Source: a virus. From it: a stretch of DNA of 64,000 nt. The stretch is taken from the IMG/VR virus record IMGVR_UViG_3300044677_000044, positions 33,019 through 97,018 of that record. The stretch is one strand, 5' to 3'. The translations under genes were made by a program, and so were the position numbers. How positions within the stretch are numbered: the first letter of the stretch is position 1; every line of letters begins with the position of its first letter. The notes under the pieces are model-generated. The model was not told the DNA's origin, searched no databases, and saw only the letters and a list, made by a program, of their open reading frames with translations. Of this stretch, positions 1 through 64,000 are shown piece by piece.

Positions 1-464
1 GTCAGGGAGAAGAAGGCGCTCCCGGTGACGATGTCGTCGGGCAGGCAGTCGTCCGGGACGGTGGCGAGGGTGATCCCGTTGGTGCCGTCGATGACCGTGC
101 CGTCGACCTTGGCGATCCGGCCGCGGGTGTAGACCTGGCCGTTGTAGACGCGTACCTGTGGCGTCAGGGTGTTGGTCTGGAAGCCGGTGGCGAGGGTGAT
201 GGGGCGCCAGGCCGGGACGGGTTCCCAGATGGTGGTCCAGGTGTCGCTGTCGGCCGCCGTCTTGACCCACGTGGTGCCGTCGCGTGCGACCGCCACGGTC
301 CATACCGGTGCGGCGGACAGTGTCGCGGTGCGGTCGGCGAGGTCGTCGACGTGCTGCACGAGGTGCGGGTCGAGGGCGGTCGCCAGGTCGGCGAGGGCGG
401 GAGGCCCGTCTGGGGCGTCTCCGCCGCCTGGGACGGGCAGGTTGGCGTAGCCGATGGTGGCCAA
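1..464 (-). CDS. Minor tail / tail fibre protein (3' end outside window)
   Basis: Manual translation from TTG at 464 with GGAGG RBS: MATIGYANLPVPGGGDAPDGPPALADLATALDPHLVQHV...; open to the window edge; follows the minor tail genes. Not in the ORF track because it is truncated. Confidence 0.75.
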   Translation of the reverse strand, partial: MATIGYANLPVPGGGDAPDGPPALADLATALDPHLVQHVDDLADRTATLSAAPVWTVAVARDGTTWVKTAADSDTWTTIWEPVPAWRPITLATGFQTNTLTPQVRVYNGQVYTRGRIAKVDGTVIDGTNGITLATVPDDCLPDDIVTGSAFFSL

Positions 465-481
465 GGCAGAGTCCTCCGTGG

Positions 482-1411
482 TCAGGCCGAGAACGTGATG
501 GTGAAGGTGCCGCCGGAGAAGGCGGCGTAGTCCGTCGAGCCGCTGGCGAAGATCGCCAGGCCGCGGGCCGATCCGGAGGCCAGCGCGCTGCGCCAGGCGG
601 CGGGTAGCACTGCGGTGCCCCTGCCGCCCACGGAGAGGCTGAGCAGGTCCCGCGGCCCGTCACCGAGGCTGAGCTGCCCAGACGGTGGCGAGGTGAAGCC
701 GTGCAGGTACACATGCATCGGGCGTTTCGCGTTGACGCCGGACCCGGTGCGCCGGGTGAAGCTGACCTTCATCGACGCGACGGTCTTCCCGGAGCACGCG
801 GCCGCGATGCCGGAGCCGTAGAACCATCCGCCGCGGCGGTCACCGCGGCCGGTCCAGTCGCCCTGTGTCGGGTTGGGGGCGTAGTCGTCCGGCGAGCCGC
901 CGCGCCAGGTCCCGGAGGCGGTCGGGGAGATCGTCACCGGGGATGGCGCCCGGGCCGGCGGGGCGCTGGGGGATCCGTCGGACTGCGAGGCGAGTTGGGC
1001 GTACAGCTCGACCTGGCCCTCGGCGTTCTTCCGTACGAACAGGGTCGAGGTGGTCTGCCAGCCCGTACCGGACGGGCCAGCGGTGCCCCACGTCACGGCG
1101 CGCACGACCTGGACGTCGTGGGCGATGTCGGTGGCGATCTGCCGGGCTGTGTCCTCGTCGACGTCCTCAGGGTCGGCGCCGAGCCGCCACAGCACGACGG
1201 GCACGGTGCCGGGCCGCACCGCGACCCAGTCGCCGGGTGCCCGGTTTCGGTAGGAGTCCGCGCACTGCACGTCCAGTTGGAAAGCGCCCTGGTAGTTGAG
1301 GTTCACGCCGGTGTCAGTGACGTCGACGACCTGCGCGGACACGGTTTGCAGGCGGCCGCCGGCGGGCGCCTTGGCGAGGAGTTGCCCCAGCTGCTCGGCG
1401 GGAGTCGTCAC
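482..1411 (-). CDS. Minor tail protein
   Basis: 309 aa, beta-rich, Gly/Ser/Thr-rich C-terminal domain, position in tail module, overlaps upstream gene by 4 bp. Confidence 0.75.
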   Translation of the reverse strand: MTTPAEQLGQLLAKAPAGGRLQTVSAQVVDVTDTGVNLNYQGAFQLDVQCADSYRNRAPGDWVAVRPGTVPVVLWRLGADPEDVDEDTARQIATDIAHDVQVVRAVTWGTAGPSGTGWQTTSTLFVRKNAEGQVELYAQLASQSDGSPSAPPARAPSPVTISPTASGTWRGGSPDDYAPNPTQGDWTGRGDRRGGWFYGSGIAAACSGKTVASMKVSFTRRTGSGVNAKRPMHVYLHGFTSPPSGQLSLGDGPRDLLSLSVGGRGTAVLPAAWRSALASGSARGLAIFASGSTDYAAFSGGTFTITFSA

Positions 1412-2568
1412 GTCGCGAGCCTCCTCGTCGTCGTACGGGTCGAGCAGGTCATCGACGCGGCGCCCAGGGCGTACGACAGGGAGTCGATCAGGTGGGTCTC
1501 CCAGAGGTCTGGCTGGACCTCGACGCGGACGACGTCGCCGGGTGTCAGCGCCGGGTTGCAGGCCAGGGTGAGGCTGAGGGTCGCCTGAACGCCGAGGGAG
1601 TCGGCGAGCTTCGCGCGGGCGATGTCCATGGCCTGGCCGACACCGGTGATCAGCCCGGAACTGTACGTCTGGGTCCGGACCCGCACGGCGATCAGGCCCA
1701 GCCGTGCGGGCGCGCCCGGGTCGTTGACCGGGTCCGAGCCGGCGTACGTCAGCGATTTGGGGTCGTCGTCCCAGGCGAAGACAGGCCCGATCGACGCGGA
1801 GCCGTCACCGGAGTCGCCGGTGACGACCCACAGGTTGAACAGGCCGGCCGCGGACATCTGCGGCTCGGGCAGTACGACCGCCCCGCCCACTCCACGCGCG
1901 ATGCTCCACACCACCGGGTCGGCCAGGGACGGTACGGGGCCGACGGTGGGCACGCCGCGGGCGTCGACGTACAGTTCGGCGGCGAGCGCCGCGGCGATGC
2001 CGGTGTTGGACCCGGAGGAGTCCGTGCCGGAGGAGAGGACTGCCCATCGGTCGCTGGTCGACACGATCTGTGGGATCACGGTGTCCGGGTCGATCCCGGG
2101 CCGCCACGCCACCGGCAGACCCGGCAGGGCCTCGCCGATGAGCTCGGTGAGGATCGCCCGCGCGGTGTCCGGGCCGATCGTGCGCGGGATCGGGAACCCG
2201 GCGGCGCGGATCTCGTCCTCCATGCCGTCGAGTTCGACCTGCAGCCCGGTGCGGGTGACCTTCGGCTGCGCGACGGTGTACCGGCCGGCGGGGATCCACT
2301 CGACATCGCCGCGGGCGGGCTGGATGCCCTGCCACAGCCGGACGTTCGTCGAGATCGGGTTGATCCCGGCCGCCCCCAGGTCCACCCCGGTGAGGGTGGC
2401 GTTCGAGGTGTACCGGTTGCTTGCGGTGCGGTCGGCGGTGATCGTCGAACTGCCCGCGACGACGCCGCACGGCGTCCATGTGCGGCCGTCGTTGGTCCAC
2501 TCCGCGCGCACGGGCCGCCGGCAGGCACCCGTCAGGGCAGCGAGTGCCCCCGCACTGATCGGCAGCAC
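1408..2568 (-). CDS. Minor tail protein (baseplate hub, DUF5047-like)
   Basis: C-terminal 386 aa of track ORF 1408..3381; GTG at 2568 overlaps the stop of the upstream gene. Motifs YVDARGVPTV and ACNPALTPGDVVRV are typical of actinophage hub proteins. Confidence 0.75.
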   Translation of the reverse strand: MLPISAGALAALTGACRRPVRAEWTNDGRTWTPCGVVAGSSTITADRTASNRYTSNATLTGVDLGAAGINPISTNVRLWQGIQPARGDVEWIPAGRYTVAQPKVTRTGLQVELDGMEDEIRAAGFPIPRTIGPDTARAILTELIGEALPGLPVAWRPGIDPDTVIPQIVSTSDRWAVLSSGTDSSGSNTGIAAALAAELYVDARGVPTVGPVPSLADPVVWSIARGVGGAVVLPEPQMSAAGLFNLWVVTGDSGDGSASIGPVFAWDDDPKSLTYAGSDPVNDPGAPARLGLIAVRVRTQTYSSGLITGVGQAMDIARAKLADSLGVQATLSLTLACNPALTPGDVVRVEVQPDLWETHLIDSLSYALGAASMTCSTRTTTRRLAT

Positions 2569-3449
2569 TACAGCGCCCCGTTGATGCTGAGGGACGCCCA
2601 GGTGGTGTAGGAGGCGGCGACGGCGTCCCATGTGGCGAAGTCGGCGGCGACCTGGTCCCAGGACCATCCGGGGATACGCAGCGGCTGCCCCACGGTGGAG
2701 GGCCGGTCGACTTCCACCAGGTCTGCGGTGTAGGTGCGCGGCTGCGTCGGGGTGGAGACTGCGGCCTGCTGAGGATTCGACAGCAGGATGTACTGGTCGG
2801 GCCGGTGGTAGTCCGGGCGCGTCTGGATCAGCAGCACTCCGGCTGTCGTAAGGAGCTTGAGCACCGTCTCGATCGCGGCGCCTTCCGCGTCGATCGTGAT
2901 CGAGGAGGTGGAGGAGGAGTACACGTCCTGCGCGGCGATCGGGAACGGGCTGCCCATGACGTTGGCCTGGTCGATGCGCGCCGACCACGTCAGTTGCGGC
3001 CAGGAGGTGACGGTGACCCGTGCGGACATGCCCGGCGTATCGAGGGACTTGATCCACACGTCGCCCGGTCCGGCGGCCGGGATGGGCAGAGTGATCGACA
3101 GGGCCGTCGACGGGCCGGTCGTCCCGTCGGCGAAGGTGGGCACCGCGGTGTACACCACGGCGACACCAAGGGGTGCCTCGTGGTCGTAAGCGGTGCCGAC
3201 ACCCTCGATCGCCCATGCGGTGTCCGCCGACCGTACGGGCACCTGTGCGGCCGCACCCGGGTCCTGCCGGGTGATCCGCACCATACGGACGTCGTCCACG
3301 CTGTCCAGGGGTGTGCTGGCCGTGTAGTCGACGGCCAGCACCACCCCCGCCCACGTCGTGTCCGCTGTTGCCCTCAGCCATCCGTCGGGACTGGTGACCA
3401 CGACCGGCGGTGTGATCTCCGGCGCGTGCGGGTCGACGATCATCGGCAT
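2568..3449 (-). CDS. Minor tail protein (distal tail-like)
   Basis: Directly after tape measure; YDHEAPLGVAVVY and WSWDQVAADFATWDAVAASYTTW motifs of actinophage minor tail proteins. Confidence 0.75.
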   Translation of the reverse strand: MPMIVDPHAPEITPPVVVTSPDGWLRATADTTWAGVVLAVDYTASTPLDSVDDVRMVRITRQDPGAAAQVPVRSADTAWAIEGVGTAYDHEAPLGVAVVYTAVPTFADGTTGPSTALSITLPIPAAGPGDVWIKSLDTPGMSARVTVTSWPQLTWSARIDQANVMGSPFPIAAQDVYSSSTSSITIDAEGAAIETVLKLLTTAGVLLIQTRPDYHRPDQYILLSNPQQAAVSTPTQPRTYTADLVEVDRPSTVGQPLRIPGWSWDQVAADFATWDAVAASYTTWASLSINGAL

Positions 3450-3462
3450 GGGGGCTCCTCTC

Positions 3463-6400
3463 TCACTGCGCGTTGGCGGTACGCCGCACGGTCGTCAGCG
3501 CGCTGTCGACCTGGGTGTCGGCGACGCCGGCGACGTAGGCGTGCAGCGTCGGGCCGTCCTGGACGACCAGCGTCACCGCCTGCCCGGGCTGGAAGCCGCC
3601 TGCTGACGGGCCTGCAGCGAGGCGGGTGAGGGCGTTCGCCTGGTCGGTGGTGAACACCGGCTCCGGGGAGCCGGTGCCGTTGTAGGCCAGGTTCAGGCCG
3701 GGCTGGAGGTAGCCGCCCTTGTCGTACCAGTGGGGGGACCGGTCCGACCACTGCGACCAGGCATGCGACGGGGAGCCGTAGCGGCTGTGGATGTAGTCCA
3801 GCCCCCACGTGATCTGGGTGTGGGGGCTGGTTTTCCAGTCCGGGCCGGCGGCGGCCATCTTGGATGCGGGCAGCGACTGGGGGATGCCGTACGCGCCGCT
3901 GCTCTTGTTGAGGGCCTTGTAGTTCCAGCCCGATTCGCCGTTCCACAGCTTGATCAGGGCGGGCATCTCGTTGCCGCCCCAGCCCCACGCCTTGAGCATG
4001 TTGCGGGCCATGGCCTGTGCGGCTGCGGCGCCGGTGCCGTGAACACCGGCGTCCCCTCCCCCGCCGGCCTTCCCTCCGAGTCCGGTGAGGAGCTTCTTCA
4101 TGCCGCCGAGCGCGGCCACGGGCAGGGCCGCGGCCGCCTTCCCCCAGGGGCTGGACGTGAGCGGCTTGAGCTTGCCGAGAACGGGGTTGAGGATCTTCAC
4201 GAGGTTCCCGACCGGGTCGGCCAGGAAGTCCGCGGCGCTCTTGATGCCGCCCCAGGCCGCACCGGCGGCGTTCGACACGGCGCCGCCCGCGGCCTTCGCC
4301 GCGCCGCTGATGGTGCTGGTGATGTCGCCGAAGATGCCGCCGCCGGACAGGAGTTGCGCGCCGGCCTGCTGGAACAGGCCGAGCGCCCGGGTCCGGTACT
4401 TCGGGTCGGTGGGGATGACGTACTCGGGGTGACGGGGGTTGCCCTCGCCGACGATCGCGGTGGGCTTGCTGAACACCCCGGGCCGCATGGGCATCGGGCC
4501 GCCCTGCGCGAGAAGCGGGAGCTTCCCGAGCTTCGGCAGGCCGGGAATCCAGCCGCCGACCTTCTTCCACACGCTGAGGATCCCGTTGTTCCAGACGGTG
4601 TCGATCACGAAGTTGATCGGCTTCTTCGCCGCGTTCTCGATCTTGTCCCAGGTTTTGGCGATCCCGACACTCGTGCTGTCGAAGGCGCTGATGACCTTGT
4701 CGCTCAGGGTTCCCGCCCAGCCCGGGATGGTCTTCGTGAAGAACGTCCCGATCGGGTTGAGGACGTTCTTCTTCAGCCAGGACCAGCCGTCGGAGAAGAC
4801 GCTCTCGATGTTCCCCCAGTAGTGAGTGATCGCCCACACGGTCAGGCCGATCGGGCCGGTGATGATCCCGAGAACAAGCGGCCAGTTTCGGCTGATCCAT
4901 CCCATCAGCCACATGAAGGAGTTGGGGATCGTCTTCGTGAAAAACGGAATGAAGTCCTTCGTGAACCAGGTGACGACCGCCTGCACGGCGATCTGAATCC
5001 CGGCCCAGACTGCCTTCACCGAGTCACGGAACCACGCCCAGTGATTCCATGCCCAAAGGACAGCGGCGATCAGCAAGCCGATCGTGACGATGATGATCAG
5101 GATGATCGCGACGATCGGGTTCCCTGCGAAGGCTGCGTCCGCAGCCAGCGTGGCGGCAGTCCACCCGTCGGTGATCAGCGTGGTCAGCACCACAATCGCG
5201 TTGTAGACGAGGACCGCGCCGTTCCACGCCAGTTGCGCGAGCGTCGCCAGCTTCGTCACGACAAAGATCGCGTAGAGGAGTTGGATAACCCCCGGCGAAT
5301 TGGTGGCGATACTGCCGATGACATCGGCGACGGCTCCCAGTGCCTTCAGCACAGGGCCGGAAAGCGGAGCGGTCGCCTTCCCTACGTCTACAAAGGCGTC
5401 TCCGATCTTCCCGAGGGAGTCGGCGAGTTTCGGGGCCTCCTGCGACGCGTAGTCGAGGAAGTTCTCAAACTTCGGGCTGCCCTTGAGGTTCTTCCCGAAG
5501 TTCGCGAACTTTCCCGTGATCTTGTCCATCCGGGTGGAGATGGTGTTGATGTGCGGGAGGAAAGCGTCAATGATCCCCGCGGCCCCTACGAAGACGTTCC
5601 CGATCGCCGTGCCGACACCGACGATCGCCGGCTGGACCGATGACGCGAAGTCCTTCTTCAGGGACAGCCACCACGGGCTCTTGAAACCCTTACTGACCTT
5701 GTCCTGGAGGGTTTCGATGCCCTTCGCCGCACCGGTGACCAGAGGCGTCAACCCGGGCAGGCTGTTCTTCGCCCCGTCGATCCCGCGGGTGAAGATCGGC
5801 ATGATCTCCGGCTGCAAGTCCCGAGACCAGCCCTTGAACGCCGTCCGGAGATCGAGGAAAGCGTTGAAGGTGGCCCGCGAGCTCGGCGTCAGCTTGTCCA
5901 GGGCCTGCTGGTACTTCTGCGCCGCCGTGGCGCTCGCGTCCGAACCGCTCGCGGCCGACAGCGAGGCCGAAGCGACCTGCCGCTGCGCGCTCGCGATGGA
6001 GTCTGCGGCGTTCGCCTCAGCGTCGCTGACCTTCGCCTGCGCGTCCGCGATGGCCTGGGCGTTCTGCTGCTGTGTCCGTACCTGGGCTGCCTGCGCGTCC
6101 GACAGCGCCTGGGTGCGGTCGGTGACGTTGGCCTGGGCCTGGGCCACGGCGTCCTGGGCCTGCGTATAGGTCGCGCTGCCCTTGACGCCGGCCTTGTTCG
6201 CGGCCGTCGTCTGGTCCTGGAGACGCTTGGTCTGGATCTGCTGCTCGGACAGCGACTGAACGGCCGCGTCGTACGCCAGCTGATCCTGCGCAAGCTGCTC
6301 CGCGGTGACCTTCGCACCAGCGGCCTTGTCTGCGGTGAGCTGCTCCTGCGCGGACGTTACGGCGAGTGCCGCGCGCCGCTGCGCGAGGTCGGCGTCGACC

Positions 6401-7932
6401 AGCTGGTTGTTGAGGTCCTGGAGCTGGTCGGCCGCGGTCTTCCGCGCGGCCACCAGGTCCAACTGGGCCTGCTTCGCGGCCTTCTGCGCGTCGGCGAGGT
6501 CACCCTCGGCCTTCTCCACCGCGCTGTCGGCCTGCACCTGCTGCAGCGCGGCCTGCTGGATCGCGTTGCCCACGGCCTCTCTGGCCTGCTCGATCTCCCG
6601 GGCACCGCTGCGCACCGCGGAGGCAAGAGCCTGCTGAGCCCCGGCCATCTGCAGGGACTGCGAGGCTGCCTGAGCGGCGGCCTGGCCGCTCTTCGCCGTC
6701 GCGGTGGCTGCCGCGTTCTGGGCCTGCTTCTGTGCGTCGAGAGCGCCCTTGACGTCGCTGATCGCGGGAAGGGCAGCGGCGGCGAACGCGCCGACGCCGA
6801 CAGCGGCCGCGGTGAATCCTGCGACCAGGGACCCGGTGCCGGCCGCGAGGACCGGGATCGCCGGGAGCGCGATCAGGCCGGCGATGGCGATCGACACCTG
6901 GAAGATCGCCGACAGTGCCTCCCGGTTGGAGACGTGGAGGTTGATGTCCTTGCCGTCCAGGCCGTCCGCCGCGGCGTCGACCGCGGCGAGCTGCGCCAGC
7001 GCGGCGGCGGTGTCCGCGCGCACCGCGATGTTCGGGGACGACGCGCCGAGCGCAAGCAGCCGGGCGCGGATCTCATCGATCCTCGCCTGCGCGGTCGCCG
7101 CGTCGATGTCGACACCGATGCGCTCATCGGACAGCGCACCCAGCGACGCCCGCAAACGGGCCATCTCCAGTTCCGCGGGGGTGGTATCCACCCGGGCCTG
7201 GATGTTGACGTCCGGCAGGGACGCCTGAGCGCGCTGGACGGCCGCCCGCAGACGGGTAGCCCACGCACCGTCGGTCTCGACCTGGATGTTGACGGCGTTG
7301 GAGGAGACCCGCTCGATCTCCGCCCGGATGTCGGCCAGCGCGGCGCGCGCCGCCGCGGTGTCCGCACGCACCGCGACGTTCGGGTGCGCGGCACCGAGCC
7401 GGGTGAGCTGCGCCTCGATGTCGGCGACCTCGGCGTCGGCCCGGGTAACGTCGACGTCGATCCCGATCCGCTTGTTCGACAGGGTCTCCATGCGGGCGCG
7501 GAGCCGCGCGAGCTCCGCGTCCACACCGGTGTCGGCGAGGCTGACGTTCAGCTTGGGCATCGCCCGGAACGCCTCAACGAGCTTGGCCCGCAGGGTGCGG
7601 GCGAAGGCACCGCCGGCGTCGTCGCCCTGCTTGGACGCGGCGACCTTCGCCTGCTGGCCGCCGATGGTGATGCCCTGCTTGAGGGCGTCCTTCACCGCGT
7701 CCTTGATGCGGTTGGCGATCTCGGTGCCGATCTGCTGGCCGATCGACAGCCCGATGTTGCCGACGGCCCGCTGCATGGCGGGGCCGAACGCCTCACCGGC
7801 GGCCTTGCCCGCGTCTTCGCCGGCCTTCGTCGCGGCCGGCACGAGCGCGTCCCGGAGCCTCTGTTCGATCCCCGTGGTGTTGGGGACGATGTCGACTTCG
7901 ACGGATCCGACACTGATCGGCACGAGGGTCAC
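3463..7932 (-). CDS. Tape measure protein with C-terminal lytic transglycosylase (SLT-like) domain
   Basis: 1489 aa, Ala/Gln-rich helical repeats, hydrophobic middle, C-terminal LIKLWNGESGWNYKALNKSSGAYGIPQSLP...QITWGLDYIHSRYG lysozyme-like motif; follows the tail chaperones. Confidence 0.95.
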   Translation of the reverse strand: MTLVPISVGSVEVDIVPNTTGIEQRLRDALVPAATKAGEDAGKAAGEAFGPAMQRAVGNIGLSIGQQIGTEIANRIKDAVKDALKQGITIGGQQAKVAASKQGDDAGGAFARTLRAKLVEAFRAMPKLNVSLADTGVDAELARLRARMETLSNKRIGIDVDVTRADAEVADIEAQLTRLGAAHPNVAVRADTAAARAALADIRAEIERVSSNAVNIQVETDGAWATRLRAAVQRAQASLPDVNIQARVDTTPAELEMARLRASLGALSDERIGVDIDAATAQARIDEIRARLLALGASSPNIAVRADTAAALAQLAAVDAAADGLDGKDINLHVSNREALSAIFQVSIAIAGLIALPAIPVLAAGTGSLVAGFTAAAVGVGAFAAAALPAISDVKGALDAQKQAQNAAATATAKSGQAAAQAASQSLQMAGAQQALASAVRSGAREIEQAREAVGNAIQQAALQQVQADSAVEKAEGDLADAQKAAKQAQLDLVAARKTAADQLQDLNNQLVDADLAQRRAALAVTSAQEQLTADKAAGAKVTAEQLAQDQLAYDAAVQSLSEQQIQTKRLQDQTTAANKAGVKGSATYTQAQDAVAQAQANVTDRTQALSDAQAAQVRTQQQNAQAIADAQAKVSDAEANAADSIASAQRQVASASLSAASGSDASATAAQKYQQALDKLTPSSRATFNAFLDLRTAFKGWSRDLQPEIMPIFTRGIDGAKNSLPGLTPLVTGAAKGIETLQDKVSKGFKSPWWLSLKKDFASSVQPAIVGVGTAIGNVFVGAAGIIDAFLPHINTISTRMDKITGKFANFGKNLKGSPKFENFLDYASQEAPKLADSLGKIGDAFVDVGKATAPLSGPVLKALGAVADVIGSIATNSPGVIQLLYAIFVVTKLATLAQLAWNGAVLVYNAIVVLTTLITDGWTAATLAADAAFAGNPIVAIILIIIVTIGLLIAAVLWAWNHWAWFRDSVKAVWAGIQIAVQAVVTWFTKDFIPFFTKTIPNSFMWLMGWISRNWPLVLGIITGPIGLTVWAITHYWGNIESVFSDGWSWLKKNVLNPIGTFFTKTIPGWAGTLSDKVISAFDSTSVGIAKTWDKIENAAKKPINFVIDTVWNNGILSVWKKVGGWIPGLPKLGKLPLLAQGGPMPMRPGVFSKPTAIVGEGNPRHPEYVIPTDPKYRTRALGLFQQAGAQLLSGGGIFGDITSTISGAAKAAGGAVSNAAGAAWGGIKSAADFLADPVGNLVKILNPVLGKLKPLTSSPWGKAAAALPVAALGGMKKLLTGLGGKAGGGGDAGVHGTGAAAAQAMARNMLKAWGWGGNEMPALIKLWNGESGWNYKALNKSSGAYGIPQSLPASKMAAAGPDWKTSPHTQITWGLDYIHSRYGSPSHAWSQWSDRSPHWYDKGGYLQPGLNLAYNGTGSPEPVFTTDQANALTRLAAGPSAGGFQPGQAVTLVVQDGPTLHAYVAGVADTQVDSALTTVRRTANAQ

Positions 7933-7950
7933 CCCCTCGCGACTCGATCG

Positions 7951-8729
7951 CTACACGGCGTCCTGCCCCTTGATGAGGCGGAACAGGGCCTCACGGGCCC
8001 GGTCGGTCATCGTTGGCTTCGGATGTACGGCCTTCATCCCGGGGCGCCGCAGCGGCTCCGGCGGAGCCGGTTTACGGGCCTTGCTGTCGAGGTTGGATAG
8101 CACTGTGACGTACTCCAGGCGCCGCAGGGAGTCGACCACCGCGGCGAGCAGTTGCTCGATCTGCGACCAGCGGGCTTTCTCCGGCTCGCCCTTGCTGGCG
8201 TACCCCGCGTACTCCTCATCGGTGAGGTCGTTGCGGAGCGCGGTCATCGTGTGGGATTCCGCGGGCAGGTGCTGAATGATCACGCGGAGGCGGCGCCAGG
8301 TCATCAGGCCGCGGTGGACATCGAGGACGTCCAGGCCGCGCTCGATGAGGTCGGCTTCTACCTCCTCCGGGTGGGCCGCGAGGATCCTCGCCGCCCATTG
8401 GAGTTTCCCAGGTTGTCCCCGCCCACTTCGGATGCCTTCTCCGCGAAGTGGATGATCGCCTTGGGGTCCGGGTCGAGGTCCACGAAGGTGTCGTAGTCGT
8501 CCTCGTGAAGGATGATGTCGAAGAACGTGTCGAAGTCGCTGCGGTTCAGGGCGCGGAACGCGGAGGCGGGCCACCTGGTGGCGGGCAGGGTCCGGACGTC
8601 CTTGGTGACGCCGTCGTGGCCGGCCAGCGGAACCGGGTAGTAGTCGCCGTCGTCGTCTGCGGCGGCCTCCTGGTCCTCGGCCGCGTTAGCGGCGTTCTGT
8701 TCCTCGAGCTGTTGCTTCGTGGTGGGCAT
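7951..8729 (-). CDS. Tail assembly chaperone, long (GT) form made by -1 frameshift
   Basis: The -1 frame (...PGKLQWAARILAAHPEEVEADL...GQDAV*) overlaps the end of the short chaperone at a G GGA AAC heptamer. Confidence 0.85.
8358..8729 (-). CDS. Tail assembly chaperone, short (G) form
   Basis: 123 aa acidic protein between tail tube and tape measure; ends ...DNLGNSNGRRGSSRPTRRR. Confidence 0.88.
   Translation of the reverse strand: MPTTKQQLEEQNAANAAEDQEAAADDDGDYYPVPLAGHDGVTKDVRTLPATRWPASAFRALNRSDFDTFFDIILHEDDYDTFVDLDPDPKAIIHFAEKASEVGGDNLGNSNGRRGSSRPTRRR
8403..8409 (-). other. Programmed -1 ribosomal frameshift slippery site GGGAAAC
   Basis: Plus-strand GTTTCCC = minus-strand G GGA AAC, the canonical X XXY YYZ pattern in the correct phase (CTG GGA AAC). 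Confidence 0.88.
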
Positions 8730-8747
8730 GCGCGGGCCTTTCTCGGT

Positions 8748-8813
8748 CTGGCGCGGGCGGGTGAGATGGAGAGGGTGGCGGGCTGGGCCCGCGCCAGGAT
8801 CGGCCCGCCACCC
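8748..8813 (-). other. Interleaved pair of perfect 11-bp stems (pseudoknot or RNA switch) upstream of the tail chaperone RBS
   Basis: 8748-8758 pairs with 8787-8797; 8773-8783 pairs with 8803-8813 (A-B-A'-B' order). Confidence 0.55.
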
Positions 8814-8829
8814 CGTTCATGGGACCGGC

Positions 8830-9417
8830 TCAGGAGCCGGTGTAGGCGGGCGTGACCGGCACGAAGTCCGTGTGGTAGACGGTGATGTTCGCGTCGTCCG
8901 GGTACGCCGTGACGGTGATGCCGTAGCCGGACATAGTGTCCTGCTTGAACGTCACGTCGTCGCGGTCAGAGATCTCGCCCTGGGGGACGTAGAAGCCGCG
9001 GGCGGTGTCGCCATCGAAGACCACGAACCACCACGCCCGCCTGTCGGGGGTGGGGGCGGCCGTCTCGCCGAAGTTCGTCAGGCCGTCCTCGTCCGGCGCG
9101 AGGTCCGCCGCCGGGATGCGGTACATGATGCTCTGCACCTGCACCCGCGCGGTTTCCCACAGCGTCATCTTGAACGTACGGATGGACTTGGTGATCGTCG
9201 TACGGAACGGCGAGGTCAATCCCCACGGCGTGAACGCCTGGGAGTCCTCATCGAAGCCGTAGACCAGGCCGTCGTCGCTGGTCGCACCGAGGGGTGCGAA
9301 CGGCGGGAGGGGCTGCTCGAGCGGCGACGTGGGCCGCTCCGTTCCCAACGGGCCGACCCACCCCGCCCCGTTGCTTCCGATGACGGTCAGGTCCTGGGAC
9401 CTGTCGATCGTGACCAT
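8830..9417 (-). CDS. Major tail (tail tube) protein
   Basis: ATG 9417 with GGAGG RBS; LGATSDDGLV...TFKMTLWET...YGITVTAYPD is a typical actinophage tail tube; C-terminus ...PAYTGS. Confidence 0.92.
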   Translation of the reverse strand: MVTIDRSQDLTVIGSNGAGWVGPLGTERPTSPLEQPLPPFAPLGATSDDGLVYGFDEDSQAFTPWGLTSPFRTTITKSIRTFKMTLWETARVQVQSIMYRIPAADLAPDEDGLTNFGETAAPTPDRRAWWFVVFDGDTARGFYVPQGEISDRDDVTFKQDTMSGYGITVTAYPDDANITVYHTDFVPVTPAYTGS

Positions 9418-9498
9418 GCGCTGGCCTCCAGACATGCTGAGGCCCCGCACGGCGGGGCCAGGATGGGAAAGAGGGTCCGGCGCGGGCCCGCTTGGCGG

Positions 9499-9882
9499 TC
9501 AGGAGACCGGGTGGAAGAACACTTCGTAGGTGCCGCCGATCTTGCGCAGCGCCGGGTTTTCGTACGGCCGCCACATCGGGGCGCTGACGGTGGAGACCCG
9601 GCCGAACACCGCCTTGGCGGTCTTCACGCCCCGCAGCTTGATGACGAGGTCGTCACGGGCGGCGCGGGCCAGCGCGGACGCATCGGCGCGGGTCAGCGCG
9701 TAAGCGTCGACGTCGATCAGCGCCCGGTCCAGGCGGAACCCGTCGTCAGTGCCGCCGACGCGCTGCACCTGCAGGACCGGCAGGACATCGAGGAGATCCG
9801 CTGGAAGGTCCGTGCACACCCGCACCGTCCTGGTCCCCGTCAGGTAGGAGACCAGTTCGGCCTCCACATCGGGCCACTCCAT
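9499..9882 (-). CDS. Tail terminator protein
   Basis: WPDVEAELV...LPVLQVQRVGG...IDVDAYA pattern; position before tail tube. Confidence 0.85.
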   Translation of the reverse strand: MEWPDVEAELVSYLTGTRTVRVCTDLPADLLDVLPVLQVQRVGGTDDGFRLDRALIDVDAYALTRADASALARAARDDLVIKLRGVKTAKAVFGRVSTVSAPMWRPYENPALRKIGGTYEVFFHPVS

Positions 9883-10214
9883 CAGCCGCCCCCGGCCACT
9901 GCGGCGCGCAGCATGACGTGGTGGGCCGGGCCGCCCTGGCTGTTGCTGTACTCGACCCAGCGGGCGTACGGGGCGACGTTGGTGGCGTAGGCGACGGCCC
10001 GGTCCTGCCGTACGCCACCGTTCTTGGTCGATGTGACGAGGACCGATGCGGCGTACAGGCCGGCGTGCCGGTCGGTCAGCGGGTCACCGCGCGGGGCGAT
10101 CGCCTCGGCCGTGGCCTTGACGAGCCGGGCACGGCGCAGCATCTCGTCCTCTACCATCTGCGAGCGGAGCAGCTGACCGACTCCGGTCCTGCTCATCGTG
10201 AAGCGCGCCGCCAT
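9882..10214 (-). CDS. Tail completion / HK97 gp10-like neck protein
   Basis: MAARFTMSRTGVGQLLRS...YARWVEY...HHVMLRAA; ATG at 10214 with GAGG RBS (C-terminal part of track ORF 9882..10493). Confidence 0.75.
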   Translation of the reverse strand: MAARFTMSRTGVGQLLRSQMVEDEMLRRARLVKATAEAIAPRGDPLTDRHAGLYAASVLVTSTKNGGVRQDRAVAYATNVAPYARWVEYSNSQGGPAHHVMLRAAVAGGG

Positions 10215-10250
10215 GTGCAACCACCTCGTCTGCTGGATCAGGGGGAACTT

Positions 10251-10571
10251 GTGATCGACATCGAGACGGGCACCGGTAGCCGTGTGACCTTCGACGGGCG
10301 GTCGGTGACCATCGAGCGGCTGCGGGGCATCTCGAAGTCCGTGTTCGGTGAGCGGTCGACGGTCGTGCCGGTCGGTCAGATCGCCGCGGTGGAACTGGTG
10401 CAGCCGTCGTGGATGCGCGCCGGCCACATACGGTTCGCTGTGCCCGGGTCGCAGGCCGCCGCGGCCCGTACGGCGGCGAACCGGGATGAGCACGCGGTGC
10501 TGTTCAGCAAGAGCCAGGCCAAGGAGTTCGAGGTCCTGGCGGCCGCGGTGCGCGCGGTGATCAGCCGGTGA
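10251..10571 (+). CDS. DUF4429-like small protein, antisense to the structural operon
   Basis: GTG 10251: MIDIETGTGSRVTFDGRSVTIER...VVPVGQIAAVELVQPSWMRAGHIRFAVPG...DEHAVLF resembles DUF4429 (PH-like) proteins. Confidence 0.65.
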   Translation: MIDIETGTGSRVTFDGRSVTIERLRGISKSVFGERSTVVPVGQIAAVELVQPSWMRAGHIRFAVPGSQAAAARTAANRDEHAVLFSKSQAKEFEVLAAAVRAVISR

Positions 10572-10914
10572 CGTACTCCAGGCTGGCCTCGACCGGGCCG
10601 GTGCTTCCGGTGAACGGCGACTGGTAGTCGCCGCTGCGGCCGTACACGTTGTACAGGACCCCGTCGACGATGACCTGGTCGGTGGCCCGCAGGTCGGTGC
10701 CGGTGGGGGCGTACAGCTTCAGGCCGGAGGTGACGGTGTCCCGGGCGTCCACGACCTCGATAGGGCCTGCGGTCGCAGTGTTGTGGGGCTCCACGGCGCA
10801 GCCTGGGACCTGAATGTTCGTCGGGGCGCCGGGAACGTCGTTGCCGTAGTCGTCGCGGGCTGGCGCCCCCGGGCGGACGATGGTGATCGTCTTACCGTGT
10901 GGCAGGGCGCGCAC
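10561..10914 (-). CDS. Head-to-tail stopper
   Basis: TITIVRPG...DDYGNDV...LYAPTGTDLRATDQVIVDGVLYNVYG pattern. Confidence 0.88.
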   Translation of the reverse strand: MRALPHGKTITIVRPGAPARDDYGNDVPGAPTNIQVPGCAVEPHNTATAGPIEVVDARDTVTSGLKLYAPTGTDLRATDQVIVDGVLYNVYGRSGDYQSPFTGSTGPVEASLEYVTG

Positions 10915-11914
10915 CGGCCGCCACCTCCTCCACCGCCGTGCACCACTGCCCGAGTTCCGCGCCCGGGTCGAGTGTGTCGGCCCGGGTGGTGGCGAGTTTC
11001 GACGCCTGACCGTACGTGGCCGGGTCGTCGAGGTCTTCGATCGCGGCCTGCCACGACGGAAGGTCGGCCCGGTCGCAGAACACCCCAGCTTCGCCGAGGG
11101 ACTCGGCCAGGCCCGGTGTGGGGTGTGCGATCACGGGGATGCCGGAGCTCATGGCCTCCACGCCGACCCGGCCCCACGATTCGTACACCGACGGCATCAG
11201 CAGCAATCGGGTGCGGGCGTACACGTCCTCGCGCATGCGGCGCCCGTCGGTGTGCTCGATGACGGTGACGTTCGGGAGGTCCGGTGGCTCTTGCGGCCCG
11301 TGGCCGCCGATGACCGCGAGGAACCTGCGGTCCGGGTTGGCGCGGGCGAGCGCGGCGAAGACCCCGACGCCCTTGTCCCGGTTGCAGTTGATCAGGGTGA
11401 TGTGGTCGCCGCGGGTGGTGCGGTAGTCCGCGGCCCGCACCGGCGGCCGGACCACCAGCATCCGGCCCGGCCTGCGGGTCCGGCCGTGGAAGTGCTCCTC
11501 GGCTTCGCCACGCATCCACTGGGAGTTGACGACGGCGAGCGCCGTGGCACCGGTGACCAACGGCTTCCACGTCAGGTCGAACGTGTTGTGACAGACCACG
11601 ACCAGGGGCCGGCCGTAGCCGTGGGCGAGCGACGCGGTGACCTGCACCTCGTCCAGGTGACTGACCAGGACGTGCGCCCGGGCCGCGGCTGCGGGGAAGC
11701 GGCTCCCGGCGGCCGCCGGGATGACGTGCACACCGTCCAGGTCGTACGGCTCGCGGCGCCCCGGCGTCCACCGGGACAGCCACACCTGCACGGTGTGGCC
11801 GCGGCCGGCGAGCGCCCGGAGCATCTCGTGGAGCATCCACTCGGCGCCGGCGTTGTGGTCGGGCGGGTAGGCGTGGATCCGGGCCAGGACCCGCAGCACG
11901 GTGGTCATCGCCAC
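10892..11914 (-). CDS. Glycosyltransferase family 4 (GT-B), paralog B
   Basis: HAYPPDHNAGAEWMLHEM N-terminus; PSVYESWGRVGVEAMSSGIPVIAHPTPGLAE GT4 signature. Confidence 0.92.
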   Translation of the reverse strand: MAMTTVLRVLARIHAYPPDHNAGAEWMLHEMLRALAGRGHTVQVWLSRWTPGRREPYDLDGVHVIPAAAGSRFPAAAARAHVLVSHLDEVQVTASLAHGYGRPLVVVCHNTFDLTWKPLVTGATALAVVNSQWMRGEAEEHFHGRTRRPGRMLVVRPPVRAADYRTTRGDHITLINCNRDKGVGVFAALARANPDRRFLAVIGGHGPQEPPDLPNVTVIEHTDGRRMREDVYARTRLLLMPSVYESWGRVGVEAMSSGIPVIAHPTPGLAESLGEAGVFCDRADLPSWQAAIEDLDDPATYGQASKLATTRADTLDPGAELGQWCTAVEEVAAGARPATR

Positions 11915-12531
11915 CTCACCATCGACATGCCGCTAGTGGGCCGGTAGTCCTTCAGCGTGGCCTTGTCCGCGGCGGACATCGTCACGGCCGTGCCGACCCC
12001 GGAGCCGTCGGTGCGGTAGCTATACGGGCCGATCGTCTCGCCGGTGACACCGCCCGCGAGGGTGGGCGCGGTCAGGGTCCGCAGGACCATCGCGGCGACC
12101 ACCGCCACCACATCTTCGGGGACCGCGGCGTCCCCGTAGCTGTAGACGACCCGGTAGGTGCCTGGGTACGCCTCCGCGTCGTCCTCGTACCACTGCTCGG
12201 GGAGGTTGATGACGGGGGTGGCCACGGCGGTCCGGATGATGTCCAGGCCGTCCCACTCCCAGCCCACCACGGGCAGATCGGGTGCACCCCCGGCGCCGAT
12301 CGCCACCACCGAGGTGACGTCCCGGACCGGCTTCTGCGGCAGGCGGATCTCGCCCTGCTGCGCGCGCAGCACGACCGCCTCGTTGTCGGTGCGTGCGAAG
12401 CTCTGCTTGGTGTAGCCGCGTACGAGCGCGGACGCGTCGGCCAGCAGGAACCCTGCGCGGTCGGTTTCAGCGGGGGTCAGGGGCCGGCCGAGCCGGCCTT
12501 CCAGGTCGTCGGTGCTAGCGAGGGGATCCAC
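11905..12531 (-). CDS. Head-to-tail adaptor
   Basis: MDPLASTDDLEGRLGRPL...LLADASALVR...ETIGPYSY pattern; position after capsid. Confidence 0.88.
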   Translation of the reverse strand: MDPLASTDDLEGRLGRPLTPAETDRAGFLLADASALVRGYTKQSFARTDNEAVVLRAQQGEIRLPQKPVRDVTSVVAIGAGGAPDLPVVGWEWDGLDIIRTAVATPVINLPEQWYEDDAEAYPGTYRVVYSYGDAAVPEDVVAVVAAMVLRTLTAPTLAGGVTGETIGPYSYRTDGSGVGTAVTMSAADKATLKDYRPTSGMSMVRWR

Positions 12532-13528
12532 GGCGGCTCACCCCCTCCATGACGGTGGCCCACTGGTCAAGCTCCGCGCCCGGATCGAGCGCGGCCGCCC
12601 GGGCGGTCGCGGCCTTCGACGCCTTCTTGTACGCGGCGGCCCCGGACAGGTGCTTGATCGCGGCCTGCCAGGCCTCGATGTCGTCGCGGTCGCAGAACGT
12701 CCCCGCGTCGCCGCAGGACTCCAGCAGCCCCGGCGTGGGGTGGGCGAGCACGGGGATCCCGGAGCACATCGCCTCGACCGCGACCCGGCCGTACGACTCG
12801 TACACCGATGGCGCGAGGAGGAACCGGGTGCGGGCGTACACGTCCTTCGCCATGCGGTCCCCCGCGGTGTGGGGCACGATCTCCACGTTCGGAAGGTCCT
12901 CACGGACGATCTGGTGCCCGTAGCCGCCGACGACACCGAGGAACCGGCGTTGCGGCATCCGCTCGGCCAGCGCGTAGAAGACCCTGGCGCCTTTCTCCTC
13001 GGTCAGGTTGATCAGCGTGATGTGGTCGCCCGGGGTGGTCTGGTAGTCGGGCACGGCGACCGGCGGGTGCACCGTGATACCCCGCGGCATCGGCCTGTCC
13101 CCACGGTTGCGGCGCCACCACTGCTCAGCGTCGGCCGCCATCCACACGGTGTTGTAGACCGCGAGCGACGGGGTGCCCTTGGCCAGCCACGACTTGGACT
13201 TCTCGAAGGTGTTGTGGAGGAGGTGCACGACCGGGATGTGGTTCATCTCCCCCAGGATCGAGGCCCGCGGGGTGTTCTCCAGGTGCGTGACGATGACCTG
13301 CGCCCGGTGCTCCCCGCGCATCCACGGGCCTGGGTCGGCCTTCCCCCGGAACGGGTAGACGTGGACGCCGTCGATGTCGTACCGGTCCGTGGTGTCCCCG
13401 CGCTGGGACAGCAGGACATCGACGTTGTGCCCACCGGCGGCGAGGTGCCGCAGCAGGCTGTGGGCGGCCCACTCGGCGCCGGCGTTGTGGGCCGGCGGGT
13501 AGGCGTGCAGCATCGCCAGGACGCGCAA
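12515..13528 (-). CDS. Glycosyltransferase family 4 (GT-B), paralog A
   Basis: Likely TTG start at 13528 (GGAG RBS); HAYPPAHNAGAEW; PSVYESYGRVAVEAMCSGIPVLAHPTPGLLE GT4 signature. Confidence 0.92.
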   Translation of the reverse strand: MRVLAMLHAYPPAHNAGAEWAAHSLLRHLAAGGHNVDVLLSQRGDTTDRYDIDGVHVYPFRGKADPGPWMRGEHRAQVIVTHLENTPRASILGEMNHIPVVHLLHNTFEKSKSWLAKGTPSLAVYNTVWMAADAEQWWRRNRGDRPMPRGITVHPPVAVPDYQTTPGDHITLINLTEEKGARVFYALAERMPQRRFLGVVGGYGHQIVREDLPNVEIVPHTAGDRMAKDVYARTRFLLAPSVYESYGRVAVEAMCSGIPVLAHPTPGLLESCGDAGTFCDRDDIEAWQAAIKHLSGAAAYKKASKAATARAAALDPGAELDQWATVMEGVSRRGSPR

Positions 13529-13547
13529 CAGGGGCTCCGTTCTCCGG

Positions 13548-13582
13548 CCGTGGCGGCGGCCCACGGGTTGCAGGCCGCCGCC
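13548..13582 (-). terminator. Hairpin(s) after the major capsid gene (attenuator or processing site)
   Basis: 10-bp stem 13552-13561/13573-13582 with a competing 6-bp stem 13548-13553/13561-13566. Confidence 0.45.
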
Positions 13583-13589
13583 GGGCGGC

Positions 13590-14540
13590 TCAGGACGCGG
13601 CGGTGGTCGCCTGAACGACACCGAACGGCGAGCGGGTCGTCGCGTCGGTGTTGAGGCGGGTCGCCGGGTTGGCCGTGGCGAACGCCGCGCGCATCACGAC
13701 ACGCATCGCGACGGAGTCCTGCTGCATCAGGTTGAGGATGACCCGACCGTCGTCGTCGGAGATCACACCCTCCGTGAACAGCTTCCAGGAGATGTCCTGC
13801 CGGGTGCCGACGATCGCCTTGGACCAGTCGCCCATCAGCAGTTCGGCCTCGGACATGTCCCAGGCGCCGTTGCTGAGTTCGGCCATCGGGTAGCCGTACA
13901 GGTTGCCGCCCGGGGACCCGTTCATGTTCGGCTGGAAGATCGGGATGCCCTGCTCGGAGCGCATACCGGTGAGCTTCCAGTTCAGGCCCGGGCGGGCCAC
14001 GAACCCGTTCACGCCGAAGCCGTCCCGGGTGACGAGCTCGGCGACGGTGGAGACGTCCTGCCCGAAGTCGGTGCCGGCGCCCGAGATGACCGCGTTGCCG
14101 GCGCCGACCGCGGACTGGTAGACGGGCGTCGGCCAGGTGCTCGGCTTGTTCGTGCCGAACAGGGCCGCGCCGTCCAGGAGCGCGCCGATCGCCTCGGTGA
14201 GGCGGGGCCGCACCTGGTCCCAGATCGGGATCTGAGCGTCGTCCAGGTAGGACTCGGGGATGGGGACGATCGCCGCCATCTCCTCGACGATCAGGTCGAC
14301 GTTCTTCCAGTCCTGCGCGCTGGTCTGCTTCAGGCCGGTGTCGCCGCCGACGAAGTACGCGATCGGCATGACGTCCAGGACGGGCTGCCGCTGCGTCTTG
14401 GACGACATCGGCACCTTGCGGGCGAGCTGGAGGATCGCCGACTGCGACGGAAGCTCCTGGATGATCTCTGCGCTCACCGGCTCGGGCACCAGCGGGTCGT
14501 TGCTGGCGTCTCGGCTGATGATGCTGTTGTACGTGGCCAC
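13590..14540 (-). CDS. Major capsid protein (HK97 fold)
   Basis: DPLVPEPVSAEIIQELP...YFVGGDTGLKQTS...EEMAAIVPIPE...NLMQQDSVAMRVVMR; C-terminus ...QATTAAS. Confidence 0.96.
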   Translation of the reverse strand: MATYNSIISRDASNDPLVPEPVSAEIIQELPSQSAILQLARKVPMSSKTQRQPVLDVMPIAYFVGGDTGLKQTSAQDWKNVDLIVEEMAAIVPIPESYLDDAQIPIWDQVRPRLTEAIGALLDGAALFGTNKPSTWPTPVYQSAVGAGNAVISGAGTDFGQDVSTVAELVTRDGFGVNGFVARPGLNWKLTGMRSEQGIPIFQPNMNGSPGGNLYGYPMAELSNGAWDMSEAELLMGDWSKAIVGTRQDISWKLFTEGVISDDDGRVILNLMQQDSVAMRVVMRAAFATANPATRLNTDATTRSPFGVVQATTAAS

Positions 14541-14612
14541 GGGGTCTCCTTTCGGGTATGCAGCGACCCCGGCCCCGTGACATGGGTGATTCCGGTGCTG
14601 CGAGGGTCAGGG

Positions 14613-15365
14613 TTAGGGCCTTCGGCCGGCCGCGTTGCGGATCCAGTCGTCAGCGGTGACAGGCGCCGCCGACGCGGGCGCCGCGCCGGGGGTGAGGCTC
14701 TCCACCGGCCGCTGGGCCGCCGGAGCAGCCGCAGCCGGGGCGACGGCCTTCAGGTGGGTGGCCAGGGCCTCCGCCCGGGCTCCGATCTCCTCGGCCGTGC
14801 CGCCTCCGAGGAGGTCGATCAGGTCGGGCGGGATGCTGTGCGTCGCCGCGGCCATGAGCCGCGAGTTCGCAGCCTTCGCGTCGGCGAGCTGCTGCTCGTA
14901 CGTCGTCGCCTTGTCGGTCGCCCGCTGGAGCTCGGTCTTTTGCTGCTCCTCGAACTCCTGGTACTTCTGAGCCGCGGTGCGCAGCTGGTCGAGCTCGTCC
15001 TTCGACTTGAAGCCGAGCGCGCCGATGTGCTGGGTCTCGTGCTTGCGGGCCAGCGCCTTCCACTTCGCGACCTCGCCTTCGAGGTCGACCGGGCCGGTGT
15101 CCTTCCCGGCGGGGTCGGTGCCACCAGCGGCGGCCGGAGTGGGCGGGGTCGGTACCGGGACTGCGGGAGCGACGGCCGCCGGGGCCTGAGGCGCCGCGGG
15201 GGCGCCCTGGGCCGACGGCTGCATGAACTGGCCCGCAGCGACGGCCGCACCGAGCATCTGCTGGGCCTGCGCGTCCGGAGACGCGGCAGGGTCCGCGGCG
15301 GGTGCCGCTGCAGGAGCTGCGGGAGTAGGAGCGGCCGGGGCCGCGCCGGGGGTGGGTGTGGACAT
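14613..15365 (-). CDS. Capsid scaffolding protein
   Basis: Ala/Pro-rich N-terminus, KWKALARKHE and EQQKTELQRA coiled coil; directly upstream of capsid. Confidence 0.88.
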   Translation of the reverse strand: MSTPTPGAAPAAPTPAAPAAAPAADPAASPDAQAQQMLGAAVAAGQFMQPSAQGAPAAPQAPAAVAPAVPVPTPPTPAAAGGTDPAGKDTGPVDLEGEVAKWKALARKHETQHIGALGFKSKDELDQLRTAAQKYQEFEEQQKTELQRATDKATTYEQQLADAKAANSRLMAAATHSIPPDLIDLLGGGTAEEIGARAEALATHLKAVAPAAAAPAAQRPVESLTPGAAPASAAPVTADDWIRNAAGRRP

Positions 15366-15377
15366 GATGGGTGACTC

Positions 15378-15500
15378 CCGTGTCGGGGATCGGCGCGCCC
15401 GCCATGTCGGCCGGCGCGGGGTGTGCGGGCATGCAAAAGCGCTCACCGTGTCGGCGAGCGCCAGGGGAAGACGGGCTGCGGCCGGGCCACCGTGTCGGCG
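15378..15500. repeat. Four CC(G/A)TGTCGG direct repeats in the scaffold leader
   Basis: Copies at 15378, 15402, 15446 and 15490; the last two extend to the identical 13-mer CACCGTGTCGGCG. Confidence 0.7.
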
Positions 15501-15527
15501 GCCCCGGGGTACGGCCCGGGCGGTGGG

Positions 15528-15794
15528 TCAGGTCTTCAGGGTGCCGTCGGGCATCCAGTTGGGCGGGATGACGGGCATAAGGTTGAGCTCACCGGCCCGC
15601 TTGATGATGAAGCGCCGCACAGTGGCGCGCGCCTGATCGGTGTTGGGCCGTACTCGGCCCACGGCCCGGATGGCGTTGAGGAGGTCGGTGCGGTTCGCGA
15701 TCGGGAACCGGCCGGGGGCGTCCTGCCCGGGGGCGGGCATCGCCTTGCCGTCCTTGACGAGGTTCCGGAGCTTGTCGTTGTTCGGCTGATCCAT
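15528..15794 (-). CDS. Small conserved phage head-region protein (DUF6582-like)
   Basis: GRFPIANRTDLLNAIRAVGR...VRRFIIKRAGEL motif; ATG 15794 with GGAGG RBS. Confidence 0.6.
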   Translation of the reverse strand: MDQPNNDKLRNLVKDGKAMPAPGQDAPGRFPIANRTDLLNAIRAVGRVRPNTDQARATVRRFIIKRAGELNLMPVIPPNWMPDGTLKT

Positions 15795-15796
15795 GG

Positions 15797-16591
15797 TCAC
15801 CTCCCTCCGGTGTCTCGGGGCGGCGCCACGTATCCGGTGCGGCCCTCGGCTTCCCACCAGCGGCGGAACGCGTTGACGGCGTTCCTTCCGCCGGTTCCTT
15901 TGGTCTCGCGGACCCAGTCCTCGTACAGCTTCGCGGCTAGGCCGACGAAGTCCTCGGAGAGGGTGAATGCCGGCCATGCCTGGCAGGCGCACAGGTCGTG
16001 GTAGCGGTTGCCGCCTTGCCGGGGGTCACCGGCGCTCTGCGCGGACTTGTAGACCGGGCCGCGGGACGCGAGCATCGCGCACCAGGCGCACGGGTCTTCA
16101 TCGGTGACCCGCGACCATCCAGTGGCCCGCTCATCCCGCTCAGTCGAGTCCTGCAGGACCTGCCGGCCGCCTTCGAGCGCCAGGTACGACGCGGACCCCG
16201 ACAGGCGAACCGCCGCGGAGTCCATCGCCTGCTGCGGGGTCTTGCCCGCCGCGATGGCCTTCTTGAACTCCACCGGGCCGGCGACGTCCAGGGCCGTCAG
16301 CAGCCGTTCGATGTCGAGGTCCTCCGCCGGGGAGGGGAGGAACGCGTCGTCGGGGATGTCGGCGGCCCGCCGGGCTTCCATGTACGCGCTGTCGGCGAGC
16401 TGCGCGGACTCCAGGCGGGCCTGCTGTACTGCGGGCACCATCAGGGCGCGCAGTGTGGGCCACGACGCGTCGACGTTCGCGGGGTTGAGGAGGTCGCGCC
16501 AGGCCCGCACGAGTTGCTGGATCAGCCGGGCCTGGATCAGGGCCTGCCGGCGCCGGTACGCCATCGCCAGGCGGGCGCTGATCGACGCCAC
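15797..16591 (-). CDS. MuF-like minor capsid / head morphogenesis protein
   Basis: GWSRVTDEDPCAWCAMLASRGPVY...YHDLCAC Cys/His motif; follows portal. Confidence 0.85.
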   Translation of the reverse strand: MASISARLAMAYRRRQALIQARLIQQLVRAWRDLLNPANVDASWPTLRALMVPAVQQARLESAQLADSAYMEARRAADIPDDAFLPSPAEDLDIERLLTALDVAGPVEFKKAIAAGKTPQQAMDSAAVRLSGSASYLALEGGRQVLQDSTERDERATGWSRVTDEDPCAWCAMLASRGPVYKSAQSAGDPRQGGNRYHDLCACQAWPAFTLSEDFVGLAAKLYEDWVRETKGTGGRNAVNAFRRWWEAEGRTGYVAPPRDTGGR

Positions 16592-16592
16592 G

Positions 16593-18008
16593 TCAGGCCG
16601 CGTCCGGGAGCGTCAGGTTCGGGCTGGGGGGCGGTGTGGCGTCCTTGGGCGGCGTCATCTGCTTCTCGATGATCCCGTCGAGGCGGTGCATCGCATCGCC
16701 CTGCTCAGCGGTCTTCTTCCACCGCACTACGTCGGTCTGCGTGATGCCGGGGATCTTCTCCCACAGTTCCTGCGGGGGCACACCGAGCATCGTGACGAGT
16801 TTGCCGAGGGCGTCGACGGTCTGCGCGAGCGACCGCGCGGAGGTGTCGCGCCACACGACCTGCGCGGAGGTGTCCTCCCACGCCTCCTTGTCTCCGGACG
16901 CGTGGCCGACCAGGCGCAGCAGTTGCTCGTGGGACTCGCCGCACAGCGACTCGCGTTCGTCGATTTTCCGGTCCAGGCCGTCGCGGGCGGCGGCCAGGGC
17001 CTCCGCGGAGAGGTTCACCAGCGCGCCGAGCAGGTGGTAGGGCGGGACCTGGCTCATGGTCGCGATGTGCCGGATGGTGTCCTCGCGGGACTTCAGGTAC
17101 CCGGTGAGGTCGGTCTGCCCGAACTCCCCGAACTTCGTGTCGGCGTCCTCGCCAACGAACAGGCCGTCGACCCGGGACCGGAAAGGCTCGATCGGGTTGC
17201 CCTTGCTGTCCTGCGGCGGTGCCATGCCGGTGACCCAGCGCTGCCGGAATGCGGCGTACTGCTGCGCCATCAGCAGGTTGAACGTGGTCATGTTCAGCTG
17301 GTCCTGGGTGGTGATCAGCGGCTCGACCTCGCCGAGCACGCCGTCGCCGTCCAGGTCCTGGGTGTTGACGTACCGCACGACCGGGCACACCCCGAGCCCG
17401 TGCTCCATCACCGCGTTCCGGCTTTCCATGGTGAGTTCGGACCCGTCCGGCTTCCCGGTCATCGAGTAGCGGGCCTGGTCGTCGTAGACGCGCACCACCC
17501 GGCGCTTGCCCGTCCGGGTGTTCTGCAGGCTGTCCTCGATCGCGAAGATCGGCCACTCATCATTGACTGGGTCCGCGTACACCGCGGTCATCCGCCGCGG
17601 CGAGAACGGGGTAATCACCGGCAGTGGCTTGCCCGGCAGGACCACCGCATAGGCCGCGCCATAGCTGAGGACCGCACGGTGGATGCCGTGCTGCCGGGCA
17701 TCCATCCGGTTGGCCTGCCACGCCTTCCACGGCGCCGCGTTGTCGTCCTGCTTCGCCTGCCGGTACCCGTCGACGTACATGTTCTGCGCGACGACCGTGA
17801 CAACCAGCGGCAGGATGTTGACCTTCGCCCGCTCGATCAGCCAGTGGTACTCAGCCTGCGCCCCCTTAGGTACGTACACCGAGGCGTGCTTCCCGCACAG
17901 GTAGTCAGCGATCCGCTGGAGCCGCGCCTGCTCATCCTTGCGGACCGCCAGCAGCCGCTTGCCCGTCGCCACCGCCTCATTGGGAGTCATCAGGGGCATG
18001 CCGGACAC
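16593..18008 (-). CDS. Portal protein (SPP1 gp6-like)
   Basis: 471 aa after TerL; QQYAAFRQRWVTG, NLSAEALAAA and ELWEKIPG motifs of actinophage portals (start may be ATG 17999). Confidence 0.93.
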   Translation of the reverse strand: MSGMPLMTPNEAVATGKRLLAVRKDEQARLQRIADYLCGKHASVYVPKGAQAEYHWLIERAKVNILPLVVTVVAQNMYVDGYRQAKQDDNAAPWKAWQANRMDARQHGIHRAVLSYGAAYAVVLPGKPLPVITPFSPRRMTAVYADPVNDEWPIFAIEDSLQNTRTGKRRVVRVYDDQARYSMTGKPDGSELTMESRNAVMEHGLGVCPVVRYVNTQDLDGDGVLGEVEPLITTQDQLNMTTFNLLMAQQYAAFRQRWVTGMAPPQDSKGNPIEPFRSRVDGLFVGEDADTKFGEFGQTDLTGYLKSREDTIRHIATMSQVPPYHLLGALVNLSAEALAAARDGLDRKIDERESLCGESHEQLLRLVGHASGDKEAWEDTSAQVVWRDTSARSLAQTVDALGKLVTMLGVPPQELWEKIPGITQTDVVRWKKTAEQGDAMHRLDGIIEKQMTPPKDATPPPSPNLTLPDAA

Positions 18009-18018
18009 ACCCCCCTCA

Positions 18019-19668
18019 TCATCTGAAGCCGTGTACGCGCCCGGTGCGGGCCTTCTTCTTCTGCTGTTTGGCCCACTCCGGGGACGCCAGCAGCGTCCGC
18101 CGGGCCATGTCCGCGAGCTGCGTTGCGGCGAACCCGTCGACCTTCTTCGGTGACTCCCGTGACTCCTTGCCGAACGACACGCCCCATCGGTTCGGGCGGC
18201 GCCGCGCGTTCCCGGCGTGCCGGTTGAGGATCGGGTGGTTTGTGTGCGGGACCTGGCCGTCGACGATCCCCTGCACCAGTGCCTCGGTGGCCTTGGTCAG
18301 TTCCTGCTGGTGGCCGCGCATGTCGTAGCCGATCAGCGCCTTCGGGGACGCCTTCGCCAGCAGCTTTTCGCGGTACCTCTCCGACCAGGTGTCAATGTAG
18401 GACTCCCACAGCTTCACGTCCGCGAAGAACGCCCTCACCTGGTACTGGCCGAAGGTGTTCTCGACCAGGTCGTCGACCTGCATCCGGTCGACCTCCCAGC
18501 CCTGGCCGCGCGGGCCCTCAGGGCGCTCCCAGATCCCGATCGGCTGCACGAGCCGGTCCACGAGCCGCATTGCGATCAGCGCGGTCGCGTCGTCGCTCTT
18601 GCCGCCGTCGAAGCCGAGGACGATGTCCTCGCCGGGCTGGAGCCGCATCTCCGAGGCGTTCTTCGCCCACTCCGCAGGGTCCAGGAGCGCGTCCTCCGCG
18701 GCGACCGGCTGGTTCAGCCAGTACCGGCGGGAGTCCGACGGCGCGGACTGCGGGTCCCAGATCTCCGCGACGATCCCGTCCAGATCCATCCACTCTGCGG
18801 CCGGCCCGTACGCCTCCCGCAGCCCCGCGAGGAGTTCGTCCCGGTCGGCCAGGTCGGTGCCGTCCTTGGCCTGCCGGTGGTCGAACAGCAGCCCAGCGGC
18901 CTCGGGGTCACGGATCCGGCCCTCACGAATCGCCTTGAAGTACGTGTGGGTGGCCTCAGCGACCGAGTCCTGACCGGGCTCGTACATGGTGCTGGTCTCC
19001 AGCGCCCACGGCTCGGCCTCCTTGCGCTTGCGGAGGTTCCGGCGCACCGTCTTGTGCATCTCCCGCAGTTCACGGGTGACGTATAGGTGCGTCTCGTCGA
19101 AGACCGCGAAGGTCTCCTTACCGCCGTCCTTCGCCGACGATGATGCGGTCGACGGGGTGATCTCACCACGCTGATGGTGCAGCACGATCCGGCTCGATGA
19201 CGCTGCGGACTTCCCGATGTCGATCCCCGGGAAGTCGTCGGCGGAGTTCTCTACGACGTACTCGAGCATCGTCGAGACGTTGTCGTAGGTGTTCCCGCTC
19301 TGCCCTTCCTCCGTGGCCAGGCATCGGATGAACGGCGACTTCACCGGTCGGCCGACCGGCTCACCGCTGGCGTCCCACCCGGCGAACCGCACCGGGAACA
19401 GCGCCTCGGAGCAGACCAGCATCCCCGCGAGCTCCGACTTCGCCCGGCCCTTCGACCTCGACAAGAACCCGCGCCGGTACACCCGGCGCCCGGTATCCGG
19501 GTTGAGCCGGTATGCCTTGACGACGAACGCGTAGAACTCGTCATCGAGCTCGATCGGCTCGCCGATGACGTCGCCCGGGCCGTGGCACAGGTACGCCTCG
19601 ATGTGCTCCACGATCTGAGGGCCCAGCGACGGGAACTCCCCCTCGTAGTCCGCACCACGCCAGGGCAT
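18019..19668 (-). CDS. terL: Terminase large subunit
   Basis: Walker A-like SRSKGRAKSE, Walker B FAVFDETH, nuclease motifs LGFDGGKSDD and KVDGFAA. Confidence 0.96.
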   Translation of the reverse strand: MPWRGADYEGEFPSLGPQIVEHIEAYLCHGPGDVIGEPIELDDEFYAFVVKAYRLNPDTGRRVYRRGFLSRSKGRAKSELAGMLVCSEALFPVRFAGWDASGEPVGRPVKSPFIRCLATEEGQSGNTYDNVSTMLEYVVENSADDFPGIDIGKSAASSSRIVLHHQRGEITPSTASSSAKDGGKETFAVFDETHLYVTRELREMHKTVRRNLRKRKEAEPWALETSTMYEPGQDSVAEATHTYFKAIREGRIRDPEAAGLLFDHRQAKDGTDLADRDELLAGLREAYGPAAEWMDLDGIVAEIWDPQSAPSDSRRYWLNQPVAAEDALLDPAEWAKNASEMRLQPGEDIVLGFDGGKSDDATALIAMRLVDRLVQPIGIWERPEGPRGQGWEVDRMQVDDLVENTFGQYQVRAFFADVKLWESYIDTWSERYREKLLAKASPKALIGYDMRGHQQELTKATEALVQGIVDGQVPHTNHPILNRHAGNARRRPNRWGVSFGKESRESPKKVDGFAATQLADMARRTLLASPEWAKQQKKKARTGRVHGFR

Positions 19669-19700
19669 CGCTCACCCCCGCCGCAGCACTCCCCGAGGCG

Positions 19701-20171
19701 TCAGCCTGTCGACTCCTGCTCCGCGGCCACGATCCGCAGGTTCTTGCGCCGCGCGGTCACCGACCGCGGTGTCTCTGCGGCAGGTTCAGCCCCGGTCCCT
19801 GGAAGGTTGACCTTCAGCTTCAACCGCATCCGATCCTCGGGGGTGGCCCCAAACTTCGCCGCCCGCAGCCGGACCTCGGACCCGAATTCCCATCTGCCCT
19901 TGGTCCAGAACACATGGTGCAGAAGTGCCGTATCGAGGAGGAAGTCCCAGTCGGTGTCCAGGAACGTGGCCGCCATCGGCGAGTGCCGCCACGTCTCCCA
20001 CCACCTGCGAGTCTGCGGGTGCCAGGTTTCATCGTCCGGGAGCACACCCTCCGGCAGATCAGGGCCGCGCACCTCATCGTCGACGTCGAGCGGGGTCATC
20101 TCCGCGTCCCGCGCTTTCGCATCTCGGGCCCGCGAGCGGGTGCCCTTGGGGGCCATGCCGTGGCCGGCCAT
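19701..20171 (-). CDS. terS: Terminase small subunit
   Basis: WHPQTRRWWETWRHSP...DWDFLLDTA...EVRLRAAKFGATPEDRMRL is a typical actinophage TerS; ATG 20171. Confidence 0.9.
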   Translation of the reverse strand: MAGHGMAPKGTRSRARDAKARDAEMTPLDVDDEVRGPDLPEGVLPDDETWHPQTRRWWETWRHSPMAATFLDTDWDFLLDTALLHHVFWTKGRWEFGSEVRLRAAKFGATPEDRMRLKLKVNLPGTGAEPAAETPRSVTARRKNLRIVAAEQESTG

Positions 20172-20184
20172 GAGCGCCACCCCC

Positions 20185-20787
20185 TCACAGCAGGTCGGCG
20201 ACCACCCCGGACAGGTCGGCGAGCTCGGACGGAGCATCCTCGAACGGCTCGCGGGTGACGGTGATGTAGCGGCCACGGTCGTACAGCTCGATCGCGGTCT
20301 CGCCGCGGCGGATCTTCCGGCCACGCTCCAGGGATCCGCGGCCCCAGATGTGCAGGCCGCTCCCCGAGGGGGACACCTCGATGTACGTGCGGGGCATGCG
20401 GTCGACGATCGCCCGGGCCCACGGCCGGAGTTCACCGTCGATCAGGGCGTGGTCGAGGTCGATGCACATCAGCCGGTCCCCGCCGGTCAGGACGAAGCCC
20501 ATGCCGACGCCGGCCGTTGAGCGGGCCGCGGTCCGGTACGTGCTCCACGTCGACGGGTCGGTCGAGGACGCCGGCCACACCTTGCCCGCGGCCGCGGTCA
20601 GCGGGGCCTTCCGTGCGGAGTACCGCACCCACTGGGCCCGCCTGGTCATCGCCGAAGGCACCGGGTCGGCCGCGCGCTGCCGGCTTCGGCAGGCCGCGGT
20701 GCGGCAGGCGCCGGAGCAGTACCGGGCGTTGTGGGCATGCCGGGCACTGAGGGGGCTCTCGCAGTGCTCGCAGCGGCGCGTCTTCAT
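20185..20787 (-). CDS. Stand-alone primase-polymerase (AEP, NrS-1-like) domain with N-terminal Zn finger
   Basis: CEHC...YCSGAC N-terminus; DPSTWST, GMGFVL, CIDLDH and YIEVSPSGSGLHIW AEP motifs. Confidence 0.8.
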   Translation of the reverse strand: MKTRRCEHCESPLSARHAHNARYCSGACRTAACRSRQRAADPVPSAMTRRAQWVRYSARKAPLTAAAGKVWPASSTDPSTWSTYRTAARSTAGVGMGFVLTGGDRLMCIDLDHALIDGELRPWARAIVDRMPRTYIEVSPSGSGLHIWGRGSLERGRKIRRGETAIELYDRGRYITVTREPFEDAPSELADLSGVVADLL

Positions 20788-20844
20788 GTTGGAGAGCCTA
20801 ACAGGCTGTGTAACGGCAATCCAGCATCTGACCTGCTGTTTCTC

Positions 20845-21211
20845 GATCGAGATTTCCAAGGCCGATCGGGGGTCGGCCGGCGGCCTGGCGAAGGCGCCCG
20901 ACATCAGCGCAGGTCAGACCATGATCATCAGATCCCCAGAGTCGCGCGCACCGCGAGGTGCTAACGTGCCCGATCCTCAGGATTTTTTGATCTTGGGGTG
21001 GCCCCCCAGGGTGATCTTGGCCCGTCGTTTGATCTTGACGAGAGGTTCAGACCACCCATGTTCAATCTTGGACCGGCCGGCCTGGACTCCCCGGAAGTCG
21101 ATCATGCTGGCGTCCGATTGGATCTTGCCAAGGCCGATCACGACCGACTCGCAAGCTCGTTCGATCAGCCGATCAGTGCCACATCACTACGATGATCACA
21201 GCGTGATGATC
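20845..21211. repeat. GATC/ATCTTG-rich intergenic region; probable cos/packaging site
   Basis: 15 GATC in 367 bp, five ATCTTG copies (20990, 21014, 21032, 21065, 21122), central TGGGG-TGGCC-CCCCA inverted repeat at 20994-21008; located between HNH and the terminase genes. Confidence 0.65.
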
Positions 21212-21240
21212 AAGCGCACGTGATGCCCACCAGCCTCGCC

Positions 21241-21549
21241 CTACGACAGCAGGCCCGGGTGCTGCTCGGCCGGCCGGGCGCGGGGTGGCCGTGCGTGTGC
21301 TGCCCTGGATGCTTCGCCTGCGGTCTTCTGGTTGTGGTGCCAGGAGCACAGGGCCCACAGGTTGGTGTCGTCGTCTCCGCCTCCAGCCACGGCGCCGACC
21401 TTGTGGTCCACGTCGGTGGCCGGCTCACCACATGTGCCGCCCGTGAGCATGGGCCACTGGCAGGCGTGGCCGTCGCGCTTGAGGATGCGCCCGCGGATGC
21501 GGTGCCAGCCCTTGGGCAGTGGCGTAGAACGGCGTCCCTGGCTCGGCAC
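21241..21549 (-). CDS. HNH endonuclease (packaging-associated)
   Basis: RILKRDGHACQW...ATDVDHKV...NLWALCSWHHNQKT. Confidence 0.93.
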   Translation of the reverse strand: MPSQGRRSTPLPKGWHRIRGRILKRDGHACQWPMLTGGTCGEPATDVDHKVGAVAGGGDDDTNLWALCSWHHNQKTAGEASRAAHARPPRARPAEQHPGLLS

Positions 21550-21552
21550 GGC

Positions 21553-21810
21553 CTACTGTCCTTCGGCCTGGTGGGCTGCTTGCTCGCCTGGTGCGTGGCC
21601 GGGACGGGCGCCGGTGGCGCGCTGGTGGAGGTTGGAGCAGAGGCCCTTGACGATGCCGGGCTGCACGTACTTGCCGAGCTCCGTGACGCAGCGGTCGAAG
21701 TCGCCCGGCACGCCCCATTCGATCTTGGCTGCGCCGGGTCCGTGTGCCCAATACTCCATGAGGTGTTCGGTGTCGGCGGGGTGGCGCTGTGCGCCGCCGG
21801 TGTCGGCCAT
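21553..21810 (-). CDS. Conserved small actinophage protein
   Basis: YWAHGPGAAKIEWGVPGDFDRCVTELGKY...GLCSNLH motif; good RBS. Confidence 0.65.
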   Translation of the reverse strand: MADTGGAQRHPADTEHLMEYWAHGPGAAKIEWGVPGDFDRCVTELGKYVQPGIVKGLCSNLHQRATGARPGHAPGEQAAHQAEGQ

Positions 21811-21814
21811 GGGG

Positions 21815-22024
21815 TCACCTCGGCTCGGGCGGTGGCGGTTCCTCGGGGAGGTCGTCGGTGCGGATGAGGGAGCGGATGCGGCTGGTGGGGAAGGCTGCGG
21901 CGATGCCGTCGGGGTCGATGAAGGTGGCCCAGCCGTCGGTGAGTTTGAGGGTGAGGGCGTTGTCGTGGATGGTGATGGGCGCGCGTTCGCCGTCGATGGC
22001 GAGGGTGTAGCTGATCACGGGCAC
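21815..22024 (-). CDS. Hypothetical protein
   Basis: 69 aa, coupled to its neighbours, GC3-biased codons. Confidence 0.6.
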   Translation of the reverse strand: MPVISYTLAIDGERAPITIHDNALTLKLTDGWATFIDPDGIAAAFPTSRIRSLIRTDDLPEEPPPPEPR

Positions 22025-22539
22025 TCGGGGGCGGGCTCGCCCGCGGCCTGTGTGGCACGGCTGCGGAGTTGTTCGGAGGTGAGGCCGACGGAGGGCTGGC
22101 TGCGGATGGTGCCGCCGGCGGCGTACGCGGGAGGCTCCCGGTCGGCAGCCAGAGCGCCGAGGGCGGCACCGTCGTTGTACTTGCGGACCTCCCGGTCGGC
22201 GTAGGTCCTGGCGATCCGTTGGGCGCCGGCCAGAGCAGCGCCGAGGCTCTCATCGAAGCCGGTGAGGTCGGGCTCGACCTTGAGGTGTACGACGCCGGCC
22301 GTGACGCTGTCGCCTTCTCCGGTGAGCTCGGTGGCGTAGGCGGGCTCGTTGGCGGGGATGTCGACGGTCTCCTCGAAGGCGAGGATGACGCGAGCTCCCA
22401 TGGCGTCACGGACCGAGCTGTCCAGGCCGAGGCTCGTGCGGAGAGCATCGACGTCCTGCACCTGGTCGATGATGACGGCGAACGGCGATCGCTCGTCGCT
22501 GGCACCTTCGGGGAGTTCGAGGATCTGAATGCGGGCCAT
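22015..22539 (-). CDS. Hypothetical protein
   Basis: 174 aa, tightly packed in the late operon. Confidence 0.65.
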   Translation of the reverse strand: MARIQILELPEGASDERSPFAVIIDQVQDVDALRTSLGLDSSVRDAMGARVILAFEETVDIPANEPAYATELTGEGDSVTAGVVHLKVEPDLTGFDESLGAALAGAQRIARTYADREVRKYNDGAALGALAADREPPAYAAGGTIRSQPSVGLTSEQLRSRATQAAGEPAPECP

Positions 22540-22540
22540 G

Positions 22541-22930
22541 TCAGGCCGCCTTGGGCTGGCTGGTGTGGACGGGCTGCCCGCTGTCGCTGGTGAGCGGCTC
22601 TTCGTCTACGAGGGTGTAGGTCTTGCCGCCGTCGGTGGACATGGCGCGGGGGTCGCGGACGTTTTGCCAGAACGGATTGCCGCCCATCTCCTGCGCCCGG
22701 TCGATCCACTCGGCGGGGTCGTCCGTGAGCGGAGTCAGCGGGCGGTAGCGGAGCAGGTGGTTCAGGTAGTCGGCGGCGATGGGAGCGGAGCCTCCGCTGT
22801 GTCCCATGTCCGCGAAGGCGGCGACGACCTTGCACAGGCCGTCCACGATCCAGGGGTCTTCGCCGCGCAGGGTGAGTTCACGGCGGGCGTGGTCAACGAG
22901 GGGGCTGTCGGTGGTGGTGGCGGTGGCCAT
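22541..22930 (-). CDS. Conserved hypothetical phage protein
   Basis: HARRELTL...FADMGHSGGSAP...PLTPLT motif seen in many phage proteins. Confidence 0.7.
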   Translation of the reverse strand: MATATTTDSPLVDHARRELTLRGEDPWIVDGLCKVVAAFADMGHSGGSAPIAADYLNHLLRYRPLTPLTDDPAEWIDRAQEMGGNPFWQNVRDPRAMSTDGGKTYTLVDEEPLTSDSGQPVHTSQPKAA

Positions 22931-22948
22931 GGGCGCGGGCCTTTCCGG

Positions 22949-23632
22949 TCAGGCGGTCTGGTGGGTGTGCTCGTTGATGAGGGCGCGGATCGCGTCGGGG
23001 TTGCCGGTGGCGTCGACGTAGCGCTGCATGCGCTGGCCTCCGGCGATGTGCTGGGGTGATCCGAGGCCGGATTCGAGGGGGTGCCACAGGTGGGTGATCG
23101 TGCCGGGGTGCTTGGCGGCGGGGCCGAGGAGGGCGTCAGCGGCGGTGCGGAACGCGGTGTCTTCGAAGCCCCAGCCGGTGAACGCCTCGTCCATGCCGCC
23201 CGCCGCCCACCAGGCGGATGGTTGGATGACGAGGACGCCGCCGGTGGCCCATTCGTGGGCCCAGTCGCTCGGGCAGTCGTCGGCGGGCTGCCCTGCAAGG
23301 TAGGCGGCGGTGCCGGCCTGTGACAGGCCGCGGTACCAGGTGTACGGCAGGTGCAGCACGCCGTCGGTGGCGTCCGCGATCGCGGCGTGGAGGGGCTCGG
23401 CCTGGGGCAGGGTGTCGGCGTCGCAGATGACGACGATGTCGGCGCCGGCGGCCTGGGCTTGCCGTACGCCTTCGTTGCGGCTGCCGGCCCGGCTGAACGG
23501 CTCGTGGGCGCTGTCGACATCGAGGTGCAGCGCGTCGGGCAGCAGCGCTGTCAGGTGGGTGCGGACGGTCTCGTGGTGGGCGTTGCGCTCGGGTGTGCCG
23601 GGCCGCCAGGGGATGACGGCGGCGACGGTCAC
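22949..23632 (-). CDS. GT-A glycosyltransferase (GT2/GT7 galactosyltransferase-like)
   Basis: GTG 23632; VIPWR, FSRAGSRNEG, DxD motif CDAD, GGMDEAFTGWGFED (Glyco_transf_7C-like), HLWH. Confidence 0.9.
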   Translation of the reverse strand: MTVAAVIPWRPGTPERNAHHETVRTHLTALLPDALHLDVDSAHEPFSRAGSRNEGVRQAQAAGADIVVICDADTLPQAEPLHAAIADATDGVLHLPYTWYRGLSQAGTAAYLAGQPADDCPSDWAHEWATGGVLVIQPSAWWAAGGMDEAFTGWGFEDTAFRTAADALLGPAAKHPGTITHLWHPLESGLGSPQHIAGGQRMQRYVDATGNPDAIRALINEHTHQTA

Positions 23633-24222
23633 AGGGCCCGCCACAGGCTCCAGGGCCGGTCGTGGTTGTCGAGGCGTTCCATCTTGAGCCGGCCAGCGAG
23701 GTCGTTCTGGCGTTGGCGGTCCCAGGTGGTGACGTCGAGCCAGGCGGCGCCTTCGGCGGGGTCGTCGGAGGTGGGCCAGTCCAGGGCGAGGGTGCCGCCC
23801 TTCTTGACGATGCCGCGCAGGGCGGTGACGAGGTGCTCGCTGGTGGCGTAGTCGTGGTGGATGAGCACGGCGAGGCACACGGCGGCGTCGACTTTGCGGC
23901 GGCCGAAGTGGTCGGTGAAGTTGTCGCCGGTGGACTGGAACGCGGTCAGGTCTGGGTCGTTGGCGGTGAGGGCGGTGAGCATGTGCTCGGAGGCGTCGGC
24001 GCCGGTCACGTCGTAGCCCAGGGCGCGCAGGGCGATGGAGATGCGGCCGTCGCCGCATCCGAAGTCGAGGACCCGGGCGCCGGCGGGGATGTCGGCGGCG
24101 AGGAGGTCGGCTTGTGCGCGGCCGGATGCCCAGTAGGCGTCTTCGGAGATGCCGCGGGTGGGGTGGATGGAGCCGGCGGCTTCGGGCCGGTCCCAGGCGG
24201 CGATGACGTCGGCGGCGATCAT
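23629..24222 (-). CDS. Class I SAM-dependent methyltransferase
   Basis: ATG 24222; RVLDFGCGDGRI, VTGADASEHML, AVLIH motifs. Confidence 0.9.
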   Translation of the reverse strand: MIAADVIAAWDRPEAAGSIHPTRGISEDAYWASGRAQADLLAADIPAGARVLDFGCGDGRISIALRALGYDVTGADASEHMLTALTANDPDLTAFQSTGDNFTDHFGRRKVDAAVCLAVLIHHDYATSEHLVTALRGIVKKGGTLALDWPTSDDPAEGAAWLDVTTWDRQRQNDLAGRLKMERLDNHDRPWSLWRAL

Positions 24223-24809
24223 GCTCGGCTCTCCACTTCGTGCTCGGCGAGCCAGCGCCGTACTGCCTGGTTCTGGTACGCGTCGTTGAGGGCGTTGTGG
24301 AGCCCGGTTTCCTGCTGGGGGAGGTCGGCGTCGGTGAGGCCGAGGCGCTCGATCTCTTGGCGCAGGTCGTGGGTCCACATCGGGACGCCGTCGGGCAGGC
24401 GCATCATCGTTCCCCAGAGTTGGCACAGGGCGACGTGGTCGTAGGCGCCGTAGTCCGCCCACAGTTGGGGCTCGGGGGTGGCTTGGATGAAGTCCCGGAC
24501 CTCGTTGGCGATGACCCAGTGGGGCTTCACTCGGCTGTCGGCCTTGTCGGGGCCGACCATGGATAGTCCCGGCCGCGGGTAGTGGTTCGGGTGGTTGGCC
24601 ACGTAGGTGTCGAGCGTCGTCTTGCCCCTCATGGGCAGGGACGGCAGGACGTTGCGGACGAGCCAGTCGTTCGCCTTGATCCGTTCCCAGTCGGCGTCGC
24701 TGTTGACGGCGTAGTAGGAGCGGCCGTCGTCGGCGGCCATGCCGATCGAGATGATGTCGATCGTGCTGCCGTCCTCCAGGAACTCCAGGTCGTAGTCGAT
24801 GCCCGTCAC
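24219..24809 (-). CDS. DEDD 3'-5' exoribonuclease (Rv2179c/DUF5051-like)
   Basis: IDYDLEF, LWADYGAYDHVALCQLWG, HNALNDA motifs. Confidence 0.85.
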   Translation of the reverse strand: MTGIDYDLEFLEDGSTIDIISIGMAADDGRSYYAVNSDADWERIKANDWLVRNVLPSLPMRGKTTLDTYVANHPNHYPRPGLSMVGPDKADSRVKPHWVIANEVRDFIQATPEPQLWADYGAYDHVALCQLWGTMMRLPDGVPMWTHDLRQEIERLGLTDADLPQQETGLHNALNDAYQNQAVRRWLAEHEVESRA

Positions 24810-26059
24810 ATCTTCCTCCCGACTCGGATGGTGGTGACGCCGGGTTGGTCGGGCATGTAGCCGTGCGGGTCGATGACGACCGATCCGGGGGCGACCGCGA
24901 GGGTGCGGTGGTGTTCGTGGCGGGTGGCGATGACGTAGACGCGGGGCACGTGGGGAAGGTCGAACTCGCCGTCGACGTGGATGTCCTTGTGGTCGACCTC
25001 AAGGCCTCGCTCGCGGAGCTGGTGGGCGAGGAGGAGTGCGGGGCTGCCACCGGTGAGGTCGGAGCCGGGTTTGTACGCCTTGCCGAGGATGGTGATGCCG
25101 AGGCCGGTCTGCTGGGCCCACTGCTCGGTGAGGTCGGCGAGCCATCCGGACTGGGCTTCGCGGGCGCGGGCCATGTAGCCGAGGACGTCGGTGGACAGGT
25201 CGAGGCGCTGTGCGAGCCAGGACATGGCGATGAGGTCTCGGGGGTGGCAGTGGCCGCCGTCGCCCATGCCGCCGCGCATGTATTTCGGGGAGATGACGCG
25301 GTCGGTGGCTGCGGCGAGGGCGTCGGTGACGGCGTCGCAGTCGGCTCCGGTCTTGTGGCAGATCTCCATGAGCGCGTTGGCGATGACGATCTTTGTGGAG
25401 ATGACGACGTTGTACGCGACTTTCGCGAGCTCCGCGGACTCGATGCCCATGACCTGTGCGGGGCGGTCGTGGAGGGTGCGGTGGATGTCCATCACGGGCC
25501 GGGTGTGGGTGGGGTGGTCGGCGCCGAGGAGGACGAACTCGGGGTTGAGGTAGTCGGCGACGGTGGTTCCCATCGCGATGAACGCGGGGGTGTAGACCAG
25601 CGTCGTGAACTGGTTCAGCAGGGGCCGGATGAGGCGGTTCATCGTGCCGGGCAGGCACGTGGAGACCACGGCGACCGTGATGGGCTTGGCCTGCTGGTAG
25701 GCGGCCCGGCACACGTCACGGACGGCTTGGACGAGGAACTGGTACTCGAAGTCCCGCGGTTCGGCCGGCATGGGCTGCTCGCCGCCGTACTCGGGGCTGT
25801 GCGGGGTCTGCACGGCGACGAACACCACGCCGTCGGTTGCCGCGACCGCCCCGGCTGGGGTGGAGGCGAGTTCGAGGTTGGAGCCGGCGAGGAGCGCTTC
25901 GATGCCGTCTTCCTGCGGGGGTGGTGCCTGGCCGCAGAGGATCTCGTTGGGGCGGGTTGAGGGGTCGTAGCCGACGATGTGGTGCCCGCCGTGCTTCTCC
26001 TGGACCAGGGCGCACACGAGGCCGAGTTTGCCGAGGCCGACCCATCCGATGGTGCTCAC
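24806..26059 (-). CDS. UDP-glucose/GDP-mannose dehydrogenase family protein
   Basis: GTG 26059; Rossmann GWVGLGKLG, AVQTP, AELAKVAYN (catalytic Lys), GGMGDGGHCHPRD (catalytic Cys), ILGKAYKPGSD. Confidence 0.93.
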   Translation of the reverse strand: MSTIGWVGLGKLGLVCALVQEKHGGHHIVGYDPSTRPNEILCGQAPPPQEDGIEALLAGSNLELASTPAGAVAATDGVVFVAVQTPHSPEYGGEQPMPAEPRDFEYQFLVQAVRDVCRAAYQQAKPITVAVVSTCLPGTMNRLIRPLLNQFTTLVYTPAFIAMGTTVADYLNPEFVLLGADHPTHTRPVMDIHRTLHDRPAQVMGIESAELAKVAYNVVISTKIVIANALMEICHKTGADCDAVTDALAAATDRVISPKYMRGGMGDGGHCHPRDLIAMSWLAQRLDLSTDVLGYMARAREAQSGWLADLTEQWAQQTGLGITILGKAYKPGSDLTGGSPALLLAHQLRERGLEVDHKDIHVDGEFDLPHVPRVYVIATRHEHHRTLAVAPGSVVIDPHGYMPDQPGVTTIRVGRKM

Positions 26060-26850
26060 GATGCCTCCCGCTTCCTGAGGACGGCGGCGCAGTACCGCTT
26101 CTCGGGGGTGAGGTACGCGAAGCGTTCGATGGTGAACAGGTCGCCGAAGCGCTGCTCGATGCGTGCCTGGTCGTACCAGTCGGCGTATTCGCCGACCTGG
26201 TCGAAGGCCCGGACGAACCGTTCGAGGACCACGGGGTCGGCGGTGACGTCGTCGGGCGGTTCGGTGCCGGTGGCCTGCCGCCATCCGTGGTCGCTGTAGA
26301 CCATGATCCGGGCGATGCCGTTGGGGCGGAGCAGGGTGTGGGCGCGTTCCATGATCTGCCGGGCCCAGGGGATGTGGTGGAGGACTCCGTTGCAGTGGAA
26401 CACGTCGTAGGAGGCGGGGTCGGCTTCGATGTAGGGCGGTTCGCCGAGCGCCCGGTAGATCGTGAGGGGGCGGTCGAGGCGGAGGCGGGGCGGCATCTGG
26501 TCGGCGTAGAGGCTGAGGACGCGGACGGCCAGGTGCAGGTTGTCGGGGCTGATGTCGGCGAGGTCGACCCGGTTCCCTGCGAGGGCGAGTTCGAGGGCTT
26601 CGACGCCGGTGCCGCATCCGAAGTCGAGGATGTCCCTGTCCGCGGGGTCGTCGAGGCCCATGAGGTCGCGCCACAGGTTGTTGTGGTTGCGCCAGCCCGT
26701 GTACCGGGTGGTCCGCATCTGTTCGACCAGCGCCCGCAGTTCGTCGTTGGGCAGTTCGAGGAGGTCCGCGGAGGGGATGTAGCCGACGTCGTCGACGGGG
26801 GGACGGGACCAGGCGGCGGTCTGCCGGTCGAGGAATCCGGGGTCGGTCAC
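26056..26850 (-). CDS. Class I SAM-dependent methyltransferase
   Basis: GTG 26850; ILDFGCGTG, LADISPDNL, CNGVLHHIP motifs. Confidence 0.9.
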   Translation of the reverse strand: MTDPGFLDRQTAAWSRPPVDDVGYIPSADLLELPNDELRALVEQMRTTRYTGWRNHNNLWRDLMGLDDPADRDILDFGCGTGVEALELALAGNRVDLADISPDNLHLAVRVLSLYADQMPPRLRLDRPLTIYRALGEPPYIEADPASYDVFHCNGVLHHIPWARQIMERAHTLLRPNGIARIMVYSDHGWRQATGTEPPDDVTADPVVLERFVRAFDQVGEYADWYDQARIEQRFGDLFTIERFAYLTPEKRYCAAVLRKREAS

Positions 26851-27503
26851 GGCAGCTCCGCGTAGGTCAGCAGCAGGCGCAGGGCGGTGGTGTCGTTGGC
26901 GCGGGCCTGTTGCATGTCGGGGTGGTGGTACTCCTGCGTGCGGTACCCGGCGAGGGAGTCGGCGCGGGTCTGGTCGTCGTGGCCGCCTGTGAGGTCGGCC
27001 CGGTCGTGGAGGATCTCGATGTCGACGCGTTCGTGCCGGCCGACGGCCTGGCCGAGGTCCTGGATCCAGGAGTCGCAGTGCGGCGACAGTGACACGTGGC
27101 CGAGCGCCGTGGTCCATGCGGCGGGCCAGATCGGGAAGGTGTTGCATCCGGCGACATCGTTGCTGTGGGGCCACAGCACACCGCGGGGCCGCTGGTGAAC
27201 AGCGGTGTCCCAGCCGGGGGTGAGGAGCCGGGCGTCGTCGTTCCACAGCATCAGCCACTCGCCCTCAGCCATTTCGCCGAGGCGGTTGACGTACTTGTGG
27301 AGGCGCGAGTAGCCGTACCGCTCGGGGGCAGTCCACACGGTGGCCTGCCACGGCAGGTCTGTGGTGATCGTGGCCTGGTCGTCGGGGTCCGCGGCCACGA
27401 GGACCTGGATAGTGCCGGGCCGGTCCGCATGGTCCAGGAGGCTCGCAATGGACTCGGTGAGGGCCTTCGGCCGGCCGCGGGACGGCAGGAGAACAGAGAT
27501 CAC
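26847..27503 (-). CDS. GT-A glycosyltransferase (GT2-like)
   Basis: ISVLLPSRGRP N-terminus, WLMLWNDD (DxD-like), HCDSWI motif. Confidence 0.85.
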   Translation of the reverse strand: MISVLLPSRGRPKALTESIASLLDHADRPGTIQVLVAADPDDQATITTDLPWQATVWTAPERYGYSRLHKYVNRLGEMAEGEWLMLWNDDARLLTPGWDTAVHQRPRGVLWPHSNDVAGCNTFPIWPAAWTTALGHVSLSPHCDSWIQDLGQAVGRHERVDIEILHDRADLTGGHDDQTRADSLAGYRTQEYHHPDMQQARANDTTALRLLLTYAELP

Positions 27504-27573
27504 GCCTCGGCTCCGTACAGGTCGTGGTGGGTGAACGATCCGCTGTTCCGGCGGACGCCGCGGGGTGGCTCGG

Positions 27574-27819
27574 TCAGCCGTTGGCGCCGCCGATGAGGCC
27601 GCCCACCAGCGCGGTGCCCGTGGCGGTCGGGGGCGGCGTGGTGGGGGGAGTTGTCGGGGGTGTGGTGGGTGGCTTGCTCGTGGGCGGGGGCGTCGTCGGC
27701 CGCACGGTCGGCGTGGTGGTCGACGGGGCCGGGCCGGGCTTGTCGTGGCCGCAGGCGGCGAGGGCGAGCAGTGCGGTGCCGACAGCAGCGGCTGCGGCGA
27801 GGCGACGGGCGAGGTGCAC
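27574..27819 (-). CDS. Small Pro/Thr-rich (mucin-like) lipoprotein
   Basis: GTG 27819 with AAGGA RBS; signal peptide with lipobox LAAC; then PSTTTPTVRPTTPPPTSKPPTTPPTTPPTTPPPTAT. Confidence 0.75.
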   Translation of the reverse strand: MHLARRLAAAAAVGTALLALAACGHDKPGPAPSTTTPTVRPTTPPPTSKPPTTPPTTPPTTPPPTATGTALVGGLIGGANG

Positions 27820-27827
27820 GGGGGTCC

Positions 27828-28187
27828 TTACGGTTGAGGTTCCAGTGGTTCCCACGACATGGCCCAGCTGATGCTGACCAGCCCGGCGCGGGAGGGGTGC
27901 GGGTCCCAGGCGATCTGCCCGTCGATGAGCACCACGGCGTGCTGGTGGCCGCGCTCGGATTGCCCGCAGGCGATGCCCATGTGGACGGCGTCGTCTGGGC
28001 GGGAGATGACGAGGTAGCCGTGCTCGCGGCCCCAGTTGACGAGGTGCTGGAGCCAGTCGTCGTGGGTGATGAAGTGCGGCACGTCATCGAGGTCGAGTTC
28101 GAGGAGGCTGGCGACGGCGGCTTGGAGGCAGTTGCCGGGCACGCCGGGGATCTGGTCGGCCAGGATCGTCTGGGTGACCTCGCGCAC
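27828..28187 (-). CDS. Conserved hypothetical phage protein (Cys...His pair, possibly papain-like)
   Basis: GNCLQAAVASLLEL...VPHF...HAVVL...WDPHP motif; GTG 28187. Confidence 0.65.
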   Translation of the reverse strand: MREVTQTILADQIPGVPGNCLQAAVASLLELDLDDVPHFITHDDWLQHLVNWGREHGYLVISRPDDAVHMGIACGQSERGHQHAVVLIDGQIAWDPHPSRAGLVSISWAMSWEPLEPQP

Positions 28188-28342
28188 AGCGTCGACCTCC
28201 GTCGCTACGGCCGGAATCGGATCGGCCCGTCGTCGGGGCGGACGTGTCGCCAGCACACCGGCTGCATGGGAGCGCTTCGTAGTCGTTGGTCCTCGCTGCC
28301 CGCCCATGGGTTCCGTGGGCTGGCCGGTCGGACAGCGGGAGT

Positions 28343-28609
28343 TCAGTGGCTGCGTTCCATCAAGTGCCACACGAGCCCATTCGGGGCGAGCGCGGTGCCT
28401 CGATAGTCGACGGGGTCGCCAGCCGGGAGGGACTGGCCGGTACCGAAAACGCGGAAGGTGCGCGCCGTGGTTGTGCCGCCACCGCTGAAGGCCCACACCT
28501 CGACAACGTCCGCTTGCCTGGCGGCAACATGGAGGAGATCACCAGACAGAGGTAGCGAGTGCCAGCAGTCATCGACGGGGACTTCGTACCGGTGGATAGC
28601 GGTGGCCAT
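28343..28609 (-). CDS. Conserved hypothetical phage protein
   Basis: IHRYEVPVD...RTFRVFGTG...YRGTA...LVWHLME; AAGGA RBS. Confidence 0.7.
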   Translation of the reverse strand: MATAIHRYEVPVDDCWHSLPLSGDLLHVAARQADVVEVWAFSGGGTTTARTFRVFGTGQSLPAGDPVDYRGTALAPNGLVWHLMERSH

Positions 28610-28638
28610 GTCGTCCTTATAGGTGGCGGGAGGGAGTG

Positions 28639-28674
28639 CCTCGCGGCCCGGGCCCCTTCACCCAGGCCGCGAGG
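28639..28674. terminator. GC-rich inverted repeat (putative terminator)
   Basis: CCTCGCGGCC (28639-28648) / GGCCGCGAGG (28665-28674), a 10-bp perfect stem in an intergenic gap. Confidence 0.5.
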
Positions 28675-28745
28675 GGCAGGTGTCGCCCTTGGGGCATCGG
28701 CCTGCTGGCCCCGGTATCGGATGAACCGGCGGGGCGTCTGGGGGG

Positions 28746-28994
28746 TTAGGCGGCGGCTTGGCCGGCTGCCTGAGGGAGGGGTGGGGCTGCGCCGGGTTCG
28801 ATGACGGCTCTGGTGGTCTCGTCTCGTCTGGCGGCGGGGAGTTCCCACAGGTCGTAGAGGACGCCGTTGCGGCGGCCGCTGGTGGCGTGGTGTCTGGTGA
28901 TGCGGCGTTCGGCGGCCCAGCGGCGGATCGTGGACGGCGGACGGCCGACCCAGTACGCGGCGAGGTCCTCGGTGACGAGGTGCTGTTCGGGCAT
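28746..28994 (-). CDS. HTH DNA-binding protein (putative late-operon regulator)
   Basis: LVTEDLAAYWVGRPPSTIRRWAAERRI...LYDLWEL MerR/excisionase-like HTH; heads the late operon. Confidence 0.75.
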   Translation of the reverse strand: MPEQHLVTEDLAAYWVGRPPSTIRRWAAERRITRHHATSGRRNGVLYDLWELPAARRDETTRAVIEPGAAPPLPQAAGQAAA

Positions 28995-29050
28995 TCGATC
29001 ACCCCCGGACGCACGAAGGGCCACCGCGGGGGGTGGCCCTTGCGACAGAA

Positions 29051-29097
29051 CTGATCGATTGCATCAGAAAATACGCTCGCGCAGGTCGGGGCGTCAA
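29051..29097 (-). promoter_or_regulatory. Housekeeping-sigma-type promoter with downstream palindrome
   Basis: Minus strand TTGACG (29097-29092) - N18 - TATTTT (29073-29068), followed by CTGAT-N7-ATCAG inverted repeat at 29051-29067. Confidence 0.55.
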
Positions 29098-29357
29098 GCT
29101 GCATCGCTGACGGCGCGTCGGGGAACAGCCTCCACGAGGGAGGTCGCGCACCCGAGCCGCTTGGCGATCTGCGCATCGGTGGCACCGAAGAAGCGCATGT
29201 TGCTCACCACGGCCTGCTCGGCGGGATCTAGGTCAGCCTCGCCCACGTGCCGGGCGTAGTGGCGCCCGCAGCGGTCGCACCACCCCCACCGCATCTGCGT
29301 GGCGAACTCATGCGGGACGTTCCGCCAGAACCGGCGCAGCAGGGTCACGGCCTCCAT
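29094..29357 (-). CDS. Hypothetical protein with CxxC and short HTH-like tail
   Basis: WCDRCGRH; GATDAQIAKRLGCATSLV. Confidence 0.55.
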   Translation of the reverse strand: MEAVTLLRRFWRNVPHEFATQMRWGWCDRCGRHYARHVGEADLDPAEQAVVSNMRFFGATDAQIAKRLGCATSLVEAVPRRAVSDAA

Positions 29358-29364
29358 CCCTTCC

Positions 29365-30000
29365 TCACGGGCACTTCTCGCGGGTCTTCACCGCGGTGAG
29401 CGTCACGGGCTGCCCGTTGTAGGCGGTGCCGGGCTTCGGCGTCTGAGTGCACACCTTCCAGTCGGACTCCAGGATGATGATCCGTCCCTGGCCGGAGGCG
29501 TCCTTGGTGGTGATCGACGCGTTCGACGGGAGGCTGTTGCGTGCCGCGGCGAGGCCCTTGCCCACGAAGTTCTGCATCGTCTTGCCGGTCTTCGCTGGCG
29601 GCGCCTGGTCTCCGCCCTTGGGGCAGGACTCGGCGAGCTTGACCGCGCCGAGGTCGAGGGTCGTGTCGGTGGTCTCCGACTTCCCGGCGGCGGGGCTCTG
29701 TGAGCAGACCTTCCAGTCGCGGTCGAGGACTTGGTGGCGGTCCTGACCGAGGGAGTCGTGGGACTTCAGGACGTAGAACCCCTGGGCTTGGGCGGCGTCC
29801 TGCGCGGCCTGCAGGCCCTTCCCCACCAGGTTGGGCACGGCCTTGGTGTCCTTGCCCGTGGTGGCTCCGGGCGTGCTGCTCGCGGCCGCCGGGGCGTTGT
29901 TGCTGCTGCCGGTGGTGTCGCTGTTCGGGTTGCACGCGGTGAGCGCGAGCGTCCCGGTAGCGAGCAGGCCGACGACGGTGATGGTCGTACGTACGCGCAT
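29365..30000 (-). CDS. Lipoprotein with two PASTA-like repeats
   Basis: Lipobox LTAC; VPNLVGKGLQAAQD...DRDWKVCSQSP and MQNFVGKGLAAAR...ESDWKVCTQTP repeats. Confidence 0.85.
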   Translation of the reverse strand: MRVRTTITVVGLLATGTLALTACNPNSDTTGSSNNAPAAASSTPGATTGKDTKAVPNLVGKGLQAAQDAAQAQGFYVLKSHDSLGQDRHQVLDRDWKVCSQSPAAGKSETTDTTLDLGAVKLAESCPKGGDQAPPAKTGKTMQNFVGKGLAAARNSLPSNASITTKDASGQGRIIILESDWKVCTQTPKPGTAYNGQPVTLTAVKTREKCP

Positions 30001-30167
30001 GGTCGTCCCCCCTTGCGTGGTGTGTGAAGGATGAGCGTGTCAGTCCGCTTGGCCGTAGATGGGTGCTGTGACCGGCTTGTGACACTGCATCACCCGAGGA
30101 TGGGCTGGGGCGGGATGTCGGGACCGGGCATGGTCGTGGTCCTTCGTGGCTGAGCGTCTGGGGTTGG

Positions 30168-30575
30168 TCAGTGGCGGCGGCTGGCCGGGCCGTATGTGGA
30201 CTGCCAGGCCGGCCGGTCTCGGCGGGCCAGGGGCTCAAGGCTGACTTGCTGCTGCAGGGCGGATGCCTGCTCGATGGTGGCTTTCCAGTGCCGGCCGATC
30301 TGTTCGAAGGCAGACCGGAACTGTACGAGGAAGCGGCGTACCTCGGCGGCGATCGGCGCGGTGATCTCGTTGATGACGGCGAGGGCCTCTTCGCGGACAA
30401 ACTGGGCGTGGGGGCCGGTCTTGTCGCCGAGCATGACCTGGGTGACGGCGGTGTATGCGGTGTCGTGGTCGAGTCCGTGGCGGGTGGTGAGCCGCTGCAC
30501 GAGGTGGTCGCGGGCGATGAACGCGCCGGGGCCGTCGATGGGCAGCCGGCGGGGGCTGTTGGGGTCGGGGCTCAC
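30168..30575 (-). CDS. Hypothetical protein
   Basis: 135 aa ORF with GGAG RBS and GC3 bias. Confidence 0.55.
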   Translation of the reverse strand: MSPDPNSPRRLPIDGPGAFIARDHLVQRLTTRHGLDHDTAYTAVTQVMLGDKTGPHAQFVREEALAVINEITAPIAAEVRRFLVQFRSAFEQIGRHWKATIEQASALQQQVSLEPLARRDRPAWQSTYGPASRRH

Positions 30576-30638
30576 GTGGGGTCTCCTTCGGCCGGGGTGA
30601 TCTGGGGTGTGGTGATGCTGCCGGTGCCGTCGGTGGGT

Positions 30639-30914
30639 TCAGGCACGGGGCGCCTCCGGTGCGGCGGGGGTGACTGCGCCGATATGGTCGCCGCGTTCCA
30701 GGCGCATCTGCGTGAGGTACGTGAGGAGGTCGAGCGCCTCTTCCCACGCGTCGGTCAGGGCGTCTCGCCCGTTGTGGGTCTCCAGGGGGCGGCCGTACTT
30801 GCGGATGCCGTAGTCGCGGCGTTCGGCGAGTGCGGCGATGAGCACGGCCTGTACGGGCTGGTGGCCTGGTGTGGGGAGTGGCTGGTCGCGTTGGGTGTCT
30901 CGGGTGTTGGCCAT
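30639..30914 (-). CDS. Conserved phage protein (possible all-alpha NTP pyrophosphohydrolase-like)
   Basis: GIRKYGRPL...DALTDAWEEALDLLTYL EExxD acidic helix. Confidence 0.55.
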   Translation of the reverse strand: MANTRDTQRDQPLPTPGHQPVQAVLIAALAERRDYGIRKYGRPLETHNGRDALTDAWEEALDLLTYLTQMRLERGDHIGAVTPAAPEAPRA

Positions 30915-30917
30915 GGG

Positions 30918-31259
30918 TCAGCCCTCCTCGGTTGGGGGTTCGGTGTCGGCCCAGCCGAATTCGACGATCTGCCAGCCGGATGTTTCGTCGAGGTCTCCGA
31001 GGCGGATCTGGTAGCCGTGCTGCATCGCGATGAGGTCGACCTGCGAGATGAACCGTGTGTCGATATACCGCTCGCGCGGCAGGGTGTGGACTGCGGCGGT
31101 GACGGTCAGCTCCTGGTCGAGGGCTCCGCACGTGAACCCGGCGACGAACGCGGAGTCGTCGAATGGGCCGCCGTGGGATTTGACGAGGACGAAGGGCATG
31201 GCGAGTTGGTACTCGCCGGGGGTGTTGTCGTCGCCTCCGGGTTGGCTGCTGGTGCTCAT
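30918..31259 (-). CDS. Hypothetical protein
   Basis: C-terminal part of track ORF 30918..32138; ATG overlaps the upstream stop. Confidence 0.6.
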   Translation of the reverse strand: MSTSSQPGGDDNTPGEYQLAMPFVLVKSHGGPFDDSAFVAGFTCGALDQELTVTAAVHTLPRERYIDTRFISQVDLIAMQHGYQIRLGDLDETSGWQIVEFGWADTEPPTEEG

Positions 31260-32116
31260 GCGGCTGCGGCCTCCAGGGCGCGGTCGGCTTCGGTGAGGGC
31301 GTGCTGGGCTTTGCGGAGTTCGCGCAAGCCGTTGAGGTCGGCCCATGTGGTGTGGCAGGTGGGGCAGCGGATGGTTCCGCCGGCGGTGGTGGCGGTGAGT
31401 TGGGTGCCGCAGTGTCCGGGGCCGGCCAGGGCGTGGGTGGGGGTGGGGCAGGTGCCGACTTCGATGCGGCCGGGTCGGGGCGTGCCGGCCAGGGCGTGGG
31501 TGGCCTGGGTGTGGAGGTGGCGGAGTTCTTCGAGGTCCTGGGCGACTTCGTTGTAGCTGGAGCAAGCCCACAGGAGGTTGTTGCGGAGGAACGTGAGGTG
31601 GCCGGTGATGGTGGTGTGGGGGGCGGCTCGCCAGGCGGCGTAGACCCGTTTGCCGTCGGTGGTGACGGGGAGCGTCCAGCCGAGGACGGTGCGCCAGGCG
31701 TCTTCGATCGCGCCCAGGCGGGTGGCGATCCCGCCGGCGGCGGCGAGGTCGAGGACGTCGATGCGCAGGGGCATGGGGGCGTGGGCGCGCCCGGCGGTGG
31801 GGCCGCCGGTGGGCGGGTTGGGGGTGCTGTTGCTGCGGCGGGTGCCGGGGATGAGCGCGGTGGTGACGTCGAGGGCGGCGAAGAGTCCGCCGAGTTCGGC
31901 GAGGTGCTGTTCGGCTTTGTCCTGGCAGGGGCGGCAGGCGTAGCGGCCGAGCTCGGTGTCCCACAGTTTGTGGTTGCAGCCGACGCAGGTGGGCCAGGTG
32001 TAGCCGTCGTGCGGTGCCGCGTGCGGCTCGGTGCTTGGTGCGGTGCTTGGTGCGGTGTTCGGCTGGGTGTGCGGGTTGGTGGTGGCGGGGTCGTGCATGG
32101 GTGCTCCCTGCGGCAC
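31256..32116 (-). CDS. Zn-ribbon protein of Streptomyces prophages (putative late activator)
   Basis: CxxC pairs (CVGC, CRPC, CPTC) and PLRIDVLDL...IEDAWR motif. Confidence 0.65.
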   Translation of the reverse strand: MPQGAPMHDPATTNPHTQPNTAPSTAPSTEPHAAPHDGYTWPTCVGCNHKLWDTELGRYACRPCQDKAEQHLAELGGLFAALDVTTALIPGTRRSNSTPNPPTGGPTAGRAHAPMPLRIDVLDLAAAGGIATRLGAIEDAWRTVLGWTLPVTTDGKRVYAAWRAAPHTTITGHLTFLRNNLLWACSSYNEVAQDLEELRHLHTQATHALAGTPRPGRIEVGTCPTPTHALAGPGHCGTQLTATTAGGTIRCPTCHTTWADLNGLRELRKAQHALTEADRALEAAAA

Positions 32117-32636
32117 TAAGGGGGTGCGGTCCGGGCAAGGTTGATCGTCACCCCAGGGAGCGGTTTGTACTGCCTCCGGTCCGCTTCAGGGGCCTGCCGG
32201 GTGCCGCGGCCGCCACCCTGCGCGGCCGCGGGCCTGCGCGTGCCGGGTGGGCGGCGGGGCGGGCGGTGCCGGACTGGGTCGCGGGGTGCTGCGGCTTCGG
32301 CCAGCTGAAGTGGGATGCCGCGTGCCGCGCGGTCTGCCGCGCTGCCGGGCTGGTGCGTGCGGCCCGGTGTGTGCGGTGGGGGGTGGGTGTGTGGGCCCCG
32401 GTGTCAGGTCCGGGGTCCACACACCGTGCCGGGGTGAGCAGTCCCGGCTGCGTGCGGCGCTGTCCCGGCGCCCGCACGCGCTGTTGGGCGGCCCGGGTGA
32501 TCACAGCATGGGGTTGCGGTGATCGTTCCGGTGGGTGGAGTGGGCCCGGGCCGCTGCCCTGATGGTGGGGTGGGGGTGCGGGGCTGTCCACCGTGTTCTG
32601 CCCCGAGTCGGGTTGCGGTGCTGGTCAGGGCTGGGG

Positions 32637-33029
32637 TCAGGCGAGGATCAGTGCGGCGATCGCGAGCGCGGTGATGTGCGCGGTCTGGTCGACGTGGGGG
32701 GCTCCGCCGCGGGTACGGAAGTCGGCGGACCCGGTGTTGTCCATCCACCAGGCGACCGGCCAGCGGCGGTCGATGAAGCCGTGCGAGGCGCCGATCCAGG
32801 CGAGCGCGATGGCGGTACGGGCCGCGGGGAGGTGCACGCCGTTCAAGACGGCGGCACCGATCGTGAGGGCGACCGCGCAGGTGACGACGTGGGTTGCGGC
32901 GTGGGTCAGGTTGGCCCACCAGCCGGCGCGGCCGGGCTCGGACTTGAGGATGGCCTGCCGGTCGGTCTGGATGGCGTAGTCCGCGATCAGGTGGGCGACG
33001 TAGAGCAGGACGAAAGCGGTGGCGAACAC
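32637..33029 (-). CDS. DUF3307 family membrane protein (plasmid spread/transfer-associated)
   Basis: HLIADYAIQTD...HAATH...SHGFIDRRWP...VDQTAH motifs; GTG 33029. Confidence 0.8.
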   Translation of the reverse strand: MFATAFVLLYVAHLIADYAIQTDRQAILKSEPGRAGWWANLTHAATHVVTCAVALTIGAAVLNGVHLPAARTAIALAWIGASHGFIDRRWPVAWWMDNTGSADFRTRGGAPHVDQTAHITALAIAALILA

Positions 33030-33114
33030 GAAGGGTCTCCAGGTTGGGTCGGGTTGGGGATGAAGATGCCCCGCACGCTGGCGGGGCTCTTCACGCGGTG
33101 CTGCGTGGGGTGGG

Positions 33115-33747
33115 TCAGTGGCCTTGCTGGGCCGCGGTGTGCCCGGCGGCGGTGAGCAGGGCGGTGGCCTGGTCGGCGGTGCGGCCGGGGGCACGGTTCC
33201 ACGGGCCGATGAGCTCGGTCCATCCCTGTCGGCGGAGTTCGGACAGGACGTAGGTCGCGGAGCGTCCGGCGGTGGTGTGGGAGCCGTAGCCGAGGCGTTC
33301 GGCGGCGAGGATCGCCCCGCACACACATCGGGCGCCGCCGAAGGACCGCAGCCGGTAGGGCTCGTTCTGCCAGCCCCATTCCTCGAGCACGCGGGCGGCG
33401 TAGCCGAGTTGCACGGACGGCTTGAGGTCGGGTTGGTAGAGGCGGCGCCAGGTGTGGAGGCGGTCGGGCACGAGGGCGGCGATACGGCCGGGGAGTTGCC
33501 GGTCGGCGGGTGCGGGGCCGAGGCGGACGCCGGCGTCGGCGATGAGCTGTTCGGTGGTGCGGGTGAGGAGCAGGCCGGGGACGTCGGTGACCAGGTCGGC
33601 GCCGTCCCCGTTCGGCTTGTTCTCCGGGCGGCCGGTGGGGGCCGGGGTGGTGGTGTGCCAGCCGTCGACCATGGCCTGCCAGGCCGCCGTGTCGTAGAGC
33701 ACGGCGGCCTGCTGGTCGAGCAGGTTGGGGTCGAGGCTGGCGGTCAC
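33115..33747 (-). CDS. DUF6197-like hypothetical protein
   Basis: AARVLEEWGW...GARCVCGAI...PWNRAPGRT motif common in Streptomyces plasmid/AICE transfer regions. Confidence 0.6.
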   Translation of the reverse strand: MTASLDPNLLDQQAAVLYDTAAWQAMVDGWHTTTPAPTGRPENKPNGDGADLVTDVPGLLLTRTTEQLIADAGVRLGPAPADRQLPGRIAALVPDRLHTWRRLYQPDLKPSVQLGYAARVLEEWGWQNEPYRLRSFGGARCVCGAILAAERLGYGSHTTAGRSATYVLSELRRQGWTELIGPWNRAPGRTADQATALLTAAGHTAAQQGH

Positions 33748-33753
33748 GGGGGT

Positions 33754-33954
33754 TCAGGTCTCCAGGTCGTTGTCGGGGCGGGTGGTGGGCGGTTCGGGCC
33801 GTCGGCCGAGGCCGAAGGGGGTGCGGAGTCCGGCGGCGCGTAAGGCGCGGCGTAAGGGCGAGTTGCGGATCATGCGGTCGGGGTCGAAGCGGATGTATCC
33901 GGGCCGCTCGTGGTCGTCGTGGTCGTCCGGGGGCGGCGGTGTGTGCTGGGGCAT
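33754..33954 (-). CDS. Small hypothetical protein with two TTA codons
   Basis: 66 aa; in-frame TTA at 33853-33855 and 33841-33843 (SP-L-RRA-L-RA). Confidence 0.55.
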   Translation of the reverse strand: MPQHTPPPPDDHDDHERPGYIRFDPDRMIRNSPLRRALRAAGLRTPFGLGRRPEPPTTRPDNDLET

Positions 33955-33968
33955 GGTCGTGGTCCTGG

Positions 33969-36209
33969 TCAGGTGGTGCGCTGGTACACGCCGCGGCTGA
34001 GGGGGGTGACGCGGCCGGCTTCGTGGAGTTTGGCCATGGTGTTGTTGACGCTGCCGGGGGCGAGGCCGGGGAGGGCTGCGCGGACGTCCTTGATGGCCAT
34101 GGGGCCGTCGGCGAGGACGGTGAGGATCCGGTCTGCGACGGCGCCGGTGTCGCTGGCGGCCGCGGGGGTCTCAGCGAGGGTGTCTTCGTCGACCTGGTCG
34201 GTGTCGCCGTCGGGGTCTTCTCCGGCGAGGAGGTCTTCGGCGTGCTGGAGCCAGTAGGCGTAGGACTCCTGGAAGACGCGGTGTTCGTCGGGGCTCAGCG
34301 TCGGGATGGGGGCGCTCTCGTAGAGGGCAATGAGGCCGGGGAAGGTCTTGTTCTCCTTGCGGGCGCCGAAGGTGCGGGCGAGGAAGAGGCTGCCGCCCTG
34401 AATGATGTTGGCCATACCGGCGGTGATCGGCCCGTTCTCGACGTCCTTGCCTTCGAACGCGGCGTCGATGTCGCTGACGGACTTGAAATAGCGCGGGATG
34501 GGTTCGAGGATGACGCCGGGCGGGAGGACACCGTCGGCGGCCATGTGCTGGGTGGTGGAGGAGTTCACGCGGCCCAGCCACACGGTGCCGTTCTTCGCGT
34601 TGGCCCGGATGCGTTCCTTGTCGCCGAGGTCGGCGAGGTGGATGGACTGGGCGGCGAAGCGGATGCCCTCGCCGAGCTTGCGGCCGGTGGCCTGGGTGTC
34701 GCCGACCAGGCCGGTGACCCACTTGCGGAACGGCCGGGGCACGGTCGCTTCGGACGACAGGATCCGGTTGAGCTCGTCGAGGGTGACGTTGACCAGCCGC
34801 CACGGCTTGCCAATCTCGAAGGACCCCCAGCCGTTGGCGGCGCTGATCTTCTCCCGGTACTTGGCGAGGTCGTTGGCGGCGGCGAGGGTCGCGCCGGTCG
34901 CGGCGATGCCCTTCCCGAAGTGGTACACGCGGCCTTCGGCCTCGGGCAGGCTCATGCCGTCCTGCGCATCGGCGACGATCGAGACGATCCCGGAGATCCG
35001 CTCCGCGGCGAGCATCGTGTTGAGGGTGACGGACTTGCCCGCGCCGGGCGCGCCGGCGAGCAGGTCGGTGATGGCTCCCATCTGGGGGTCGTAGAGCGGG
35101 ATGCGGGCCGGGCGGCCGTCGGGGCGCAGGCCGATCTGGATGGTGCCGTCCTCAGCCATGGTGAGGTCCGCGACGGTGGCCTCACGGACCTGAATGAGCG
35201 GGTGGTTGCGGTACACGGAGATGACACCGTCACCGAGGCCGTCGGTCTCGACCATCAGGAGGCTGGCGTCCTTCATCCCGAACGCTCTGGCGAGCTGCTT
35301 CTGCGGGAGGAAGATCAGCTGGTTCTCGGGGGCCTGGACGCGCAGCACGATGCGGTTGTCTTCGACGCGGTAGCCGGTCAGGGCCATGCCGGGGGCGGCG
35401 CCGGTCGGCCCGGAGACCTTGTCCTCCCACAGGGTGTGCATCTTGTCCTGCTGGGCGCGGGCGGCGTCGGCGAGGGTGGGGGTGGCGATGAGCCGGCGCC
35501 GTCCGGGCCCGGACCCGGGCACCGCCTCCAGACGCACGGATCCTTCGGGCATGTCGAACGCGGCCGCGAGCGCGGTGGCGTTGAGCGCGGGCACCGCCCG
35601 GCCCTTCTGTGCGACGACGACGGCTTCGAAGTCGGCGCGGCCGTGCTGGTACTGGCGGATCGCGGTGAGCTTCGTGCCGGAGGCCATGCCCGCGGCGGAC
35701 GCGGTGTCCCACTGGCGGGCCAGGTACTCCTCGTAGGTGCCGGCCTGGCCGGTGGCCACGGCCAGGGCCGCCACGGGGGTGGGCGAGGGCAGTTCCAGGG
35801 TGAGGTGCGCGGCCCGGGTGACGGGCGCCATCCAGCTCATGAGGGCGCCCCAGGCGGTGGCCGCGGCGATCTCCCACCACGGCGTGCCGGGGTTGACGAG
35901 GTTGGTGAGGTACAGGCCGGCGCCGGTCAGGACGGGCAGGCACCGCTGGCACGTCACGACGAACCCCTCGTGGTCGCCGGCGCGGTTGCTGGCCTTGTCG
36001 TACAGCCACGCGACGGTCCCCACCGCGGTGGCCGCGGCCGCGGCGTGGGCGGGCCACGCCGCGTGGAACTGCGGGGCGATGGCGATACCGGCGGTGGCGG
36101 CGGCGTACGCGAGGCGTTCGCGCTTGACGCGCCGGTGGATGACGTGGCCGGGAACGGGCTCGGCCTGGGCGGCGGGTGCTGGGGTCTTGGCTTTGTCGGT
36201 GACGGCCAC
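33969..36209 (-). CDS. traB: TraB-like FtsK/SpoIIIE conjugative DNA translocase
   Basis: N-terminal TM segments, Walker A LAGAPGAGKS, Walker B VTLDEL, C-terminal winged helix (LPGLAPGSVNNTMAKLHEAGRVTPLSRGVY). Confidence 0.85.
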   Translation of the reverse strand: MAVTDKAKTPAPAAQAEPVPGHVIHRRVKRERLAYAAATAGIAIAPQFHAAWPAHAAAAATAVGTVAWLYDKASNRAGDHEGFVVTCQRCLPVLTGAGLYLTNLVNPGTPWWEIAAATAWGALMSWMAPVTRAAHLTLELPSPTPVAALAVATGQAGTYEEYLARQWDTASAAGMASGTKLTAIRQYQHGRADFEAVVVAQKGRAVPALNATALAAAFDMPEGSVRLEAVPGSGPGRRRLIATPTLADAARAQQDKMHTLWEDKVSGPTGAAPGMALTGYRVEDNRIVLRVQAPENQLIFLPQKQLARAFGMKDASLLMVETDGLGDGVISVYRNHPLIQVREATVADLTMAEDGTIQIGLRPDGRPARIPLYDPQMGAITDLLAGAPGAGKSVTLNTMLAAERISGIVSIVADAQDGMSLPEAEGRVYHFGKGIAATGATLAAANDLAKYREKISAANGWGSFEIGKPWRLVNVTLDELNRILSSEATVPRPFRKWVTGLVGDTQATGRKLGEGIRFAAQSIHLADLGDKERIRANAKNGTVWLGRVNSSTTQHMAADGVLPPGVILEPIPRYFKSVSDIDAAFEGKDVENGPITAGMANIIQGGSLFLARTFGARKENKTFPGLIALYESAPIPTLSPDEHRVFQESYAYWLQHAEDLLAGEDPDGDTDQVDEDTLAETPAAASDTGAVADRILTVLADGPMAIKDVRAALPGLAPGSVNNTMAKLHEAGRVTPLSRGVYQRTT

Positions 36210-36266
36210 CGGGGGTTCTCCTTGCAGAGTCAGCGGATCGTGGGCAGGCAGTAGACGGGACGGGGG

Positions 36267-36833
36267 TCAGCGGACGCGGTTGAAGCCCGGCTTGGGCTGG
36301 CGGACAGCGGACGCCTGCACGGCCTCGTACACGCCGCGGTTCTCGCTCTCGTGGGCGTCGTTGAAGCCGCGGGCGTGGGTTTCCATCACGTCGGCGGTGT
36401 CGGCGAGTTCCCCGGAGGCGTTCGCGACCCTGCGCAGGGCCTTCGACGACTCCATGATCAGCGCGGTGTACTGGGGCTCGACTTCGGCGGCATCGCACAT
36501 CTCCGACAGCGTCTGGGCCTTGCCCGCGTTGTCCTCCATGTGGCGCTGCAGCGCCCACGCGTTCTCCTTCAGGCGCAGCGCCGCGGCGGACAGGGCGGTG
36601 ACGCGGGCGGCCAGCGTCAGGAAGTTCACCACTCCCACGACGGCGCCGGCGGCCGTCGCCCCGGCAGTGCGGGCCGGCCGGTCCGCGGGAACGGGGGCGT
36701 TCTCCTGCCCGGCCCCCGCTGCGCCCGCGGCGGCGGGTGCGGGCTGCGGGCCGCCAGCGGCCGCCCCGTTCGGGGTGGCAGGGGCGGGCGCGTTGGCGGG
36801 GACGGGTTCGATGCTGCTCACGGTGTTCCTCAC
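36267..36833 (-). CDS. Conserved helical protein of Streptomyces transfer regions
   Basis: Ala/Pro N-terminus plus about 100 aa amphipathic helical hairpin; coupled to the upstream gene. Confidence 0.65.
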   Translation of the reverse strand: MRNTVSSIEPVPANAPAPATPNGAAAGGPQPAPAAAGAAGAGQENAPVPADRPARTAGATAAGAVVGVVNFLTLAARVTALSAAALRLKENAWALQRHMEDNAGKAQTLSEMCDAAEVEPQYTALIMESSKALRRVANASGELADTADVMETHARGFNDAHESENRGVYEAVQASAVRQPKPGFNRVR

Positions 36834-38860
36834 GTCTCGTTGTGGGCGCGCGCGGACGGCACGGTCAGGCCGGCGTCGGCGGTGGCCTGGGTGATGGGCC
36901 GGTACGCGTCGTTGAGGGCGTTGTCCGCGGCCTCCGTTGTCTCCGCGGCGTGCAGGGACTCGGTCTGCATCTCGTCGGCCTTGCGGGCGAGGATGTCCAT
37001 GGACTCCGCGAGGCGGACCATCGCCGATGTGGTGAGCACGCCGATGACGTTGTTGGTGACCGCCAGGTCCACGGCCAGGTTCTCCAGACGCTCCCGCAGC
37101 CTGCGGGCCCGGGCGGCCAGGCGCACGCTGTCGTCGTGGGTGCTGAAGCTGTCCCGGGTGAGGTCTTCCAGCACCTCCAGGGCGTCATCGAGGCTGACTT
37201 CCGTTTCGTGCTGGGCGTCCATCGCGGGCACGCGGCGGCTCTTGGCGGGCACGGACATGGGGCGCGGCTCCTTACTGCGGGTGGGCGTGCTGGGGGCGGC
37301 CGGGGCGCCCGGCATGGGCCGGGGACGGCGGGTACCGGGCCGGCGGGTGTGCGGGACGGGCGCCGCGGGCAGCGCAGGCGCGCCGGCACCGATCCCGGCC
37401 GGCTCGCGCCAGTGCCGCTCCTGGTCACCGACGTTGTCGGTGCGCTCGACGGTGGTGGTGTAGCCGCCGGCCGCCGTAGCGGAGGCCATCCCGGCTGCCT
37501 CCCACGGCGTTTGGCGGGTGCCGCCGCCGGTGAACCCGGCGCTGGACGACCCGGCCGCACCACCAGGTGTGGCACCGGCGGTGGTGCCGGGACGGCCGGT
37601 GTGTGCGGTGCGGCGCTTGTCCCAGTAGGAGTGGGCGCGGGTGCGGGCCTTGCCCCAGTAGCCGTTGGCCCGGTCCTTCTTCTTCCACTTCATGTCCTGG
37701 GCCTTCTTGGTCGACGGCCTGGACGTGCCGCCCGCGGCCCCGCCCGGCTTGCCGCCCGGGCCCTTGCTGTTCCGGTTCTTCCTCGTGTTCGTGGTGCTCA
37801 CGACCGGGGTGAGGCGCTTGCGGCGCTTCTTCAGGCGCCGCGCGGCTTCGTTACTGACCGCCCCGGTGAGCGTGGTGCGCTCCGCACCGTTCTTCTTGGT
37901 CTGCTTGTCGGCGGCCGCCGGGCTGTTCTTGGACAGCCGGTCCTTCTTCGCGGTCTTCTTCTCCAGGTCGGCGCGCTTCTTCTTCGGCGAGCGGAGCGTG
38001 CCCTTGTCCAGGGAGGTGCCGCGGGGCGACTTCGTCCGGCGGTCGCGCCGGGTCAGGCCCAGGCGATCCGTCGTGGTCCCCTTGGGATCCTTCGCACCGG
38101 GCTTGTCCTTGCGGTCCTTGCGGTCCTTGGTCTTGGTGGCGCCGCTGCCGCGCTGCGACGGGGCGAGCACTCCCCCGCCCCGCTTGCCGCCGTTCTTCTT
38201 GTCCGTGGAGCGGTTGTTGCGCTGGGTGCGCGCGCTGTCGGTGCCGCCGCTCTTGCTGTTGTTCTTGCCGGGGGTGTTCCTCCCGCCGCCACCGCCCCCG
38301 TTCTTGGGACCGCTGGAGTGGTGGCCGCCGCTGGTACCGCTCGAGGTGCGGCGCAGGGACTGACTGCCGAAGTCGTGGCTGGAGGGAACCCGCCGCGTGG
38401 ACCTACTGCTGCTCCCGGAGCCGGCCAGGCCCTCAACGGTCTGCCGGTGCTCCCGGTGCTCGCGCCACGCGGTGACCGCGGAGTGGATACCGCGCAGCGC
38501 CGCCACAGCCACCGCGAGGGCGACCGCCAGCGACAGGGCACCCAGTTGCGCGCTGTGCGCGGGCCTCGAGGGCTCGGCCCGGAACGTGTCGGGAACGACC
38601 CCCGGCGCGGGCGGGGCCGGCGGAGTGATGACCGGGTCGGCCAGGCCGGGCTGGGCGAGCGCGGCGATGGTGTCCATCGGGGACCGGCGCCCGCCCGTGG
38701 CGGGTGCCGCATCCCCAGCAGCGGTTCCTGCCGGGCCGGCCGCCGGCGGGAACATCGGCGCGACCGGAGCACCCGGCGCGACCGGAGCGGGCCGGGCGGG
38801 GGTGAGGTCGAACCCGATCCGGGGGAAGTTGATCACGTTGTTGTCATCGTCGCGGTCCAT
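36830..38860 (-). CDS. Large low-complexity protein with one TM segment and C-terminal helical domain
   Basis: 676 aa; TM LSLAVALAVAVAAL, Lys/Arg-rich middle, acidic helical C-terminus. Confidence 0.65.
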   Translation of the reverse strand: MDRDDDNNVINFPRIGFDLTPARPAPVAPGAPVAPMFPPAAGPAGTAAGDAAPATGGRRSPMDTIAALAQPGLADPVITPPAPPAPGVVPDTFRAEPSRPAHSAQLGALSLAVALAVAVAALRGIHSAVTAWREHREHRQTVEGLAGSGSSSRSTRRVPSSHDFGSQSLRRTSSGTSGGHHSSGPKNGGGGGGRNTPGKNNSKSGGTDSARTQRNNRSTDKKNGGKRGGGVLAPSQRGSGATKTKDRKDRKDKPGAKDPKGTTTDRLGLTRRDRRTKSPRGTSLDKGTLRSPKKKRADLEKKTAKKDRLSKNSPAAADKQTKKNGAERTTLTGAVSNEAARRLKKRRKRLTPVVSTTNTRKNRNSKGPGGKPGGAAGGTSRPSTKKAQDMKWKKKDRANGYWGKARTRAHSYWDKRRTAHTGRPGTTAGATPGGAAGSSSAGFTGGGTRQTPWEAAGMASATAAGGYTTTVERTDNVGDQERHWREPAGIGAGAPALPAAPVPHTRRPGTRRPRPMPGAPAAPSTPTRSKEPRPMSVPAKSRRVPAMDAQHETEVSLDDALEVLEDLTRDSFSTHDDSVRLAARARRLRERLENLAVDLAVTNNVIGVLTTSAMVRLAESMDILARKADEMQTESLHAAETTEAADNALNDAYRPITQATADAGLTVPSARAHNET

Positions 38861-38982
38861 GGGCCACCTCCTTCAGAGTTGACAGACAGTCACGGAATGG
38901 GCGATCCTCGCGCGCGCACGTCGCGCGCGCACCTTGGGCGCATCGTCACCGCGTTTCGCGGTGATGATGATGACCACACTCA

Positions 38983-39195
38983 TCACTCGGCGTAGCGCTT
39001 GTAGAAGTCGTGCAGGTGGTCCGCGAGCTTGCTGTGGGCGTCGGGCTGGCCGTTGTTCGCGGCCTGCTTGGCGACCATCCGGCAGGCGTCGAACCACACC
39101 GTCACGACCTCCTCCGGCGTGGTGGCCGCGGCCTGGCGGGCGTTCCAGTGCGCTGCCTGGTTCGCCCGCCGCCGCTCGGCACTGATCCGCTTCAC
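38983..39195 (-). CDS. Small hypothetical protein
   Basis: 70 aa, overlaps the traA stop by 4 bp. Confidence 0.65.
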   Translation of the reverse strand: MKRISAERRRANQAAHWNARQAAATTPEEVVTVWFDACRMVAKQAANNGQPDAHSKLADHLHDFYKRYAE

Positions 39196-39734
39196 CGCTG
39201 GCCCTTCGCGAAGAACTCGCCGATGCCCTCCGGCGACCAGTCCTCGCCGCCGGCCGCCCGCCCGAAGCCCATCGACGGCGCGTCCAGGTACTGCGGCTCC
39301 TGCTGCTGCCCGCCGCTGGCCTGCGGGTTTGCCGCATCACCGGCCAGGAACCGGGTCGACTTGTCCAGCGACTTCGCCACGAACGCGCCCTTGGCCACGG
39401 CCCGCTGCTGCTTCCGGGCCGCCTTCCGCTCCGCGGTCACCGCCCGGCGCTCCGGCAACTCCAGCACGTGGTGCTTGTACGTGGCGTACAGCGCCTCCGC
39501 ACTGGCCGCGGCCTTCTCCGAGGCGCGCTGCATCCGCTTCATCTTCCGGGCGACCTTCCGGGCCCGCCGACCTGCGGCGAAGGGACGGTCGCCCTCGATC
39601 GGGGTCTGCTTCAGACGGCCCTGGATGATCTGACCGATCTGCCCGTACTGGCGGCCAGCCTCCATGTGCTGGTCCCGCTCGATGTCGGTGAACTCCCTCA
39701 GCCCGTCGTCTGTGAACAGGGCGTCGACGTTCAT
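39192..39734 (-). CDS. traA: Plasmid transfer protein TraA family
   Basis: ATG 39734 with GGAG RBS; IQGRLKQTPIEGD...RARKVARKMKR...AAASAEALYATY resembles Streptomyces plasmid TraA. Confidence 0.7.
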   Translation of the reverse strand: MNVDALFTDDGLREFTDIERDQHMEAGRQYGQIGQIIQGRLKQTPIEGDRPFAAGRRARKVARKMKRMQRASEKAAASAEALYATYKHHVLELPERRAVTAERKAARKQQRAVAKGAFVAKSLDKSTRFLAGDAANPQASGGQQQEPQYLDAPSMGFGRAAGGEDWSPEGIGEFFAKGQR

Positions 39735-39823
39735 GGTGGTACTCCTCTCGCGATCGGATGCTGTGCGTTTGTGCAGGTCAGGCAGTGTTGCGCTGGTGGT
39801 GGCGGGGTGGACTGCGTGACCGG

Positions 39824-40036
39824 TCAGGACCGGCCACGGCGGCGGCCGCCGCCGGACGAGTTGCGGTACCCGAACGGGCCGGGCAGGTCCATCGAGGTCG
39901 TACGCCGGCCGGTGGACGAGGTGGTGTAGTGCGGGCCGCCGTGCTTCCGGCCGAACGTCACCGACCACGACTTCGCGTTGATGTTGAGGCGGACGAGCGG
40001 GAAGATCATGAAGGACTTGCGGAACGTGATCGGCAC
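39824..40036 (-). CDS. DUF4236 domain protein
   Basis: MPITFRKSFMIFPLVRLNINAKSWSVTFG...TTSMDLPG motif. Confidence 0.8.
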   Translation of the reverse strand: MPITFRKSFMIFPLVRLNINAKSWSVTFGRKHGGPHYTTSSTGRRTTSMDLPGPFGYRNSSGGGRRRGRS

Positions 40037-40054
40037 GGTGTTTCTCCTCGGAGA

Positions 40055-41293
40055 TCAGGCGGACTTGAGGTTGCGGTACTCCCGAACGAGCCGGGACGCG
40101 GTGGGCTTGGAACGGCCGAGCGCGTCGGCGATCGGCTGCAACGGGAGCTTCTCGTCGGGCCCGTTCCACTCGTCGACGAAACGGCTGACGATGTCGAGCT
40201 GGGCGTTGCGGTCGATCGGCGTTGCAACGGACCCAGTCGTTTCACGGGGCGTTGCGGCGGGGCGGGTTCGGGGCGTTGCGTTGCGCGCTGCGCCGCCCAT
40301 TGCGCGCTGCGGGGGGGCCGTTTCACCCATTGCAGGGGTGGCGGGGCGTTGCGTTGCGGAAGCCGTTTCACGGTCCGTCGTGGAACGCCCGGGGAGCGTT
40401 CCACCGACCGTTTCGCTGGGGACTGTGGAACGGTCGGGAAGCGTTGCACTGACCGTTCCACGGGGCGTTGCGGCCGCCGCAACGGTGTCGCGTGCAACGG
40501 CCGTTTCACGGCTCACATCCGTTGCGGAGGCCGTTTCACCGGAGACCGTTTCGCTCTTCCGCAGGTCGTTTCGGGCGGCCGTTGCGGCGACCTTCTCAGG
40601 GTGCGTTTCGGTGATGCGGTGGACGCGCCAGACGATGAGGGGGGCGATGGCGGCGACCAACACGATCAGCCACCACTGCGTGGTCCACGTCTCGTGGTGC
40701 GGCCGGCCAGTCTTGGTGACGCCCACGAGGTGAGCCTCAGCGAGGTGAAGGAGCGCGTTGGTGGCGATCATGAGGATGAGGGCGGCGGCCACGTCGCGGT
40801 GACGGCGCATGGCCTGGATGACGTAGACGTCGATCGCGGTGGGCAGCGCCCAGGCGATCGAGGAGGGGAAGCCCACCATCCTGGCGAGGCCGTACTCGCC
40901 CGACGCGGTGAGGCCGACTGCGGCGAGGAGCGCGATCCAGGGGCCGACACGGTCGAACAAGGGCTTCTTGTCCGGCGCCTGCGCGGTGGTCTTGGTGGCC
41001 GGCCCGGCGGGCGCCGTGGTGGGGCGTGCGTTGGCGGTCGCGGGCCGGGCCGGCCGGGTGAACACGGGCGGCGCAGAGTCGACGGCGGCCGCCTTGACTT
41101 CGGCGATGGCGACCTGGCTCTCGTAGTGGGCCAGGCCCGCCTCGCGGAACGTCGTCGGAGCGGGCGCCGTGGTGGTGGTCGGCGGGAGAGTTATGGCGGG
41201 CAGCCCCGAGCCGCTGGGGTGCGGTGCTCTCGCGGCCGGCATCGCGGCCTCGGGCAGCGGCCGGGCCGTGGGGGCGATCGGGGCGGTGGTCAC
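40055..41293 (-). CDS. SpdB/DUF2637-like multi-TM spread protein with repeat linker and C-terminal HTH
   Basis: GTG 41293; about 4 TM segments (GPWIALLAAVG...AWALPTAIDVY...), ET/AT-rich linker, PIADALGRSKPTASRLVREY HTH. Confidence 0.7.
   Translation of the reverse strand: MTTAPIAPTARPLPEAAMPAARAPHPSGSGLPAITLPPTTTTAPAPTTFREAGLAHYESQVAIAEVKAAAVDSAPPVFTRPARPATANARPTTAPAGPATKTTAQAPDKKPLFDRVGPWIALLAAVGLTASGEYGLARMVGFPSSIAWALPTAIDVYVIQAMRRHRDVAAALILMIATNALLHLAEAHLVGVTKTGRPHHETWTTQWWLIVLVAAIAPLIVWRVHRITETHPEKVAATAARNDLRKSETVSGETASATDVSRETAVARDTVAAAATPRGTVSATLPDRSTVPSETVGGTLPGRSTTDRETASATQRPATPAMGETAPPQRAMGGAARNATPRTRPAATPRETTGSVATPIDRNAQLDIVSRFVDEWNGPDEKLPLQPIADALGRSKPTASRLVREYRNLKSA
40204..40609. 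repeat. Array of about 27 CGTTBC cores (11 full CGTTBCAC 8-mers) in both orientations
   Basis: Manual count: 22 plus-strand and 5 minus-strand cores; CGTTTCAC at 40238, 40319, 40364, 40502, 40532. Confidence 0.85.
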
Positions 41294-42003
41294 GGGGATC
41301 GGTGTCCTTCCGAGTTGAGGCGGGTGGTGTGTGGGCGGGTCAGGTGAGGTTGTGGAGCGGCGGGTTGGGCAGACCGGCGTGCGCGGCGATCTCGTCACCG
41401 GTGAGGCGGGTGGCGCGGACCAGGTACGGGGCGACAGTGAGGATGCGGTGCCAGTGCAGGCTGAGGGCCTGGTCCGCGAGGGCGTGGAGGTGGGCGTAGT
41501 CGTAGCCGTCGCCGCCGCCGAAGGTGACGCGGGGCTGGACATCTGCGGCGAGGATGACGCCGCGGTCGCGGTGGGCGCCGACCTCGGCGACTGCGGCGCG
41601 CTCCTCAGTCCACAGACCGGTTTCGCGGAGCCAGCGGTCTTCTGCGCGTTCGCCAGCGGCGAGCCCGACAGCGCAGCCCAGGCCAGCGTGAGGCGGGACG
41701 GGGCCGCCCGTAGCGATTCCTTCCTCGGTGCCGATGGCGGCGTCGACCACGTGGATGCCCGCGGCCATCCACAGGACGGCGTGGGCGAGTTCGTGGACGG
41801 CCTGCGCGGTGCGGGCCTGATCGGCGGCGAGGCCGACGGTGCGGTGGTCGAAGTACGGGAGGTCCGCGAAGTGGTCGGGCAGGACGTGGCGCAGCGGGTA
41901 AGGAGTCCCGTCGGGCAGCGCGAAGCCGTGGTGCCAGGTCACAGTCATGGCGGCTGAGGCGGTGGTCACGGGGATCGGTGTCCTTCCGGGTTGAGGCGGG
42001 TGG
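41282..42003. repeat. 46-bp direct repeats (1 mismatch) at 41282-41327 and 41958-42003
   Basis: GGCGGTGGTCACGGGGATCGGTGTCCTTCCG(A/G)GTTGAGGCGGGTGG; each copy contains the RBS, GTG start and first codons of adjacent genes. Confidence 0.9.
41340..41969 (-). CDS. HExxH zincin-like metallopeptidase domain protein
   Basis: AVHELAHAVL motif, ...LAAGERAE... third-ligand-like segment. Confidence 0.55.
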   Translation of the reverse strand: MTTASAAMTVTWHHGFALPDGTPYPLRHVLPDHFADLPYFDHRTVGLAADQARTAQAVHELAHAVLWMAAGIHVVDAAIGTEEGIATGGPVPPHAGLGCAVGLAAGERAEDRWLRETGLWTEERAAVAEVGAHRDRGVILAADVQPRVTFGGGDGYDYAHLHALADQALSLHWHRILTVAPYLVRATRLTGDEIAAHAGLPNPPLHNLT

Positions 42004-42019
42004 GGTGGGGGTTGGCGGG

Positions 42020-42634
42020 TCAGGAGGCCGTGCCGCCGAACGTGATGGTGGTCGGCTTCTCGAACTGCGGGACGATGATCTGCATCGAGCCGGAGGCGTC
42101 CTGCTCCTGCTGCGCGAGCGCGATGCGGACGAACGCGGTCTGGAGGCGGCTGATGGTCTCGGCGACATCGCCGCCGACAACCGGGTACGCGGCCAGGTAC
42201 AGGCGGGTGGCGAGCTCGGCCAGAACGGCCGGCTCGGACTGGTGTTCCACGAGCTGGTCCAGGACGTGTCCGAAGGCGTCCTCCCAGTCCTCCGATCCGC
42301 GGGTACGGAACTCCAGGTTCTCCGCGACCGAGGCCGACGCGAGCAGCTGCAGGAGCTCCGAGGTGTCGGCGCAGACCTGGGTGATCTCCTGGTCCTCCCG
42401 GGTGACGTTCCAGCCCTGGGCGTACGCGTCGCCCATCTGCTGCTCGAGCACGGCGAGGCCCGACAGGAGCCGGGCCCGGGTGTGCGGGTAGCGAGCCTTG
42501 GGGCCGTCGAGGAGGTCCCAGACGGTCGCGGCCTTGTCGGCGAGGGTGAAGTAGATCCGGCGGCCGTCGCGGACGATGCTGCCGGGCCGTCGGGCGGCGG
42601 CCTCCTGGCGGAACTGGGCGAGTCGGATGTTCAT
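42020..42634 (-). CDS. Hypothetical protein
   Basis: 204 aa, AAGGAG RBS. Confidence 0.65.
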   Translation of the reverse strand: MNIRLAQFRQEAAARRPGSIVRDGRRIYFTLADKAATVWDLLDGPKARYPHTRARLLSGLAVLEQQMGDAYAQGWNVTREDQEITQVCADTSELLQLLASASVAENLEFRTRGSEDWEDAFGHVLDQLVEHQSEPAVLAELATRLYLAAYPVVGGDVAETISRLQTAFVRIALAQQEQDASGSMQIIVPQFEKPTTITFGGTAS

Positions 42635-42697
42635 GCGGTGTGGTGCTCCTTCGGGATCGAGATCGGCGGGTGCGGGTTGGTGCGGTGGTTGGCGGGG

Positions 42698-42874
42698 TCA
42701 GGCGTTGCGGACGTCGGCCGGGGTGACGCCGGCGGCGATGGCCCGGTTGACGGTGGTGACGACCGCGTCCGCGGCCTCCTGCGCCTCCTGGCTGTCGGGC
42801 CCGTAATCGCGGACGACCTGTGCGGTCACCGCGATGGCGTCCGTACCCGCCTGGATCGTCGGGTGGCTCGTCAT
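42698..42874 (-). CDS. Small hypothetical protein
   Basis: ATG 42874 with AAGGAG RBS; 58 aa. Confidence 0.6.
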   Translation of the reverse strand: MTSHPTIQAGTDAIAVTAQVVRDYGPDSQEAQEAADAVVTTVNRAIAAGVTPADVRNA

Positions 42875-43115
42875 GCGAGTGGTGCTCCTTCGAGGTCGGG
42901 TTGGTCGGTGTGTCTGGTGGTTCTCCTCACCGGCCAGCAGGTGCTGGTACTCGCCGGTGAGGACAGCCGTCAGGCTGCGGTAGGGGTGCGGGCCCGGCCG
43001 GTCGGACGACCGGGCCCGCGCGCCAGGCGGTCTGGGGGTCAGTCGTCGTCTTCGGGCCTGATCGGGTCGTCGTCGTGGCCGTCGTCGCCACACCAGTCGC
43101 AAGCGGTGATCACCT

Positions 43116-43268
43116 TCACCACCCCCTGATCTGCATGCCGAGGCGGTGCGCGTCAGGGTCGGTGAGGTCGGACGGCGGGGCCGGCACGACCACGGGCTCA
43201 GCGGCAATCACACGGTCCAGGTCCTGATCGGCCTGGCTGCGCTGCACGGGAACCTGCTGGTCACTCAC
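43116..43268 (-). CDS. Small hypothetical protein (50 aa)
   Basis: Manual translation MSDQQVPVQRSQADQDLDRVIAAEPVV...MQIRGW*; GTG overlaps the upstream stop. Confidence 0.4.
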   Translation of the reverse strand: MSDQQVPVQRSQADQDLDRVIAAEPVVVPAPPSDLTDPDAHRLGMQIRGW

Positions 43269-43711
43269 TGCTGGCCCCCGTCCTGTTCGGCGTACGGGTC
43301 GGTGCGGGCGGACAGCTCCGCGACCAGGTCACGGGGCGCGGTGGTGTCCAGGTCGACCGCGACGGCCGCGCCGATCCTGCGGACGTCCATCGCGGTGTCG
43401 TGGTCCAGGTCGCGCAGGCACGGGTTCGCCTCAAGGTCCGCGAGCCGGGCGATCGCCGCGGCCAGCAGGCCCTGGACGTCGTTGCCGTCCAGGTCGCCGG
43501 CGAGCGCGCTCATCAGGGTCTGCGTCTCATCGAGCGACAGGCGCTCGGTCATCAGCAGCCGGAACCCGGCGCGGATCTGGTCCAGGCCCGGGTGGATACC
43601 CGACAGGCTGTCCAGGAGGTCCTCGTGGCGCTCGGCCAGCGCCGGCACCGCGTTGCCCGCGGTGTGCACATACCCGGCCGGACCGGCCCCGGTGATGCGG
43701 TGAGCACCCAT
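43265..43711 (-). CDS. Hypothetical protein
   Basis: 148 aa, coupled to neighbours. Confidence 0.65.
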   Translation of the reverse strand: MGAHRITGAGPAGYVHTAGNAVPALAERHEDLLDSLSGIHPGLDQIRAGFRLLMTERLSLDETQTLMSALAGDLDGNDVQGLLAAAIARLADLEANPCLRDLDHDTAMDVRRIGAAVAVDLDTTAPRDLVAELSARTDPYAEQDGGQQ

Positions 43712-44265
43712 CAGGCACCCGCCGACACAACAGAAACCGAACCAGCAGACACCTGCGCGTTGCCGTGCGCCCAGAACGTGGCATCGTCCGCGGCCAGCAA
43801 CTCACTGGCCGGTACCGGCACCATCTGCGCGTTGTACCCGTCGATGAACGCCGGGGTGCTCCCGGCCCGGTGCGCGACGTGGCCACGGGCGACCGTGCCG
43901 TACACCGTGACCCGCACGCCCTCAATCAGCAGCGGGTTCACCATGCGGACGGTGTCCGGGCCCATCGAGACCATCGCGCTGTTGCCGTCGTCCGAGCTCA
44001 GGACGACCATCACGCGGCCGAACCGGCCCGGGTCGAGGTGACGGACCCGGGTGATCGTGCCGGTCGCGGAGATCTGCGTGTCGGCCGCCACATCACTCAG
44101 CGGCTCGGACACGCGAGCCTTCAACAGGCTGTCGTAGTGCTCGACCACGAGATGGCCGGGCATCGGGGTGGGCGTGGGCTTCGAGGTCCCAGCGATGGCG
44201 CGCGTGACGCGCTCATTCGACGGGTGGATGGTGCTGGTCTGCACCGTGTCTGTACGATCCGACAT
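43711..44265 (-). CDS. OB-fold-like protein, first gene of the transfer operon
   Basis: ISATGTITRVRH...MVVLSSDDG...EGVRVTVYGTV beta-barrel pattern; GGAGG RBS. Confidence 0.55.
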   Translation of the reverse strand: MSDRTDTVQTSTIHPSNERVTRAIAGTSKPTPTPMPGHLVVEHYDSLLKARVSEPLSDVAADTQISATGTITRVRHLDPGRFGRVMVVLSSDDGNSAMVSMGPDTVRMVNPLLIEGVRVTVYGTVARGHVAHRAGSTPAFIDGYNAQMVPVPASELLAADDATFWAHGNAQVSAGSVSVVSAGA

Positions 44266-44411
44266 CAGGATCGGCCTCCTGTTATGGCAGGTAGGGCGGT
44301 TCGCTGGGTCCTACGGGCCCCGATAGGTCCGGGTGTTCGAGCACCTGGGCCTTTCGGCTTTTTGGCCGACGTAGTCCCCGGCTGTCGTTGCGTATTGCTC
44401 CGACTCGGCCT

Positions 44412-44460
44412 AATGTAGAGCACTACACACGGAAGAGCAAGCACTACATGGAGCACTACA
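44412..44460. promoter_or_regulatory. Leftward promoter overlapped by three AGCACTACA boxes (putative Kor/TraR operators)
   Basis: Boxes at 44419, 44440, 44452; minus-strand TTGCTC (44440-44435) - N17 - TACATT (44417-44412). Confidence 0.7.
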
Positions 44461-44476
44461 TATGAAGGGAGGGAAG

Positions 44477-45208
44477 ATGAGCGAAAAGGCTGGCTACGCC
44501 AAGATCGCCGCCCACTACCGGGAACTGATCGCAGATGGCACGCTCGCTCCGGGCGATCGGATGCCGTCCATGAAGGTCGTCTGTAAGAAGTTCAACGTCG
44601 CGATCACCACAGCCAACCGAGCCTTCCGGATGCTCAAGTCGGAGGGGCTCACGGCGGCCTTGCCCGGAGTCGGGACAGTGGTTGTTGACCGCCCTCGCGT
44701 GGCTACAACGGCCGCCGCGCGACTGGACAGGCTCTCTCGCACGGGAAGGGCGTACGCGAGCAAGGAGACGTCCGAACGGCACAAGGTCTCGCTCCGGTCC
44801 TGCGCGGATCCGGAGCTCGCCACTGATCTCGATATTGATCTACACGATGAGATCGTGTTCCGCACACGGGTGTTCCTGAAGGACGGCACGCCCACGGTGG
44901 TGGCCATCTCCTGCATCAACCTGCGGGCGCTGATCGACGTGCCGGAGTTGCTCGAGCCGAGACCGCTCCCGCGGTTCTGGCAGGAGATCTACACCGAGCG
45001 CACCGGGCGCACGATCACGAAGTCCCCGGAGCGGCGTGGTGCGCGGATGGCTGCCGACGACGAACTGGATGCGCTGGGTATCTCCGTGCCGTCAGGAGCT
45101 GCCGTGCCCGTGCTGGTCCTCGTGAACGTTTTTCACGATGAACAGGGCCCCATCGAGGTGTGGGAGGACGTCTACGCCCCTGGTCTGTGGCAGGTGGCCA
45201 CCGAGTGA
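44477..45208 (+). CDS. GntR/HutC-UTRA transcriptional repressor (KorSA/TraR-like)
   Basis: YAKIAAHYRELIADGTLAPGDRMPS...TANRAFRMLKSEGL wHTH plus UTRA domain; divergent from the transfer operon. Confidence 0.9.
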   Translation: MSEKAGYAKIAAHYRELIADGTLAPGDRMPSMKVVCKKFNVAITTANRAFRMLKSEGLTAALPGVGTVVVDRPRVATTAAARLDRLSRTGRAYASKETSERHKVSLRSCADPELATDLDIDLHDEIVFRTRVFLKDGTPTVVAISCINLRALIDVPELLEPRPLPRFWQEIYTERTGRTITKSPERRGARMAADDELDALGISVPSGAAVPVLVLVNVFHDEQGPIEVWEDVYAPGLWQVATE

Positions 45209-45432
45209 GGTGTCTCCGAGCCAAGAACATCGTTGGCCACCTGTGCACCGCACGGGAAGGAGGGTGACCTCGCACGCATAGAACGACCGACCGGTGTATC
45301 AGACCGGCCGGCCGTCCAACAGGCAGACGCACGCAGCGCGCCCACCCACGAACCCATCGCGAGAAAGGTTCTGACGTTGAGCCTACCTTTTCCGGGACAC
45401 GGTAAAAGCCTGTGCCCTGAAGGGCGGCCTCG

Positions 45433-45756
45433 ATGACCGCCCACGAACCTGACCAGCCTGTATTCGTGACCTTCGAGACCGGCGCCCAACTCCTCGTCGA
45501 ACTTGACGTCGACCCGGAGGCGACCGCCGCAGCCCTCCGTTACACCGCTCGGACGGACGTCGACCACTGGCCTTTCGGCGAGGGCAAACCTCACCCGTAC
45601 GTCATGGTCGGCAACGCGCGCACGATGGAGACCGGGGTCTTCCTGGACTACTTCCGTAAGCACCCACGGGGCGGACGCGGACGAGATAAGAAACCCCGCC
45701 GGGCTCGGCAGCAGGCTCAGGACGAGCCAGTTCAGAATGAGGAGCGACTGGCATGA
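45433..45756 (+). CDS. Small conserved DNA-binding-like protein
   Basis: VTFETGAQLL...RYTART...WPFGE...RTM...VFL...RGGRGR; paralogous to the C-terminus of the next gene. Confidence 0.65.
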   Translation: MTAHEPDQPVFVTFETGAQLLVELDVDPEATAAALRYTARTDVDHWPFGEGKPHPYVMVGNARTMETGVFLDYFRKHPRGGRGRDKKPRRARQQAQDEPVQNEERLA

Positions 45757-46340
45757 CTGATTACATCTATGTCATCGGAACCATGGACGGAGAGATCGTC
45801 AAGATCGGGATCTCGAACTCGGTCAGCAGGCGCCTCCGTCAGATCCAGTTCCTGTCCCCCGTTCCTGTCAAGATCTTCTGGTCCGGGCCGGGGAACCGCG
45901 ACTTGGAGCAGGCGCTCCATCGCAAGTTCGTCGGCCGCCGCCTGCACGGCGAGTGGTTCTCCTTCAAGGATGAAGACGCCGTCGCCGCAGTCGTTGACGC
46001 AGTTCAGTCCCTTCCTGCCTCGCTGAGACAGCAGGTGCCAGATTCCAAGCGCACCTTCGTGCCTGCGGCTGTGGCCAAGACGGATACCCACGTGACCTTC
46101 GTCTCTGGCGCGGCTCTGCTGGCCAGCCTGGGTCTTGTGGACAAGATCACCCCGGACGGAGTGCGGTACTTAGCCCGCACATCGCCTGATTGGCCATTCG
46201 GCGAGCAGGAAGGCATGGTCCCGTACCTCGTAGTCGGCGCGAGCCGAACGATGGACAAGGAAGTCTTCCTTGCCTTCTTCAGGTCGGGTCCTAAGCGTGG
46301 CGGCCGCGGCCGAATTCCAAGTCAGCGAGTGTCCCCATGA
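45753..46340 (+). CDS. GIY-YIG (T5orf172/MUG113-like) nuclease fused to a paralog of the upstream protein; contains a TTA codon
   Basis: YIYVIG...VKIGISNSVSRRLRQIQ...LEQALHRKF...GEWF; TTA in frame at 46170-46172. Confidence 0.8.
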   Translation: MTDYIYVIGTMDGEIVKIGISNSVSRRLRQIQFLSPVPVKIFWSGPGNRDLEQALHRKFVGRRLHGEWFSFKDEDAVAAVVDAVQSLPASLRQQVPDSKRTFVPAAVAKTDTHVTFVSGAALLASLGLVDKITPDGVRYLARTSPDWPFGEQEGMVPYLVVGASRTMDKEVFLAFFRSGPKRGGRGRIPSQRVSP

Positions 46341-46563
46341 TCGACCTGCGCGGCACCCCGAGCACAGCACGTGGCCGTCCTAACGTACGAAACGGCCGGT
46401 TGGGACTTCAGTCCCACCGGCCGCTCGAAGTCCAGCGGGCTGGCACCCGCTGTCACGTACAGACCCACCTGGTGAAAGTTGGTCCGAGCGCGATGCTACC
46501 CGCCCCCTACGACATCCCACGCGCTTCCGGCTACGTGATCGCGGCCACCTTCGGGCGGTCCCG

Positions 46564-47925
46564 ATGAGCGACGCTGAGAACGTTGTACCCGTCGAGCTGT
46601 ACGGCCCCGACGATGGCGGCTGGTACACCACCCGTGTGCACGACTGGATCGGCCTGTGCCCGGAACTCCGTGATGCCGAGGTCCGGGGCTATCTGATCCT
46701 GCGGTCCCTGGTGATCGAGAAGTACAAGAACCCCGTACGGAAGCTCGCCCTGGACGACCTCTGCGCTCTCATCCCCGGGCCCACGAAGGGACAGCCGAGC
46801 AGCCTCACGCGCGTACGTGGAATCCTCGCCGGCCTGTCCGCCGTGGGCCTGGTGACTACTCCGGAGGGCCTGCCCGTCAAGACGTCATCCCGCCCTGCAG
46901 CTGCAGGGCGGCCCATCCGACTCCGCATCAACGACATGCCCACGAAGGGCTACTCGGGGTGGCGGAACACCGAGGACAAGCTGTCATCCATCTCCCGGGA
47001 GGACGCCGAGATGTCGGCGGGTCGGATTTCCGACCCGGACCAGAACGAGGGCGGTGCAGGTCAGGGCGGGGGGCGGTTTACCGACCCGCCGGGTCGGAAA
47101 TCCGACCCCGGGGGTTGGATTTCCGACCCGGAACCGCCACCTGACCTGCCGGAACCCGAAGTCCCTCTGGTACCTACTCTTGGTATGACCGGTGGAGATG
47201 CGCCTTCGGCGCGTAGCGTCGTGGACGGCCGGAGGCCTTCTGACGGTAGTAGCGCGCGCGAGGGTGAAGGCGGCTCCGCCGCGTCCAGCAACGACAGCCC
47301 CTCCTCCACTCAGGAAGACGGCCCAGCGCCGCGCCGCGCCGGGCGGAAGAGCGCAGCAGCACGGCACACCCGGGATCAGTTGCAGCAGGCGCAGCGGGTT
47401 CTTCCGTACTTCCCTGCGGAGTTGGGCGTGAGCCTGGTGCCGGCGCTGACGCAGGCGATCCTTGATGCGCTCGCGGGCGACTGCCCGGGGGCGGATCGCA
47501 CCGCGGCCCAGCTCGGGGTGCGGATTGAGCGTCGGTGGGGCCAGCACGGTTACGCGGCGAAGCACTACGCCGGGACACTGGACAGCCCGGTGGGCGCGGC
47601 GATCGGCATGGTCCGGCCGCTGAAGGCCGGCGACCGGTACGGGTGTGCGAACCCCAGGTGCGAGGACGGCGCCGACGTCGACACCGGCGAGGCGTGCACA
47701 GTGTGCCCGGAGCGGCTCGCCGCGCGACGGGCCGCACGCCGCCAGGCGGCCGCTGTGCCGCCTCCGCGGCCGCCTGCGGCATCCACACCCGCCAGGGCGC
47801 CCGGCGGGTTCCGGGAATGCCCGTGCGGGGATCCGCTCGCGAGGGCCAGCACCGACACCCTGTGCCAGCGGTGCCGAGCGCGCGCCGACTCCCCTGCGGG
47901 GCAGGACGTCCTGGCGCCGTTCTGA
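46564..47925 (+). CDS. Replication initiator protein (wHTH N-terminus, Zn-binding C-terminus)
   Basis: N-terminal wHTH-like region, low-complexity middle carrying iterons, C-terminal CANPRC/CPC..CQRC; lambda O-like organisation. Confidence 0.75.
   Translation: MSDAENVVPVELYGPDDGGWYTTRVHDWIGLCPELRDAEVRGYLILRSLVIEKYKNPVRKLALDDLCALIPGPTKGQPSSLTRVRGILAGLSAVGLVTTPEGLPVKTSSRPAAAGRPIRLRINDMPTKGYSGWRNTEDKLSSISREDAEMSAGRISDPDQNEGGAGQGGGRFTDPPGRKSDPGGWISDPEPPPDLPEPEVPLVPTLGMTGGDAPSARSVVDGRRPSDGSSAREGEGGSAASSNDSPSSTQEDGPAPRRAGRKSAAARHTRDQLQQAQRVLPYFPAELGVSLVPALTQAILDALAGDCPGADRTAAQLGVRIERRWGQHGYAAKHYAGTLDSPVGAAIGMVRPLKAGDRYGCANPRCEDGADVDTGEACTVCPERLAARRAARRQAAAVPPPRPPAASTPARAPGGFRECPCGDPLARASTDTLCQRCRARADSPAGQDVLAPF
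47019..47129. repeat. Four 18-bp palindromic iterons GGGTCGG-W4-CCGACCC (putative replication origin)
   Basis: 47019-47036, 47070-47087, 47091-47108, 47112-47129; the last three at exact 21-bp periodicity. Confidence 0.85.
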
Positions 47926-47992
47926 CCGGTGTCGTTGGCCTGGTTGGGGCGACTGGCCATCTCCACAGAGCAGAGAACGAAAGGATGTGCCT

Positions 47993-48802
47993 GTGACTGA
48001 TATCGAAGAGTTCGGCGCCTTGCACCTGAAGTGGGCGGACACGGATGATCAGGGATTCTCGTACGTCAATGACCTGGTCGGCTCGGCAGAGCAGGCTGGG
48101 GATGATGCGCATGAGCCGGTCGACACGCTGGCGCTGGCGTGCACAGCGGCGTTCGCCAGTACGGCTCTCGGGAAGGCTCTCGACCACGAGTGGGCGCTTT
48201 ACACGCCGCAGGATGCAGCCGTGGTTGCCTCCGCCATCCAAGCTCAGGTTGCGACGACCGCTGACAACCTGCGCAAGCTCATCCGGGCGGTTGAGCACAT
48301 CGCGGAGCGTGGCGAGGTCGAACTTCCTGAGGTGTCTGGGCTGGACGGTCCAGAGGAGGAAACCCTCTCCGACGCCCTGGACCAGATCAGTGAGGTGGCC
48401 GGCCAACTGGGGGAGGTCGTTACGGCGATGCACCCCCTGGTGCCCTCTCTGCACCGGGCGGCCTCGAAGTTCCGGCCCAGCCCTAACCTCCACTCGAACC
48501 TGCGTGCCGTAGTCGCGCTCCTCGGCGAGGGGGCGGAGATGAATGAGCACCAGCACGATGAAGACCACGAGGAGAGCGGTTGTACCGCGGTCATCACCCG
48601 CGGTTCCGAGACCTATTACTTCGGCTACATGGACTCAGAATGGACCCTGTTGCGAGATGGTGATGCGGAACATCATTCCGACGGGTCGAAGTTCTGGATC
48701 AACGGCGGGAGCGTCACGATCGAGGCAGGTGAGGAACTGGCGCACCCTCACCAACTCGCACAGGAAGTACGGCAGGCCATCGGCGATCCCGAGCCATCCT
48801 GA
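47993..48802 (+). CDS. Acidic hypothetical protein
   Basis: GTG 47993 with AAGGA RBS; 269 aa. Confidence 0.7.
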   Translation: MTDIEEFGALHLKWADTDDQGFSYVNDLVGSAEQAGDDAHEPVDTLALACTAAFASTALGKALDHEWALYTPQDAAVVASAIQAQVATTADNLRKLIRAVEHIAERGEVELPEVSGLDGPEEETLSDALDQISEVAGQLGEVVTAMHPLVPSLHRAASKFRPSPNLHSNLRAVVALLGEGAEMNEHQHDEDHEESGCTAVITRGSETYYFGYMDSEWTLLRDGDAEHHSDGSKFWINGGSVTIEAGEELAHPHQLAQEVRQAIGDPEPS

Positions 48803-49105
48803 AACCAGCCGAACTGGGCGAGGTGGGGCCGGGCGAGCTGCGTCCCGGTCCCACCGTCGGCTCAGGGTGGGAGTTGTCCGAGCGGATCGTCCGGATGTCC
48901 GAGCGGACATGTGCCGTTCGATGTCCAAGTGCGGCGCCCTGGTCCCACTGTCCCGGTGGCGGGTGTGGTCGGTTCTCTCCCCGGGCGGGGAGTTCGCTGA
49001 GTAGACTGCCGTCTGTCGGCCGCTGCTATGGCCGCCCCAAGCGCCTCGCCAGGGATCGCCCCGGCCCCCACCCTCACCGGTGGGGGCCATCGTCGTTCGT
49101 AGGGG

Positions 49106-49594
49106 TCAGGTCGGGAGCTGTTCGAGGACGTGCCGGGCAGCTTCTACGAGCAACGCGAACCGGCGGGCGGCCTCACGGCGGTCCGTGTCGTCCCAGGAGA
49201 GGTCCTGTTGGGGCGGGACCGCAGATGCTGCCGTGATGACCATGCGCAGCACGGGGGTGGCGCTGTTGGCGACGTCCACAGTTCCGACGATCCGGATCCG
49301 GGCGATCGCGCGGAGCATGTCCTGCCGGAAAGCTTCGGCCGCGTCTCGGGTCACCTGCCCTCCCCAGTACACGGGCTGCTCCGCTATGAGGAGTGCGGCC
49401 TGGTAGGCGTCGTAGCGGGCTTGGCGTTGCCAGTGCTGCTGCTCGGTGACCGCGGCGCGCTGTGCCTGTTTCTCGGCGGCTTCGACGGTGCGTTTGCCGC
49501 CGATCCAGGCGCCCCATGCTGCTGCGCCTCCGCCGATTGCGGCGCCGGCGAGGCCGGCTATGCCTGCCCAGACGGCGGCGAGTCCCTGGTCCAT
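49106..49594 (-). CDS. Membrane-anchored hypothetical protein (moron-like)
   Basis: N-terminal Gly/Ala TM segment then helical domain; opposite strand to the early genes. Confidence 0.65.
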   Translation of the reverse strand: MDQGLAAVWAGIAGLAGAAIGGGAAAWGAWIGGKRTVEAAEKQAQRAAVTEQQHWQRQARYDAYQAALLIAEQPVYWGGQVTRDAAEAFRQDMLRAIARIRIVGTVDVANSATPVLRMVITAASAVPPQQDLSWDDTDRREAARRFALLVEAARHVLEQLPT

Positions 49595-49680
49595 GCGCTG
49601 ATCCTGCCACCCCGGGGCCGGGTCAACGGCGGTGTGCGGGCGCCCTGTTGCGGGGTGGGGCGGGCACACTCGGCACAGTA

Positions 49681-49730
49681 AAATGATTGCGCATGTAGTC
49701 ATTTAACGGTAGGGTGGGGGCCACACCAAG
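49681..49730 (+). promoter_or_regulatory. Early promoter/operator copy 1
   Basis: TTGCGC (49687) - N17 - TAGGGT (49710); AAATGA-N12-TCATTT inverted repeat over -35; 47/50 identical to 51853-51902. Confidence 0.8.
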
Positions 49731-49751
49731 CAACGACCAGGGGAGACACCC

Positions 49752-50048
49752 GTGCCCAGTGCCGCGACCATCACCACCCCGCAGACCACCACCCTCCCGG
49801 TCATCGACCTGGGCACCCACAACCGGGACTTCACCACTGGCCGGTTCGTCCCCACCTACACCCTGCGCTACGCCACCGAGCGGCACGGCATCGAGACCGC
49901 CATCGAGCGGACCATCCCCGCCTCCGGGATCGAGCGCATCGGCGCGGTCACCGCGCGCTGCGCCGACCGCGGCACCGTCTGGAACGTCGAGGTCATCGAC
50001 AAGGACGGCCACGACGTCACGTTCGACTTCGCGTGCTTCCAGTCCTGA
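49752..50048 (+). CDS. Hypothetical early protein
   Basis: 98 aa, GGAG RBS, immediately after promoter copy 1. Confidence 0.7.
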   Translation: MPSAATITTPQTTTLPVIDLGTHNRDFTTGRFVPTYTLRYATERHGIETAIERTIPASGIERIGAVTARCADRGTVWNVEVIDKDGHDVTFDFACFQS

Positions 50049-50072
50049 CCCGGCCCCATCACCTCCCCCACT

Positions 50073-50104
50073 GGCCCGGCCGGCGCCCCTCCGCCGGCCG
50101 GGCC
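50073..50104 (+). terminator. 13-bp perfect GC stem-loop
   Basis: GGCCCGGCCGGCG-CCCCTC-CGCCGGCCGGGCC. Confidence 0.6.
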
Positions 50105-50128
50105 GCCCCATCTCCTGGAGGACAGCCC

Positions 50129-50527
50129 GTGATCCGCGAGGACCGCTTCCTGATCAGCCGCAAGCCCTACGCCGTTGACCTGTCCAGCCTGCGCGGCGAG
50201 CTGAAGGCATCCCCGCAAGGACGACGCCCCACCTACTACGACGGCCGTATCGACGCCGTGTGGTTCCGCCGCAAGCAGGGCGTCACCGCGGCGTACATCG
50301 GCACCCTGTGGGACCTCCAGGACGCCGAGCCCGCCGACGGCGCCGCGTTCCTCACCGCCCACACCGACGGCCGCTACGGCGGTGACTGCGACGGCCGGTG
50401 GGACGGCACCAGCTACTGGGGCAACGTGCCGCTCACCGTGCAGGAGCAGCACCTGGCGATCCTGCGGCCGATGCTCGCCAACTACCCGGACCTGCCGCCC
50501 CTTTACGACGGCTGGTGGCGGTTCTGA
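50129..50527 (+). CDS. Hypothetical early protein
   Basis: GTG 50129 with GGAGG RBS; aromatic-rich. Confidence 0.7.
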   Translation: MIREDRFLISRKPYAVDLSSLRGELKASPQGRRPTYYDGRIDAVWFRRKQGVTAAYIGTLWDLQDAEPADGAAFLTAHTDGRYGGDCDGRWDGTSYWGNVPLTVQEQHLAILRPMLANYPDLPPLYDGWWRF

Positions 50528-50608
50528 CCGCCCTGGCCAGCCCGCCGGCCCAGGTGCGCAGTCGCACCCCGGGCAATGAACCGACCGCCTCCTGAAAGGG
50601 AAAGCCGC

Positions 50609-50998
50609 ATGACCACCCAGACCGCACCCCGCACACGCCGCGGCGACCTCGCCGTGATCGAACGCCTCAACGTCACCCACTCCACGACCGGCCGCACCGA
50701 GACCACCGAGTACACCGTGATGGTCGTGTGCTCCGTCACCCGTGACGGCCACGCCAAGGCCGTCAAGGACGAGCGCTACCCGAGCGACGGGCACAACGTC
50801 GCCTACCCGCAGCCCCTCGCAGAGATGCTCGGACTCCAGCGCTTCCTGATCGTCCCCAAAGACAAGATCGACGTGACTGCAGCCGTCGCCGCAGCCCGCG
50901 CCCACGTCTACCCGGGCAGCGCCACCCCGCGCCCCTACGACTCCCTCGACGAAGTGCGTGCCGCGCTCGCCCCGCACCGAATTGGGGCAGGCAAGTGA
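50609..50998 (+). CDS. Hypothetical early protein
   Basis: ATG 50609; coupled to the next gene. Confidence 0.65.
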   Translation: MTTQTAPRTRRGDLAVIERLNVTHSTTGRTETTEYTVMVVCSVTRDGHAKAVKDERYPSDGHNVAYPQPLAEMLGLQRFLIVPKDKIDVTAAVAAARAHVYPGSATPRPYDSLDEVRAALAPHRIGAGK

Positions 50999-51735
50999 CC
51001 ATCGACCTGCCCGTCGCGCACGGCTGGACCATGCGCAGCCTCGACCAGGTGACCCGCGCCGCCGTCAACAACGACCGCTCCATGGCCTGCGATGCCGACA
51101 CCCGCTACAACACCGCCTGGTCCGCGATCGCCGAGCACCTGTGCGCCGCCGAAGAACCGCCCACCTGGCACGACCTGTTCACCACTGGCTGGCAGGCGAT
51201 CTACCGCGAAGTGCGGGAGATGCGCGAGGTGTTCGGCTTCAAGGACCGTGACGGCACCACGGAGACCGCGTCCGCGCCGCGGTACGTCCGGTACTGGTGG
51301 CAGCCCCCGAACCGTCCCGAGGACGGCCTCCTGGAGCGCATCGCCGTCGGGCAGATCATCGACACCATCCCCGAGATCTACCGGGATGCGGTCGTGGCCC
51401 TCGCCGTCCACGGCGACTACCAGGCCGCCGCTGAGTCGCTGGGGCTGAAGTACACGGCGTTCACGGTCCGCATGTCCGTCGCCCGCAAGCAGTTCCGCGC
51501 CGCGTGGTACGCGCCCGAGACCGCGCCGCGTATCAAGGGCACGGACCGGCGTATCGGCTCCCGCAACACGCCGCTGGCCACGCACTGCAAGGGCGGCAAG
51601 GGTCCGCACGAGATGACGCCGGAGAACACCTACCGCCGGCCCAGTTCCAAGGCCGGCCACCGCGGGGAGCGCGTCTGCCGGGCATGCGAAGCCGAGCGCA
51701 GCAAGGCCCGTGTGGCGGCCAAGCAAGTCGCCTGA
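50995..51735 (+). CDS. Sigma-70 region-4-like HTH protein with C-terminal Zn finger
   Basis: IPEIYRDAVVALAVHGDYQAAAESLGLKYTAFTVRMSVARKQF; THCKG..HEMTPENTY...RVCRAC. Confidence 0.65.
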   Translation: MTIDLPVAHGWTMRSLDQVTRAAVNNDRSMACDADTRYNTAWSAIAEHLCAAEEPPTWHDLFTTGWQAIYREVREMREVFGFKDRDGTTETASAPRYVRYWWQPPNRPEDGLLERIAVGQIIDTIPEIYRDAVVALAVHGDYQAAAESLGLKYTAFTVRMSVARKQFRAAWYAPETAPRIKGTDRRIGSRNTPLATHCKGGKGPHEMTPENTYRRPSSKAGHRGERVCRACEAERSKARVAAKQVA

Positions 51736-51744
51736 CCCAGGGCC

Positions 51745-51827
51745 GCCGGGGTGGCGCAACGGCGACGCAGCCGCCTTAAAAGCGGTCGCCCCGCGAGGGG
51801 TTGCGGGTTCGAATCCCGCTCCCGGCA
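51745..51827 (+). tRNA. trnL-UAA: tRNA-Leu, anticodon UAA (bldA-type, reads TTA)
   Basis: Acceptor GCCGGGG/TCCCGGC, D-arm GCG..CGC with GG, anticodon stem GCCGC/GCGGT, loop CT-TAA-AA (51777-51779), long variable arm CCCC-GCGA-GGGG, T-arm GCGGG-TTCGAAT-CCCGC, discriminator A, no encoded CCA. Confidence 0.92.
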
Positions 51828-51852
51828 CAGATGGAGCCCGCCAAGATGGGTT

Positions 51853-51902
51853 AAATGATTGCGCATGTAGTCATTTAACGGTAGAGTGGGGACTACACCA
51901 AG
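51853..51902 (+). promoter_or_regulatory. Early promoter/operator copy 2
   Basis: TTGCGC (51859) - N17 - TAGAGT (51882); TTAAATGA..TCATTTAA 8-bp inverted repeat. Confidence 0.8.
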
Positions 51903-51921
51903 GGGAAAACCGGGAGCCGCC

Positions 51922-52299
51922 GTGAAGACCATCGCCCGCACATCCACCGAGCTCGCCGGGCCCGCCGCACTGCCGGCCACCACCCGCAGCCCCGTCCCCG
52001 ACGGATCCTCCAACGCGTACAGCTCGCACAGCGGCGCCGTGTTCGCCGACCCGCGCGTGACCGACCTGGACATCTCCGCCCGCTACCTCGGCCACACCAG
52101 CACCGACGAAGGCGCCACCTGGCAACCCGTGCCCATGCCGACCGGCTGGGACACCGTCTGCGGCGGCCACGTCCAGGCGGAGGCCGGCGGCGCGCTCCTG
52201 CACGGCTGGGACGTCGTCGCCGACGGGCCGACCCGGATCATCCGCGAGTGGGACGGCTCCCTCGCCCGCTGGACGCTCACCGACCCCACCGCGCACTGA
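51922..52299 (+). CDS. Hypothetical early protein
   Basis: GTG 51922 with GGGAG RBS right after promoter copy 2. Confidence 0.65.
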   Translation: MKTIARTSTELAGPAALPATTRSPVPDGSSNAYSSHSGAVFADPRVTDLDISARYLGHTSTDEGATWQPVPMPTGWDTVCGGHVQAEAGGALLHGWDVVADGPTRIIREWDGSLARWTLTDPTAH

Positions 52300-52428
52300 C
52301 CCGCACTCACCCTGTTCTGCCGGCCCCGTGGGGGCGTGGCCGGCACGCTCCCCGCCTCCTGATCCCCAGGGCGGCGGGGAGCACTCGCACCCAGCTCACA
52401 CCCGGCAGCGCCGAACGGAGGATCCGCC

Positions 52429-53259
52429 ATGCCCGAAGCCGTCTCAGGCCGCACGATGCCGAGTCCGGCGCAGGCGCTGGCCGCGTGCACCCGGGCGGCT
52501 GAGGAGCGCGCCGCTGACGGCACGCTGTGGGCGGACGCCGTGCACGGCACTGTGCGGTCCCTGATCGACCGCCTGGTGGCGTCCCGTGGCCTGCCCCCGA
52601 CGGGGCTGTCCTACCCGGTGGGTCCGGCCGCGGATGAGGCCCTGGACGCGTTGGGGCCGCTGGACGGCTGGCACATCGCCGACATCGGCGAGGTACACCA
52701 GCACCTCCTCGAACTCACCCTGACCACCGGCCCCGACGGCGGTCGGCCGCAGGCCCGCCGGGAATCCCTCGGGCGCCGCGCGGAGCAGGGCGCCTGGTAC
52801 ACCCCGCCGGAGATCGCCGAGGCCATGTGCCGCCTGTCGCTCGGCCCGCAACTCGCCCGCCTGGAGGCCGACCCGGACCCGGCGAGCGTCCTGGACATCC
52901 TCCTCATCGACCCCGCATGCGGCGCCGGGGTGTTCCTCATCGCCGCCGCACACCTGATCGCAGGCCGGTTCGCGGCCCGCGTTTCCGGCCAGGACCCGGC
53001 GCCCGCCGCGCACCTGCGCGCGGCACTGCCCGTGGTGATGGCCGAGTGCATCCACGGCATCGACATCGACCCCATCGCGGTCGACCTGGCCAAGACCGCG
53101 CTGTGGCTGGAGGCAGGTGGCCGCCCCCCGTTCACATTCCTCGACCGCAACATCATCTGCGGCAACCCGCTGGACGGCGACGAACCGCCCGCCTTCACCG
53201 AACGCCAGCACACCTCAACCACCAGCACCACGCCCACCTCCCCGAACGGAGCCCAGTAG
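52429..53259 (+). CDS. N6-adenine DNA methyltransferase, N-terminal part only (SAM-binding motif present, no NPPY)
   Basis: GAWYTPPEIA, IDPACGAGVFL, IHGIDIDPIAVDLAK, NIICGNPL, then ends in a low-complexity tail. Confidence 0.8.
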   Translation: MPEAVSGRTMPSPAQALAACTRAAEERAADGTLWADAVHGTVRSLIDRLVASRGLPPTGLSYPVGPAADEALDALGPLDGWHIADIGEVHQHLLELTLTTGPDGGRPQARRESLGRRAEQGAWYTPPEIAEAMCRLSLGPQLARLEADPDPASVLDILLIDPACGAGVFLIAAAHLIAGRFAARVSGQDPAPAAHLRAALPVVMAECIHGIDIDPIAVDLAKTALWLEAGGRPPFTFLDRNIICGNPLDGDEPPAFTERQHTSTTSTTPTSPNGAQ

Positions 53260-53262
53260 CCC

Positions 53263-53541
53263 ATGGCCCAGACCACCACCAAACCCACCACCGACATCGA
53301 CGACATCGAGCTGTTCCACCCGGACATCGACACCGACGACACCCCGCAGACCGACACCGCGCTCAAGCCGGAGAACGACGACGAGCACCTGGCCGGCCCG
53401 GGCGCGGCGTTCGCCGCCGCGATGGACCTGGCCGTGACCGGCGCCCACGTCGATTTCGTCGCCAGCGGGGAGAAGGAGTGCCTCACCGGCCACTGCTCGC
53501 TGAACCCCGAGTTCGTGACCGTGCTGGACGGGGTGCTGTAG
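53263..53541 (+). CDS. Small acidic hypothetical protein
   Basis: 92 aa, strongly Asp/Glu-rich. Confidence 0.65.
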   Translation: MAQTTTKPTTDIDDIELFHPDIDTDDTPQTDTALKPENDDEHLAGPGAAFAAAMDLAVTGAHVDFVASGEKECLTGHCSLNPEFVTVLDGVL

Positions 53542-53544
53542 CCC

Positions 53545-54282
53545 ATGCCCCAGGAACACGAAGAGCAGCCCGGCGCCAGCCCGGTCGAGGAGCGGTGTGT
53601 GCTGTGCACCCACCCGTTCAGCGCGCACGGCACGATGCCCGACGGAACCCGGCCCTGCCGCAGCGTCGGCCACCCGGACGGGCTGAACTGCGAGGAGTGC
53701 AAGCGCCTCACCTCGCCCGAGTACGTGCAGCAGATCATGGCGATGCGGGAGGAGCACTCCCCCGCGTTCGCCGCCGCATGGGCGGCCTACAGCACGACCC
53801 TGGACCACGTCCGCCACGAGATCGGCGCCGGCTGGCAGGCGTTCTTCACCGACGTGCACCAGGCCGCGCTTGCCTCCGGCCTGATCGAGTACACCGCGCC
53901 GCGGCGGCCGCCGGTCGTCGTGATCTGCGGCAGCACCCGGTTCATGGCCGAGATGGCCGAGGCGAACCTGCGGCTGACCGCCGGCGCCGGCGGCCGCCAG
54001 CCCGCAATCGTCCTCGCCCCGGCCTGCAACATGAAGCAGCCCCACGAGCTGTGGGCCGACCCCGCCGATGCCGAACGCCTGAAGGCCGTGTTGGACGAGA
54101 TCCACCGGGCGAAGATCCGCATGGCCGACTGGGTCCTGGTCGTTAACCCAGGCGGCTACATCGGAGACAGCACCGGGGGCGAGATCGAGTACGCGCGCGA
54201 GTTGGGCAAGCCCGTCCGGTTCACGGACCCGCCGGCTCGCCCCGAGCACGCCGCGACCGTGCAGGACGGGGTACAGCTGTGA
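53545..54282 (+). CDS. Zn-finger plus DUF4406/nucleoside deoxyribosyltransferase-like Rossmannoid domain protein
   Basis: VVICGSTRF...HRAKIRMADWVLVVNPGGYIGDSTGGEIEYARELGKPV. Confidence 0.65.
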   Translation: MPQEHEEQPGASPVEERCVLCTHPFSAHGTMPDGTRPCRSVGHPDGLNCEECKRLTSPEYVQQIMAMREEHSPAFAAAWAAYSTTLDHVRHEIGAGWQAFFTDVHQAALASGLIEYTAPRRPPVVVICGSTRFMAEMAEANLRLTAGAGGRQPAIVLAPACNMKQPHELWADPADAERLKAVLDEIHRAKIRMADWVLVVNPGGYIGDSTGGEIEYARELGKPVRFTDPPARPEHAATVQDGVQL

Positions 54283-54851
54283 ACGCCCCCACGATGACCG
54301 AGACGCACCGGGGCCTGGCGCCCGACTGGACCACCCCGACCGACCACCACGGCCTGCAGGGACTGTGCCGGGCGCCGGAGTGCCGGGCATCCGGGGCGAT
54401 CGCTCTGGCCCTGACTATTCAGCAGCCCTGGGCGGACGCGATCGCCCACGGAGACAAGCGCACCGAGAACCGGACGTGGCCGATTCCCCCGCAGCACATG
54501 GGCGCCCGGATCCTGCTCCACGCCGGGAAGGCCGTCGACCGCCGCGCCGTGCTCGTCCGCGGCCGGGACTGGCCCGACCACCGCGGCGCGGTCATCGGGA
54601 CCGCCCGCCTGGACTCCTGCCACCAGGCCACCACCAGCGGTCTGTTGTGCTGCGCGCCGTGGGGGCACCCCAGCGGGGCCTTCGCTCCCACCTGGCACTG
54701 GCGCCTCACCGAAGTCCGCGCCCTGGAACTGCCCATCGAGGCCAAGGGCTTCCAGAAGCTGTGGCGGCCGCCGGCCGGCCTGGTGCGGGCGGTGCGTTCC
54801 CAGTTCGCCGGTTCGCCGTTCGTCATCCTGGAGGAGGAAGACCTGTGCTGA
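54279..54851 (+). CDS. ASCH domain protein
   Basis: ALTIQQPWADAIAHGDKRTENRTW...ILLHAGK...GAVIGTARL...KGFQKLW. Confidence 0.9.
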   Translation: MNAPTMTETHRGLAPDWTTPTDHHGLQGLCRAPECRASGAIALALTIQQPWADAIAHGDKRTENRTWPIPPQHMGARILLHAGKAVDRRAVLVRGRDWPDHRGAVIGTARLDSCHQATTSGLLCCAPWGHPSGAFAPTWHWRLTEVRALELPIEAKGFQKLWRPPAGLVRAVRSQFAGSPFVILEEEDLC

Positions 54852-55426
54852 CCGCCATGAACCGGGCGCTGCCCCGGCCTGTTGTACACGTCATGTGCGG
54901 GTTGCCCGGGAGCGGAAAATCCACGGCCGCGTACCAGCTGCTCGCCGAGTCCCAGTGCCGGATGCGGCGGGTCAGCATGGACGACCTGCGCGCGATGCTC
55001 GACCAGCCCGGGCCCACCACGGAACGACCCTGGTCCCGGCTGCACGAACAGACCGCGCTGGCCGTCCACGACCATGCGGTCCGCGAGGCCGTCCTCGGCG
55101 GCTGGGATGTCGTGGTCGACAACTGCAACGTCACCCCGTACATGCCCGAACGGCTGAAGGACGCCGTCGGGGCGCTCGCGCAGTTCGTCGTCCACGACCT
55201 GACCGACGTGCCCGTTCAGGAGTGCATCCGCCGCGACGCGGAGCGGCCCTGGCCGCTCAGTGTCGACGCCGACGTGATCCTCGGGCTCGCCCGGCAGCAC
55301 ACCGAAGCCCGCGCGACGGGCTGGCAGCTGACCGACGAATGGATGAACGACCGCCACACCGACCCGGCCGAAGGCGCCCGCTACGCCCGCCAGCACCTCA
55401 CCCAGCCCGTTGGGAGCGACGTATGA
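54845..55426 (+). CDS. AAA_33 / polynucleotide kinase-like P-loop kinase
   Basis: MCGLPGSGKST, RVSMDDLR, VVVDNCN, ECIRRDAER. Confidence 0.88.
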   Translation: MLTAMNRALPRPVVHVMCGLPGSGKSTAAYQLLAESQCRMRRVSMDDLRAMLDQPGPTTERPWSRLHEQTALAVHDHAVREAVLGGWDVVVDNCNVTPYMPERLKDAVGALAQFVVHDLTDVPVQECIRRDAERPWPLSVDADVILGLARQHTEARATGWQLTDEWMNDRHTDPAEGARYARQHLTQPVGSDV

Positions 55427-56214
55427 GCCGCCAAGTCCGCAGGGTGCCACTCGATTTCGACTGGCCGATGAACAAGGTCTGGGAGGGCTACCTCCTCCCC
55501 GAGCGGCTGCACTCCGACCGGTGCCCGGACTGCTCCGGCGGGATGACGGCCGCCGGGGAGTGGCTGTTCAAGCTGTGCACCAGGATCGACATGCTCGCCG
55601 AGGACATCGGCGCCCAGCGCCGCGGCCGGCCCATGCACCCCTACCTCGCCCAGGACCAGGACCCGGCCACCACCCGGTTCGTGTTCGGGCCCGGCGGCGC
55701 CACCGAGTACCCGAAGCTCCTGCGCCCGTCGCAGGACATCCTCGAACTCGTAGCCGGCCTCAGCGGAGAGACCCCGGAGCACCTCACCTCACCGATGCGG
55801 GGGATGAGCACCGGGACGTTCAAGACGGTCATCAAGGCCGCGGGCCTCGACCCGACGGTGTGGGCGATCTGCCCGACGTGCGACGGGCACTCCGGCGTCG
55901 AGAGATTCCCCGGCCAGCGGGCCGAAGCCGAGGCGTGGGAGCCCACCGGGCCCCCAACCGGTGAGGGCTGGCAGCTGTGGGAGACCACCTCCGACGGCTC
56001 CCCGATCAGCCCCGTGTTCCCCACCGCCGACGGCCTCACGACGTGGATGTCCCACCCCGACCGCGGTGACGACTGGGTGCACCCGCACGTCGCCGCGAAC
56101 TTCATCAAGGTGGGCTGGGCACCGTCCGGCGCGTCCGGGCCCGGCATCCACGGCGTGATCTCCGGTGTCGAGCTCATCGGCACCACCTTTGAGCAGGAAG
56201 GCCCCACCGAATGA
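55423..56214 (+). CDS. Conserved hypothetical phage protein
   Basis: MSRQVRRVPLDFDWP...CPDCSG...CPTCDG...GEGWQLWETTSDGSPISPVF. Confidence 0.75.
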   Translation: MSRQVRRVPLDFDWPMNKVWEGYLLPERLHSDRCPDCSGGMTAAGEWLFKLCTRIDMLAEDIGAQRRGRPMHPYLAQDQDPATTRFVFGPGGATEYPKLLRPSQDILELVAGLSGETPEHLTSPMRGMSTGTFKTVIKAAGLDPTVWAICPTCDGHSGVERFPGQRAEAEAWEPTGPPTGEGWQLWETTSDGSPISPVFPTADGLTTWMSHPDRGDDWVHPHVAANFIKVGWAPSGASGPGIHGVISGVELIGTTFEQEGPTE

Positions 56215-56723
56215 CCACCTCACCCGCCCCCGCCACCACGGCGGCCGCCCTGCCGCCGCGCACCAACACCCCAGACCACGACTGGCTCGACGACGACGGC
56301 CACCGCCGCACCACCATCACGCTGAAGCGTTCCTGCAACGGATGCGGCCAGGGCCTCGGCGACGCCACCGACGCCGAGGTCGACCGCGCGATCGCCGGGC
56401 AGCCCGAGCAGGACGTCCGCGGCGAGTGCCCGAACTGCGCGCCCGTCGTCGCCCTGGAGAAGGCCGGCTGCCAGACCTGGCAGGTGACTCCCCGCAGCTT
56501 CCCGACGGTGATGCACCAGATCGACCAGCTCCGGCCGTGGGTCTTCACCAAGGGCTACTGGAAGGAGGTCGACGGCAAGTTGCAGGTCGTGGGCCTGCGA
56601 GTGGGAGAGGACTACACCGACCGAGTCGTGGCGTTCTGGGGCGACTGGATCATCCGCCACCCCGACGGGCACTACAGCACCCACAAGGCCCCCGCCGCGC
56701 AGGACGGCGGTGAGGCAGCGTGA
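56211..56723 (+). CDS. Hypothetical protein (CxxC pairs)
   Basis: KRSCNGCGQ...ECPNC; C-terminal VAFWGDWIIRH. Confidence 0.7.
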   Translation: MTTSPAPATTAAALPPRTNTPDHDWLDDDGHRRTTITLKRSCNGCGQGLGDATDAEVDRAIAGQPEQDVRGECPNCAPVVALEKAGCQTWQVTPRSFPTVMHQIDQLRPWVFTKGYWKEVDGKLQVVGLRVGEDYTDRVVAFWGDWIIRHPDGHYSTHKAPAAQDGGEAA

Positions 56724-57664
56724 CCTCCACCCTGACCGCGCCCGCCCCGGTCGCCTCGACCGATATCGAGACGACCGGCCTGGACCCGATCCGGCACGAC
56801 GTATGGGAAGTCGCCGTCAAGCGCCGTGACCTGGACGGCAGCATCACCCGCCGCCTGTGGCAGATCCGCCCCGCCAGCCTCCGCATCGCCGACCCGGAGG
56901 GACTGGAGAAGAACCGCTACGCGGAGCGGATGGTCGTCCCCGACGACGTGGACGCCCTCGACATGACCCCCACCCTCACCGGCGGCCGGCCCGAACCGCT
57001 CGGCTTCATGGACGTGGCCCGGCAGATCCACGACACCCTCACCGACACCGTGATGATCGGGTCGAACTCCCACTTCGACGCAAGCTTCCTGCACCGCCTC
57101 ATCCAGGTCCGGGACGACGCATGGCACTACCGGCCCGTATGCGTCGTCACCCACGCCGCCGGGGCCCTCGCCGGCGCCGGGCACGCCATGCCCGTGCCGT
57201 GGCGCTCCCACGACATCTCCCGCGCCCTCGGTGTCGAACCTCCCGCCCCCGACGTCGCGCACACCGCGATGGGCGACGCTGAATGGGCCCTGGAGCTCTG
57301 GGACGCCGCGAACCGGTGGATGGCCGTCCTGCGCGGCTGCATCGTGCCCGGATGCCTCGCCCAGTTCGACTCGATGGCCGCGATGGCCGGCCACACCCCT
57401 GCCCGCCCGGCATGGTCCGGCAAGGGCTGGCAGCAGATCCGCGGCACGGGCGCCCACCCGGCCGGGGCACACATCTGCCCGGCCCACACCGACCTGATCG
57501 ACACGCACCGGCCGCGCCGCGGTGAGTCGGACATCCCCGGTGGTGTGGAAGTCGAGTGCGCCTGCGGCTGGTCCACCCGCGGGCTCCTCCTGACCTGGCA
57601 CGGCGCGACCCGGGGCATGTGGGAGCAGCACCTCATCGAGGCGATGGGAGGACCGATCCGATGA
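56720..57664 (+). CDS. DEDDh 3'-5' exonuclease (DnaQ-like) with C-terminal extension
   Basis: STDIETTGLD, GSNSHFDASFL, HTAMGDAEW. Confidence 0.88.
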   Translation: MTSTLTAPAPVASTDIETTGLDPIRHDVWEVAVKRRDLDGSITRRLWQIRPASLRIADPEGLEKNRYAERMVVPDDVDALDMTPTLTGGRPEPLGFMDVARQIHDTLTDTVMIGSNSHFDASFLHRLIQVRDDAWHYRPVCVVTHAAGALAGAGHAMPVPWRSHDISRALGVEPPAPDVAHTAMGDAEWALELWDAANRWMAVLRGCIVPGCLAQFDSMAAMAGHTPARPAWSGKGWQQIRGTGAHPAGAHICPAHTDLIDTHRPRRGESDIPGGVEVECACGWSTRGLLLTWHGATRGMWEQHLIEAMGGPIR

Positions 57665-58140
57665 GCCAGGAACCGCAGGCCGTGCCGCTCACCGCCGGCG
57701 CGCAGGTCCGCATCAGCATCGAGACGACCGTGGAATCCCTCAACGACCACGAACTCACGCTGACCGGCGGCACCACCATCACCTACACCGACCCGGCCGC
57801 GCTCGGCCTGAGCGTCCTCATCCGCGGTTGGGAGCCCGGTGACATCGTCGATGACGGTTACGGCTGGCTCCTGCGCGTACGGCGCGACGACGGCGTCGAC
57901 GTGTGGCAGCGCGCGGACGGGATGACCGTGTACGACGACGAAACCAGCCTCGCATCGCTGCGGGTCGTGGCCCGCGCGTCGAACCCGGACTATGTGCCGC
58001 CCGGCGACTACGTCCGCAGCGACGGCGTGCGCTGCTGCGTGCATGCCGTCCCGGTCGGGCCCGGGTCCTGCCCGGACTGCTGGGACCTCGCCAAGTGGGA
58101 CCACCAGGACACCGCCCCGAAGGAGGACCGCACACCGTGA
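57661..58140 (+). CDS. Hypothetical protein
   Basis: ATG overlaps the upstream stop; C-terminal CCVH..CPDC. Confidence 0.65.
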   Translation: MSQEPQAVPLTAGAQVRISIETTVESLNDHELTLTGGTTITYTDPAALGLSVLIRGWEPGDIVDDGYGWLLRVRRDDGVDVWQRADGMTVYDDETSLASLRVVARASNPDYVPPGDYVRSDGVRCCVHAVPVGPGSCPDCWDLAKWDHQDTAPKEDRTP

Positions 58141-58751
58141 CCGACACCACCGACACCACCGACCCGATCGCCGAACTCGCCGAGGTGGCCGCTGCCGCCC
58201 TCGACGATTACCGGCCCGTGGAGGACATGCGGCCCGTCGTCGAAGCCGTCCTCGATGAGGCCGCCGCGCAGCGGTGGATCGCCAAGCAGCTCGCCGAGAC
58301 CGGCATCAAGGCCATGGAGATCCGCAACGGCACCAGCGACCTGGAACTCAAACCGGCCGCTGAGGCCGTCGCGATGTGGGTCGGCATCGCCCGCACGATG
58401 CTCGGTGACGCCCCGAACTACACCGAGACCGTCCTCGATGACGGGCCGGCCCCCGAGCGTGAGCACGACGGGCTGTACAAGATGGAGGTGAAGGTCGCCG
58501 AGTCCGGGGAGCAGTTCGCGTTCATTCTCCAGCGCGTCGGCTTCGGGAAGCTCACTCCGCACGAGGCCCGGCTGAAGGCCGAGGGTGAGCGGGATACGGC
58601 ACGCTCCCTGCTCGGCAAGGTGCTCCGTCTGTCCGAGGTCACCCACGAGCACCGGATCCAGGGCGGCCACGACACCCTCGGCGAGGGACTGGGCTGCGCC
58701 GGGTGCGCGCTCGCCCAGCAGATCCGCGAGCACCTCAGCGGCGGTGCCTGA
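58137..58751 (+). CDS. Hypothetical protein
   Basis: GTG 58137 with GGAGG RBS; TMLGDAPNYTET...TPHEARLKAE. Confidence 0.7.
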   Translation: MTDTTDTTDPIAELAEVAAAALDDYRPVEDMRPVVEAVLDEAAAQRWIAKQLAETGIKAMEIRNGTSDLELKPAAEAVAMWVGIARTMLGDAPNYTETVLDDGPAPEREHDGLYKMEVKVAESGEQFAFILQRVGFGKLTPHEARLKAEGERDTARSLLGKVLRLSEVTHEHRIQGGHDTLGEGLGCAGCALAQQIREHLSGGA

Positions 58752-59161
58752 TGCGTATCCCGATCTGGCCAGGTGTCGGGCTGTCGCTGTTCGTACGGCA
58801 GGACCAGCAGGCCGTACGGATCCGTCTCGCCGCGTACTACAACCCCCTGCGGGTGCTGCGGCTCGCGTCGATGCGCGGCTGGTTCGTCGTCCTGGTCCGC
58901 TACGACTGGCGCGACAAAGGTGTGTACGAGCCCCTGGACCGCACGGACGTGGCGCTCACCCCAGATGAGTCGTGGGAGGAAGCCGAGCGCCTCGGCACCG
59001 AGCTGTACGAGGCGAAGGACGCGCTGGCGTTCGTCGGGGAGATGTGCGACATCGCCGACCGCACCGGTCGGCAACCGACGACGGCTGACGTGCGGTCCTG
59101 GATAGGTGGCCCGAAGCGCGCCCGCCAGGCCGGCCTGGTCATCGACGGCGGTGAACTCTGA
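58751..59161 (+). CDS. Hypothetical protein
   Basis: TGATG coupling with the upstream gene. Confidence 0.6.
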   Translation: MRIPIWPGVGLSLFVRQDQQAVRIRLAAYYNPLRVLRLASMRGWFVVLVRYDWRDKGVYEPLDRTDVALTPDESWEEAERLGTELYEAKDALAFVGEMCDIADRTGRQPTTADVRSWIGGPKRARQAGLVIDGGEL

Positions 59162-59937
59162 TGGGCGCGGCACTGCACCTCGCTGAGGTCCATCAGGAGA
59201 TGGTGAAGAAGCGGCGGCCCAAGCGGACCGGCGGCGGCAACAGCAGCGAGTTCGCCACGATCGCCCACCGCATCTACCAGGACACCCGGGCCGACACACG
59301 CTCCCGGCAGCTCCTCCTCGCGGTCGCATATGCCGTCACCATGGCCCCGATCGACGAAGCCGTCCCGGAGTGGAGCAGCACGTACCGCGCCATCTGCTCC
59401 GCGATCGGAGACTCCATCCGGGACTGGGGCGGGCTGCGCTCCCGCCTGTGCGATGACCTGCCCCGATACGAACGGCCCGGGAGTCGCCTGGGAACTGACC
59501 GCATGGACCGGCTGTGCTCCGGCCCGCGGGTCCGCCCCCACCCGGACGGTCCGGATGACTTCCGGAACCGGCTGAAGGTCTGCGGCGCTCCCGCGCAGGA
59601 CCTGGCCGTGGAGAAAGACCTGGTGACGGGGTGGCACACCAACCACTGGTTCTGTACGCGCCACGGCGACCAGCTGATCAGGGTTCGGGCCCAGGTGAAG
59701 GGACAGAACGAGCGGGCGCCTGAGCCGATCCCGAACCGTGGGGGTCTGTTGCCCTGCTACTTCGACTCGGACTGGGTGGAGCTTTACCGGTGGGCGCTCC
59801 ACTCGGACACGTGGAATCCCCCCGGATACGGGGTGAGGGCGGACGACTGGCCCGTCCCCGGCCGGGACCCCGTCGCGCCCCGCGCCCGCCTGCGTTTGGC
59901 GGCGCTGGACGGCGAACTGCTGGACGGCGGCGCCTGA
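59161..59937 (+). CDS. Hypothetical protein (Cys/His-containing)
   Basis: 258 aa, TGATG coupling. Confidence 0.7.
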   Translation: MGAALHLAEVHQEMVKKRRPKRTGGGNSSEFATIAHRIYQDTRADTRSRQLLLAVAYAVTMAPIDEAVPEWSSTYRAICSAIGDSIRDWGGLRSRLCDDLPRYERPGSRLGTDRMDRLCSGPRVRPHPDGPDDFRNRLKVCGAPAQDLAVEKDLVTGWHTNHWFCTRHGDQLIRVRAQVKGQNERAPEPIPNRGGLLPCYFDSDWVELYRWALHSDTWNPPGYGVRADDWPVPGRDPVAPRARLRLAALDGELLDGGA

Positions 59938-60617
59938 TGGGCCGCCCCGACCTCGATGTTGCGCCGCGCGCCGCAGCAGGCCGGGCCCTCGTACCCGGCC
60001 TGCCCGACGACGTGATCGCCCTTCCGCACTGGCGGCAGCAGAGCACGACCCTGCTCGTCACCCTCGACCGCTCGGAGCACGCCCGCCGCGGCGACACGCA
60101 GACCGGGCCGGTGCCGTACGACTCGATGGAACTCCTCACGCTGATGCTGCGCCTTCCCCACGGCGAGCAGGTGCCGCTCGCGGAGTTCGACCAGCGCGAC
60201 CGGCGCCGACTGCGCGGCGCCCGCAACAGCGGCGCCGTCAGCGAAGCCCACACCGACCGTGGCGCGGCCGCCGTGGTCCGCCACGCCCTGCGGCCGCTGC
60301 GCGTCCATCTCGCGGTGGTCTCCGGCCCCCCGATCGCTGGCCTGGAGCAGGCCGGCTCCTTCGCCCCGTTCTGCGCCCGCGCGGTCCTCCTGCGCAAACA
60401 CCCCGGCGAGGACTACCTGTTCGAGGCGTCCTTCTACGGCGTCGGCATCGCGATCCCCGGGCCCGATCCCCGGCAGGACGCCCCGGTGTCGCTGCTCGCC
60501 CCGCGCCCGTGGGTGCCCAAGCGCCACACCCCCGCGGGCTGGAACTTCCAGGAGACCGCCTACAAGCAACTGCTCACCCACCCTGACCTCATCCCCGTAC
60601 CGGACGGAGTCTCATGA
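59937..60617 (+). CDS. Hypothetical protein
   Basis: 226 aa, TGATG coupling; GSFAPFCARAVLL...EASFYGVGI. Confidence 0.7.
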   Translation: MGRPDLDVAPRAAAGRALVPGLPDDVIALPHWRQQSTTLLVTLDRSEHARRGDTQTGPVPYDSMELLTLMLRLPHGEQVPLAEFDQRDRRRLRGARNSGAVSEAHTDRGAAAVVRHALRPLRVHLAVVSGPPIAGLEQAGSFAPFCARAVLLRKHPGEDYLFEASFYGVGIAIPGPDPRQDAPVSLLAPRPWVPKRHTPAGWNFQETAYKQLLTHPDLIPVPDGVS

Positions 60618-61576
60618 CCAGCACCGCACCCGGCTGCGTGTTCTGCGCGATCGTCGCCGGACAAGCTCCCGCCACCGTCGTCCGGGAGTGGGACGACGCC
60701 GTCGCGATCCGGCCCCGCGGCGGCGTCAACGACAGGCACGTCCTCGTGCTGCCCCGCGTGCACGTCGAGGACGCCGGCACCGACCCGGACGTGACCGCAG
60801 CGGTCCACCGCCGCGCCGGCGAACTCCTCGCCGAGCACCCCGCCGGGAACCTCATCACCAGCAAGGGCCGTGACGCCACACAGACGGTGTTCCACCTCCA
60901 CGTTCACGTAGTGCCCCGCCAGGCCGGTGATGGGCTTCCGCTCCCGTGGACGCCCCAGCAGGAAGCCGCCACGGCCGCCCTGCAAGCCACGGCCGCCTCC
61001 ACCCCCGACCGGGCCACCACTTCCTCCAACGAGATCCCTCTGCCTCGGCTCGCCGGCATCCGGCTGCAACTGGTGTACGCACGCGAACCCATCCCGTTCA
61101 GCGACCAGATGGTTTTCCTCGCCGGGCCCACCCCGGTCGCAGGCGGCGACGTCCCCTCGTGGCGGCCGGCCGCGATCGAGGCCCTGGCGCAGCAGTGGGC
61201 CGGCCCCGGCCCACTGACCGTCCTCACTCCGGAATCCCGCGGCGGCGTACGCGCCGAGCACTACGACGACCAGGTCGGCTGGGAGACCGACGCCCGCGCA
61301 GCGGCGGACGTGGTCCTCTACTGGATTCCCCGCGACCTCCGCGCCCTCCCCGGCATGACCACGAACGTGGAATTCGGGCTGGATGTGGGCACCGGCAAGG
61401 CGGTCCTCGGTTGCCCGCCCGACTGCCCCAATCCAGAACGCAACCGCTACCTGATCTACGTCGCTCGCCGCCACGGCGTGCCGGTCCGCGAGAGGCTCCC
61501 GGACACCGTGGCCGCCGCCCTGGCCCTCATCCCCCCCACCACCAGCGACATCCCCGGATCGGACGGAGCAGCATGA
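60614..61576 (+). CDS. HIT hydrolase fused to a nucleoside 2-deoxyribosyltransferase-like domain
   Basis: CVFCAIVAG...HVLVLPRVH...QTVFHLHVHVVP (HIT triad) then VFLAGP...SWR...LTPE...QVGWE...YWIPR...TTNVEFG. Confidence 0.85.
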   Translation: MTSTAPGCVFCAIVAGQAPATVVREWDDAVAIRPRGGVNDRHVLVLPRVHVEDAGTDPDVTAAVHRRAGELLAEHPAGNLITSKGRDATQTVFHLHVHVVPRQAGDGLPLPWTPQQEAATAALQATAASTPDRATTSSNEIPLPRLAGIRLQLVYAREPIPFSDQMVFLAGPTPVAGGDVPSWRPAAIEALAQQWAGPGPLTVLTPESRGGVRAEHYDDQVGWETDARAAADVVLYWIPRDLRALPGMTTNVEFGLDVGTGKAVLGCPPDCPNPERNRYLIYVARRHGVPVRERLPDTVAAALALIPPTTSDIPGSDGAA

Positions 61577-62124
61577 CCAGCACCAACGACCAGGCCACCA
61601 CCGGGCAGTCGGCCGACGACGGCCGGGTGTGCCACATCCGCTCGACCCTGGACGACGCGGGGAAAGCGGCGTGCCTGATGGAGTGGGGGCCGGTCCAGGC
61701 CCTGCTCGAGCCGGACGTGGTCCTCGCGACCGCCCGGGACCTGGTGGCGGCCGCGTTCGCCGCAGAGACCGACATTGCCCTGATCGAGACGTTCCGGCAG
61801 GACGTGAAGATCCCCGACTACGCGCTCGGCCAGCTGCTGCAGTCGGTGCGCGGGCGGCGCCCGGAGCCGCGCGGGAAGGTCGCGCTGCGGATCGCGGCGG
61901 TCGCCGGCGCGAACACCGGGCTGCCGCTGGTCCACATCGGCCGCGGCTCGATGAAGGGCGAACTCAGCCCGGATGAGGCCCGGACCATGGCCGTGCAGTG
62001 GATCCAGACCGCGGTCGCCGCGCAGATCGACGTCCGCCTGCGGTACGCCCTCGGCGAGTGGGACAAGCTGACCGCGTCCGAGATCGAGGACCTGTTCGCC
62101 CTGGTCCAGGGAGTAGCGCGCTGA
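61573..62124 (+). CDS. Hypothetical protein
   Basis: ATG 61573, 183 aa, coupled to the upstream gene. Confidence 0.7.
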   Translation: MTSTNDQATTGQSADDGRVCHIRSTLDDAGKAACLMEWGPVQALLEPDVVLATARDLVAAAFAAETDIALIETFRQDVKIPDYALGQLLQSVRGRRPEPRGKVALRIAAVAGANTGLPLVHIGRGSMKGELSPDEARTMAVQWIQTAVAAQIDVRLRYALGEWDKLTASEIEDLFALVQGVAR

Positions 62125-62190
62125 TCCGCTGCCCGCCGCACGGCCGCTCCGCTACCGTGGTGCGCAGCAGCCCCGTCCCGGGAGGCCCCG

Positions 62191-62451
62191 ATGCCCCGCC
62201 TGATCTACAGCCCCGAAGAGGGCCACCAGCTCCTCACCGCCGCCGACACGGCAGCGGCCGAGGGTGCGGACCCCGCCCTGGCCGACCTCTACCGGCAGTT
62301 GGCCACCTCCGGCATCGACCTGGACGCGTGCACCCCGGATGAGACCGTGCGCGAGCAGCTCGGCATGCCGCCCCTGGCCGGCCACGACGACGACCAGGCC
62401 GAGCGCGATGGGCGCGGGCATGACGGCGGCGACCACCCGCATGCCGCCTAA
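62191..62451 (+). CDS. Small acidic protein (antitoxin-like)
   Basis: 86 aa, GGAGG RBS, overlaps the next gene by 11 bp. Confidence 0.5.
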   Translation: MPRLIYSPEEGHQLLTAADTAAAEGADPALADLYRQLATSGIDLDACTPDETVREQLGMPPLAGHDDDQAERDGRGHDGGDHPHAA

Positions 62452-62701
62452 GCACGCCGCGGGCGGTAGCCGCCGGGCCCGGATCGTGTGGCACGACACC
62501 GCCCTCAAGCAGATCAGCGCGATGACGCCCGGGGACCGGGCGCGTCTCGATCCGCTGCTGGCCGATATCTCCGCAGACCCGTCGGTCGGCGACCCGGACG
62601 ACTCCGGGCTGCTGCGGGACTACCAGCGCGACGGCTGCCGCTGCTTGTACGTCGCGACCGCCCTCGGAAGCGTGATCGTGGTCGCGTACGTAGAGGCATA
62701 A
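62441..62701 (+). CDS. RelE/ParE-like small protein (putative toxin)
   Basis: RIVWHDTALKQISAMTPGDRARLDPLLADISADP...RDYQRDGCRCLY...VIVVAYV pattern. Confidence 0.5.
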   Translation: MPPKHAAGGSRRARIVWHDTALKQISAMTPGDRARLDPLLADISADPSVGDPDDSGLLRDYQRDGCRCLYVATALGSVIVVAYVEA

Positions 62702-62708
62702 GCCCCCG

Positions 62709-63134
62709 TCAGGGATCCGGTTTGCAGACATCGCACGGGGTCGTGTCGTCGAACTGGAGCATCCCGCGCGCCCGCTCGGCACTCGGGACGGGCGTGATCC
62801 GGGTCCACGCGGCGATCTGCCCGAGCGTGAAGCAGTCGGCGAGGTGCAGTTCCATGGTGGGCTTGGTGCCGGGTGGCCTGCGGTCGTCCGTGCTGAGCAC
62901 GTACCGGGGCCCGGCCGGCTCACGCGGCACGGCGCTGTAGTCCTCGCCCTCGACCTGCTGCACGGCCCCTGCTGGCACGTACCAGGTGGCCTCCGCCCAC
63001 CACTCCCCGTCGGGTCCCTGCCGCCACCGCAGGATCCGCCCGGTGACCACACGCCCGTCGGGGAGGGTCACGCGCACGCGGGGCGGATCCGGTTGTTCGC
63101 TCACGCGTTCGAGCGTAGCGGGGGTGGGCCGCAC
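62709..63134 (-). CDS. DUF6233-like hypothetical protein
   Basis: RVRVTLPDG...WRQGPDGEWWAE...LHLADCF...CDVCKP. Confidence 0.55.
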   Translation of the reverse strand: MRPTPATLERVSEQPDPPRVRVTLPDGRVVTGRILRWRQGPDGEWWAEATWYVPAGAVQQVEGEDYSAVPREPAGPRYVLSTDDRRPPGTKPTMELHLADCFTLGQIAAWTRITPVPSAERARGMLQFDDTTPCDVCKPDP

Positions 63135-63640
63135 TGGCCCCGCCAGAAGGTGACGACGGGGCGGGATATGCCCAGTTCACGGGCCATCCGCGCGATTGCC
63201 GCGCCCTGACGGTCAGCGAAATAGGCGGCGATGTCGGCGTAGCCCAGCACGTGCGCTGCGTCGTCCATGCGGCGCCGGGCCGCCGCCCTCTTGCCCTGGC
63301 CTCCACGCCGCCGGGCTTCGCGGACCATCTCATAGGCCGCGCTCGCACGGGAGCCGGCGGCGACGTTCGCACGGTCGATGGCGCGATGTCCGTCGGCGAG
63401 GTTGGCGCGGACGTCCGGACGGTTCGCGTACCGGGCGATTCCCTGTTCGCGGGCGGCCGCGGTGAGTTCGGCGGCGCGCAGGCTCAGCTTGCGTGGCAGG
63501 CGGTAGGCGAGCCGGTAGTCGGCGCTGCTCATGCCGTGGGCGGGCGCGAGGTGCGGGGCAAGGAGCTTGTACCAGCCGCCGCACACCAGGCACCGGAGCC
63601 GGCCGCTCTCCTGCGGCTGTCGCCCTGACCCCGCAGTCAC
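63101..63640 (-). CDS. Ros/MucR-like Zn-finger DNA-binding protein
   Basis: LRCLVCGGWYKLLAPHLAPAHGMSSADYRLAYRLP plus C-terminal HTH IARMARELGISRPVVTFW. Confidence 0.75.
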   Translation of the reverse strand: MTAGSGRQPQESGRLRCLVCGGWYKLLAPHLAPAHGMSSADYRLAYRLPRKLSLRAAELTAAAREQGIARYANRPDVRANLADGHRAIDRANVAAGSRASAAYEMVREARRRGGQGKRAAARRRMDDAAHVLGYADIAAYFADRQGAAIARMARELGISRPVVTFWRGQCGPPPLRSNA

Positions 63641-64000
63641 TCGGTCGGGTCGGCGTAGGCGATCTGCAGCCCGGGCACTTCCAGTGCGATCCGGGCGACG
63701 ACGGCCCGGTGCCAGGCTGCGGGGAAGGGGCTCTCGGGGTGCGCGGCGTGGTACTCCTCATCCGACCGGTAGGTGATGACGGCAGGGTCGGGCCCGGTGA
63801 GGAGTCGCGGGACGATGCCGCCGATGAACTCGCCGGTGCGCTGCTCCAGGTCCTCGACCTCCAGTCGCACGCCGTCGGGGATGTCGTACCGGCCGGCCTC
63901 CCAGTGGCGGACGGTTCGTGCGGACAATCCGAGGTGGGCGCCGAGCCACTCGGGGGTCAGGCCGAGGAACTCGCGGGTGACGCGCATTTCGGCGTCGGTC
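63637..64000 (-). CDS. XRE-type HTH protein (DUF1870/Aca2-YdiL-like); start just beyond the window
   Basis: ..TDAEMRVTREFLGLTPEWLGAHLGLSARTVRHWEAGRYDIPDGV; reading frame open to the right edge. Confidence 0.7.
   Translation of the reverse strand, partial: TDAEMRVTREFLGLTPEWLGAHLGLSARTVRHWEAGRYDIPDGVRLEVEDLEQRTGEFIGGIVPRLLTGPDPAVITYRSDEEYHAAHPESPFPAAWHRAVVARIALEVPGLQIAYADPTE

Follow-up and report, generated by a model that had tools for sequence, protein, structure and literature searches.

The window analysed here is a stretch of 64,000 nucleotides from a 98-kb Streptomyces-type virus genome recovered from a soil metagenome (IMG/VR record IMGVR_UViG_3300044677_000044; CheckV completeness 91%). 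Relatives of this element are proviruses and 88-92-kb Streptomyces plasmids, and the element itself is probably temperate or plasmid-like. The original prediction described two GT4 and two GT-A glycosyltransferases, a nucleotide-sugar dehydrogenase and two methyltransferases as one virion-glycosylation system. All seven genes were found, each on the minus strand and at or close to its predicted position, and were confirmed by family or profile matches, and an eighth gene among them encodes a nuclease without evident link to sugar chemistry. The gene set is composed of two modules with different distributions rather than one unit. The first contains two paralogous GT4 genes in the order capsid-GT4b-adaptor-GT4a-stopper. 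The second, referred to below as the cassette, has the order GT2-like, methyltransferase, dehydrogenase, exonuclease, methyltransferase and GT-A, and is located just upstream of HNH, TerS and TerL.

GT4b (12515..13564; this and all other genes below are on the minus strand) directly follows the capsid gene and encodes a retaining GT-B glycosyltransferase with matches to the Pfam GT4 families and PHROG 26352 (2e-108). A start at 13528, as first predicted, is equally possible; residues 1-8 of the version starting at 13564 had pLDDT below 50. The predicted model (pLDDT 91.7) showed a confident GT-B fold with MshA as the best PDB match (TM 0.74), and the GT4 fold search returned MshA, PimA, BshA, sucrose-phosphate synthase and, at rank 42, SdgB. 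Its paralogue GT4a (10892..11914; Glyco_trans_1_4 2e-13, Glycos_transf_1 8e-10, Glyco_transf_4 1e-7, PHROG 26352 3e-128) lies between the genes for the head-tail adaptor Ad1 (11905..12531; PHROG 137/442/2377, 6e-24 to 8e-19) and the head closure protein or stopper Hc1 (10561..10914; PHROG 501, 1e-18), so that the adaptor gene is placed between both GT4 genes. Overlaps of the GT4 genes with their downstream neighbours are 17, 10 and 23 nt. The two proteins are ∼50% identical, with DNA identity of 73-76% over three blocks, and at least 1391 proteins among 8000 scored candidates were related to GT4a at E<=1e-10. The EX7E motif is intact in both and kept in all three GT4 types. Gram-positive GT4-family enzymes, such as GtfA and SdgA/SdgB, are soluble retaining GT-B proteins that add sugar to protein Ser in the cytoplasm; they modify long repeats rich in Ser rather than one Ser at the C terminus, and GtfA acts as a paralogous pair with the non-catalytic GtfB. 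Sequence identity in this comparison is ∼14% and, unlike GtfB, both paralogues of the window keep the catalytic motif.

Orthologues of GT4b were found at the same position in related loci (L002-L004 and further IMG/VR loci). Among 80 IMG/VR loci of the tail-tube family, all those that extend to the capsid gene have a GT4 gene directly after it, except one (L058), in which an SU10-type capsid gene is followed by a GT2-methyltransferase-GT2 fusion and a GT-A gene similar to the last gene of the cassette (GTA227). The capsid-adjacent GT4 gene spans two head lineages that are only 27% identical, and likewise occurs in Streptomyces genomes, one Actinomadura prophage and a distant relative (L119); exchange of the capsid module has left its position unchanged. 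The synteny search proposed with the original prediction gave a divided answer: the GT4 module is widespread in Streptomyces, and the full set with the cassette was found in only one of 32 long relatives. The GT4 arrangement is not exceptional for Streptomyces, where it recurs in many genomes, proviruses and plasmids.

The proteins encoded around the GT4 genes share a feature at their C termini. The major capsid protein (13590..14540; HK97 family, PF05065 3e-25) ends in ...QATTAAS and the major tail (tube) protein (8830..9450; PF25681 1e-16) in ...PAYTGS, and we propose that a glycan might be attached to the C-terminal Ser of each. In the predicted capsid model, the last strand comprises residues 306-311 and residues 313-316 have pLDDT below 50, which suggests an unstructured tail with an accessible acceptor. 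A terminal Ser was found in 103 of the 120 closest members of the capsid family (13 others end in GSA), in 9/9 capsid proteins of lineage 1 and 54/60 of lineage 2 (the remainder in T or SA), and in all 79 tail-tube orthologues, in which the preceding tail residues are variable. The corresponding fraction was only 40/145 (28%) for distant representatives of the tail-tube family, and 14% of other proteins in the same loci end in Ser. Residues ahead of the terminal Ser vary (TTAAS, TTHQS, TPSGS and DDGTGS; AYTGS, VAPAS and PTPSS); thus, it is apparently the terminal Ser itself that is under selection. The tail terminator (9499..9882; PF23841 4e-5) ends in ...HPVS and might speculatively be a third acceptor. 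Of 76 orthologues, 71 end in Ser; the terminators of Che8, Corndog, TurkishDelight (gp25), the Actinomadura prophage and the five control phages described below lack a terminal Ser.

The Ser signature is associated with glycosyltransferases. The capsid and tail-tube proteins end in KTGS and SDGS in Che8, LVGS and KGDS in Corndog, and GSTS and CVAS in TurkishDelight; the Che8 glycan was reportedly placed at the C terminus by Freeman et al. in 2023. Five isolate phages served as controls, since their tail tubes are homologous but their structural block contains no glycosyltransferase; none of their capsid or tube proteins ends in Ser (0/10), and the tail tube of a sixth relative, with no glycosyltransferase from TerS to the fibres, ends in ...PIA. 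For one Ser-ending distant relative, no glycosyltransferase was found within its 5-kb fragment. It should be noted that the conservation of Ser is in part due to common descent, since orthologous tail tubes are 63-79% identical to that of the window. Such ancestry inflates the Ser counts, and the best structural matches of the GT4 enzymes (MshA, BshA and sucrose-phosphate synthase) act on small molecules; both points favour a reading in which the GT4 genes are conserved morons without a virion role, making for example a storage or protective sugar compound, with the terminal Ser a coincidental family trait. We consider this very improbable, because a Ser at the C terminus is found repeatedly in capsid lineages of separate origin (two HK97-type families that are only 27% identical, the SU10 type, TurkishDelight, Che8 and Corndog) and independent tail-tube lineages, is absent from the controls, and accompanies a GT4 position that survived capsid exchange.

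The six genes of the cassette overlap one another by 4 nt each, and the cassette was also identified in three other viral records (L005, L006 and G009). GT218 (26847..27503), the first gene, encodes a GT2-like GT-A glycosyltransferase. It matched PHROG 14945 (glycosyltransferase; 2e-6) and no Pfam family, its family profile hit the GT2 structures PglI and TarS in the PDB at 3e-4, and its D-x-D-D and NDD motifs are invariant; relatives adjoin or sit near a dehydrogenase gene in 10 other viral contigs. MT264 (26056..26850; Methyltransf_12 5e-14, Methyltransf_23 4e-13) and MT197 (23629..24222; Methyltransf_23 3e-12, Methyltransf_25 5e-11) are class I SAM methyltransferases, the former with orthologues in G009 and L008 and the latter in L005, L006 and G009. 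The nuclease, absent from the original list, is an RNase AS-like DEDD exonuclease (24219..24809; NF033638 1e-41, PHROG 2259 2e-50, PF16473 3e-9). It is missing from the other three cassettes and is probably a passenger. GTA227 (22949..23632), the last gene, encodes a GT-A glycosyltransferase that matched PHROG 1721 'galactosyl transferase' (9e-30) and, by BLASTP over its full length, Che8 gp109 (6e-9) and Corndog gp37 (1e-12), in agreement with tblastn.

Prophage-encoded systems, such as Gtr clusters and TarP, alter host-surface glycans and block superinfection. A similar conversion of a wall polymer would suit an element that is probably temperate or plasmid-like, with proviruses and plasmids as relatives, and TarS and TarP, which glycosylate teichoic acid, are weak matches of the GT218 profile. 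However, this match represents generic GT2 similarity, no transmembrane segment was predicted in any of the eight proteins of the glycosylation set, and no flippase or membrane component was found in the cassette. In addition, the GT4 genes overlap structural genes in the head-neck block rather than lying near a lysogeny module, and the C-terminal Ser signature would be left unexplained. Host-surface conversion, one of two alternatives named at the outset, thus seems improbable.

The nucleotide-sugar dehydrogenase (NSDH, 24806..26059; PF00984 8e-20, PF03721 1e-12 and PF03720) belongs to a divergent phage subfamily of the 6-dehydrogenase family. It matched TIGR03026 at 9e-50, with a score of 169.6 bits that is below the NCBIfam subfamily cut-off of 189.8, and its PDB matches (UGDH 4e-30, GDP-Man dehydrogenase 2e-28) did not separate UDP-Glc from GDP-Man enzymes. 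Like UGDH and AlgD, it has a three-domain architecture and keeps the catalytic Cys (GGHCHPRD), Lys and Asn; unlike these enzymes, in which NPEFLREG is intact, it has TPAFIAMG, and both Glu residues of NPEFxxE are absent across the whole phage subfamily. A uronic acid product, which had been predicted together with probable O-methylation, is therefore not secure, and the methyltransferases offered no hint of what they act on. In the other initial alternative, modified bases of the phage DNA would be glycosylated to evade restriction. Glycosyltransferases and methyltransferases of phages are also classic tools of DNA modification, and a HIT/nucleoside-deoxyribosyltransferase-like fusion is encoded elsewhere in the genome. 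We regard this as extremely unlikely. No thymidylate-synthase-like hydroxymethylase was found in the 98-kb genome at its estimated 91% completeness, hence no hydroxymethyl base is evident as a substrate for glycosylation. Moreover, the fold of the GT4 enzymes resembles glycosyltransferases that act on small molecules, lipids and proteins rather than DNA enzymes of the T4 type, the methyltransferases belong to the small-molecule class I type, and neither the capsid-neck position nor the Ser tags would be accounted for. Both initial alternatives were therefore weakened by indirect tests, namely the lack of a membrane component and of a hydroxymethylase.

All 32 long relatives carry the GT4 module and only one has the cassette; the cassette is therefore dispensable, being missing from 31 of them, and the notion of one system gave way to a near-universal GT4 module with a rare add-on. 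The head-gene loci of the other cassette carriers (L023, L022 and L046) each have a capsid-adjacent GT4 gene, but this co-occurrence carries little weight because every member of the phage group has GT4, and the link between the modules is circumstantial. The cassette is also physically apart from the terminase genes: between them are a Tad3 anti-Thoeris gene, small ORFs, a weak HNH, a 453-nt non-coding stretch and a gene of 200 aa that precedes TerS. The non-coding stretch (20788..21240, no strand assigned), flanked by the HNH-like ORF and the genes on the terminase side, contains five CAAGATY repeats within 20989-21127 (14 matches in the window versus 4.4 expected window-wide). It sets the cassette apart from TerS/TerL and is a candidate site for packaging or regulation. 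The packaging and structural block starts with the small (19701-20180) and large (18019-19668) terminase subunits (together 18019..20180; PF25673 5e-35, weak TerL_ATPase match), and TerL is 85% identical to those of L002 and L003. Simple scans of the sequence found no promoters, and terminator-like sites were no commoner than in shuffled sequence; a search of RNA runs gave none that contains this DNA. Thus, of the proposal that all genes share one operon with terminase, co-directionality on the minus strand stood and contiguity did not.

These observations raise the possibility of a split function, in which the GT4 pair glycosylates the virion and the cassette is an independent accessory module for another cytoplasmic target, for example a host glycoconjugate precursor, a small molecule, or another phage protein such as the tail fibres or the Pro/Thr-rich lipoprotein encoded directly upstream of the cassette. 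The rarity of the cassette and its separation from the structural genes by the anti-defence gene, HNH and the non-coding region are consistent with such a division, as are relatives of the NSDH-GT2 pair in larger glycan clusters (with DegT, B12-radical SAM and GT29-like genes) of unrelated phages with 33-53% GC. On the other hand, the lipoprotein gene is not conserved beside the cassette in L005, L006 and G009, GTA227 has homologues in the glycosyltransferase clusters of both Che8 (gp109) and Corndog (gp37), L058 carries its GTA227-like gene and GT2-methyltransferase fusion directly after the capsid gene, and the position of the cassette upstream of HNH and terminase is Che8-like. On balance, a split function appears rather unlikely.

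The best reading of the sequence data, to which we attach moderate probability, is that the virion particles are glycosylated by the phage's own enzymes, as originally predicted. Virion proteins would be modified in the host cytoplasm during particle assembly, presumably by enzymes expressed late. Initiation may fall to the two GT4 enzymes, which are soluble and retaining and have their genes next to those of the presumed substrates. They would use an NDP-sugar as donor and attach its sugar to the terminal Ser of the capsid (...TTAAS) and tail-tube (...YTGS) proteins, with the tail terminator as a perhaps additional acceptor. The cassette could then extend and decorate the same glycan: a modified sugar donor would come from the dehydrogenase, its GT2-like partner would transfer that sugar, and the methyltransferases would methylate glycan sugars.

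Virion glycosylation of this kind is already known; here it is assembled from different enzymes, and the arrangement is very common in actinomycete prophages. Capsid and tail-tube proteins of Che8, Corndog and Myrna are reported to be glycosylated by phage glycosyltransferases (PMC12363180, PMC11256854), and Che8 gp110/Corndog gp38 is described as essential for capsid glycosylation (PMC12363180). The initial comparison with Che8 proved apt: like the cassette, Che8 genes 108-110, to which the two papers, citing Freeman et al. (2023), ascribe virion O-glycosylation, are immediately upstream of HNH and terminase genes, gp109 is the GTA227 homologue, both virion proteins end in Ser, and a neighbouring gene product, gp101, is an RNase AS-like exonuclease with 49% identity to that of the window. 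However, searches including tblastn found no homologue of Che8 gp110/Corndog gp38 or of Che8 gp108, so the chemistry is not simply copied from Che8. The phage of the window differs in having a Streptomyces-type host, a 98-kb genome, two GT4 genes within the head-neck block and a nucleotide-sugar dehydrogenase. Its class I methyltransferases are separate proteins, unlike Che8 gp108, in which a TylF-like methyltransferase is joined to a GT2. Corndog gp35-38 (cluster O) comprise a methyltransferase and several glycosyltransferases inside the structural block (PMC4351075), which resembles the window, as do gp37 and the Ser-ending capsid and tail tube; unlike in the window, these genes lie between portal and protease, GT4 and dehydrogenase are absent, and the methyltransferase has no specific relation to MT197 or MT264. 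Finally, gp20 of Streptomyces phage TurkishDelight, an annotated glycosyltransferase, is related to GT4a (38% identity), the only such isolate phage in the collection. No report of glycosylation in this phage was found in the literature searched. Its gp20 is a 678-aa protein with two tandem GT4-like halves, and the phage has unrelated structural genes and no dehydrogenase cassette; as in the window, the gene of the GT4 relative lies between those for the capsid and the major tail protein, both of which end in Ser.

The virus record that supplied the window (its bases 33019–97018) was a single contig of 98,334 bp, classified as linear in IMG/VR and estimated by CheckV to be 91% complete. It originated from a soil-metagenome assembly, and the runs in which the sequence was found were of soil-metagenome DNA, with no RNA run. 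Genes were called by third-position GC because the G+C content of the window was ∼70%. The closest protein relatives were found in Streptomyces genomes, proviruses and plasmids of 88–92 kb, and when the region was compared with isolate phages by megablast, weak terminase matches were the only result. The packaging/structural block lies on the minus strand and comprises TerS (19701–20180) and TerL (18019–19668), followed by the portal (16593–18008), a VG15-family protein (15797–16591), the scaffold (14613–15257), the major capsid protein (13590–14540), the glycosyltransferase GT4b (12515–13564), the adaptor Ad1 (11905–12531), a second glycosyltransferase GT4a (10892–11914), the head closure protein (10561–10914), a neck protein (9882–10220), the tail terminator (9499–9882), the tail tube (8830–9450), and then chaperones and the tape measure (3463–7932). 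A further set of six minus-strand genes, here called the cassette, is located upstream of HNH, TerS and TerL in the same direction, and its members overlap by 4 nt each: GT218, a GT2-like GT-A enzyme (26847–27503), the SAM methyltransferase MT264 (26056–26850), a nucleotide-sugar dehydrogenase (24806–26059), an RNase AS-like exonuclease (24219–24809), a second SAM methyltransferase, MT197 (23629–24222), and the GT-A enzyme GTA227 (22949–23632). The gene list of the original prediction was correct, with every listed gene found on the minus strand, although the exonuclease had been overlooked. It had also placed all these genes in one operon; the common direction was confirmed, whereas the interval from the cassette to TerS contains a Tad3 gene, then small ORFs and a weak HNH, 453 nt of non-coding DNA and a gene for a 200-aa protein, and no promoter was found by simple scans. 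Terminator-like sites were no commoner than the shuffled expectation.

The two GT4 enzymes are paralogues, with ∼50% protein identity and 73–76% DNA identity over three blocks. Matches to PF13692, PF00534 and PF13439 above the cut-offs assign them to CAZy family GT4, and the EX7E motif is intact in both (residue 245 in GT4a and residue 256 in GT4b). Because both keep this motif, we rejected the idea that one of them serves as a non-catalytic, GtfB-like chaperone. The predicted structure of GT4b (pLDDT 91.7) showed a GT-B fold with two Rossmann-like domains and a TM score of 0.74 to MshA; the nearest structures were MshA, PglA, PimA, BshA and a methylmannose-polysaccharide mannosyltransferase, and SdgB, a protein O-glycosyltransferase, appeared lower in the list. 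Rival readings of the enzymes (ALTERNATIVES) concern the host surface, DNA and defence. An assignment to anti-phage defence, as 'GT4 in conflict systems' (PF20706), did not hold: the match to that family spans only ∼60 residues of the nucleotide-sugar-binding core, PADLOC returned no match for any glycosyltransferase, and the methyltransferases were only generically similar to mad2. Conversion of the host surface by Gtr-type or TarP-type enzymes would be another role for such genes, but the proteins lacked the defining features of these types. No transmembrane segment was present in the eight proteins, with no 19-residue window above 1.6 on the Kyte–Doolittle scale, and the gene positions also argue against a surface target, since the GT4 genes overlap structural genes and the cassette is situated upstream of the structural block.

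The order capsid, GT4b, adaptor, GT4a and stopper was conserved in three Streptomyces genomes (L002–L004). Using the tail-tube protein, we collected 80 IMG/VR loci, and in every locus that reached the capsid gene a GT4 gene followed it directly, except in one relative (L058). Two arrangements could be distinguished among the 80 loci: a two-GT4 form, and a one-GT4 form with a second capsid lineage that is only 27% identical to the first. The exceptional L058 (4466–8246) has an SU10-type capsid (PF17236) and no GT4; instead, it encodes a 677-aa GT2/Methyltransf_24/GT2 fusion and then a GTA227-like GT-A enzyme, an arrangement that seems to have arisen independently at this site. Other combinations were also found, including an Actinomadura prophage with a lineage-1 capsid and a single GT4, and a distant relative (tail tube 29% identical; L119) with a methyltransferase and a GT2 after the portal and a GT4 after the capsid.

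The capsid and tail-tube proteins share a C-terminal serine. Those of the window end in QATTAAS and PAYTGS, respectively. A relative of GT4a was found in a single isolate, the Streptomyces phage TurkishDelight, where the endings are GSTS and CVAS. Among the 80 loci, serine was the last residue of 79 of 79 tail tubes, of all nine lineage-1 capsids and of 54 of 60 lineage-2 capsids (the remainder end in T or SA), compared with 14% of other proteins in the same loci, although these raw counts overstate independence because orthologues share ancestry. The signature nevertheless recurred in three tail-tube lineages and in six or more capsid lineages whose relationship is distant or absent; the SU10-type capsid of L058, for example, ends in DDGTGS. 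The residues preceding the terminal serine differed widely while the serine itself was constant, and the capsid model had a short, low-confidence tail beyond the last strand. As controls, we used five isolate phages that have a homologous tail tube (28–35% identity) and no glycosyltransferase in the head–tail block, and none of their 10 endings was serine. Similarly, no glycosyltransferase was encoded from TerS through the tail fibres in a metagenomic relative that has a PIA ending on its tail tube. In the wider tail-tube family, 28% of 145 near-full-length representatives ended in serine. In total, a phage glycosyltransferase together with the C-terminal serine signature could be identified in phages, prophages and plasmids of soil actinomycetes, the number of such sequences being well above one hundred. 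The tail terminator also ends in serine (HPVS), as do 71 of its 76 orthologues. No such ending is present on the terminators of the Actinomadura prophage, the five control phages or the mycobacteriophages Che8 and Corndog. The terminator may be a third target of glycosylation, or the ending may simply be a family trait.

To our knowledge, experimental proof of phage virion glycosylation is confined to a few mycobacteriophages, in which it has been discussed mainly as a shield against antibodies. Freeman et al. in 2023 are said to have located the Che8 glycan C-terminally, and their abstract reportedly refers to putative glycosyltransferases in some Streptomyces phages. In ending both its capsid protein and its tail tube with serine, the window resembles Che8 (KTGS and SDGS, respectively) and Corndog (LVGS and KGDS), in which these two proteins are reported to be glycosylated. 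The location of the glycosyltransferase genes is also similar, in or beside the packaging/structural block, with the GT4 pair inside it and the cassette upstream of HNH–TerS–TerL; the latter position mirrors that in Che8, where genes 108–110 and the HNH gene 112 are followed by the genome end and then by TerS and TerL. In addition, GTA227 matched Che8 gp109 (6e-9) and Corndog gp37 (1e-12) over the full length of both. However, the enzyme reported to be essential is absent and GT4 enzymes are present instead. Che8 gp110 and Corndog gp38 have been described as essential for capsid glycosylation (PMC12363180), and searches of the whole genome by BLASTP and tblastn gave no homolog of them below E = 0.08. 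Membership in the Che8/Corndog kind is partial, consisting of one shared enzyme, the position and the acceptor signature; here this signature is accompanied by GT4, another family of presumed initiating enzymes. The literature searched contained no mention of glycosylation of Streptomyces phages, and possible glycosylation is mentioned for Rhodococcus phages (PMC13313380).

From the protein endings and gene neighborhoods, the most likely mechanism would be cytoplasmic O-glycosylation of the C-terminal serine on capsid and tail-tube subunits, with the glycan initiated by the capsid-adjacent GT4 enzymes and the tail terminator possibly modified too. We consider this GT4 part quite probable, and we also favor, with somewhat more reserve, the reading of the whole gene set as a virion-glycosylation system.

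The contribution of the cassette is less clear-cut, and the chances that it elaborates the same glycan as the GT4 enzymes appear about even. The GT218 family is GT2-like, having a Rossmann-like strand at the N terminus and, after it, acidic motifs of the D-x-D type, with invariant S3, P7, R9, D39, D41, D42 and N88-D89-D90, and matched the GT2 structures PglI and TarS at 3e-4; the PF00535 match of GT218 itself was weak (12 bits, under the cut-off). Its alignment to the N-terminal GT2 of Che8 gp108 (probability 40%, E = 3e-4) was generic, and hhalign detected no relationship between the GT218 family and gp110/gp38 (probability 0.1%). For MT197 and MT264 against Corndog gp35 and Che8 gp108, hhalign gave probabilities of 4% and 1%, and, judging from these alignments, their likeness is that of a generic class I fold only. 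Searches of PDB sequences gave no substrate hints for either methyltransferase. No epimerase was found, and the glycosyltransferases detected were the four described here only. A further reading, glycosylation of phage DNA after T4-like hypermodification, would involve a thymidylate-synthase-like hydroxymethylase, but this enzyme is absent: PF00303 had no match in the whole 98-kb record, and the same search was positive in 10 of 14 control genomes. The exonuclease, which is 49% identical to Che8 gp101, is best read as a passenger, and cassette variants in three other viral records (L005, L006 and G009) lack it, two of them also lacking MT264. The corresponding head-gene loci of these records (L023, L022 and L046) have a lineage-2 capsid gene with an adjoining GT4. 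Among relatives the cassette was rare: of 32 long ones, the dehydrogenase was present in only one (G009) and GTA227 in two, and remote GT218-like genes were present in 12.

The dehydrogenase has an N-terminal NAD domain, a central domain and a C-terminal nucleotide-sugar domain, with PF03721 (48 bits) and PF00984 (71 bits) above the cut-offs; PF03720 scored 25 bits and so fell short of its cut-off (30). All three catalytic residues, Cys, Lys and Asn, are retained, Cys and Lys being aligned to those of UGDH and GMD. It matched UDP-glucose 6-dehydrogenase (4e-30) and GDP-mannose 6-dehydrogenase (2e-28) nearly equally, and its TIGR03026 score (169.6) was below the NCBIfam subfamily cut-off (189.8). 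The conserved NPEFLREG motif reads TPAFIAMG, with both Glu gone, and this loss was shared by all 13 phage homologs examined (42–77% identical), which have [NGS]P[AFY]FIAM. A Glu of the NPEFxxE motif assists hydrolysis of the thioester intermediate; since both Glu are lost, this subfamily may form a product that differs from the usual uronic acid. The dehydrogenase of unrelated phages (33–53% GC) was again located beside or near a GT218-like gene, inside larger glycan clusters.

Taken jointly, GT4-initiated, near-universal glycosylation of virion proteins at the C-terminal serine and capping by the cassette with a non-canonical sugar make up a tentative proposal that is, as a whole, rather unlikely. 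It would apply to temperate siphophages and phage-plasmids, a very large group whose hosts are Streptomyces and its actinomycete relatives, with a role in soil rather than in immune evasion; the cassette would be a mobile add-on, and the phage dehydrogenase, having lost the Glu residues that normally complete a uronic acid, would make a sugar other than a simple uronic acid. Were virion glycosylation itself confirmed for the serine signature, it would count as an ordinary and ancient trait among actinobacteriophages, and its ecological role might lie, for example, in stabilizing particles, in adsorption or in escaping recognition by bacteria. A short C-terminal serine tag would provide a simple predictor of glycosylated virion proteins, and the GT4 enzymes would be compact tools with which to glycosylate proteins site-specifically at the C terminus. 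The subfamily of Glu-less dehydrogenases, paired with GT2-like enzymes in phages of many hosts, would merit biochemistry in itself.

Several additional observations were made on these genes and their surroundings. The Glu-less dehydrogenase nearly always adjoined or was near a GT218-like GT2 gene in phages of 33–72% GC (L005–L018, around 10001–11290), including contigs of 203 and 369 kb. Long co-directional glycan clusters surround this pair in three unrelated phage contigs of lower GC, L011 (5687–16501), L013 (9360–13428) and L009 (8943–13711), and include a DegT aminotransferase, B12-binding radical SAM enzymes, several methyltransferases, a sialyltransferase-like GT29 and an NAD synthase. 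A second dehydrogenase is also present, of the canonical type; this paralogue in L009 retains NPEFLTE. Che8 gp108 (L105, 4172–5347), annotated as a glycosyltransferase only, has an N-terminal GT2-like domain and a C-terminal gp35-type methyltransferase domain, the latter being 54% identical to the Corndog gp35 methyltransferase. Directly upstream of GT218, a small ORF (27574–27855, minus strand) with no Pfam match encodes a lipoprotein signal (LALAAC) followed by a near-pure Pro/Thr tract; it was rejected as a dedicated acceptor for the cassette because it has no counterpart beside the cassette in L005, L006 and G009. Further upstream on the same strand is a 211-aa protein (29365–30000) with a PASTA domain (1e-9), and directly downstream of the cassette is the 129-aa type I Thoeris inhibitor Tad3 (22541–22930, minus strand; PF25185, 4e-31). 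The 453-nt non-coding stretch (20788–21240), of lower GC, separates the HNH-like ORF from the gene that precedes TerS and contains five CAAGATY repeats within 139 nt (20989–21127) as well as many GATC-containing words; we regard it as a candidate site for terminase binding (cos/pac) or for regulation. ARAGORN identified a tRNA-Leu(UAA) in the early region (51745–51828, plus strand) and a tRNA-Lys(CUU) (4209–4290, plus strand), the latter antisense within the tape-measure gene and probably spurious. In one plus-strand protein (60614–61576), a HIT domain (9e-11) is joined to a domain resembling nucleoside 2-deoxyribosyltransferases (3e-13). Finally, in the 911-aa portal of an Actinomadura rubrisoli prophage (L116, 2989–5724), a LAGLIDADG_3 match splits the SPP1_portal match, which suggests that this gene carries an intein.

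Follow-up and report, generated by a model that had tools for sequence, protein, structure and literature searches.

In the window, that is, the whole 64,000-nucleotide stretch of viral DNA that was analysed, two GT4 glycosyltransferase genes were interspersed with the genes for the capsid, the head-tail adaptor and the head closure protein (Table 1). The start of the adaptor gene overlaps the stop of the post-capsid GT4 gene, and the start of the head-closure gene overlaps the stop of the post-adaptor one. The likely start of the post-capsid gene is GTG at 13555 or TTG at 13528, the latter being preceded by GGAG; the start of the longest open reading frame, at 13621, would overlap the capsid gene. 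The two GT4 products are 54% identical, and both gave matches above the Pfam cut-offs for Glyco_transf_4 (N-terminal) and Glycos_transf_1/Glyco_trans_1_4 (C-terminal). The EX7E motif reads YESYGRVAVE in the post-capsid paralogue and YESWGRVGVE in the post-adaptor paralogue, and the motif was found in the C-terminal domain of 135 of 137 GT4 homologues. Among solved GT4 enzymes, Corynebacterium MshA (3C4Q/3C48) gave a weak match to the post-adaptor paralogue, limited to the C-terminal domain (E 1.4e-6). Judged by the EX7E motif, the GT4 enzymes look active.

Table 1. Genes and C-terminal tails considered in this study and their positions in the window
Feature	Position	Strand	Matches or comment
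Major tail (tail tube) protein, 206 aa	8830..9450	(-)	PF25681 E 1e-16, phrog_117 E 1e-37
Tail-tube C-terminal tail TPAYTGS	8833..8853	(-)	Proposed glycan acceptor or recognition tag
Tail terminator, 127 aa, ends ...FHPVS	9499..9882	(-)	phrog_123 E 2e-17
Head closure protein, ends ...EYVTG	10561..10914	(-)	phrog_501 E 1e-18
GT-B, GT4 glycosyltransferase, post-adaptor paralogue	10892..11914	(-)	Pfam GT4 domains, phrog_26352 E 3e-128
Head-tail adaptor, between the two GT4 genes	11905..12531	(-)	phrog_137, phrog_442
GT-A, GT4 glycosyltransferase, post-capsid paralogue	12515..13555	(-)	Pfam GT4 domains, phrog_26352 E 2e-108
Major capsid protein, HK97-type, 316 aa	13590..14540	(-)	PF05065 E 3e-25, phrog_10 E 2e-44
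Capsid C-terminal tail QATTAAS, residues 310-316	13593..13613	(-)	Proposed glycan acceptor or recognition tag
GT-A-fold glycosyltransferase, Che8 gp109/Corndog gp37 family	22949..23650, 5' end approximate	(-)	phrog_1721 E 1.5e-29
Class I SAM methyltransferase	23629..24291, 5' end approximate	(-)	Methyltransf_23, _25, _11
UDP-glucose/GDP-mannose dehydrogenase family enzyme	24806..26110, 5' end approximate	(-)	PF00984, PF03721
Second class I SAM methyltransferase	26056..26811, 5' end approximate	(-)	Methyltransf_12, _23, _25
Candidate GT-A-fold glycosyltransferase, 218 aa, weak evidence	26847..27503	(-)	phrog_14945 'glycosyltransferase' E 2e-6

An earlier note on this DNA had drawn attention to the C-terminal ends of three structural proteins, and the list of minus-strand open reading frames confirmed them: ...GVVQATTAAS for the capsid, ...VTPAYTGS for the tail tube and ...FHPVS for the tail terminator. 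In the capsid, a profile match to PF05065 spans residues 17-293, the closest solved structure is 8EDU (E 2e-100), and the conserved core stops at ...SPFGVV (residue 309), with exactly 7 residues beyond it. The gene ends in GCG ACC ACC GCC GCG TCC TGA (Ser316 codon at 13593-13595, stop at 13590-13592). The tail-tube gene, which is located upstream of the tail chaperones and the tape measure, ends in TAC ACC GGC TCC TGA (Ser206 codon at 8833-8835, stop at 8830-8832), and an AlphaFold model of its product (mean pLDDT 74) has its last strand at residues 192-196, followed by coil. Both tails lie outside the conserved fold. The terminator Ser127 codon is at 9502-9504, and the adaptor ends in ...MSMVRWR, without a Ser tag. 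When genes were called roughly, by GC3, over the entire 98-kb record, Ser was the last residue in 10 of 93, so the chance that two named proteins would both end in Ser is roughly 1%, which is a post hoc figure.

A second gene block was found upstream of the terminase. Its phrog_1721 gene matched the Che8 gp109/Corndog gp37 family by tblastn with E-values of 5e-12 (Corndog gp37) and 1.5e-7. The dehydrogenase, which matched PF00984 (E 4e-20) and PF03721 (E 6e-13) above the cut-offs and PF03720 at 26.8 bits (below the 30-bit cut-off), probably supplies a uronic-acid donor. The N-terminus of the 218-aa candidate glycosyltransferase gave a sub-threshold match to PF00535 (E 0.008).

The earlier note proposed that the terminal serines are the acceptor sites of the phage glycosyltransferases (GTs) and suggested comparing the last residue of homologs in phages with and without GT genes. 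When this comparison was made for the capsid and tail tube, terminal Ser was near-universal with GT genes and was present in about 10% of the cases without them. In capsid family A, to which the window's capsid belongs, Ser ended 34 of 40 GT-bearing sequences (Ser or Thr, 37 of 40) but only 4 of 40 GT-less sequences after dereplication at 92% (Fisher p = 7e-12, uncorrected). The GT-less capsids ended in ...GVLKTA, ...GIIAT, long charged extensions, or P, A, V or E. Prophages were called GT-less by a tblastn search that used a custom panel and covered 8 kb around the capsid gene; unrelated or distant GT genes could thus escape. The GT status of 36 sampled records was checked over the whole record with PF13692, PF00535 and phrog_1721; GT4 was the only type in 27 of 27 GT4-bearing records, and all three profiles were absent from 8 of 8 GT-less ones. 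On the capsid tree, GT was gained or lost independently about four times, and all four events were matched by a change of the last residue (sign test p = 0.125, n being too small to reach significance). Among these four is a separate gain by Solirubrobacterales prophages, with capsids ending in ...EEQGS or ...ESQGS, of a cluster of Che8-type GTs. In the relative L144/G028, Che8-type enzymes (GT2 and phrog_1721 genes) replace GT4 at the same position, and a tail tube of the window's family ending in ...PAEPAS is accompanied by a different capsid ending in ...DDGTGS. GT-less members were found neither within the tail-tube family (at least 61% identity) nor in the Che8 capsid family. Terminal Ser thus tracks the presence of phage GT genes across hundreds of relatives, indicating that it is very probably a sugar-coating tag.

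We therefore consider it probable that QATTAAS of the capsid and TPAYTGS of the tail tube mark the virion for O-glycosylation by phage-encoded enzymes, with the invariant closing Ser as the most likely attachment residue. Among distinct sequences from GT4-bearing loci, the last residue of the tail tube was Ser in 83/83. Capsid family A ended in Ser in 32/33 and in Thr in 1/33, and its tail extended 7 residues beyond the core in every GT4-bearing member; capsid family B, which is about 28% identical to family A, ended in Ser in 51/60 and in Thr in 9/60. Positions -2 to -6 were variable in the tails of capsid family A and the tail tube. The single GT4 resembled the post-capsid paralogue in six family-A lineages and the post-adaptor paralogue in all 40 family-B phages; either GT4 paralogue alone accompanies Ser tags. 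The exceptions included three capsids with Ser at -2 (L310, L314 and L316, ending in ...AGSV or ...GSA) and two tail tubes (L078, ...TATTN; L021, ...NMTP).

The correlation between GT genes and Ser is compatible both with Ser as the attachment atom and with Ser as part of a recognition tag. The tails might be glycosylation tags in which the closing Ser is only the recognition element, perhaps recognised by its small side chain together with the free carboxylate, with the sugars on upstream Thr or Ser (the TT of QATTAAS, the T or Y of TPAYTGS). The upstream Thr, which is well kept at -7 of the tail tube (81/83) and at -4 of capsid family A (27/33), could be a real acceptor there, as could the TT of the capsid tail, and two Myrna proteins, the tube-like gp123 (...RTTTV) and gp117 (...TYTGP), have no terminal Ser. 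However, the last residue was the sole Ser/Thr of the final six in 1/33 family-A, 6/60 family-B and 11/83 tail-tube sequences, 18 in all (e.g., VGAAAGS, VAAPAGS, EVEEHMS and TPADPLS). Furthermore, Ser was kept at -2 in the three exceptional capsids named above and in the low-GC group, indicating that Ser rather than the chain end is conserved. We regard attachment at the upstream residues as unlikely and prefer the closing Ser.

Glycosylation of the virion has reportedly been shown by experiment in the mycobacteriophages Che8 and Corndog. Freeman et al. 2023 (Cell Host Microbe 31:1216) reportedly describe the Che8 glycans as O-linked at the C-terminus of the capsid and tail-tube subunits. The capsid and tail tube end in ...NKTGS and ...YSDGS in Che8 and in ...PLVGS and ...IKGDS in Corndog; Che8-type ends were kept in 74/74 cluster-F records, and a gp110-type GT was found in 49/50 tested. 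The window phage resembles these phages in that Ser closes its capsid as well as its tail tube and in that it encodes GTs (two GT4, one phrog_1721 protein of the gp109/gp37 family and one weak candidate) together with methyltransferases. O-glycosylation of mycobacteriophage virions has been ascribed to Che8 gp108-110 and Corndog gp35-38 (PMC12363180, PMC11256854), and Che8 gp110/Corndog gp38 has been called essential (PMC12363180). A homologue of gp110/gp38 gave no tblastn match at E <=0.01, and there was no match to phrog_854 at E <=0.1 across the whole 98-kb record (about 91% complete). The methyltransferase module formed by Corndog gp35 and the C-terminal half of Che8 gp108 (phrog_6608) had no tblastn match in the window, and by Pfam the window's two class I methyltransferases fall in other families. 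The tag-linked GT4 enzymes, which have the GT-B fold, also differ: no similarity in sequence to those of Che8 and Corndog was detectable, and they are encoded inside the head-tail block, whereas those of Che8 and Corndog are encoded at the genome end. Moreover, most relatives of the window have GT4 alone, and the host is likely Streptomyces instead of Mycobacterium.

The only GenBank phage that matched the window's GT4 at E <=1e-10 was the Streptomyces phage TurkishDelight (NC_073473; 38-40% identity). Its gp20, annotated as a glycosyltransferase, is likewise encoded between the capsid and the major tail protein, and its capsid and tail protein end in ...SPGSTS and ...FCVAS. In contrast to the window, two GT4 modules are fused in a protein of 678 aa with the EX7E pattern in the C-terminal half only, and the capsid and tail families are unlike those of the window. 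At the level of the GT4 fold, a further parallel is GtfA/GtfB, the O-GlcNAc transferase pair for serine-rich-repeat adhesins of Gram-positive bacteria: they are cytoplasmic GT-B-fold paralogues (GtfA belonging to GT4) that act on the Ser hydroxyls of a secreted structural protein. Their substrates are long Ser-rich repeats rather than a single terminal Ser, and GtfB is non-catalytic, whereas EX7E is kept in both window paralogues. A precedent for a glycan on the last-residue Ser of a structural subunit whose polymer is a surface filament is the pilin of Pseudomonas aeruginosa 1244, which reportedly carries an O-glycan on its C-terminal serine through PilO/TfpO. That enzyme is a periplasmic oligosaccharyltransferase using a lipid-linked glycan, whereas the window's GT4 are predicted cytoplasmic nucleotide-sugar enzymes with no sequence relationship to it; PMC13445384 refers to TfpO.

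For the capsid and tail tube, both the co-occurrence with GT genes and the ends of the Che8 and Corndog proteins support the acceptor reading of the earlier note. The same reading was not supported for the tail terminator, because its last residue varied among GT4-bearing relatives (Ser in 72/87; A, P, D, H, V or T in 15/87), because the terminator of several GT-less relatives ended in ...HS, and because the last residue is not Ser in the Che8 and Corndog terminators. In addition, the terminal Gly of the head closure protein was invariant in 68/68 relatives, so that invariance by itself proves nothing and structural causes are possible for an end residue.

These two observations, on the terminator Ser and on the equally invariant Gly, are in keeping with an explanation by common descent alone, in which Ser serves the structure or assembly of these capsid and tube lineages and the GT4 enzymes act on the host envelope, lipid, polysaccharide or DNA. 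So are the small number of independent changes in GT presence on the capsid tree and five distant low-GC loci (L036-L040), where GT4 homologues adjoin capsid genes and neither Ser nor Thr tails were found. Against this, capsid families that are not related to one another share this end (A, B, the L144 type, Che8, Corndog and TurkishDelight), and so do several unrelated tail-tube families (...YTGS, ...EMGFS, ...FDALGS, ...NWGYS, ...TATTS, ...APEGS and ...SDGS). It is found together with GTs of two families that are not related and disappears where GT is absent, and the tail lies outside the fold while its other positions drift. The translational coupling of the GT genes to head genes also fits poorly with enzymes of lysogenic conversion. 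Common descent alone is thus a very improbable explanation. Least probable of all is that the tag takes a non-sugar group (phosphate, a glycerol- or ribitol-phosphate polymer, or acyl) or that host enzymes perform the first step: the donor is not readable from the sequence, and matching capsid and tail-tube tails in GT-less phages (GEGEGE in Muddy, TTP/TTGP in ReT1v-2) show that shared tails need not imply phage-encoded glycosylation, but the genes that co-vary with the tag encode genuine GT4 sugar transferases in which catalytic motifs are present, and in Che8 and Corndog, the closest systems that have been characterised, the attached group is a glycan.

The analysis shows the sequences, the enzyme families and how tail and enzyme co-occur among the relatives; under the glycosylation-tag reading, we infer from this co-occurrence that a glycan is attached, and likewise the residue that bears it, the donor sugar and the order of the enzymes. 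The GT4 pair belong to the retaining GT-B-fold enzymes and have an intact EX7E. Their genes share a late operon with the adaptor and head-closure genes, with overlapping start and stop codons, and we therefore propose that the enzymes would be made in the cytoplasm alongside their substrates, where they would move a sugar from a nucleotide-sugar donor onto the tail Ser. The block upstream of the terminase, comprising the Che8 gp109-type GT, the further candidate GT, the two methyltransferases and the nucleotide-sugar dehydrogenase, would then probably extend and methylate the glycan.

A broader reading, which we hold only tentatively and to which we give slightly less than even chances, is that a closing Ser on a short flexible C-terminal tail acts in tailed-phage particles as a general 'glyco-tag' that is portable. 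Many capsid and tail-tube families with no relation to each other would have gained it independently. The enzymes that read it would come from two or more unrelated families, GT4 and the Che8 gp109 type among them, which are interchangeable at the same genome position. Its spread would reach far past the mycobacteriophages, taking in prophages of Streptomyces and other actinomycetes and extending to Solirubrobacterales and low-GC phages. If so, the tails of Muddy and ReT1v-2 would hint at further undescribed tail-based surface chemistries.

Virion glycosylation is a known trait of some mycobacteriophages, and the enzyme family here is a different one. Che8 virion glycans are reported to shield from antibodies, which makes such modification relevant to phage therapy. 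If the Ser tag is the acceptor, sugar-coated phages and their target proteins would be predictable from the sequence alone, and a 7-residue tag together with one GT4 gene could be transferred to glycosylate other phage particles. Virion glycosylation would then no longer be confined to a few mycobacteriophages but would include a very large number of prophages of Streptomyces and other actinomycetes, where a different enzyme family carries it out.

The source IMG/VR virus record (98 kb, approximately 91% complete, approximately 70% G+C) carries a late operon of standard layout on the minus strand, and in a search of one genome per prokaryote species the closest relatives of the window were Streptomyces species prophages. 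Those of four culturable strains, Streptomyces sparsogenes ATCC 25498 (L306), S. griseoflavus JCM 4479 (L328), S. mirabilis JCM 4551 (L350) and S. prasinopilosus NRRL B-2711 (L309), combine a capsid approximately 80% identical with both GT4 genes. Two GT4 glycosyltransferase (GT) genes, GT-A after the capsid gene and GT-B after the adaptor gene, lie within this operon. The C-terminal ends of the capsid, tail tube and tail terminator, as first read in the earlier note, were borne out by ORF and DNA reading. Of all genes predicted in the record, approximately 11% have Ser as the last residue of their product.

Features of the window, with the late operon in its gene order followed by the second glycan-related block
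Feature	Position	Strand	Location or C-terminal end
Scaffold protein	14613-15446	-	late operon
Major capsid protein	13590-14540	-	end ...VVQATTAAS
GT4 glycosyltransferase GT-A	12515 to about 13555	-	between capsid and adaptor
Head-tail adaptor	11905-12531	-	between GT-A and GT-B
GT4 glycosyltransferase GT-B	10892-11914	-	between adaptor and head closure
Head closure protein	10561-10914	-	after GT-B
Neck protein		-	between head closure and terminator
Tail terminator	9499-9882	-	end ...FHPVS
Tail tube	8830-9450	-	end ...VTPAYTGS
Tail chaperones, then tape measure protein		-	after tail tube
Second glycan-related block	22949-27503	-	upstream of terminase
Rv2179c-like exoribonuclease domain protein	24219-24809	-	inside second block

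Small residues followed by Ser also closed a 126-aa ORF directly after the holin (...SAKGAGS) and a DNA methyltransferase (...EAGAAS), both from the same genome but not within the window (L374, 12468-12848 and 1313-2734, respectively), and a 204-aa ORF without a known family at window positions 42020-42634 (...TFGGTAS). These three were rejected as further tagged virion proteins because none is a recognised virion protein, and their ends are probably due to chance.

IMG/VR was queried with the capsid, with the GT4 and with the tail tube, the last in two forms (one sequence and an alignment), and the matching loci were collected with their flanks; further loci with flanks were taken from one genome per prokaryote species, with a capsid alignment as query, and from GenBank phages. 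In GT4-bearing loci, the tail tube ended in Ser in all 83 distinct sequences. Capsids of the window's own family (family A) ended in Ser in 32 of 33 cases and in Thr in the remaining one, and those of a second family approximately 28% identical to it (family B) ended in Ser in 51/60 and in Thr in 9/60. Positions -2 to -6 of the tails were variable, and in 18 sequences altogether none of the five residues before the last was Ser or Thr. The family A tail consisted of exactly seven residues past a conserved ...PFGVV. The capsids of GT-less relatives ended in ...GVLKTA or ...GIIAT or carried a charged extension of 80–100 residues, and those of more distant GT-less prophages had P, A, V, E or G as the last residue. 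The earlier note had predicted an enrichment of terminal Ser in GT-bearing relatives, and for the capsid this was what we observed: after dereplication at 92%, terminal Ser was present in 34/40 GT-bearing capsids, whereas only 4/40 GT-less capsids had it. GT status was checked with three profiles over the whole record in 36 long records; all 27 GT4-bearing records had GT4 alone, all 8 GT-less records had none of the three, and one record had Che8-type GTs instead. In a GT-less sister clade from IMG/VR (L083-L118), with capsids 55–60% identical to that of the window, the extension replacing the 7-residue tail was highly charged and rich in Arg, Ser and Glu.

Fisher's test on the raw table gave a p-value of 7e-12, which ignores the shared descent among relatives. 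The capsid tree indicated that GT had been gained or lost independently only about four (3–4) times: a large GT4 clade arose, locus L079 and the clade with the charged extension each lost GT, and a Che8-type GT cluster was gained separately by Solirubrobacterales prophages, which have capsids ending in ...EEQGS or ...ESQGS. All four changes fit the hypothesis that the terminal Ser is a glycan acceptor or tag, and 3–4 contrasts are too few for significance in a sign test. Among the collected loci, no GT-less member was found of the tail-tube family at at least 61% identity or of the Che8 capsid family. The Solirubrobacterales prophages (L334, L336 and L341) were nested among GT-less relatives ending in P, E or D; their multi-gene cluster with a phrog_1721-type GT lies downstream of the capsid gene, and the tube-like protein of L334 ends in ...APEGS.

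Recurrence of the Ser end on unrelated proteins carries more weight as an argument. It was observed on several capsid families, namely A, B, the type found in locus L144 (...DDGTGS), Che8 (...NKTGS), Corndog (...PLVGS) and TurkishDelight (...SPGSTS), and on tubes of several families without relation to one another (...YTGS, ...EMGFS, ...FDALGS, ...NWGYS, ...TATTS, ...APEGS, ...SDGS and ...KGDS). L144 (4466-8841, identical to G028) encodes a tube of the window's family (73% identical, end ...PAEPAS) together with a capsid of another family; where other loci have GT4 between the capsid and adaptor genes, it has GT2 and phrog_1721-type genes spanning approximately 2.7 kb. This apparent cassette swap, in which the GT would have been replaced yet the terminal Ser of the tube kept, is especially telling.

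Exceptions were also found. Three capsids ended in ...GSV or ...GSA, and those of a low-GC group in ...QGSA; the retention of Ser one position from the end argues that Ser, rather than the chain end, is what counts. Two tubes ended in ...TATTN (L078) and ...NMTP (L021). In low-GC viral contigs (L036-L040 and L024-L032), GT4 homologues 30–42% identical adjoined capsid genes; one group had capsids ending in ...ALAQGSA or ...AQGSGS and tubes ending in ...GTVASS, and a more distant group (L036-L040, 30–33% identity) had no Ser or Thr tail. In Myrna, the third phage known to be glycosylated, the tube-like gp123 ended in ...RTTTV, and no capsid gene was identified within the 49 kb inspected.

The earlier note had also counted the terminal Ser of the tail terminator as an acceptor, for which we obtained no specific support. 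This Ser was present in 72/87 GT4-bearing relatives, the remaining 15 having P, A, D, H, V or T at that position; an ...HS end also occurred on the terminators of several relatives without a GT, and the terminators of Che8 and Corndog did not have Ser as the last residue.

GT-A and GT-B are paralogues (54% identical), each with two GT4 Pfam domains above the cut-off and an EX7E motif. The adaptor and head-closure genes overlap with them at the start and stop codons, and therefore the GT4s should be made alongside head proteins. The possibility that the GT4s serve in lysogenic conversion or glucosylate DNA was rejected, because the position of the genes and their overlap with head genes speak against it and neither function would account for the co-varying tails. 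A single GT4 paralogue, whichever of the two, also accompanied tagged capsids and tubes. In the Streptomyces phage TurkishDelight, gp20 (L121 8959-10995) consists of two fused GT4 modules, each 35–40% identical to GT-A and GT-B, with the EX7E pattern in the C-terminal module only; this fusion hints that the two paralogues of the window physically work together.

The second glycan-related block encodes a GT of the Che8 gp109/Corndog gp37 family (phrog_1721, E 1.5e-29), two class I methyltransferases, an enzyme of the UDP-glucose/GDP-mannose dehydrogenase family (nucleotide-sugar dehydrogenase) and a fourth GT candidate with a weak match. A phrog_1721 or GT2 gene was present in 0/27 related GT4-bearing records, so that at least the GT genes of this block look like an addition specific to this phage. 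A search of the whole 98-kb record (approximately 91% complete) showed no GT of the gp110/gp38 type, which is described as essential in Che8 and Corndog (PMC12363180).

The system of the window probably works like the virion glycosylation of Che8 and Corndog, with which it has in common one enzyme family (phrog_1721) and the terminal Ser ends. It differs from them, however, in having no gp110-type enzyme and in its GT4s, which lie inside the structural gene block and have no detectable sequence similarity to the Che8/Corndog enzymes; it was therefore classed as a variant of the Che8/Corndog-type system. In the mechanism that we propose, cytoplasmic GT4 enzymes co-produced with the head and tail subunits would attach sugar to the Ser closing a flexible tail, which in capsid and tube alike would extend past the last strand of the polymerising subunit, and the extra block of GT, methyltransferase and dehydrogenase genes would elaborate the glycan in this phage. 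The AlphaFold model of the tube had a 10-residue coil past the last strand, and that of the capsid (mean pLDDT 52, 12-row alignment) was too poor to judge tail exposure; together the two models contribute little.

A tail motif common to capsid and tube within one phage was also seen in L150, L151, L356 and L360, even where no GT was annotated or found. The Mycobacterium phage Muddy (L150, 6658-7647 and 9552-10193) has matching tails in its capsid (...GGSGEGEGESE) and tube (...GGGGEGEGEGE), the Rhodococcus phage ReT1v-2 (L151, 4929-5882 and 7679-8278) has ...VPDTTP and ...EVTTGP, and locus L356 has ...SPAESHDE and ...SPVESHS, respectively. Actinophage particles in general may have such matching tails and use them for purposes other than phage-encoded glycosylation.

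Follow-up and report, generated by a model that had tools for sequence, protein, structure and literature searches.

Two GT4-type glycosyltransferases interleaved with the head and neck genes of a Streptomyces phage are candidates for glycosylating its capsid and tail tube

The stretch of viral DNA analysed here (64,000 nucleotides, referred to as the window) carries two glycosyltransferase (GT) genes, GT_A and GT_B, within its block of head and neck genes, and their products are most likely cytoplasmic, nucleotide-sugar-dependent enzymes of the GT-B/GT4 type with intact catalytic motifs, as judged from sequence and a structural model. Sequence and comparative analyses make it probable, in our view, that these enzymes O-glycosylate two short, uncharged C-terminal tails that end in Ser, ...QATTAAS in the major capsid protein and ...PAYTGS in the tail tube protein; the result would be a sugar-coated virion. 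To our knowledge, a few mycobacteriophages are the only phages for which virion glycosylation has been demonstrated to date, and there it blunts antibody recognition.

The genes lie on the minus strand in the order capsid, GT_A, Ad1 adaptor, GT_B and Hc1 stopper. The relevant features are as follows.

13590-14540, minus strand: major capsid protein, HK97 type, 316 aa (PF05065, E 3e-25; phrog_10, E 2e-44)
12515-13528, minus strand: GT_A, position-1 GT-B/GT4 glycosyltransferase, 337 aa from the TTG at 13528 (Pfam, phrog_26352)
11905-12531, minus strand: head-tail adaptor Ad1, 208 aa (phrog_137, phrog_442, phrog_2377)
10892-11914, minus strand: GT_B, position-2 GT-B/GT4 glycosyltransferase, 340 aa (Pfam GT1/GT4 families, phrog_26352)
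10561-10914, minus strand: Hc1 head closure protein (stopper), 117 aa (phrog_501, E 1e-18)
8830-9450, minus strand: major tail (tube) protein (PF25681, E 1e-16; phrog_117, E 1e-37)

These phrog and Pfam assignments agree with the gene order proposed in an earlier, sequence-only reading of this DNA, which had also described each GT gene as overlapping the gene that follows it; the overlaps are 17 nt between GT_A and the adaptor gene and 23 nt between GT_B and Hc1, with another of 10 nt between the adaptor gene and GT_B. The capsid stop codon and GT_A are separated by a 61-nt gap with no overlap, and the likely TTG start of GT_A at 13528 has GGAG 6 nt upstream. Two further claims of that reading are not supported. 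Stoichiometric synthesis of the GTs with the head proteins is not indicated by the layout, because of the gap after the capsid gene and because start/stop overlaps, which are usual in late operons, do not set stoichiometry. The supposed intolerance of the head-tail region to insertions is not borne out in view of the small extra ORFs that GT-less relatives carry between capsid and adaptor, of the presence of a phrog_26352-type GT in the post-capsid slot of dozens of phage lineages, and of the structural module of Corndog, which holds a methyltransferase and three GT genes.

Both GT_A and GT_B match PF13692 (Glyco_trans_1_4), PF00534 (Glycos_transf_1) and PF13439 (Glyco_transf_4) above gathering scores, and both match phrog_26352 (E 2e-108 for GT_A and 3e-128 for GT_B, covering ~330 of 346 profile positions), which is annotated in PHROGs as "unknown function". 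An AF2 model of GT_B (pLDDT 93, pTM 0.91) contains the two Rossmann-like domains of a GT-B fold; Foldseek matched it to MshA, BshA, PimA, GlgA and PglA at TM 0.7-0.8, with E values down to 1e-15, and a PDB profile search returned MshA at E 2e-13. The 30 family members compared show no variation in the E-x7-E, KG and HN motifs, in the N-terminal GAE loop or at E245, E253, K181-G182, T266, G268 and E271 (GT_B numbering), residues that both paralogs keep, and GT_A has every family-invariant residue. Fold, motifs and profiles together predict a retaining, GT4-type class for both proteins. The retaining GT4 enzymes MshA, BshA, PimA, GlgA and PglA likewise have a two-Rossmann GT-B fold, an E-x7-E motif and a nucleotide-sugar-binding C-domain, but they are only 15-22% identical to the phage GTs and longer (~360-440 aa versus ~340 aa), and the known acceptors of retaining GT4s are inositol phosphate, malate, lipids and glucans, whereas we propose a protein C-terminus for the phage enzymes. 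The sequences of capsid and tail tube each contain what would be the acceptor tails discussed below. A match to PF20706 (GT4-conflict) scores above its cut-off, yet only ~60 of 385 profile positions, around E-x7-E, align, and it probably reflects generic GT4 similarity.

The likeliest targets of these enzymes are proteins of the virion. Read from the sequence, the capsid protein ends in ...PFGVVQATTAAS before its stop codon and the tail tube protein in ...VPVTPAYTGS, and these Ser tails are candidate acceptors of GT_A and GT_B. Capsids and tail tubes encoded next to GT genes end in a small, uncharged tail of S, T, G and A residues with a terminal Ser. In one capsid family, the last residue is Ser in 20 of 23 tails linked to a GT and in 4 of 18 without one (Fisher p 7e-5), and charged residues account for 3% versus 38% of the last eight positions, an association that is partly phylogenetically non-independent, as the sampled GT-less capsids form a more distant group. 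Within the same prophages, the share of proteins with a terminal Ser is 78% for capsids and 96% for tail tubes, as opposed to 0-15% for seven other classes (0% for portal, Hc1 and the gp10-like protein); for scaffolds the figure is 30% (n=10). Ser tails also occur in dissimilar lineages, including phages whose capsid type is 26-29% identical to that of the window, the Streptomyces phage TurkishDelight and low-GC phages. There are exceptions of several kinds: the L020-23 capsids end in ...VAELT, that of L024 has no tail, and locus L091 has a Ser tail with no GT within 4.5 kb; terminal Ser or Thr is found in some GT-less phages (the Hammy capsid, and tail tubes ending in YFS or YFT); and no Ser tail is present on the capsids that go with the remotest relatives of the GT (30-34% identity).

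PMC12619734 (citing Freeman 2023), PMC11600133 and PMC12363180 report that capsid and tail tube subunits carry glycans at their C-termini. The Che8 capsid and tail tube end in NKTGS and YSDGS, and those of Corndog in PLVGS and IKGDS, so both phages, like the window, have small-residue tails with a terminal Ser. Mycobacteriophage virion glycosylation, involving Che8 gp108-110 and Corndog gp35-38, was reportedly described by Freeman et al. in 2023 (Cell Host Microbe 31:1216). In these phages, too, the GTs are co-expressed with structural genes, those of Corndog from within the structural module, and are accompanied by methyltransferases. Glycosylation of Che8 and Corndog has been proven experimentally, that of the Streptomyces phage is predicted, and the enzymes themselves differ: the Che8 and Corndog GTs match GT2 and GT25, which are GT-A-fold families, while GT_A and GT_B are of the GT-B/GT4 type and had no BLASTP similarity to Che8 gp108-110 or Corndog gp36-38. 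The window also differs in host (Streptomyces) and in having the GT4 gene directly 3' of the capsid gene and duplicated around the adaptor gene.

A likeness to the mycobacteriophage systems is found in an accessory block upstream among the late genes.

22949-23632, minus strand: GT-A-fold GT, homologue of Corndog gp37 and Che8 gp109 (BLASTP E 1.6e-13, 2.8e-9)
23629-24222, minus strand: class I SAM methyltransferase, start not fixed (Methyltransf_23/25/11, E 3e-12 to 4e-10, for the enclosing ORF)
24806-26056, minus strand: UDP-glucose/GDP-mannose dehydrogenase family protein, start approximate (PF00984, E 8e-20; PF03721, E 1e-12; PF03720)
26056-26850, minus strand: second class I SAM methyltransferase, start approximate (Methyltransf_12/23, E 5e-14, 4e-13)
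26847-27503, minus strand: GT2-like (GT-A) glycosyltransferase, 218 aa (six-frame PF00535, E 0.008)

The product of the first gene, which is the window's counterpart of gp37 and gp109, scores 24.9 bits against Glyco_transf_7C (cut-off 23). For the last, a Pfam search of the protein gave no match at E 0.01; it has 485 homologues, of which the informatively named are mostly "glycosyltransferase family 2 protein [Streptomyces...]", some with precomputed PF00535. A six-frame PF01755 search of the whole record for a GT25 enzyme of the gp110/gp38 type, reportedly essential in Che8 and Corndog, found nothing at E 0.1. Single-GT relatives have no accessory glycan block, and in three complete single-GT4 records no other GT or tested glycan gene was detected, with the window's own record serving as positive control.

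Taken together with the layout of the locus, these observations suggest a mechanism in which GT_A and GT_B would be made together with the products of the late structural genes, and the first sugar would be placed on the protein by a GT4 enzyme of this kind. We infer this putative priming role because complete single-GT relatives have no recognisable GT besides the GT4. The missing GT25-type enzyme and the dissimilarity of the GT4s to the Che8 and Corndog enzymes count against the mechanism. The glycan would probably then be elaborated by the gp37/gp109-like GT-A enzyme, the GT2-like enzyme, the sugar dehydrogenase (supplying a uronic acid donor) and the two methyltransferases, and the outcome would resemble the coats of Che8 and Corndog with a core enzyme of a different class.

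The two-GT arrangement is widespread and not a single-case insertion: the same gene order is present in 9 viral contigs and, among 80 actinomycete genomes sampled, in 11; two-GT loci number 41 in all. Prophages in S. antimycoticus (CP108856.1) and S. sparsogenes ATCC 25498 are examples. Many more phages carry a single GT directly 3' of the capsid gene, also next to a capsid only 26-29% identical to that of the window. Low-GC phages also have a GT between capsid and adaptor, with the adaptor gene downstream of the GT. A 208-aa protein encoded between capsid and GT4 in these phages has no similarity to the window adaptor, which, with the downstream position of the adaptor gene, argues against its being Ad1 (and the GT occupying "slot 2"); it is weakly similar to gp38/gp110-like GT25 enzymes (BLAST E 1e-5 and 0.004; hhalign E 8e-4, probability 24%) and has no Pfam match. 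Of the isolated phages in the collection, TurkishDelight (host S. scabiei RL-34) alone has a GT of this kind, and its gp20, annotated "glycosyltransferase", is 38-40% identical to the window GTs. Like the window, it has two GT copies between capsid and tail genes and a Ser-ending capsid and tail tube; unlike those of the window, its copies are fused into one 678-aa protein and do not flank the adaptor gene. The two halves form long branches with unstable placement on the tree, and neither the TurkishDelight capsid (575 aa) nor its tail proteins matched the window capsid and tail-tube queries. Nothing was found in the literature on TurkishDelight or on GT4 enzymes encoded within the structural modules of Streptomyces phages.

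The GT family also has a chromosomal, non-phage branch, found among ordinary host genes in 26 genomes, so belonging to the family is not in itself a sign that the virion is the target. This branch is compatible with a different role, in which the GT4s act late in infection to modify a component of the host envelope (a cell-wall glycopolymer, a lipid-linked precursor or the phage receptor) and thereby block superinfection or the sticking of progeny to debris. Alteration of host surface glycans by phage GTs is well documented (reviewed in Markine-Goriaynoff 2004, as cited in PMC10955285), and the nearest solved folds, MshA, BshA, PimA, PglA and WaaG, use small-molecule or lipid-linked acceptors. 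Surface-conversion GTs, however, are usually morons located by immunity or integration genes and are often membrane-associated, whereas GT_A and GT_B are of a soluble type and interleaved with overlapping head and neck genes. Modification of the envelope, which we regard as unlikely, would also leave unexplained both the co-variation of the GT with Ser-ending tails and the match of these tails to those proven to be glycosylated.

Slightly less likely still is that the enzymes glycosylate other phage or host proteins, such as minor tail or receptor-binding proteins, the tail terminator or an upstream Pro/Thr-rich protein. Half of the tail terminators in the same prophages do end in Ser (...HPVS), but the strongest and most general correlates of the GT, across dissimilar lineages, are the capsid gene upstream of it and the tails of capsid and tail tube, and the accessory block is absent from single-GT relatives. 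Glycosylation of phage DNA for restriction evasion is very improbable: the GT-B fold is shared with the T4 alpha- and beta-glucosyltransferases, phage DNA glycosylation is described as common (Pyle 2024, as cited in PMC12619734) and the record has DNA methylases and a nucleoside deoxyribosyltransferase-like domain, but no PF00303 thymidylate-synthase-family hydroxymethylase (5hmC/5hmU) was found in the record, the GT genes are grouped with those for head and neck, not with those for replication, and stay in the structural block in the relatives examined, and the three single-GT records searched have no other glycan gene among those tested.

If glycosylation of capsid and tail tube by the GT4s is correct, virion glycosylation would extend to a large set of phages and prophages of Streptomyces and other actinomycetes, and low-GC phages would probably be included; underlying it would be a different class of enzyme, still listed without a function in PHROGs. 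A short tail and a single enzyme of ~340 aa would then form a compact pair for studying and engineering phage surface glycans, and phages with one, two or fused GTs would provide a natural series for asking what duplication added. More tentatively, a terminal Ser on a short uncharged tail could be a portable "glyco-tag" that is read by GT-A enzymes in mycobacteriophages and by GT-B/GT4 enzymes in Streptomyces and low-GC phages; the GT4 might then be a previously unrecognised protein-priming O-glycosyltransferase that recognises C-termini, with the second paralog serving a two-step or two-site glycan.

GT_A and GT_B share 53% of their residues across 338 aa (E 1e-108) and belong to the same families, which supports their description in the sequence-only reading as paralogous GT4 enzymes, and both contain the motifs quoted there (HAYPPxHNAGAEW and a stretch beginning PSVYES). 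Each paralog keeps its own slot, position 1 or position 2, on the phylogenetic tree. That reading had suggested one enzyme per substrate, head versus tail; this is disfavoured, as single-GT phages of either paralog type keep a Ser-tailed capsid and tail tube, and for the same reason the C-terminal tails are uninformative for assigning a paralog to a substrate. Between the paralog groups, N-domains are 41% and C-domains 59% identical, and 10 of 11 group-specific positions lie in the N-domain. The two enzymes may make sequential or distinct sugar additions, which fits divergence concentrated in the acceptor-side N-domain, although this argument is weakened by the generally faster evolution of N-domains in GT-B enzymes. 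Their donors would then be similar and their acceptors different, for example a protein Ser and the first sugar, or different sites.

The identical DNA that had been pointed out between the two genes is indeed present, as a 22-mer encoding HNAGAEW.

11837-11858: 22-mer copy in GT_B
13469-13490: 22-mer copy in GT_A

The 22-mer is no evidence of gene conversion, since seven conserved residues and codon bias account for the match: in this GC3-rich genome, 72% of the residues identical between GT_A and GT_B use identical codons, DNA identity between the genes is 66% overall, and they share another identical run of 22 nt.

The window belongs to a 98-kb IMG/VR viral record (G+C ~70%), and profile matches across it identify a long minus-strand block as a siphovirus structural module:

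18019-19668, minus, large terminase
16593-18008, minus, SPP1-type portal
15797-16591, minus, VG15/protease-like protein
between VG15/protease-like protein and major capsid in list order, minus, scaffold-like ORF
13590-14540, minus, HK97-type major capsid
12515-13528, minus, GT_A
11905-12531, minus, Ad1 adaptor
10892-11914, minus, GT_B
10561-10914, minus, Hc1 head closure
between Hc1 and tail terminator in list order, minus, gp10-like protein
9499-9882, minus, tail terminator
8830-9450, minus, major tail protein
3463-7932, minus, tape measure

Because these domain and PHROG assignments match, the order proposed in the sequence-only reading (capsid, GT_A, Ad1, GT_B, Hc1, where GT_A and GT_B are the position-1 and position-2 GT-B/GT4 paralogs) is correct. 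GT_A overlaps the adaptor gene by 17 nt, the adaptor gene overlaps GT_B by 10 nt, and GT_B overlaps Hc1 by 23 nt; the likely start of GT_A is a TTG at 13528, and a 61-nt gap separates the capsid gene from GT_A. The accompanying interpretation stands in part: a virion target is likely, but we found no support for stoichiometric coupling of the enzymes with head proteins or for the head-tail genes being an insertion-intolerant region.

Compared end to end, GT_A and GT_B share 53% identity. The motifs previously quoted are found in both, and the identical 22-mer is real in both genes but unremarkable, since codon bias acts on seven conserved residues. Both proteins pass the Pfam GT1/GT4 thresholds and fall in phrog_26352, listed in PHROGs as "unknown function". 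An E-x7-E motif, KG, HN and an N-terminal HxYPPxxNAGAE loop are invariant in a 30-sequence alignment of the family, and an AlphaFold2 model of GT_B (pLDDT 93, pTM 0.91) resembles the retaining GT-B/GT4 enzymes MshA, BshA, PimA, glycogen synthase and PglA (TM 0.7-0.8, identity 15-22%), a relationship also seen by sequence profile search. Both enzymes look catalytically competent.

Their substrates are probably the C-terminal tails of the capsid and tail tube, which we predict to be O-glycosylated. GT-adjacent capsid and tail-tube proteins carry a short Ser/Thr/Gly/Ala tail with Ser last: ...QATTAAS and ...PAYTGS in the window, ...ATAGAS or ...TPSGS in a second capsid type, ...SPGSTS and ...FCVAS in Streptomyces phage TurkishDelight, and ...AQGSA or ...AQGSGS, and ...GTVASS, in low-GC phages. 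GT-less relatives end otherwise (ReT1v-2 ...PDTTP, Muddy ...GEGEGESE, Neferthena ...GTPVGH). Among 80 sampled capsid homologues (57-87% identity), terminal Ser occurs in 20 of 23 distinct GT-linked tails versus 4 of 18 GT-less ones (Fisher p ~7e-5, inflated by shared ancestry), and charged residues occupy 3% of the last eight positions in GT-linked capsids versus 38% in GT-less ones. GT-less capsids 57-60% identical to that of the window (L112-L135) have K/R/E-rich extensions, e.g. ...GRSTK and ...ARKSE, replacing the uncharged Ser tail. When proteins of the same prophages are compared, Ser is the last residue of 78% of capsids (Thr in a further 13%) and 96% of tail tubes; the share is 0% for portal, Hc1 and gp10-like proteins, 0-2% for GTs, 5% for proteases, 11% for adaptors, 15% for large terminases and 30% for scaffold-like ORFs (n=10). 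Set beside this distribution, modification of the host envelope by the GT4s seems unlikely. The tail terminator is intermediate (50% of distinct C-termini in 9499-9882 of the window and homologues in L136-L215; motif ...HPVS), and its Ser may mark a third acceptor or be fortuitous; protein targets other than the capsid and tail tube are, on the whole, improbable. Muddy, a Mycobacterium phage, has an acidic Gly-Glu repeat at the C-terminus of both its capsid and its major tail protein (genes 9 and 15; ...GGGSGEGEGESE and ...GGGGEGEGEGE). The same two proteins thus share a tail of a quite different kind, possibly a tag for some other modification or for an interaction.

Glycosylation of these tails would follow the apparent substrate logic of mycobacteriophages Che8 and Corndog. 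Passages in papers citing Freeman et al. 2023 (PMC12619734, PMC11600133, PMC12363180) place the Che8 and Corndog glycans at the C-termini of capsid and tail tube subunits. The proteins shown by experiment to be glycosylated likewise end in Ser (Che8 capsid ...NKTGS and tail tube ...YSDGS; Corndog ...PLVGS and ...IKGDS). The systems differ in core enzyme class and in the distinctive gene position seen here. The Che8 and Corndog enzymes, all of GT-A-fold types, are a GT2 plus methyltransferase (gp108), a GT2-like protein (gp109) and GT25 enzymes (gp110, gp38); no similarity between them and GT_A or GT_B was found, nor was a GT25 enzyme in the whole phage record.

Upstream of the terminase lie a homologue of Corndog gp37 and Che8 gp109 (E 1.6e-13 and 2.8e-9), a GT2-like protein, a UDP-glucose/GDP-mannose dehydrogenase and two SAM methyltransferases, all on the same strand. 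An Rv2179c-like 3'-5' exoribonuclease ORF (24219-24809, GC3 0.92) sits between a methyltransferase and the dehydrogenase. With the window record as positive control, the gp37-like GT, GT2 and dehydrogenase were not found in four complete relatives (a provirus with two GT4 genes and three phages with one). The capsid-adjacent GT4 module is therefore autonomous, and a virion target would require that a GT4 primes the protein. DNA glycosylation by the GT4s is very improbable, and no hydroxymethylase for it was found in the whole record. Further products encoded by the record are two WhiB regulators and two HIT-domain proteins, together with DNA methylases, a Tad3-type Thoeris inhibitor, DUF5131, a GH25 lysin and a beta-helix tail protein; a partial domain census of it showed no integrase family.

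The sequence-only reading offered one enzyme per substrate, head versus tail, as a possible role for the duplication. Whichever paralog type they carry, single-GT phages have both Ser-tailed capsids and Ser-tailed tail tubes, so one enzyme appears to suffice for both and an obligate split is disfavoured. Across 41 two-GT loci, the paralogs are 41% identical in the N-domain and 59% in the C-domain, and the N-domain holds 10 of 11 group-specific conserved positions. In GT-B enzymes the N-domain is the acceptor side and the C-domain the donor side, though N-domains tend in general to diverge faster. The pattern fits paralogs that would use similar donors and different acceptors, e.g. protein Ser versus a first sugar, or two sites.

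The capsid-GT arrangement is more than a peculiarity of a single genome. Nine of 38 viral contigs with a relative have the capsid-GT-adaptor-GT-Hc1 order, and many others have a single GT directly 3' of the capsid gene, some of them in phages with a capsid only 26-29% identical to that of the window. A set of 80 genomes, each from a different species, contains 11 with the two-GT order and 38 in which a lone GT follows the second capsid type; the hosts are Streptomyces (at least 65 species), Kitasatospora, Embleya, Actinomadura, Nonomuraea, Kutzneria and others. An example is found in the S. antimycoticus chromosome. The capsid-adjacent GT4 arrangement is widely distributed in Streptomyces prophages. 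TurkishDelight, the only isolated phage with this family in the collection searched, encodes two fused copies (gp20) between capsid and tail genes. Position-2 copies form one branch (98/98) and position-1 copies group in 94% of bootstrap trees; grouping by slot indicates one old duplication, with each copy kept in its own slot.

Natural variants include one viral contig with ~1.5 kb inserted between capsid gene and GT (L093) and another with a Ser-tailed capsid and no GT within 4.5 kb downstream (L091). In low-GC phages (39-46% G+C), the GT lies between capsid and adaptor. Distant low-GC relatives have a class I methyltransferase between capsid gene and GT (L038 4751-5305), recalling the clusters of methyltransferase and GT genes in Corndog and the window, and the low-GC viral contigs L025-L033 have a 208-aa protein there (e.g. 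L027 5384-6010) weakly similar to Corndog gp38 and Che8 gp110 ("EDD" motif). If this similarity is real, the phages of L025-L033 combine a GT4-family enzyme with a virion GT of a proven type. The family also has a non-phage branch, located on the chromosome, in 26 Streptomyces/Kitasatospora genomes (L180-L209; ~48-50% identity, 363-405 aa; e.g. L184 6836-8053, L187 6899-8056, L209 6938-8029). Its GT adjoins a conserved protein of 440-640 aa (in L209 an NHL beta-propeller), with ordinary host genes around them; the two may be a cellular pair for protein glycosylation, or the branch may be where the phage gene came from.
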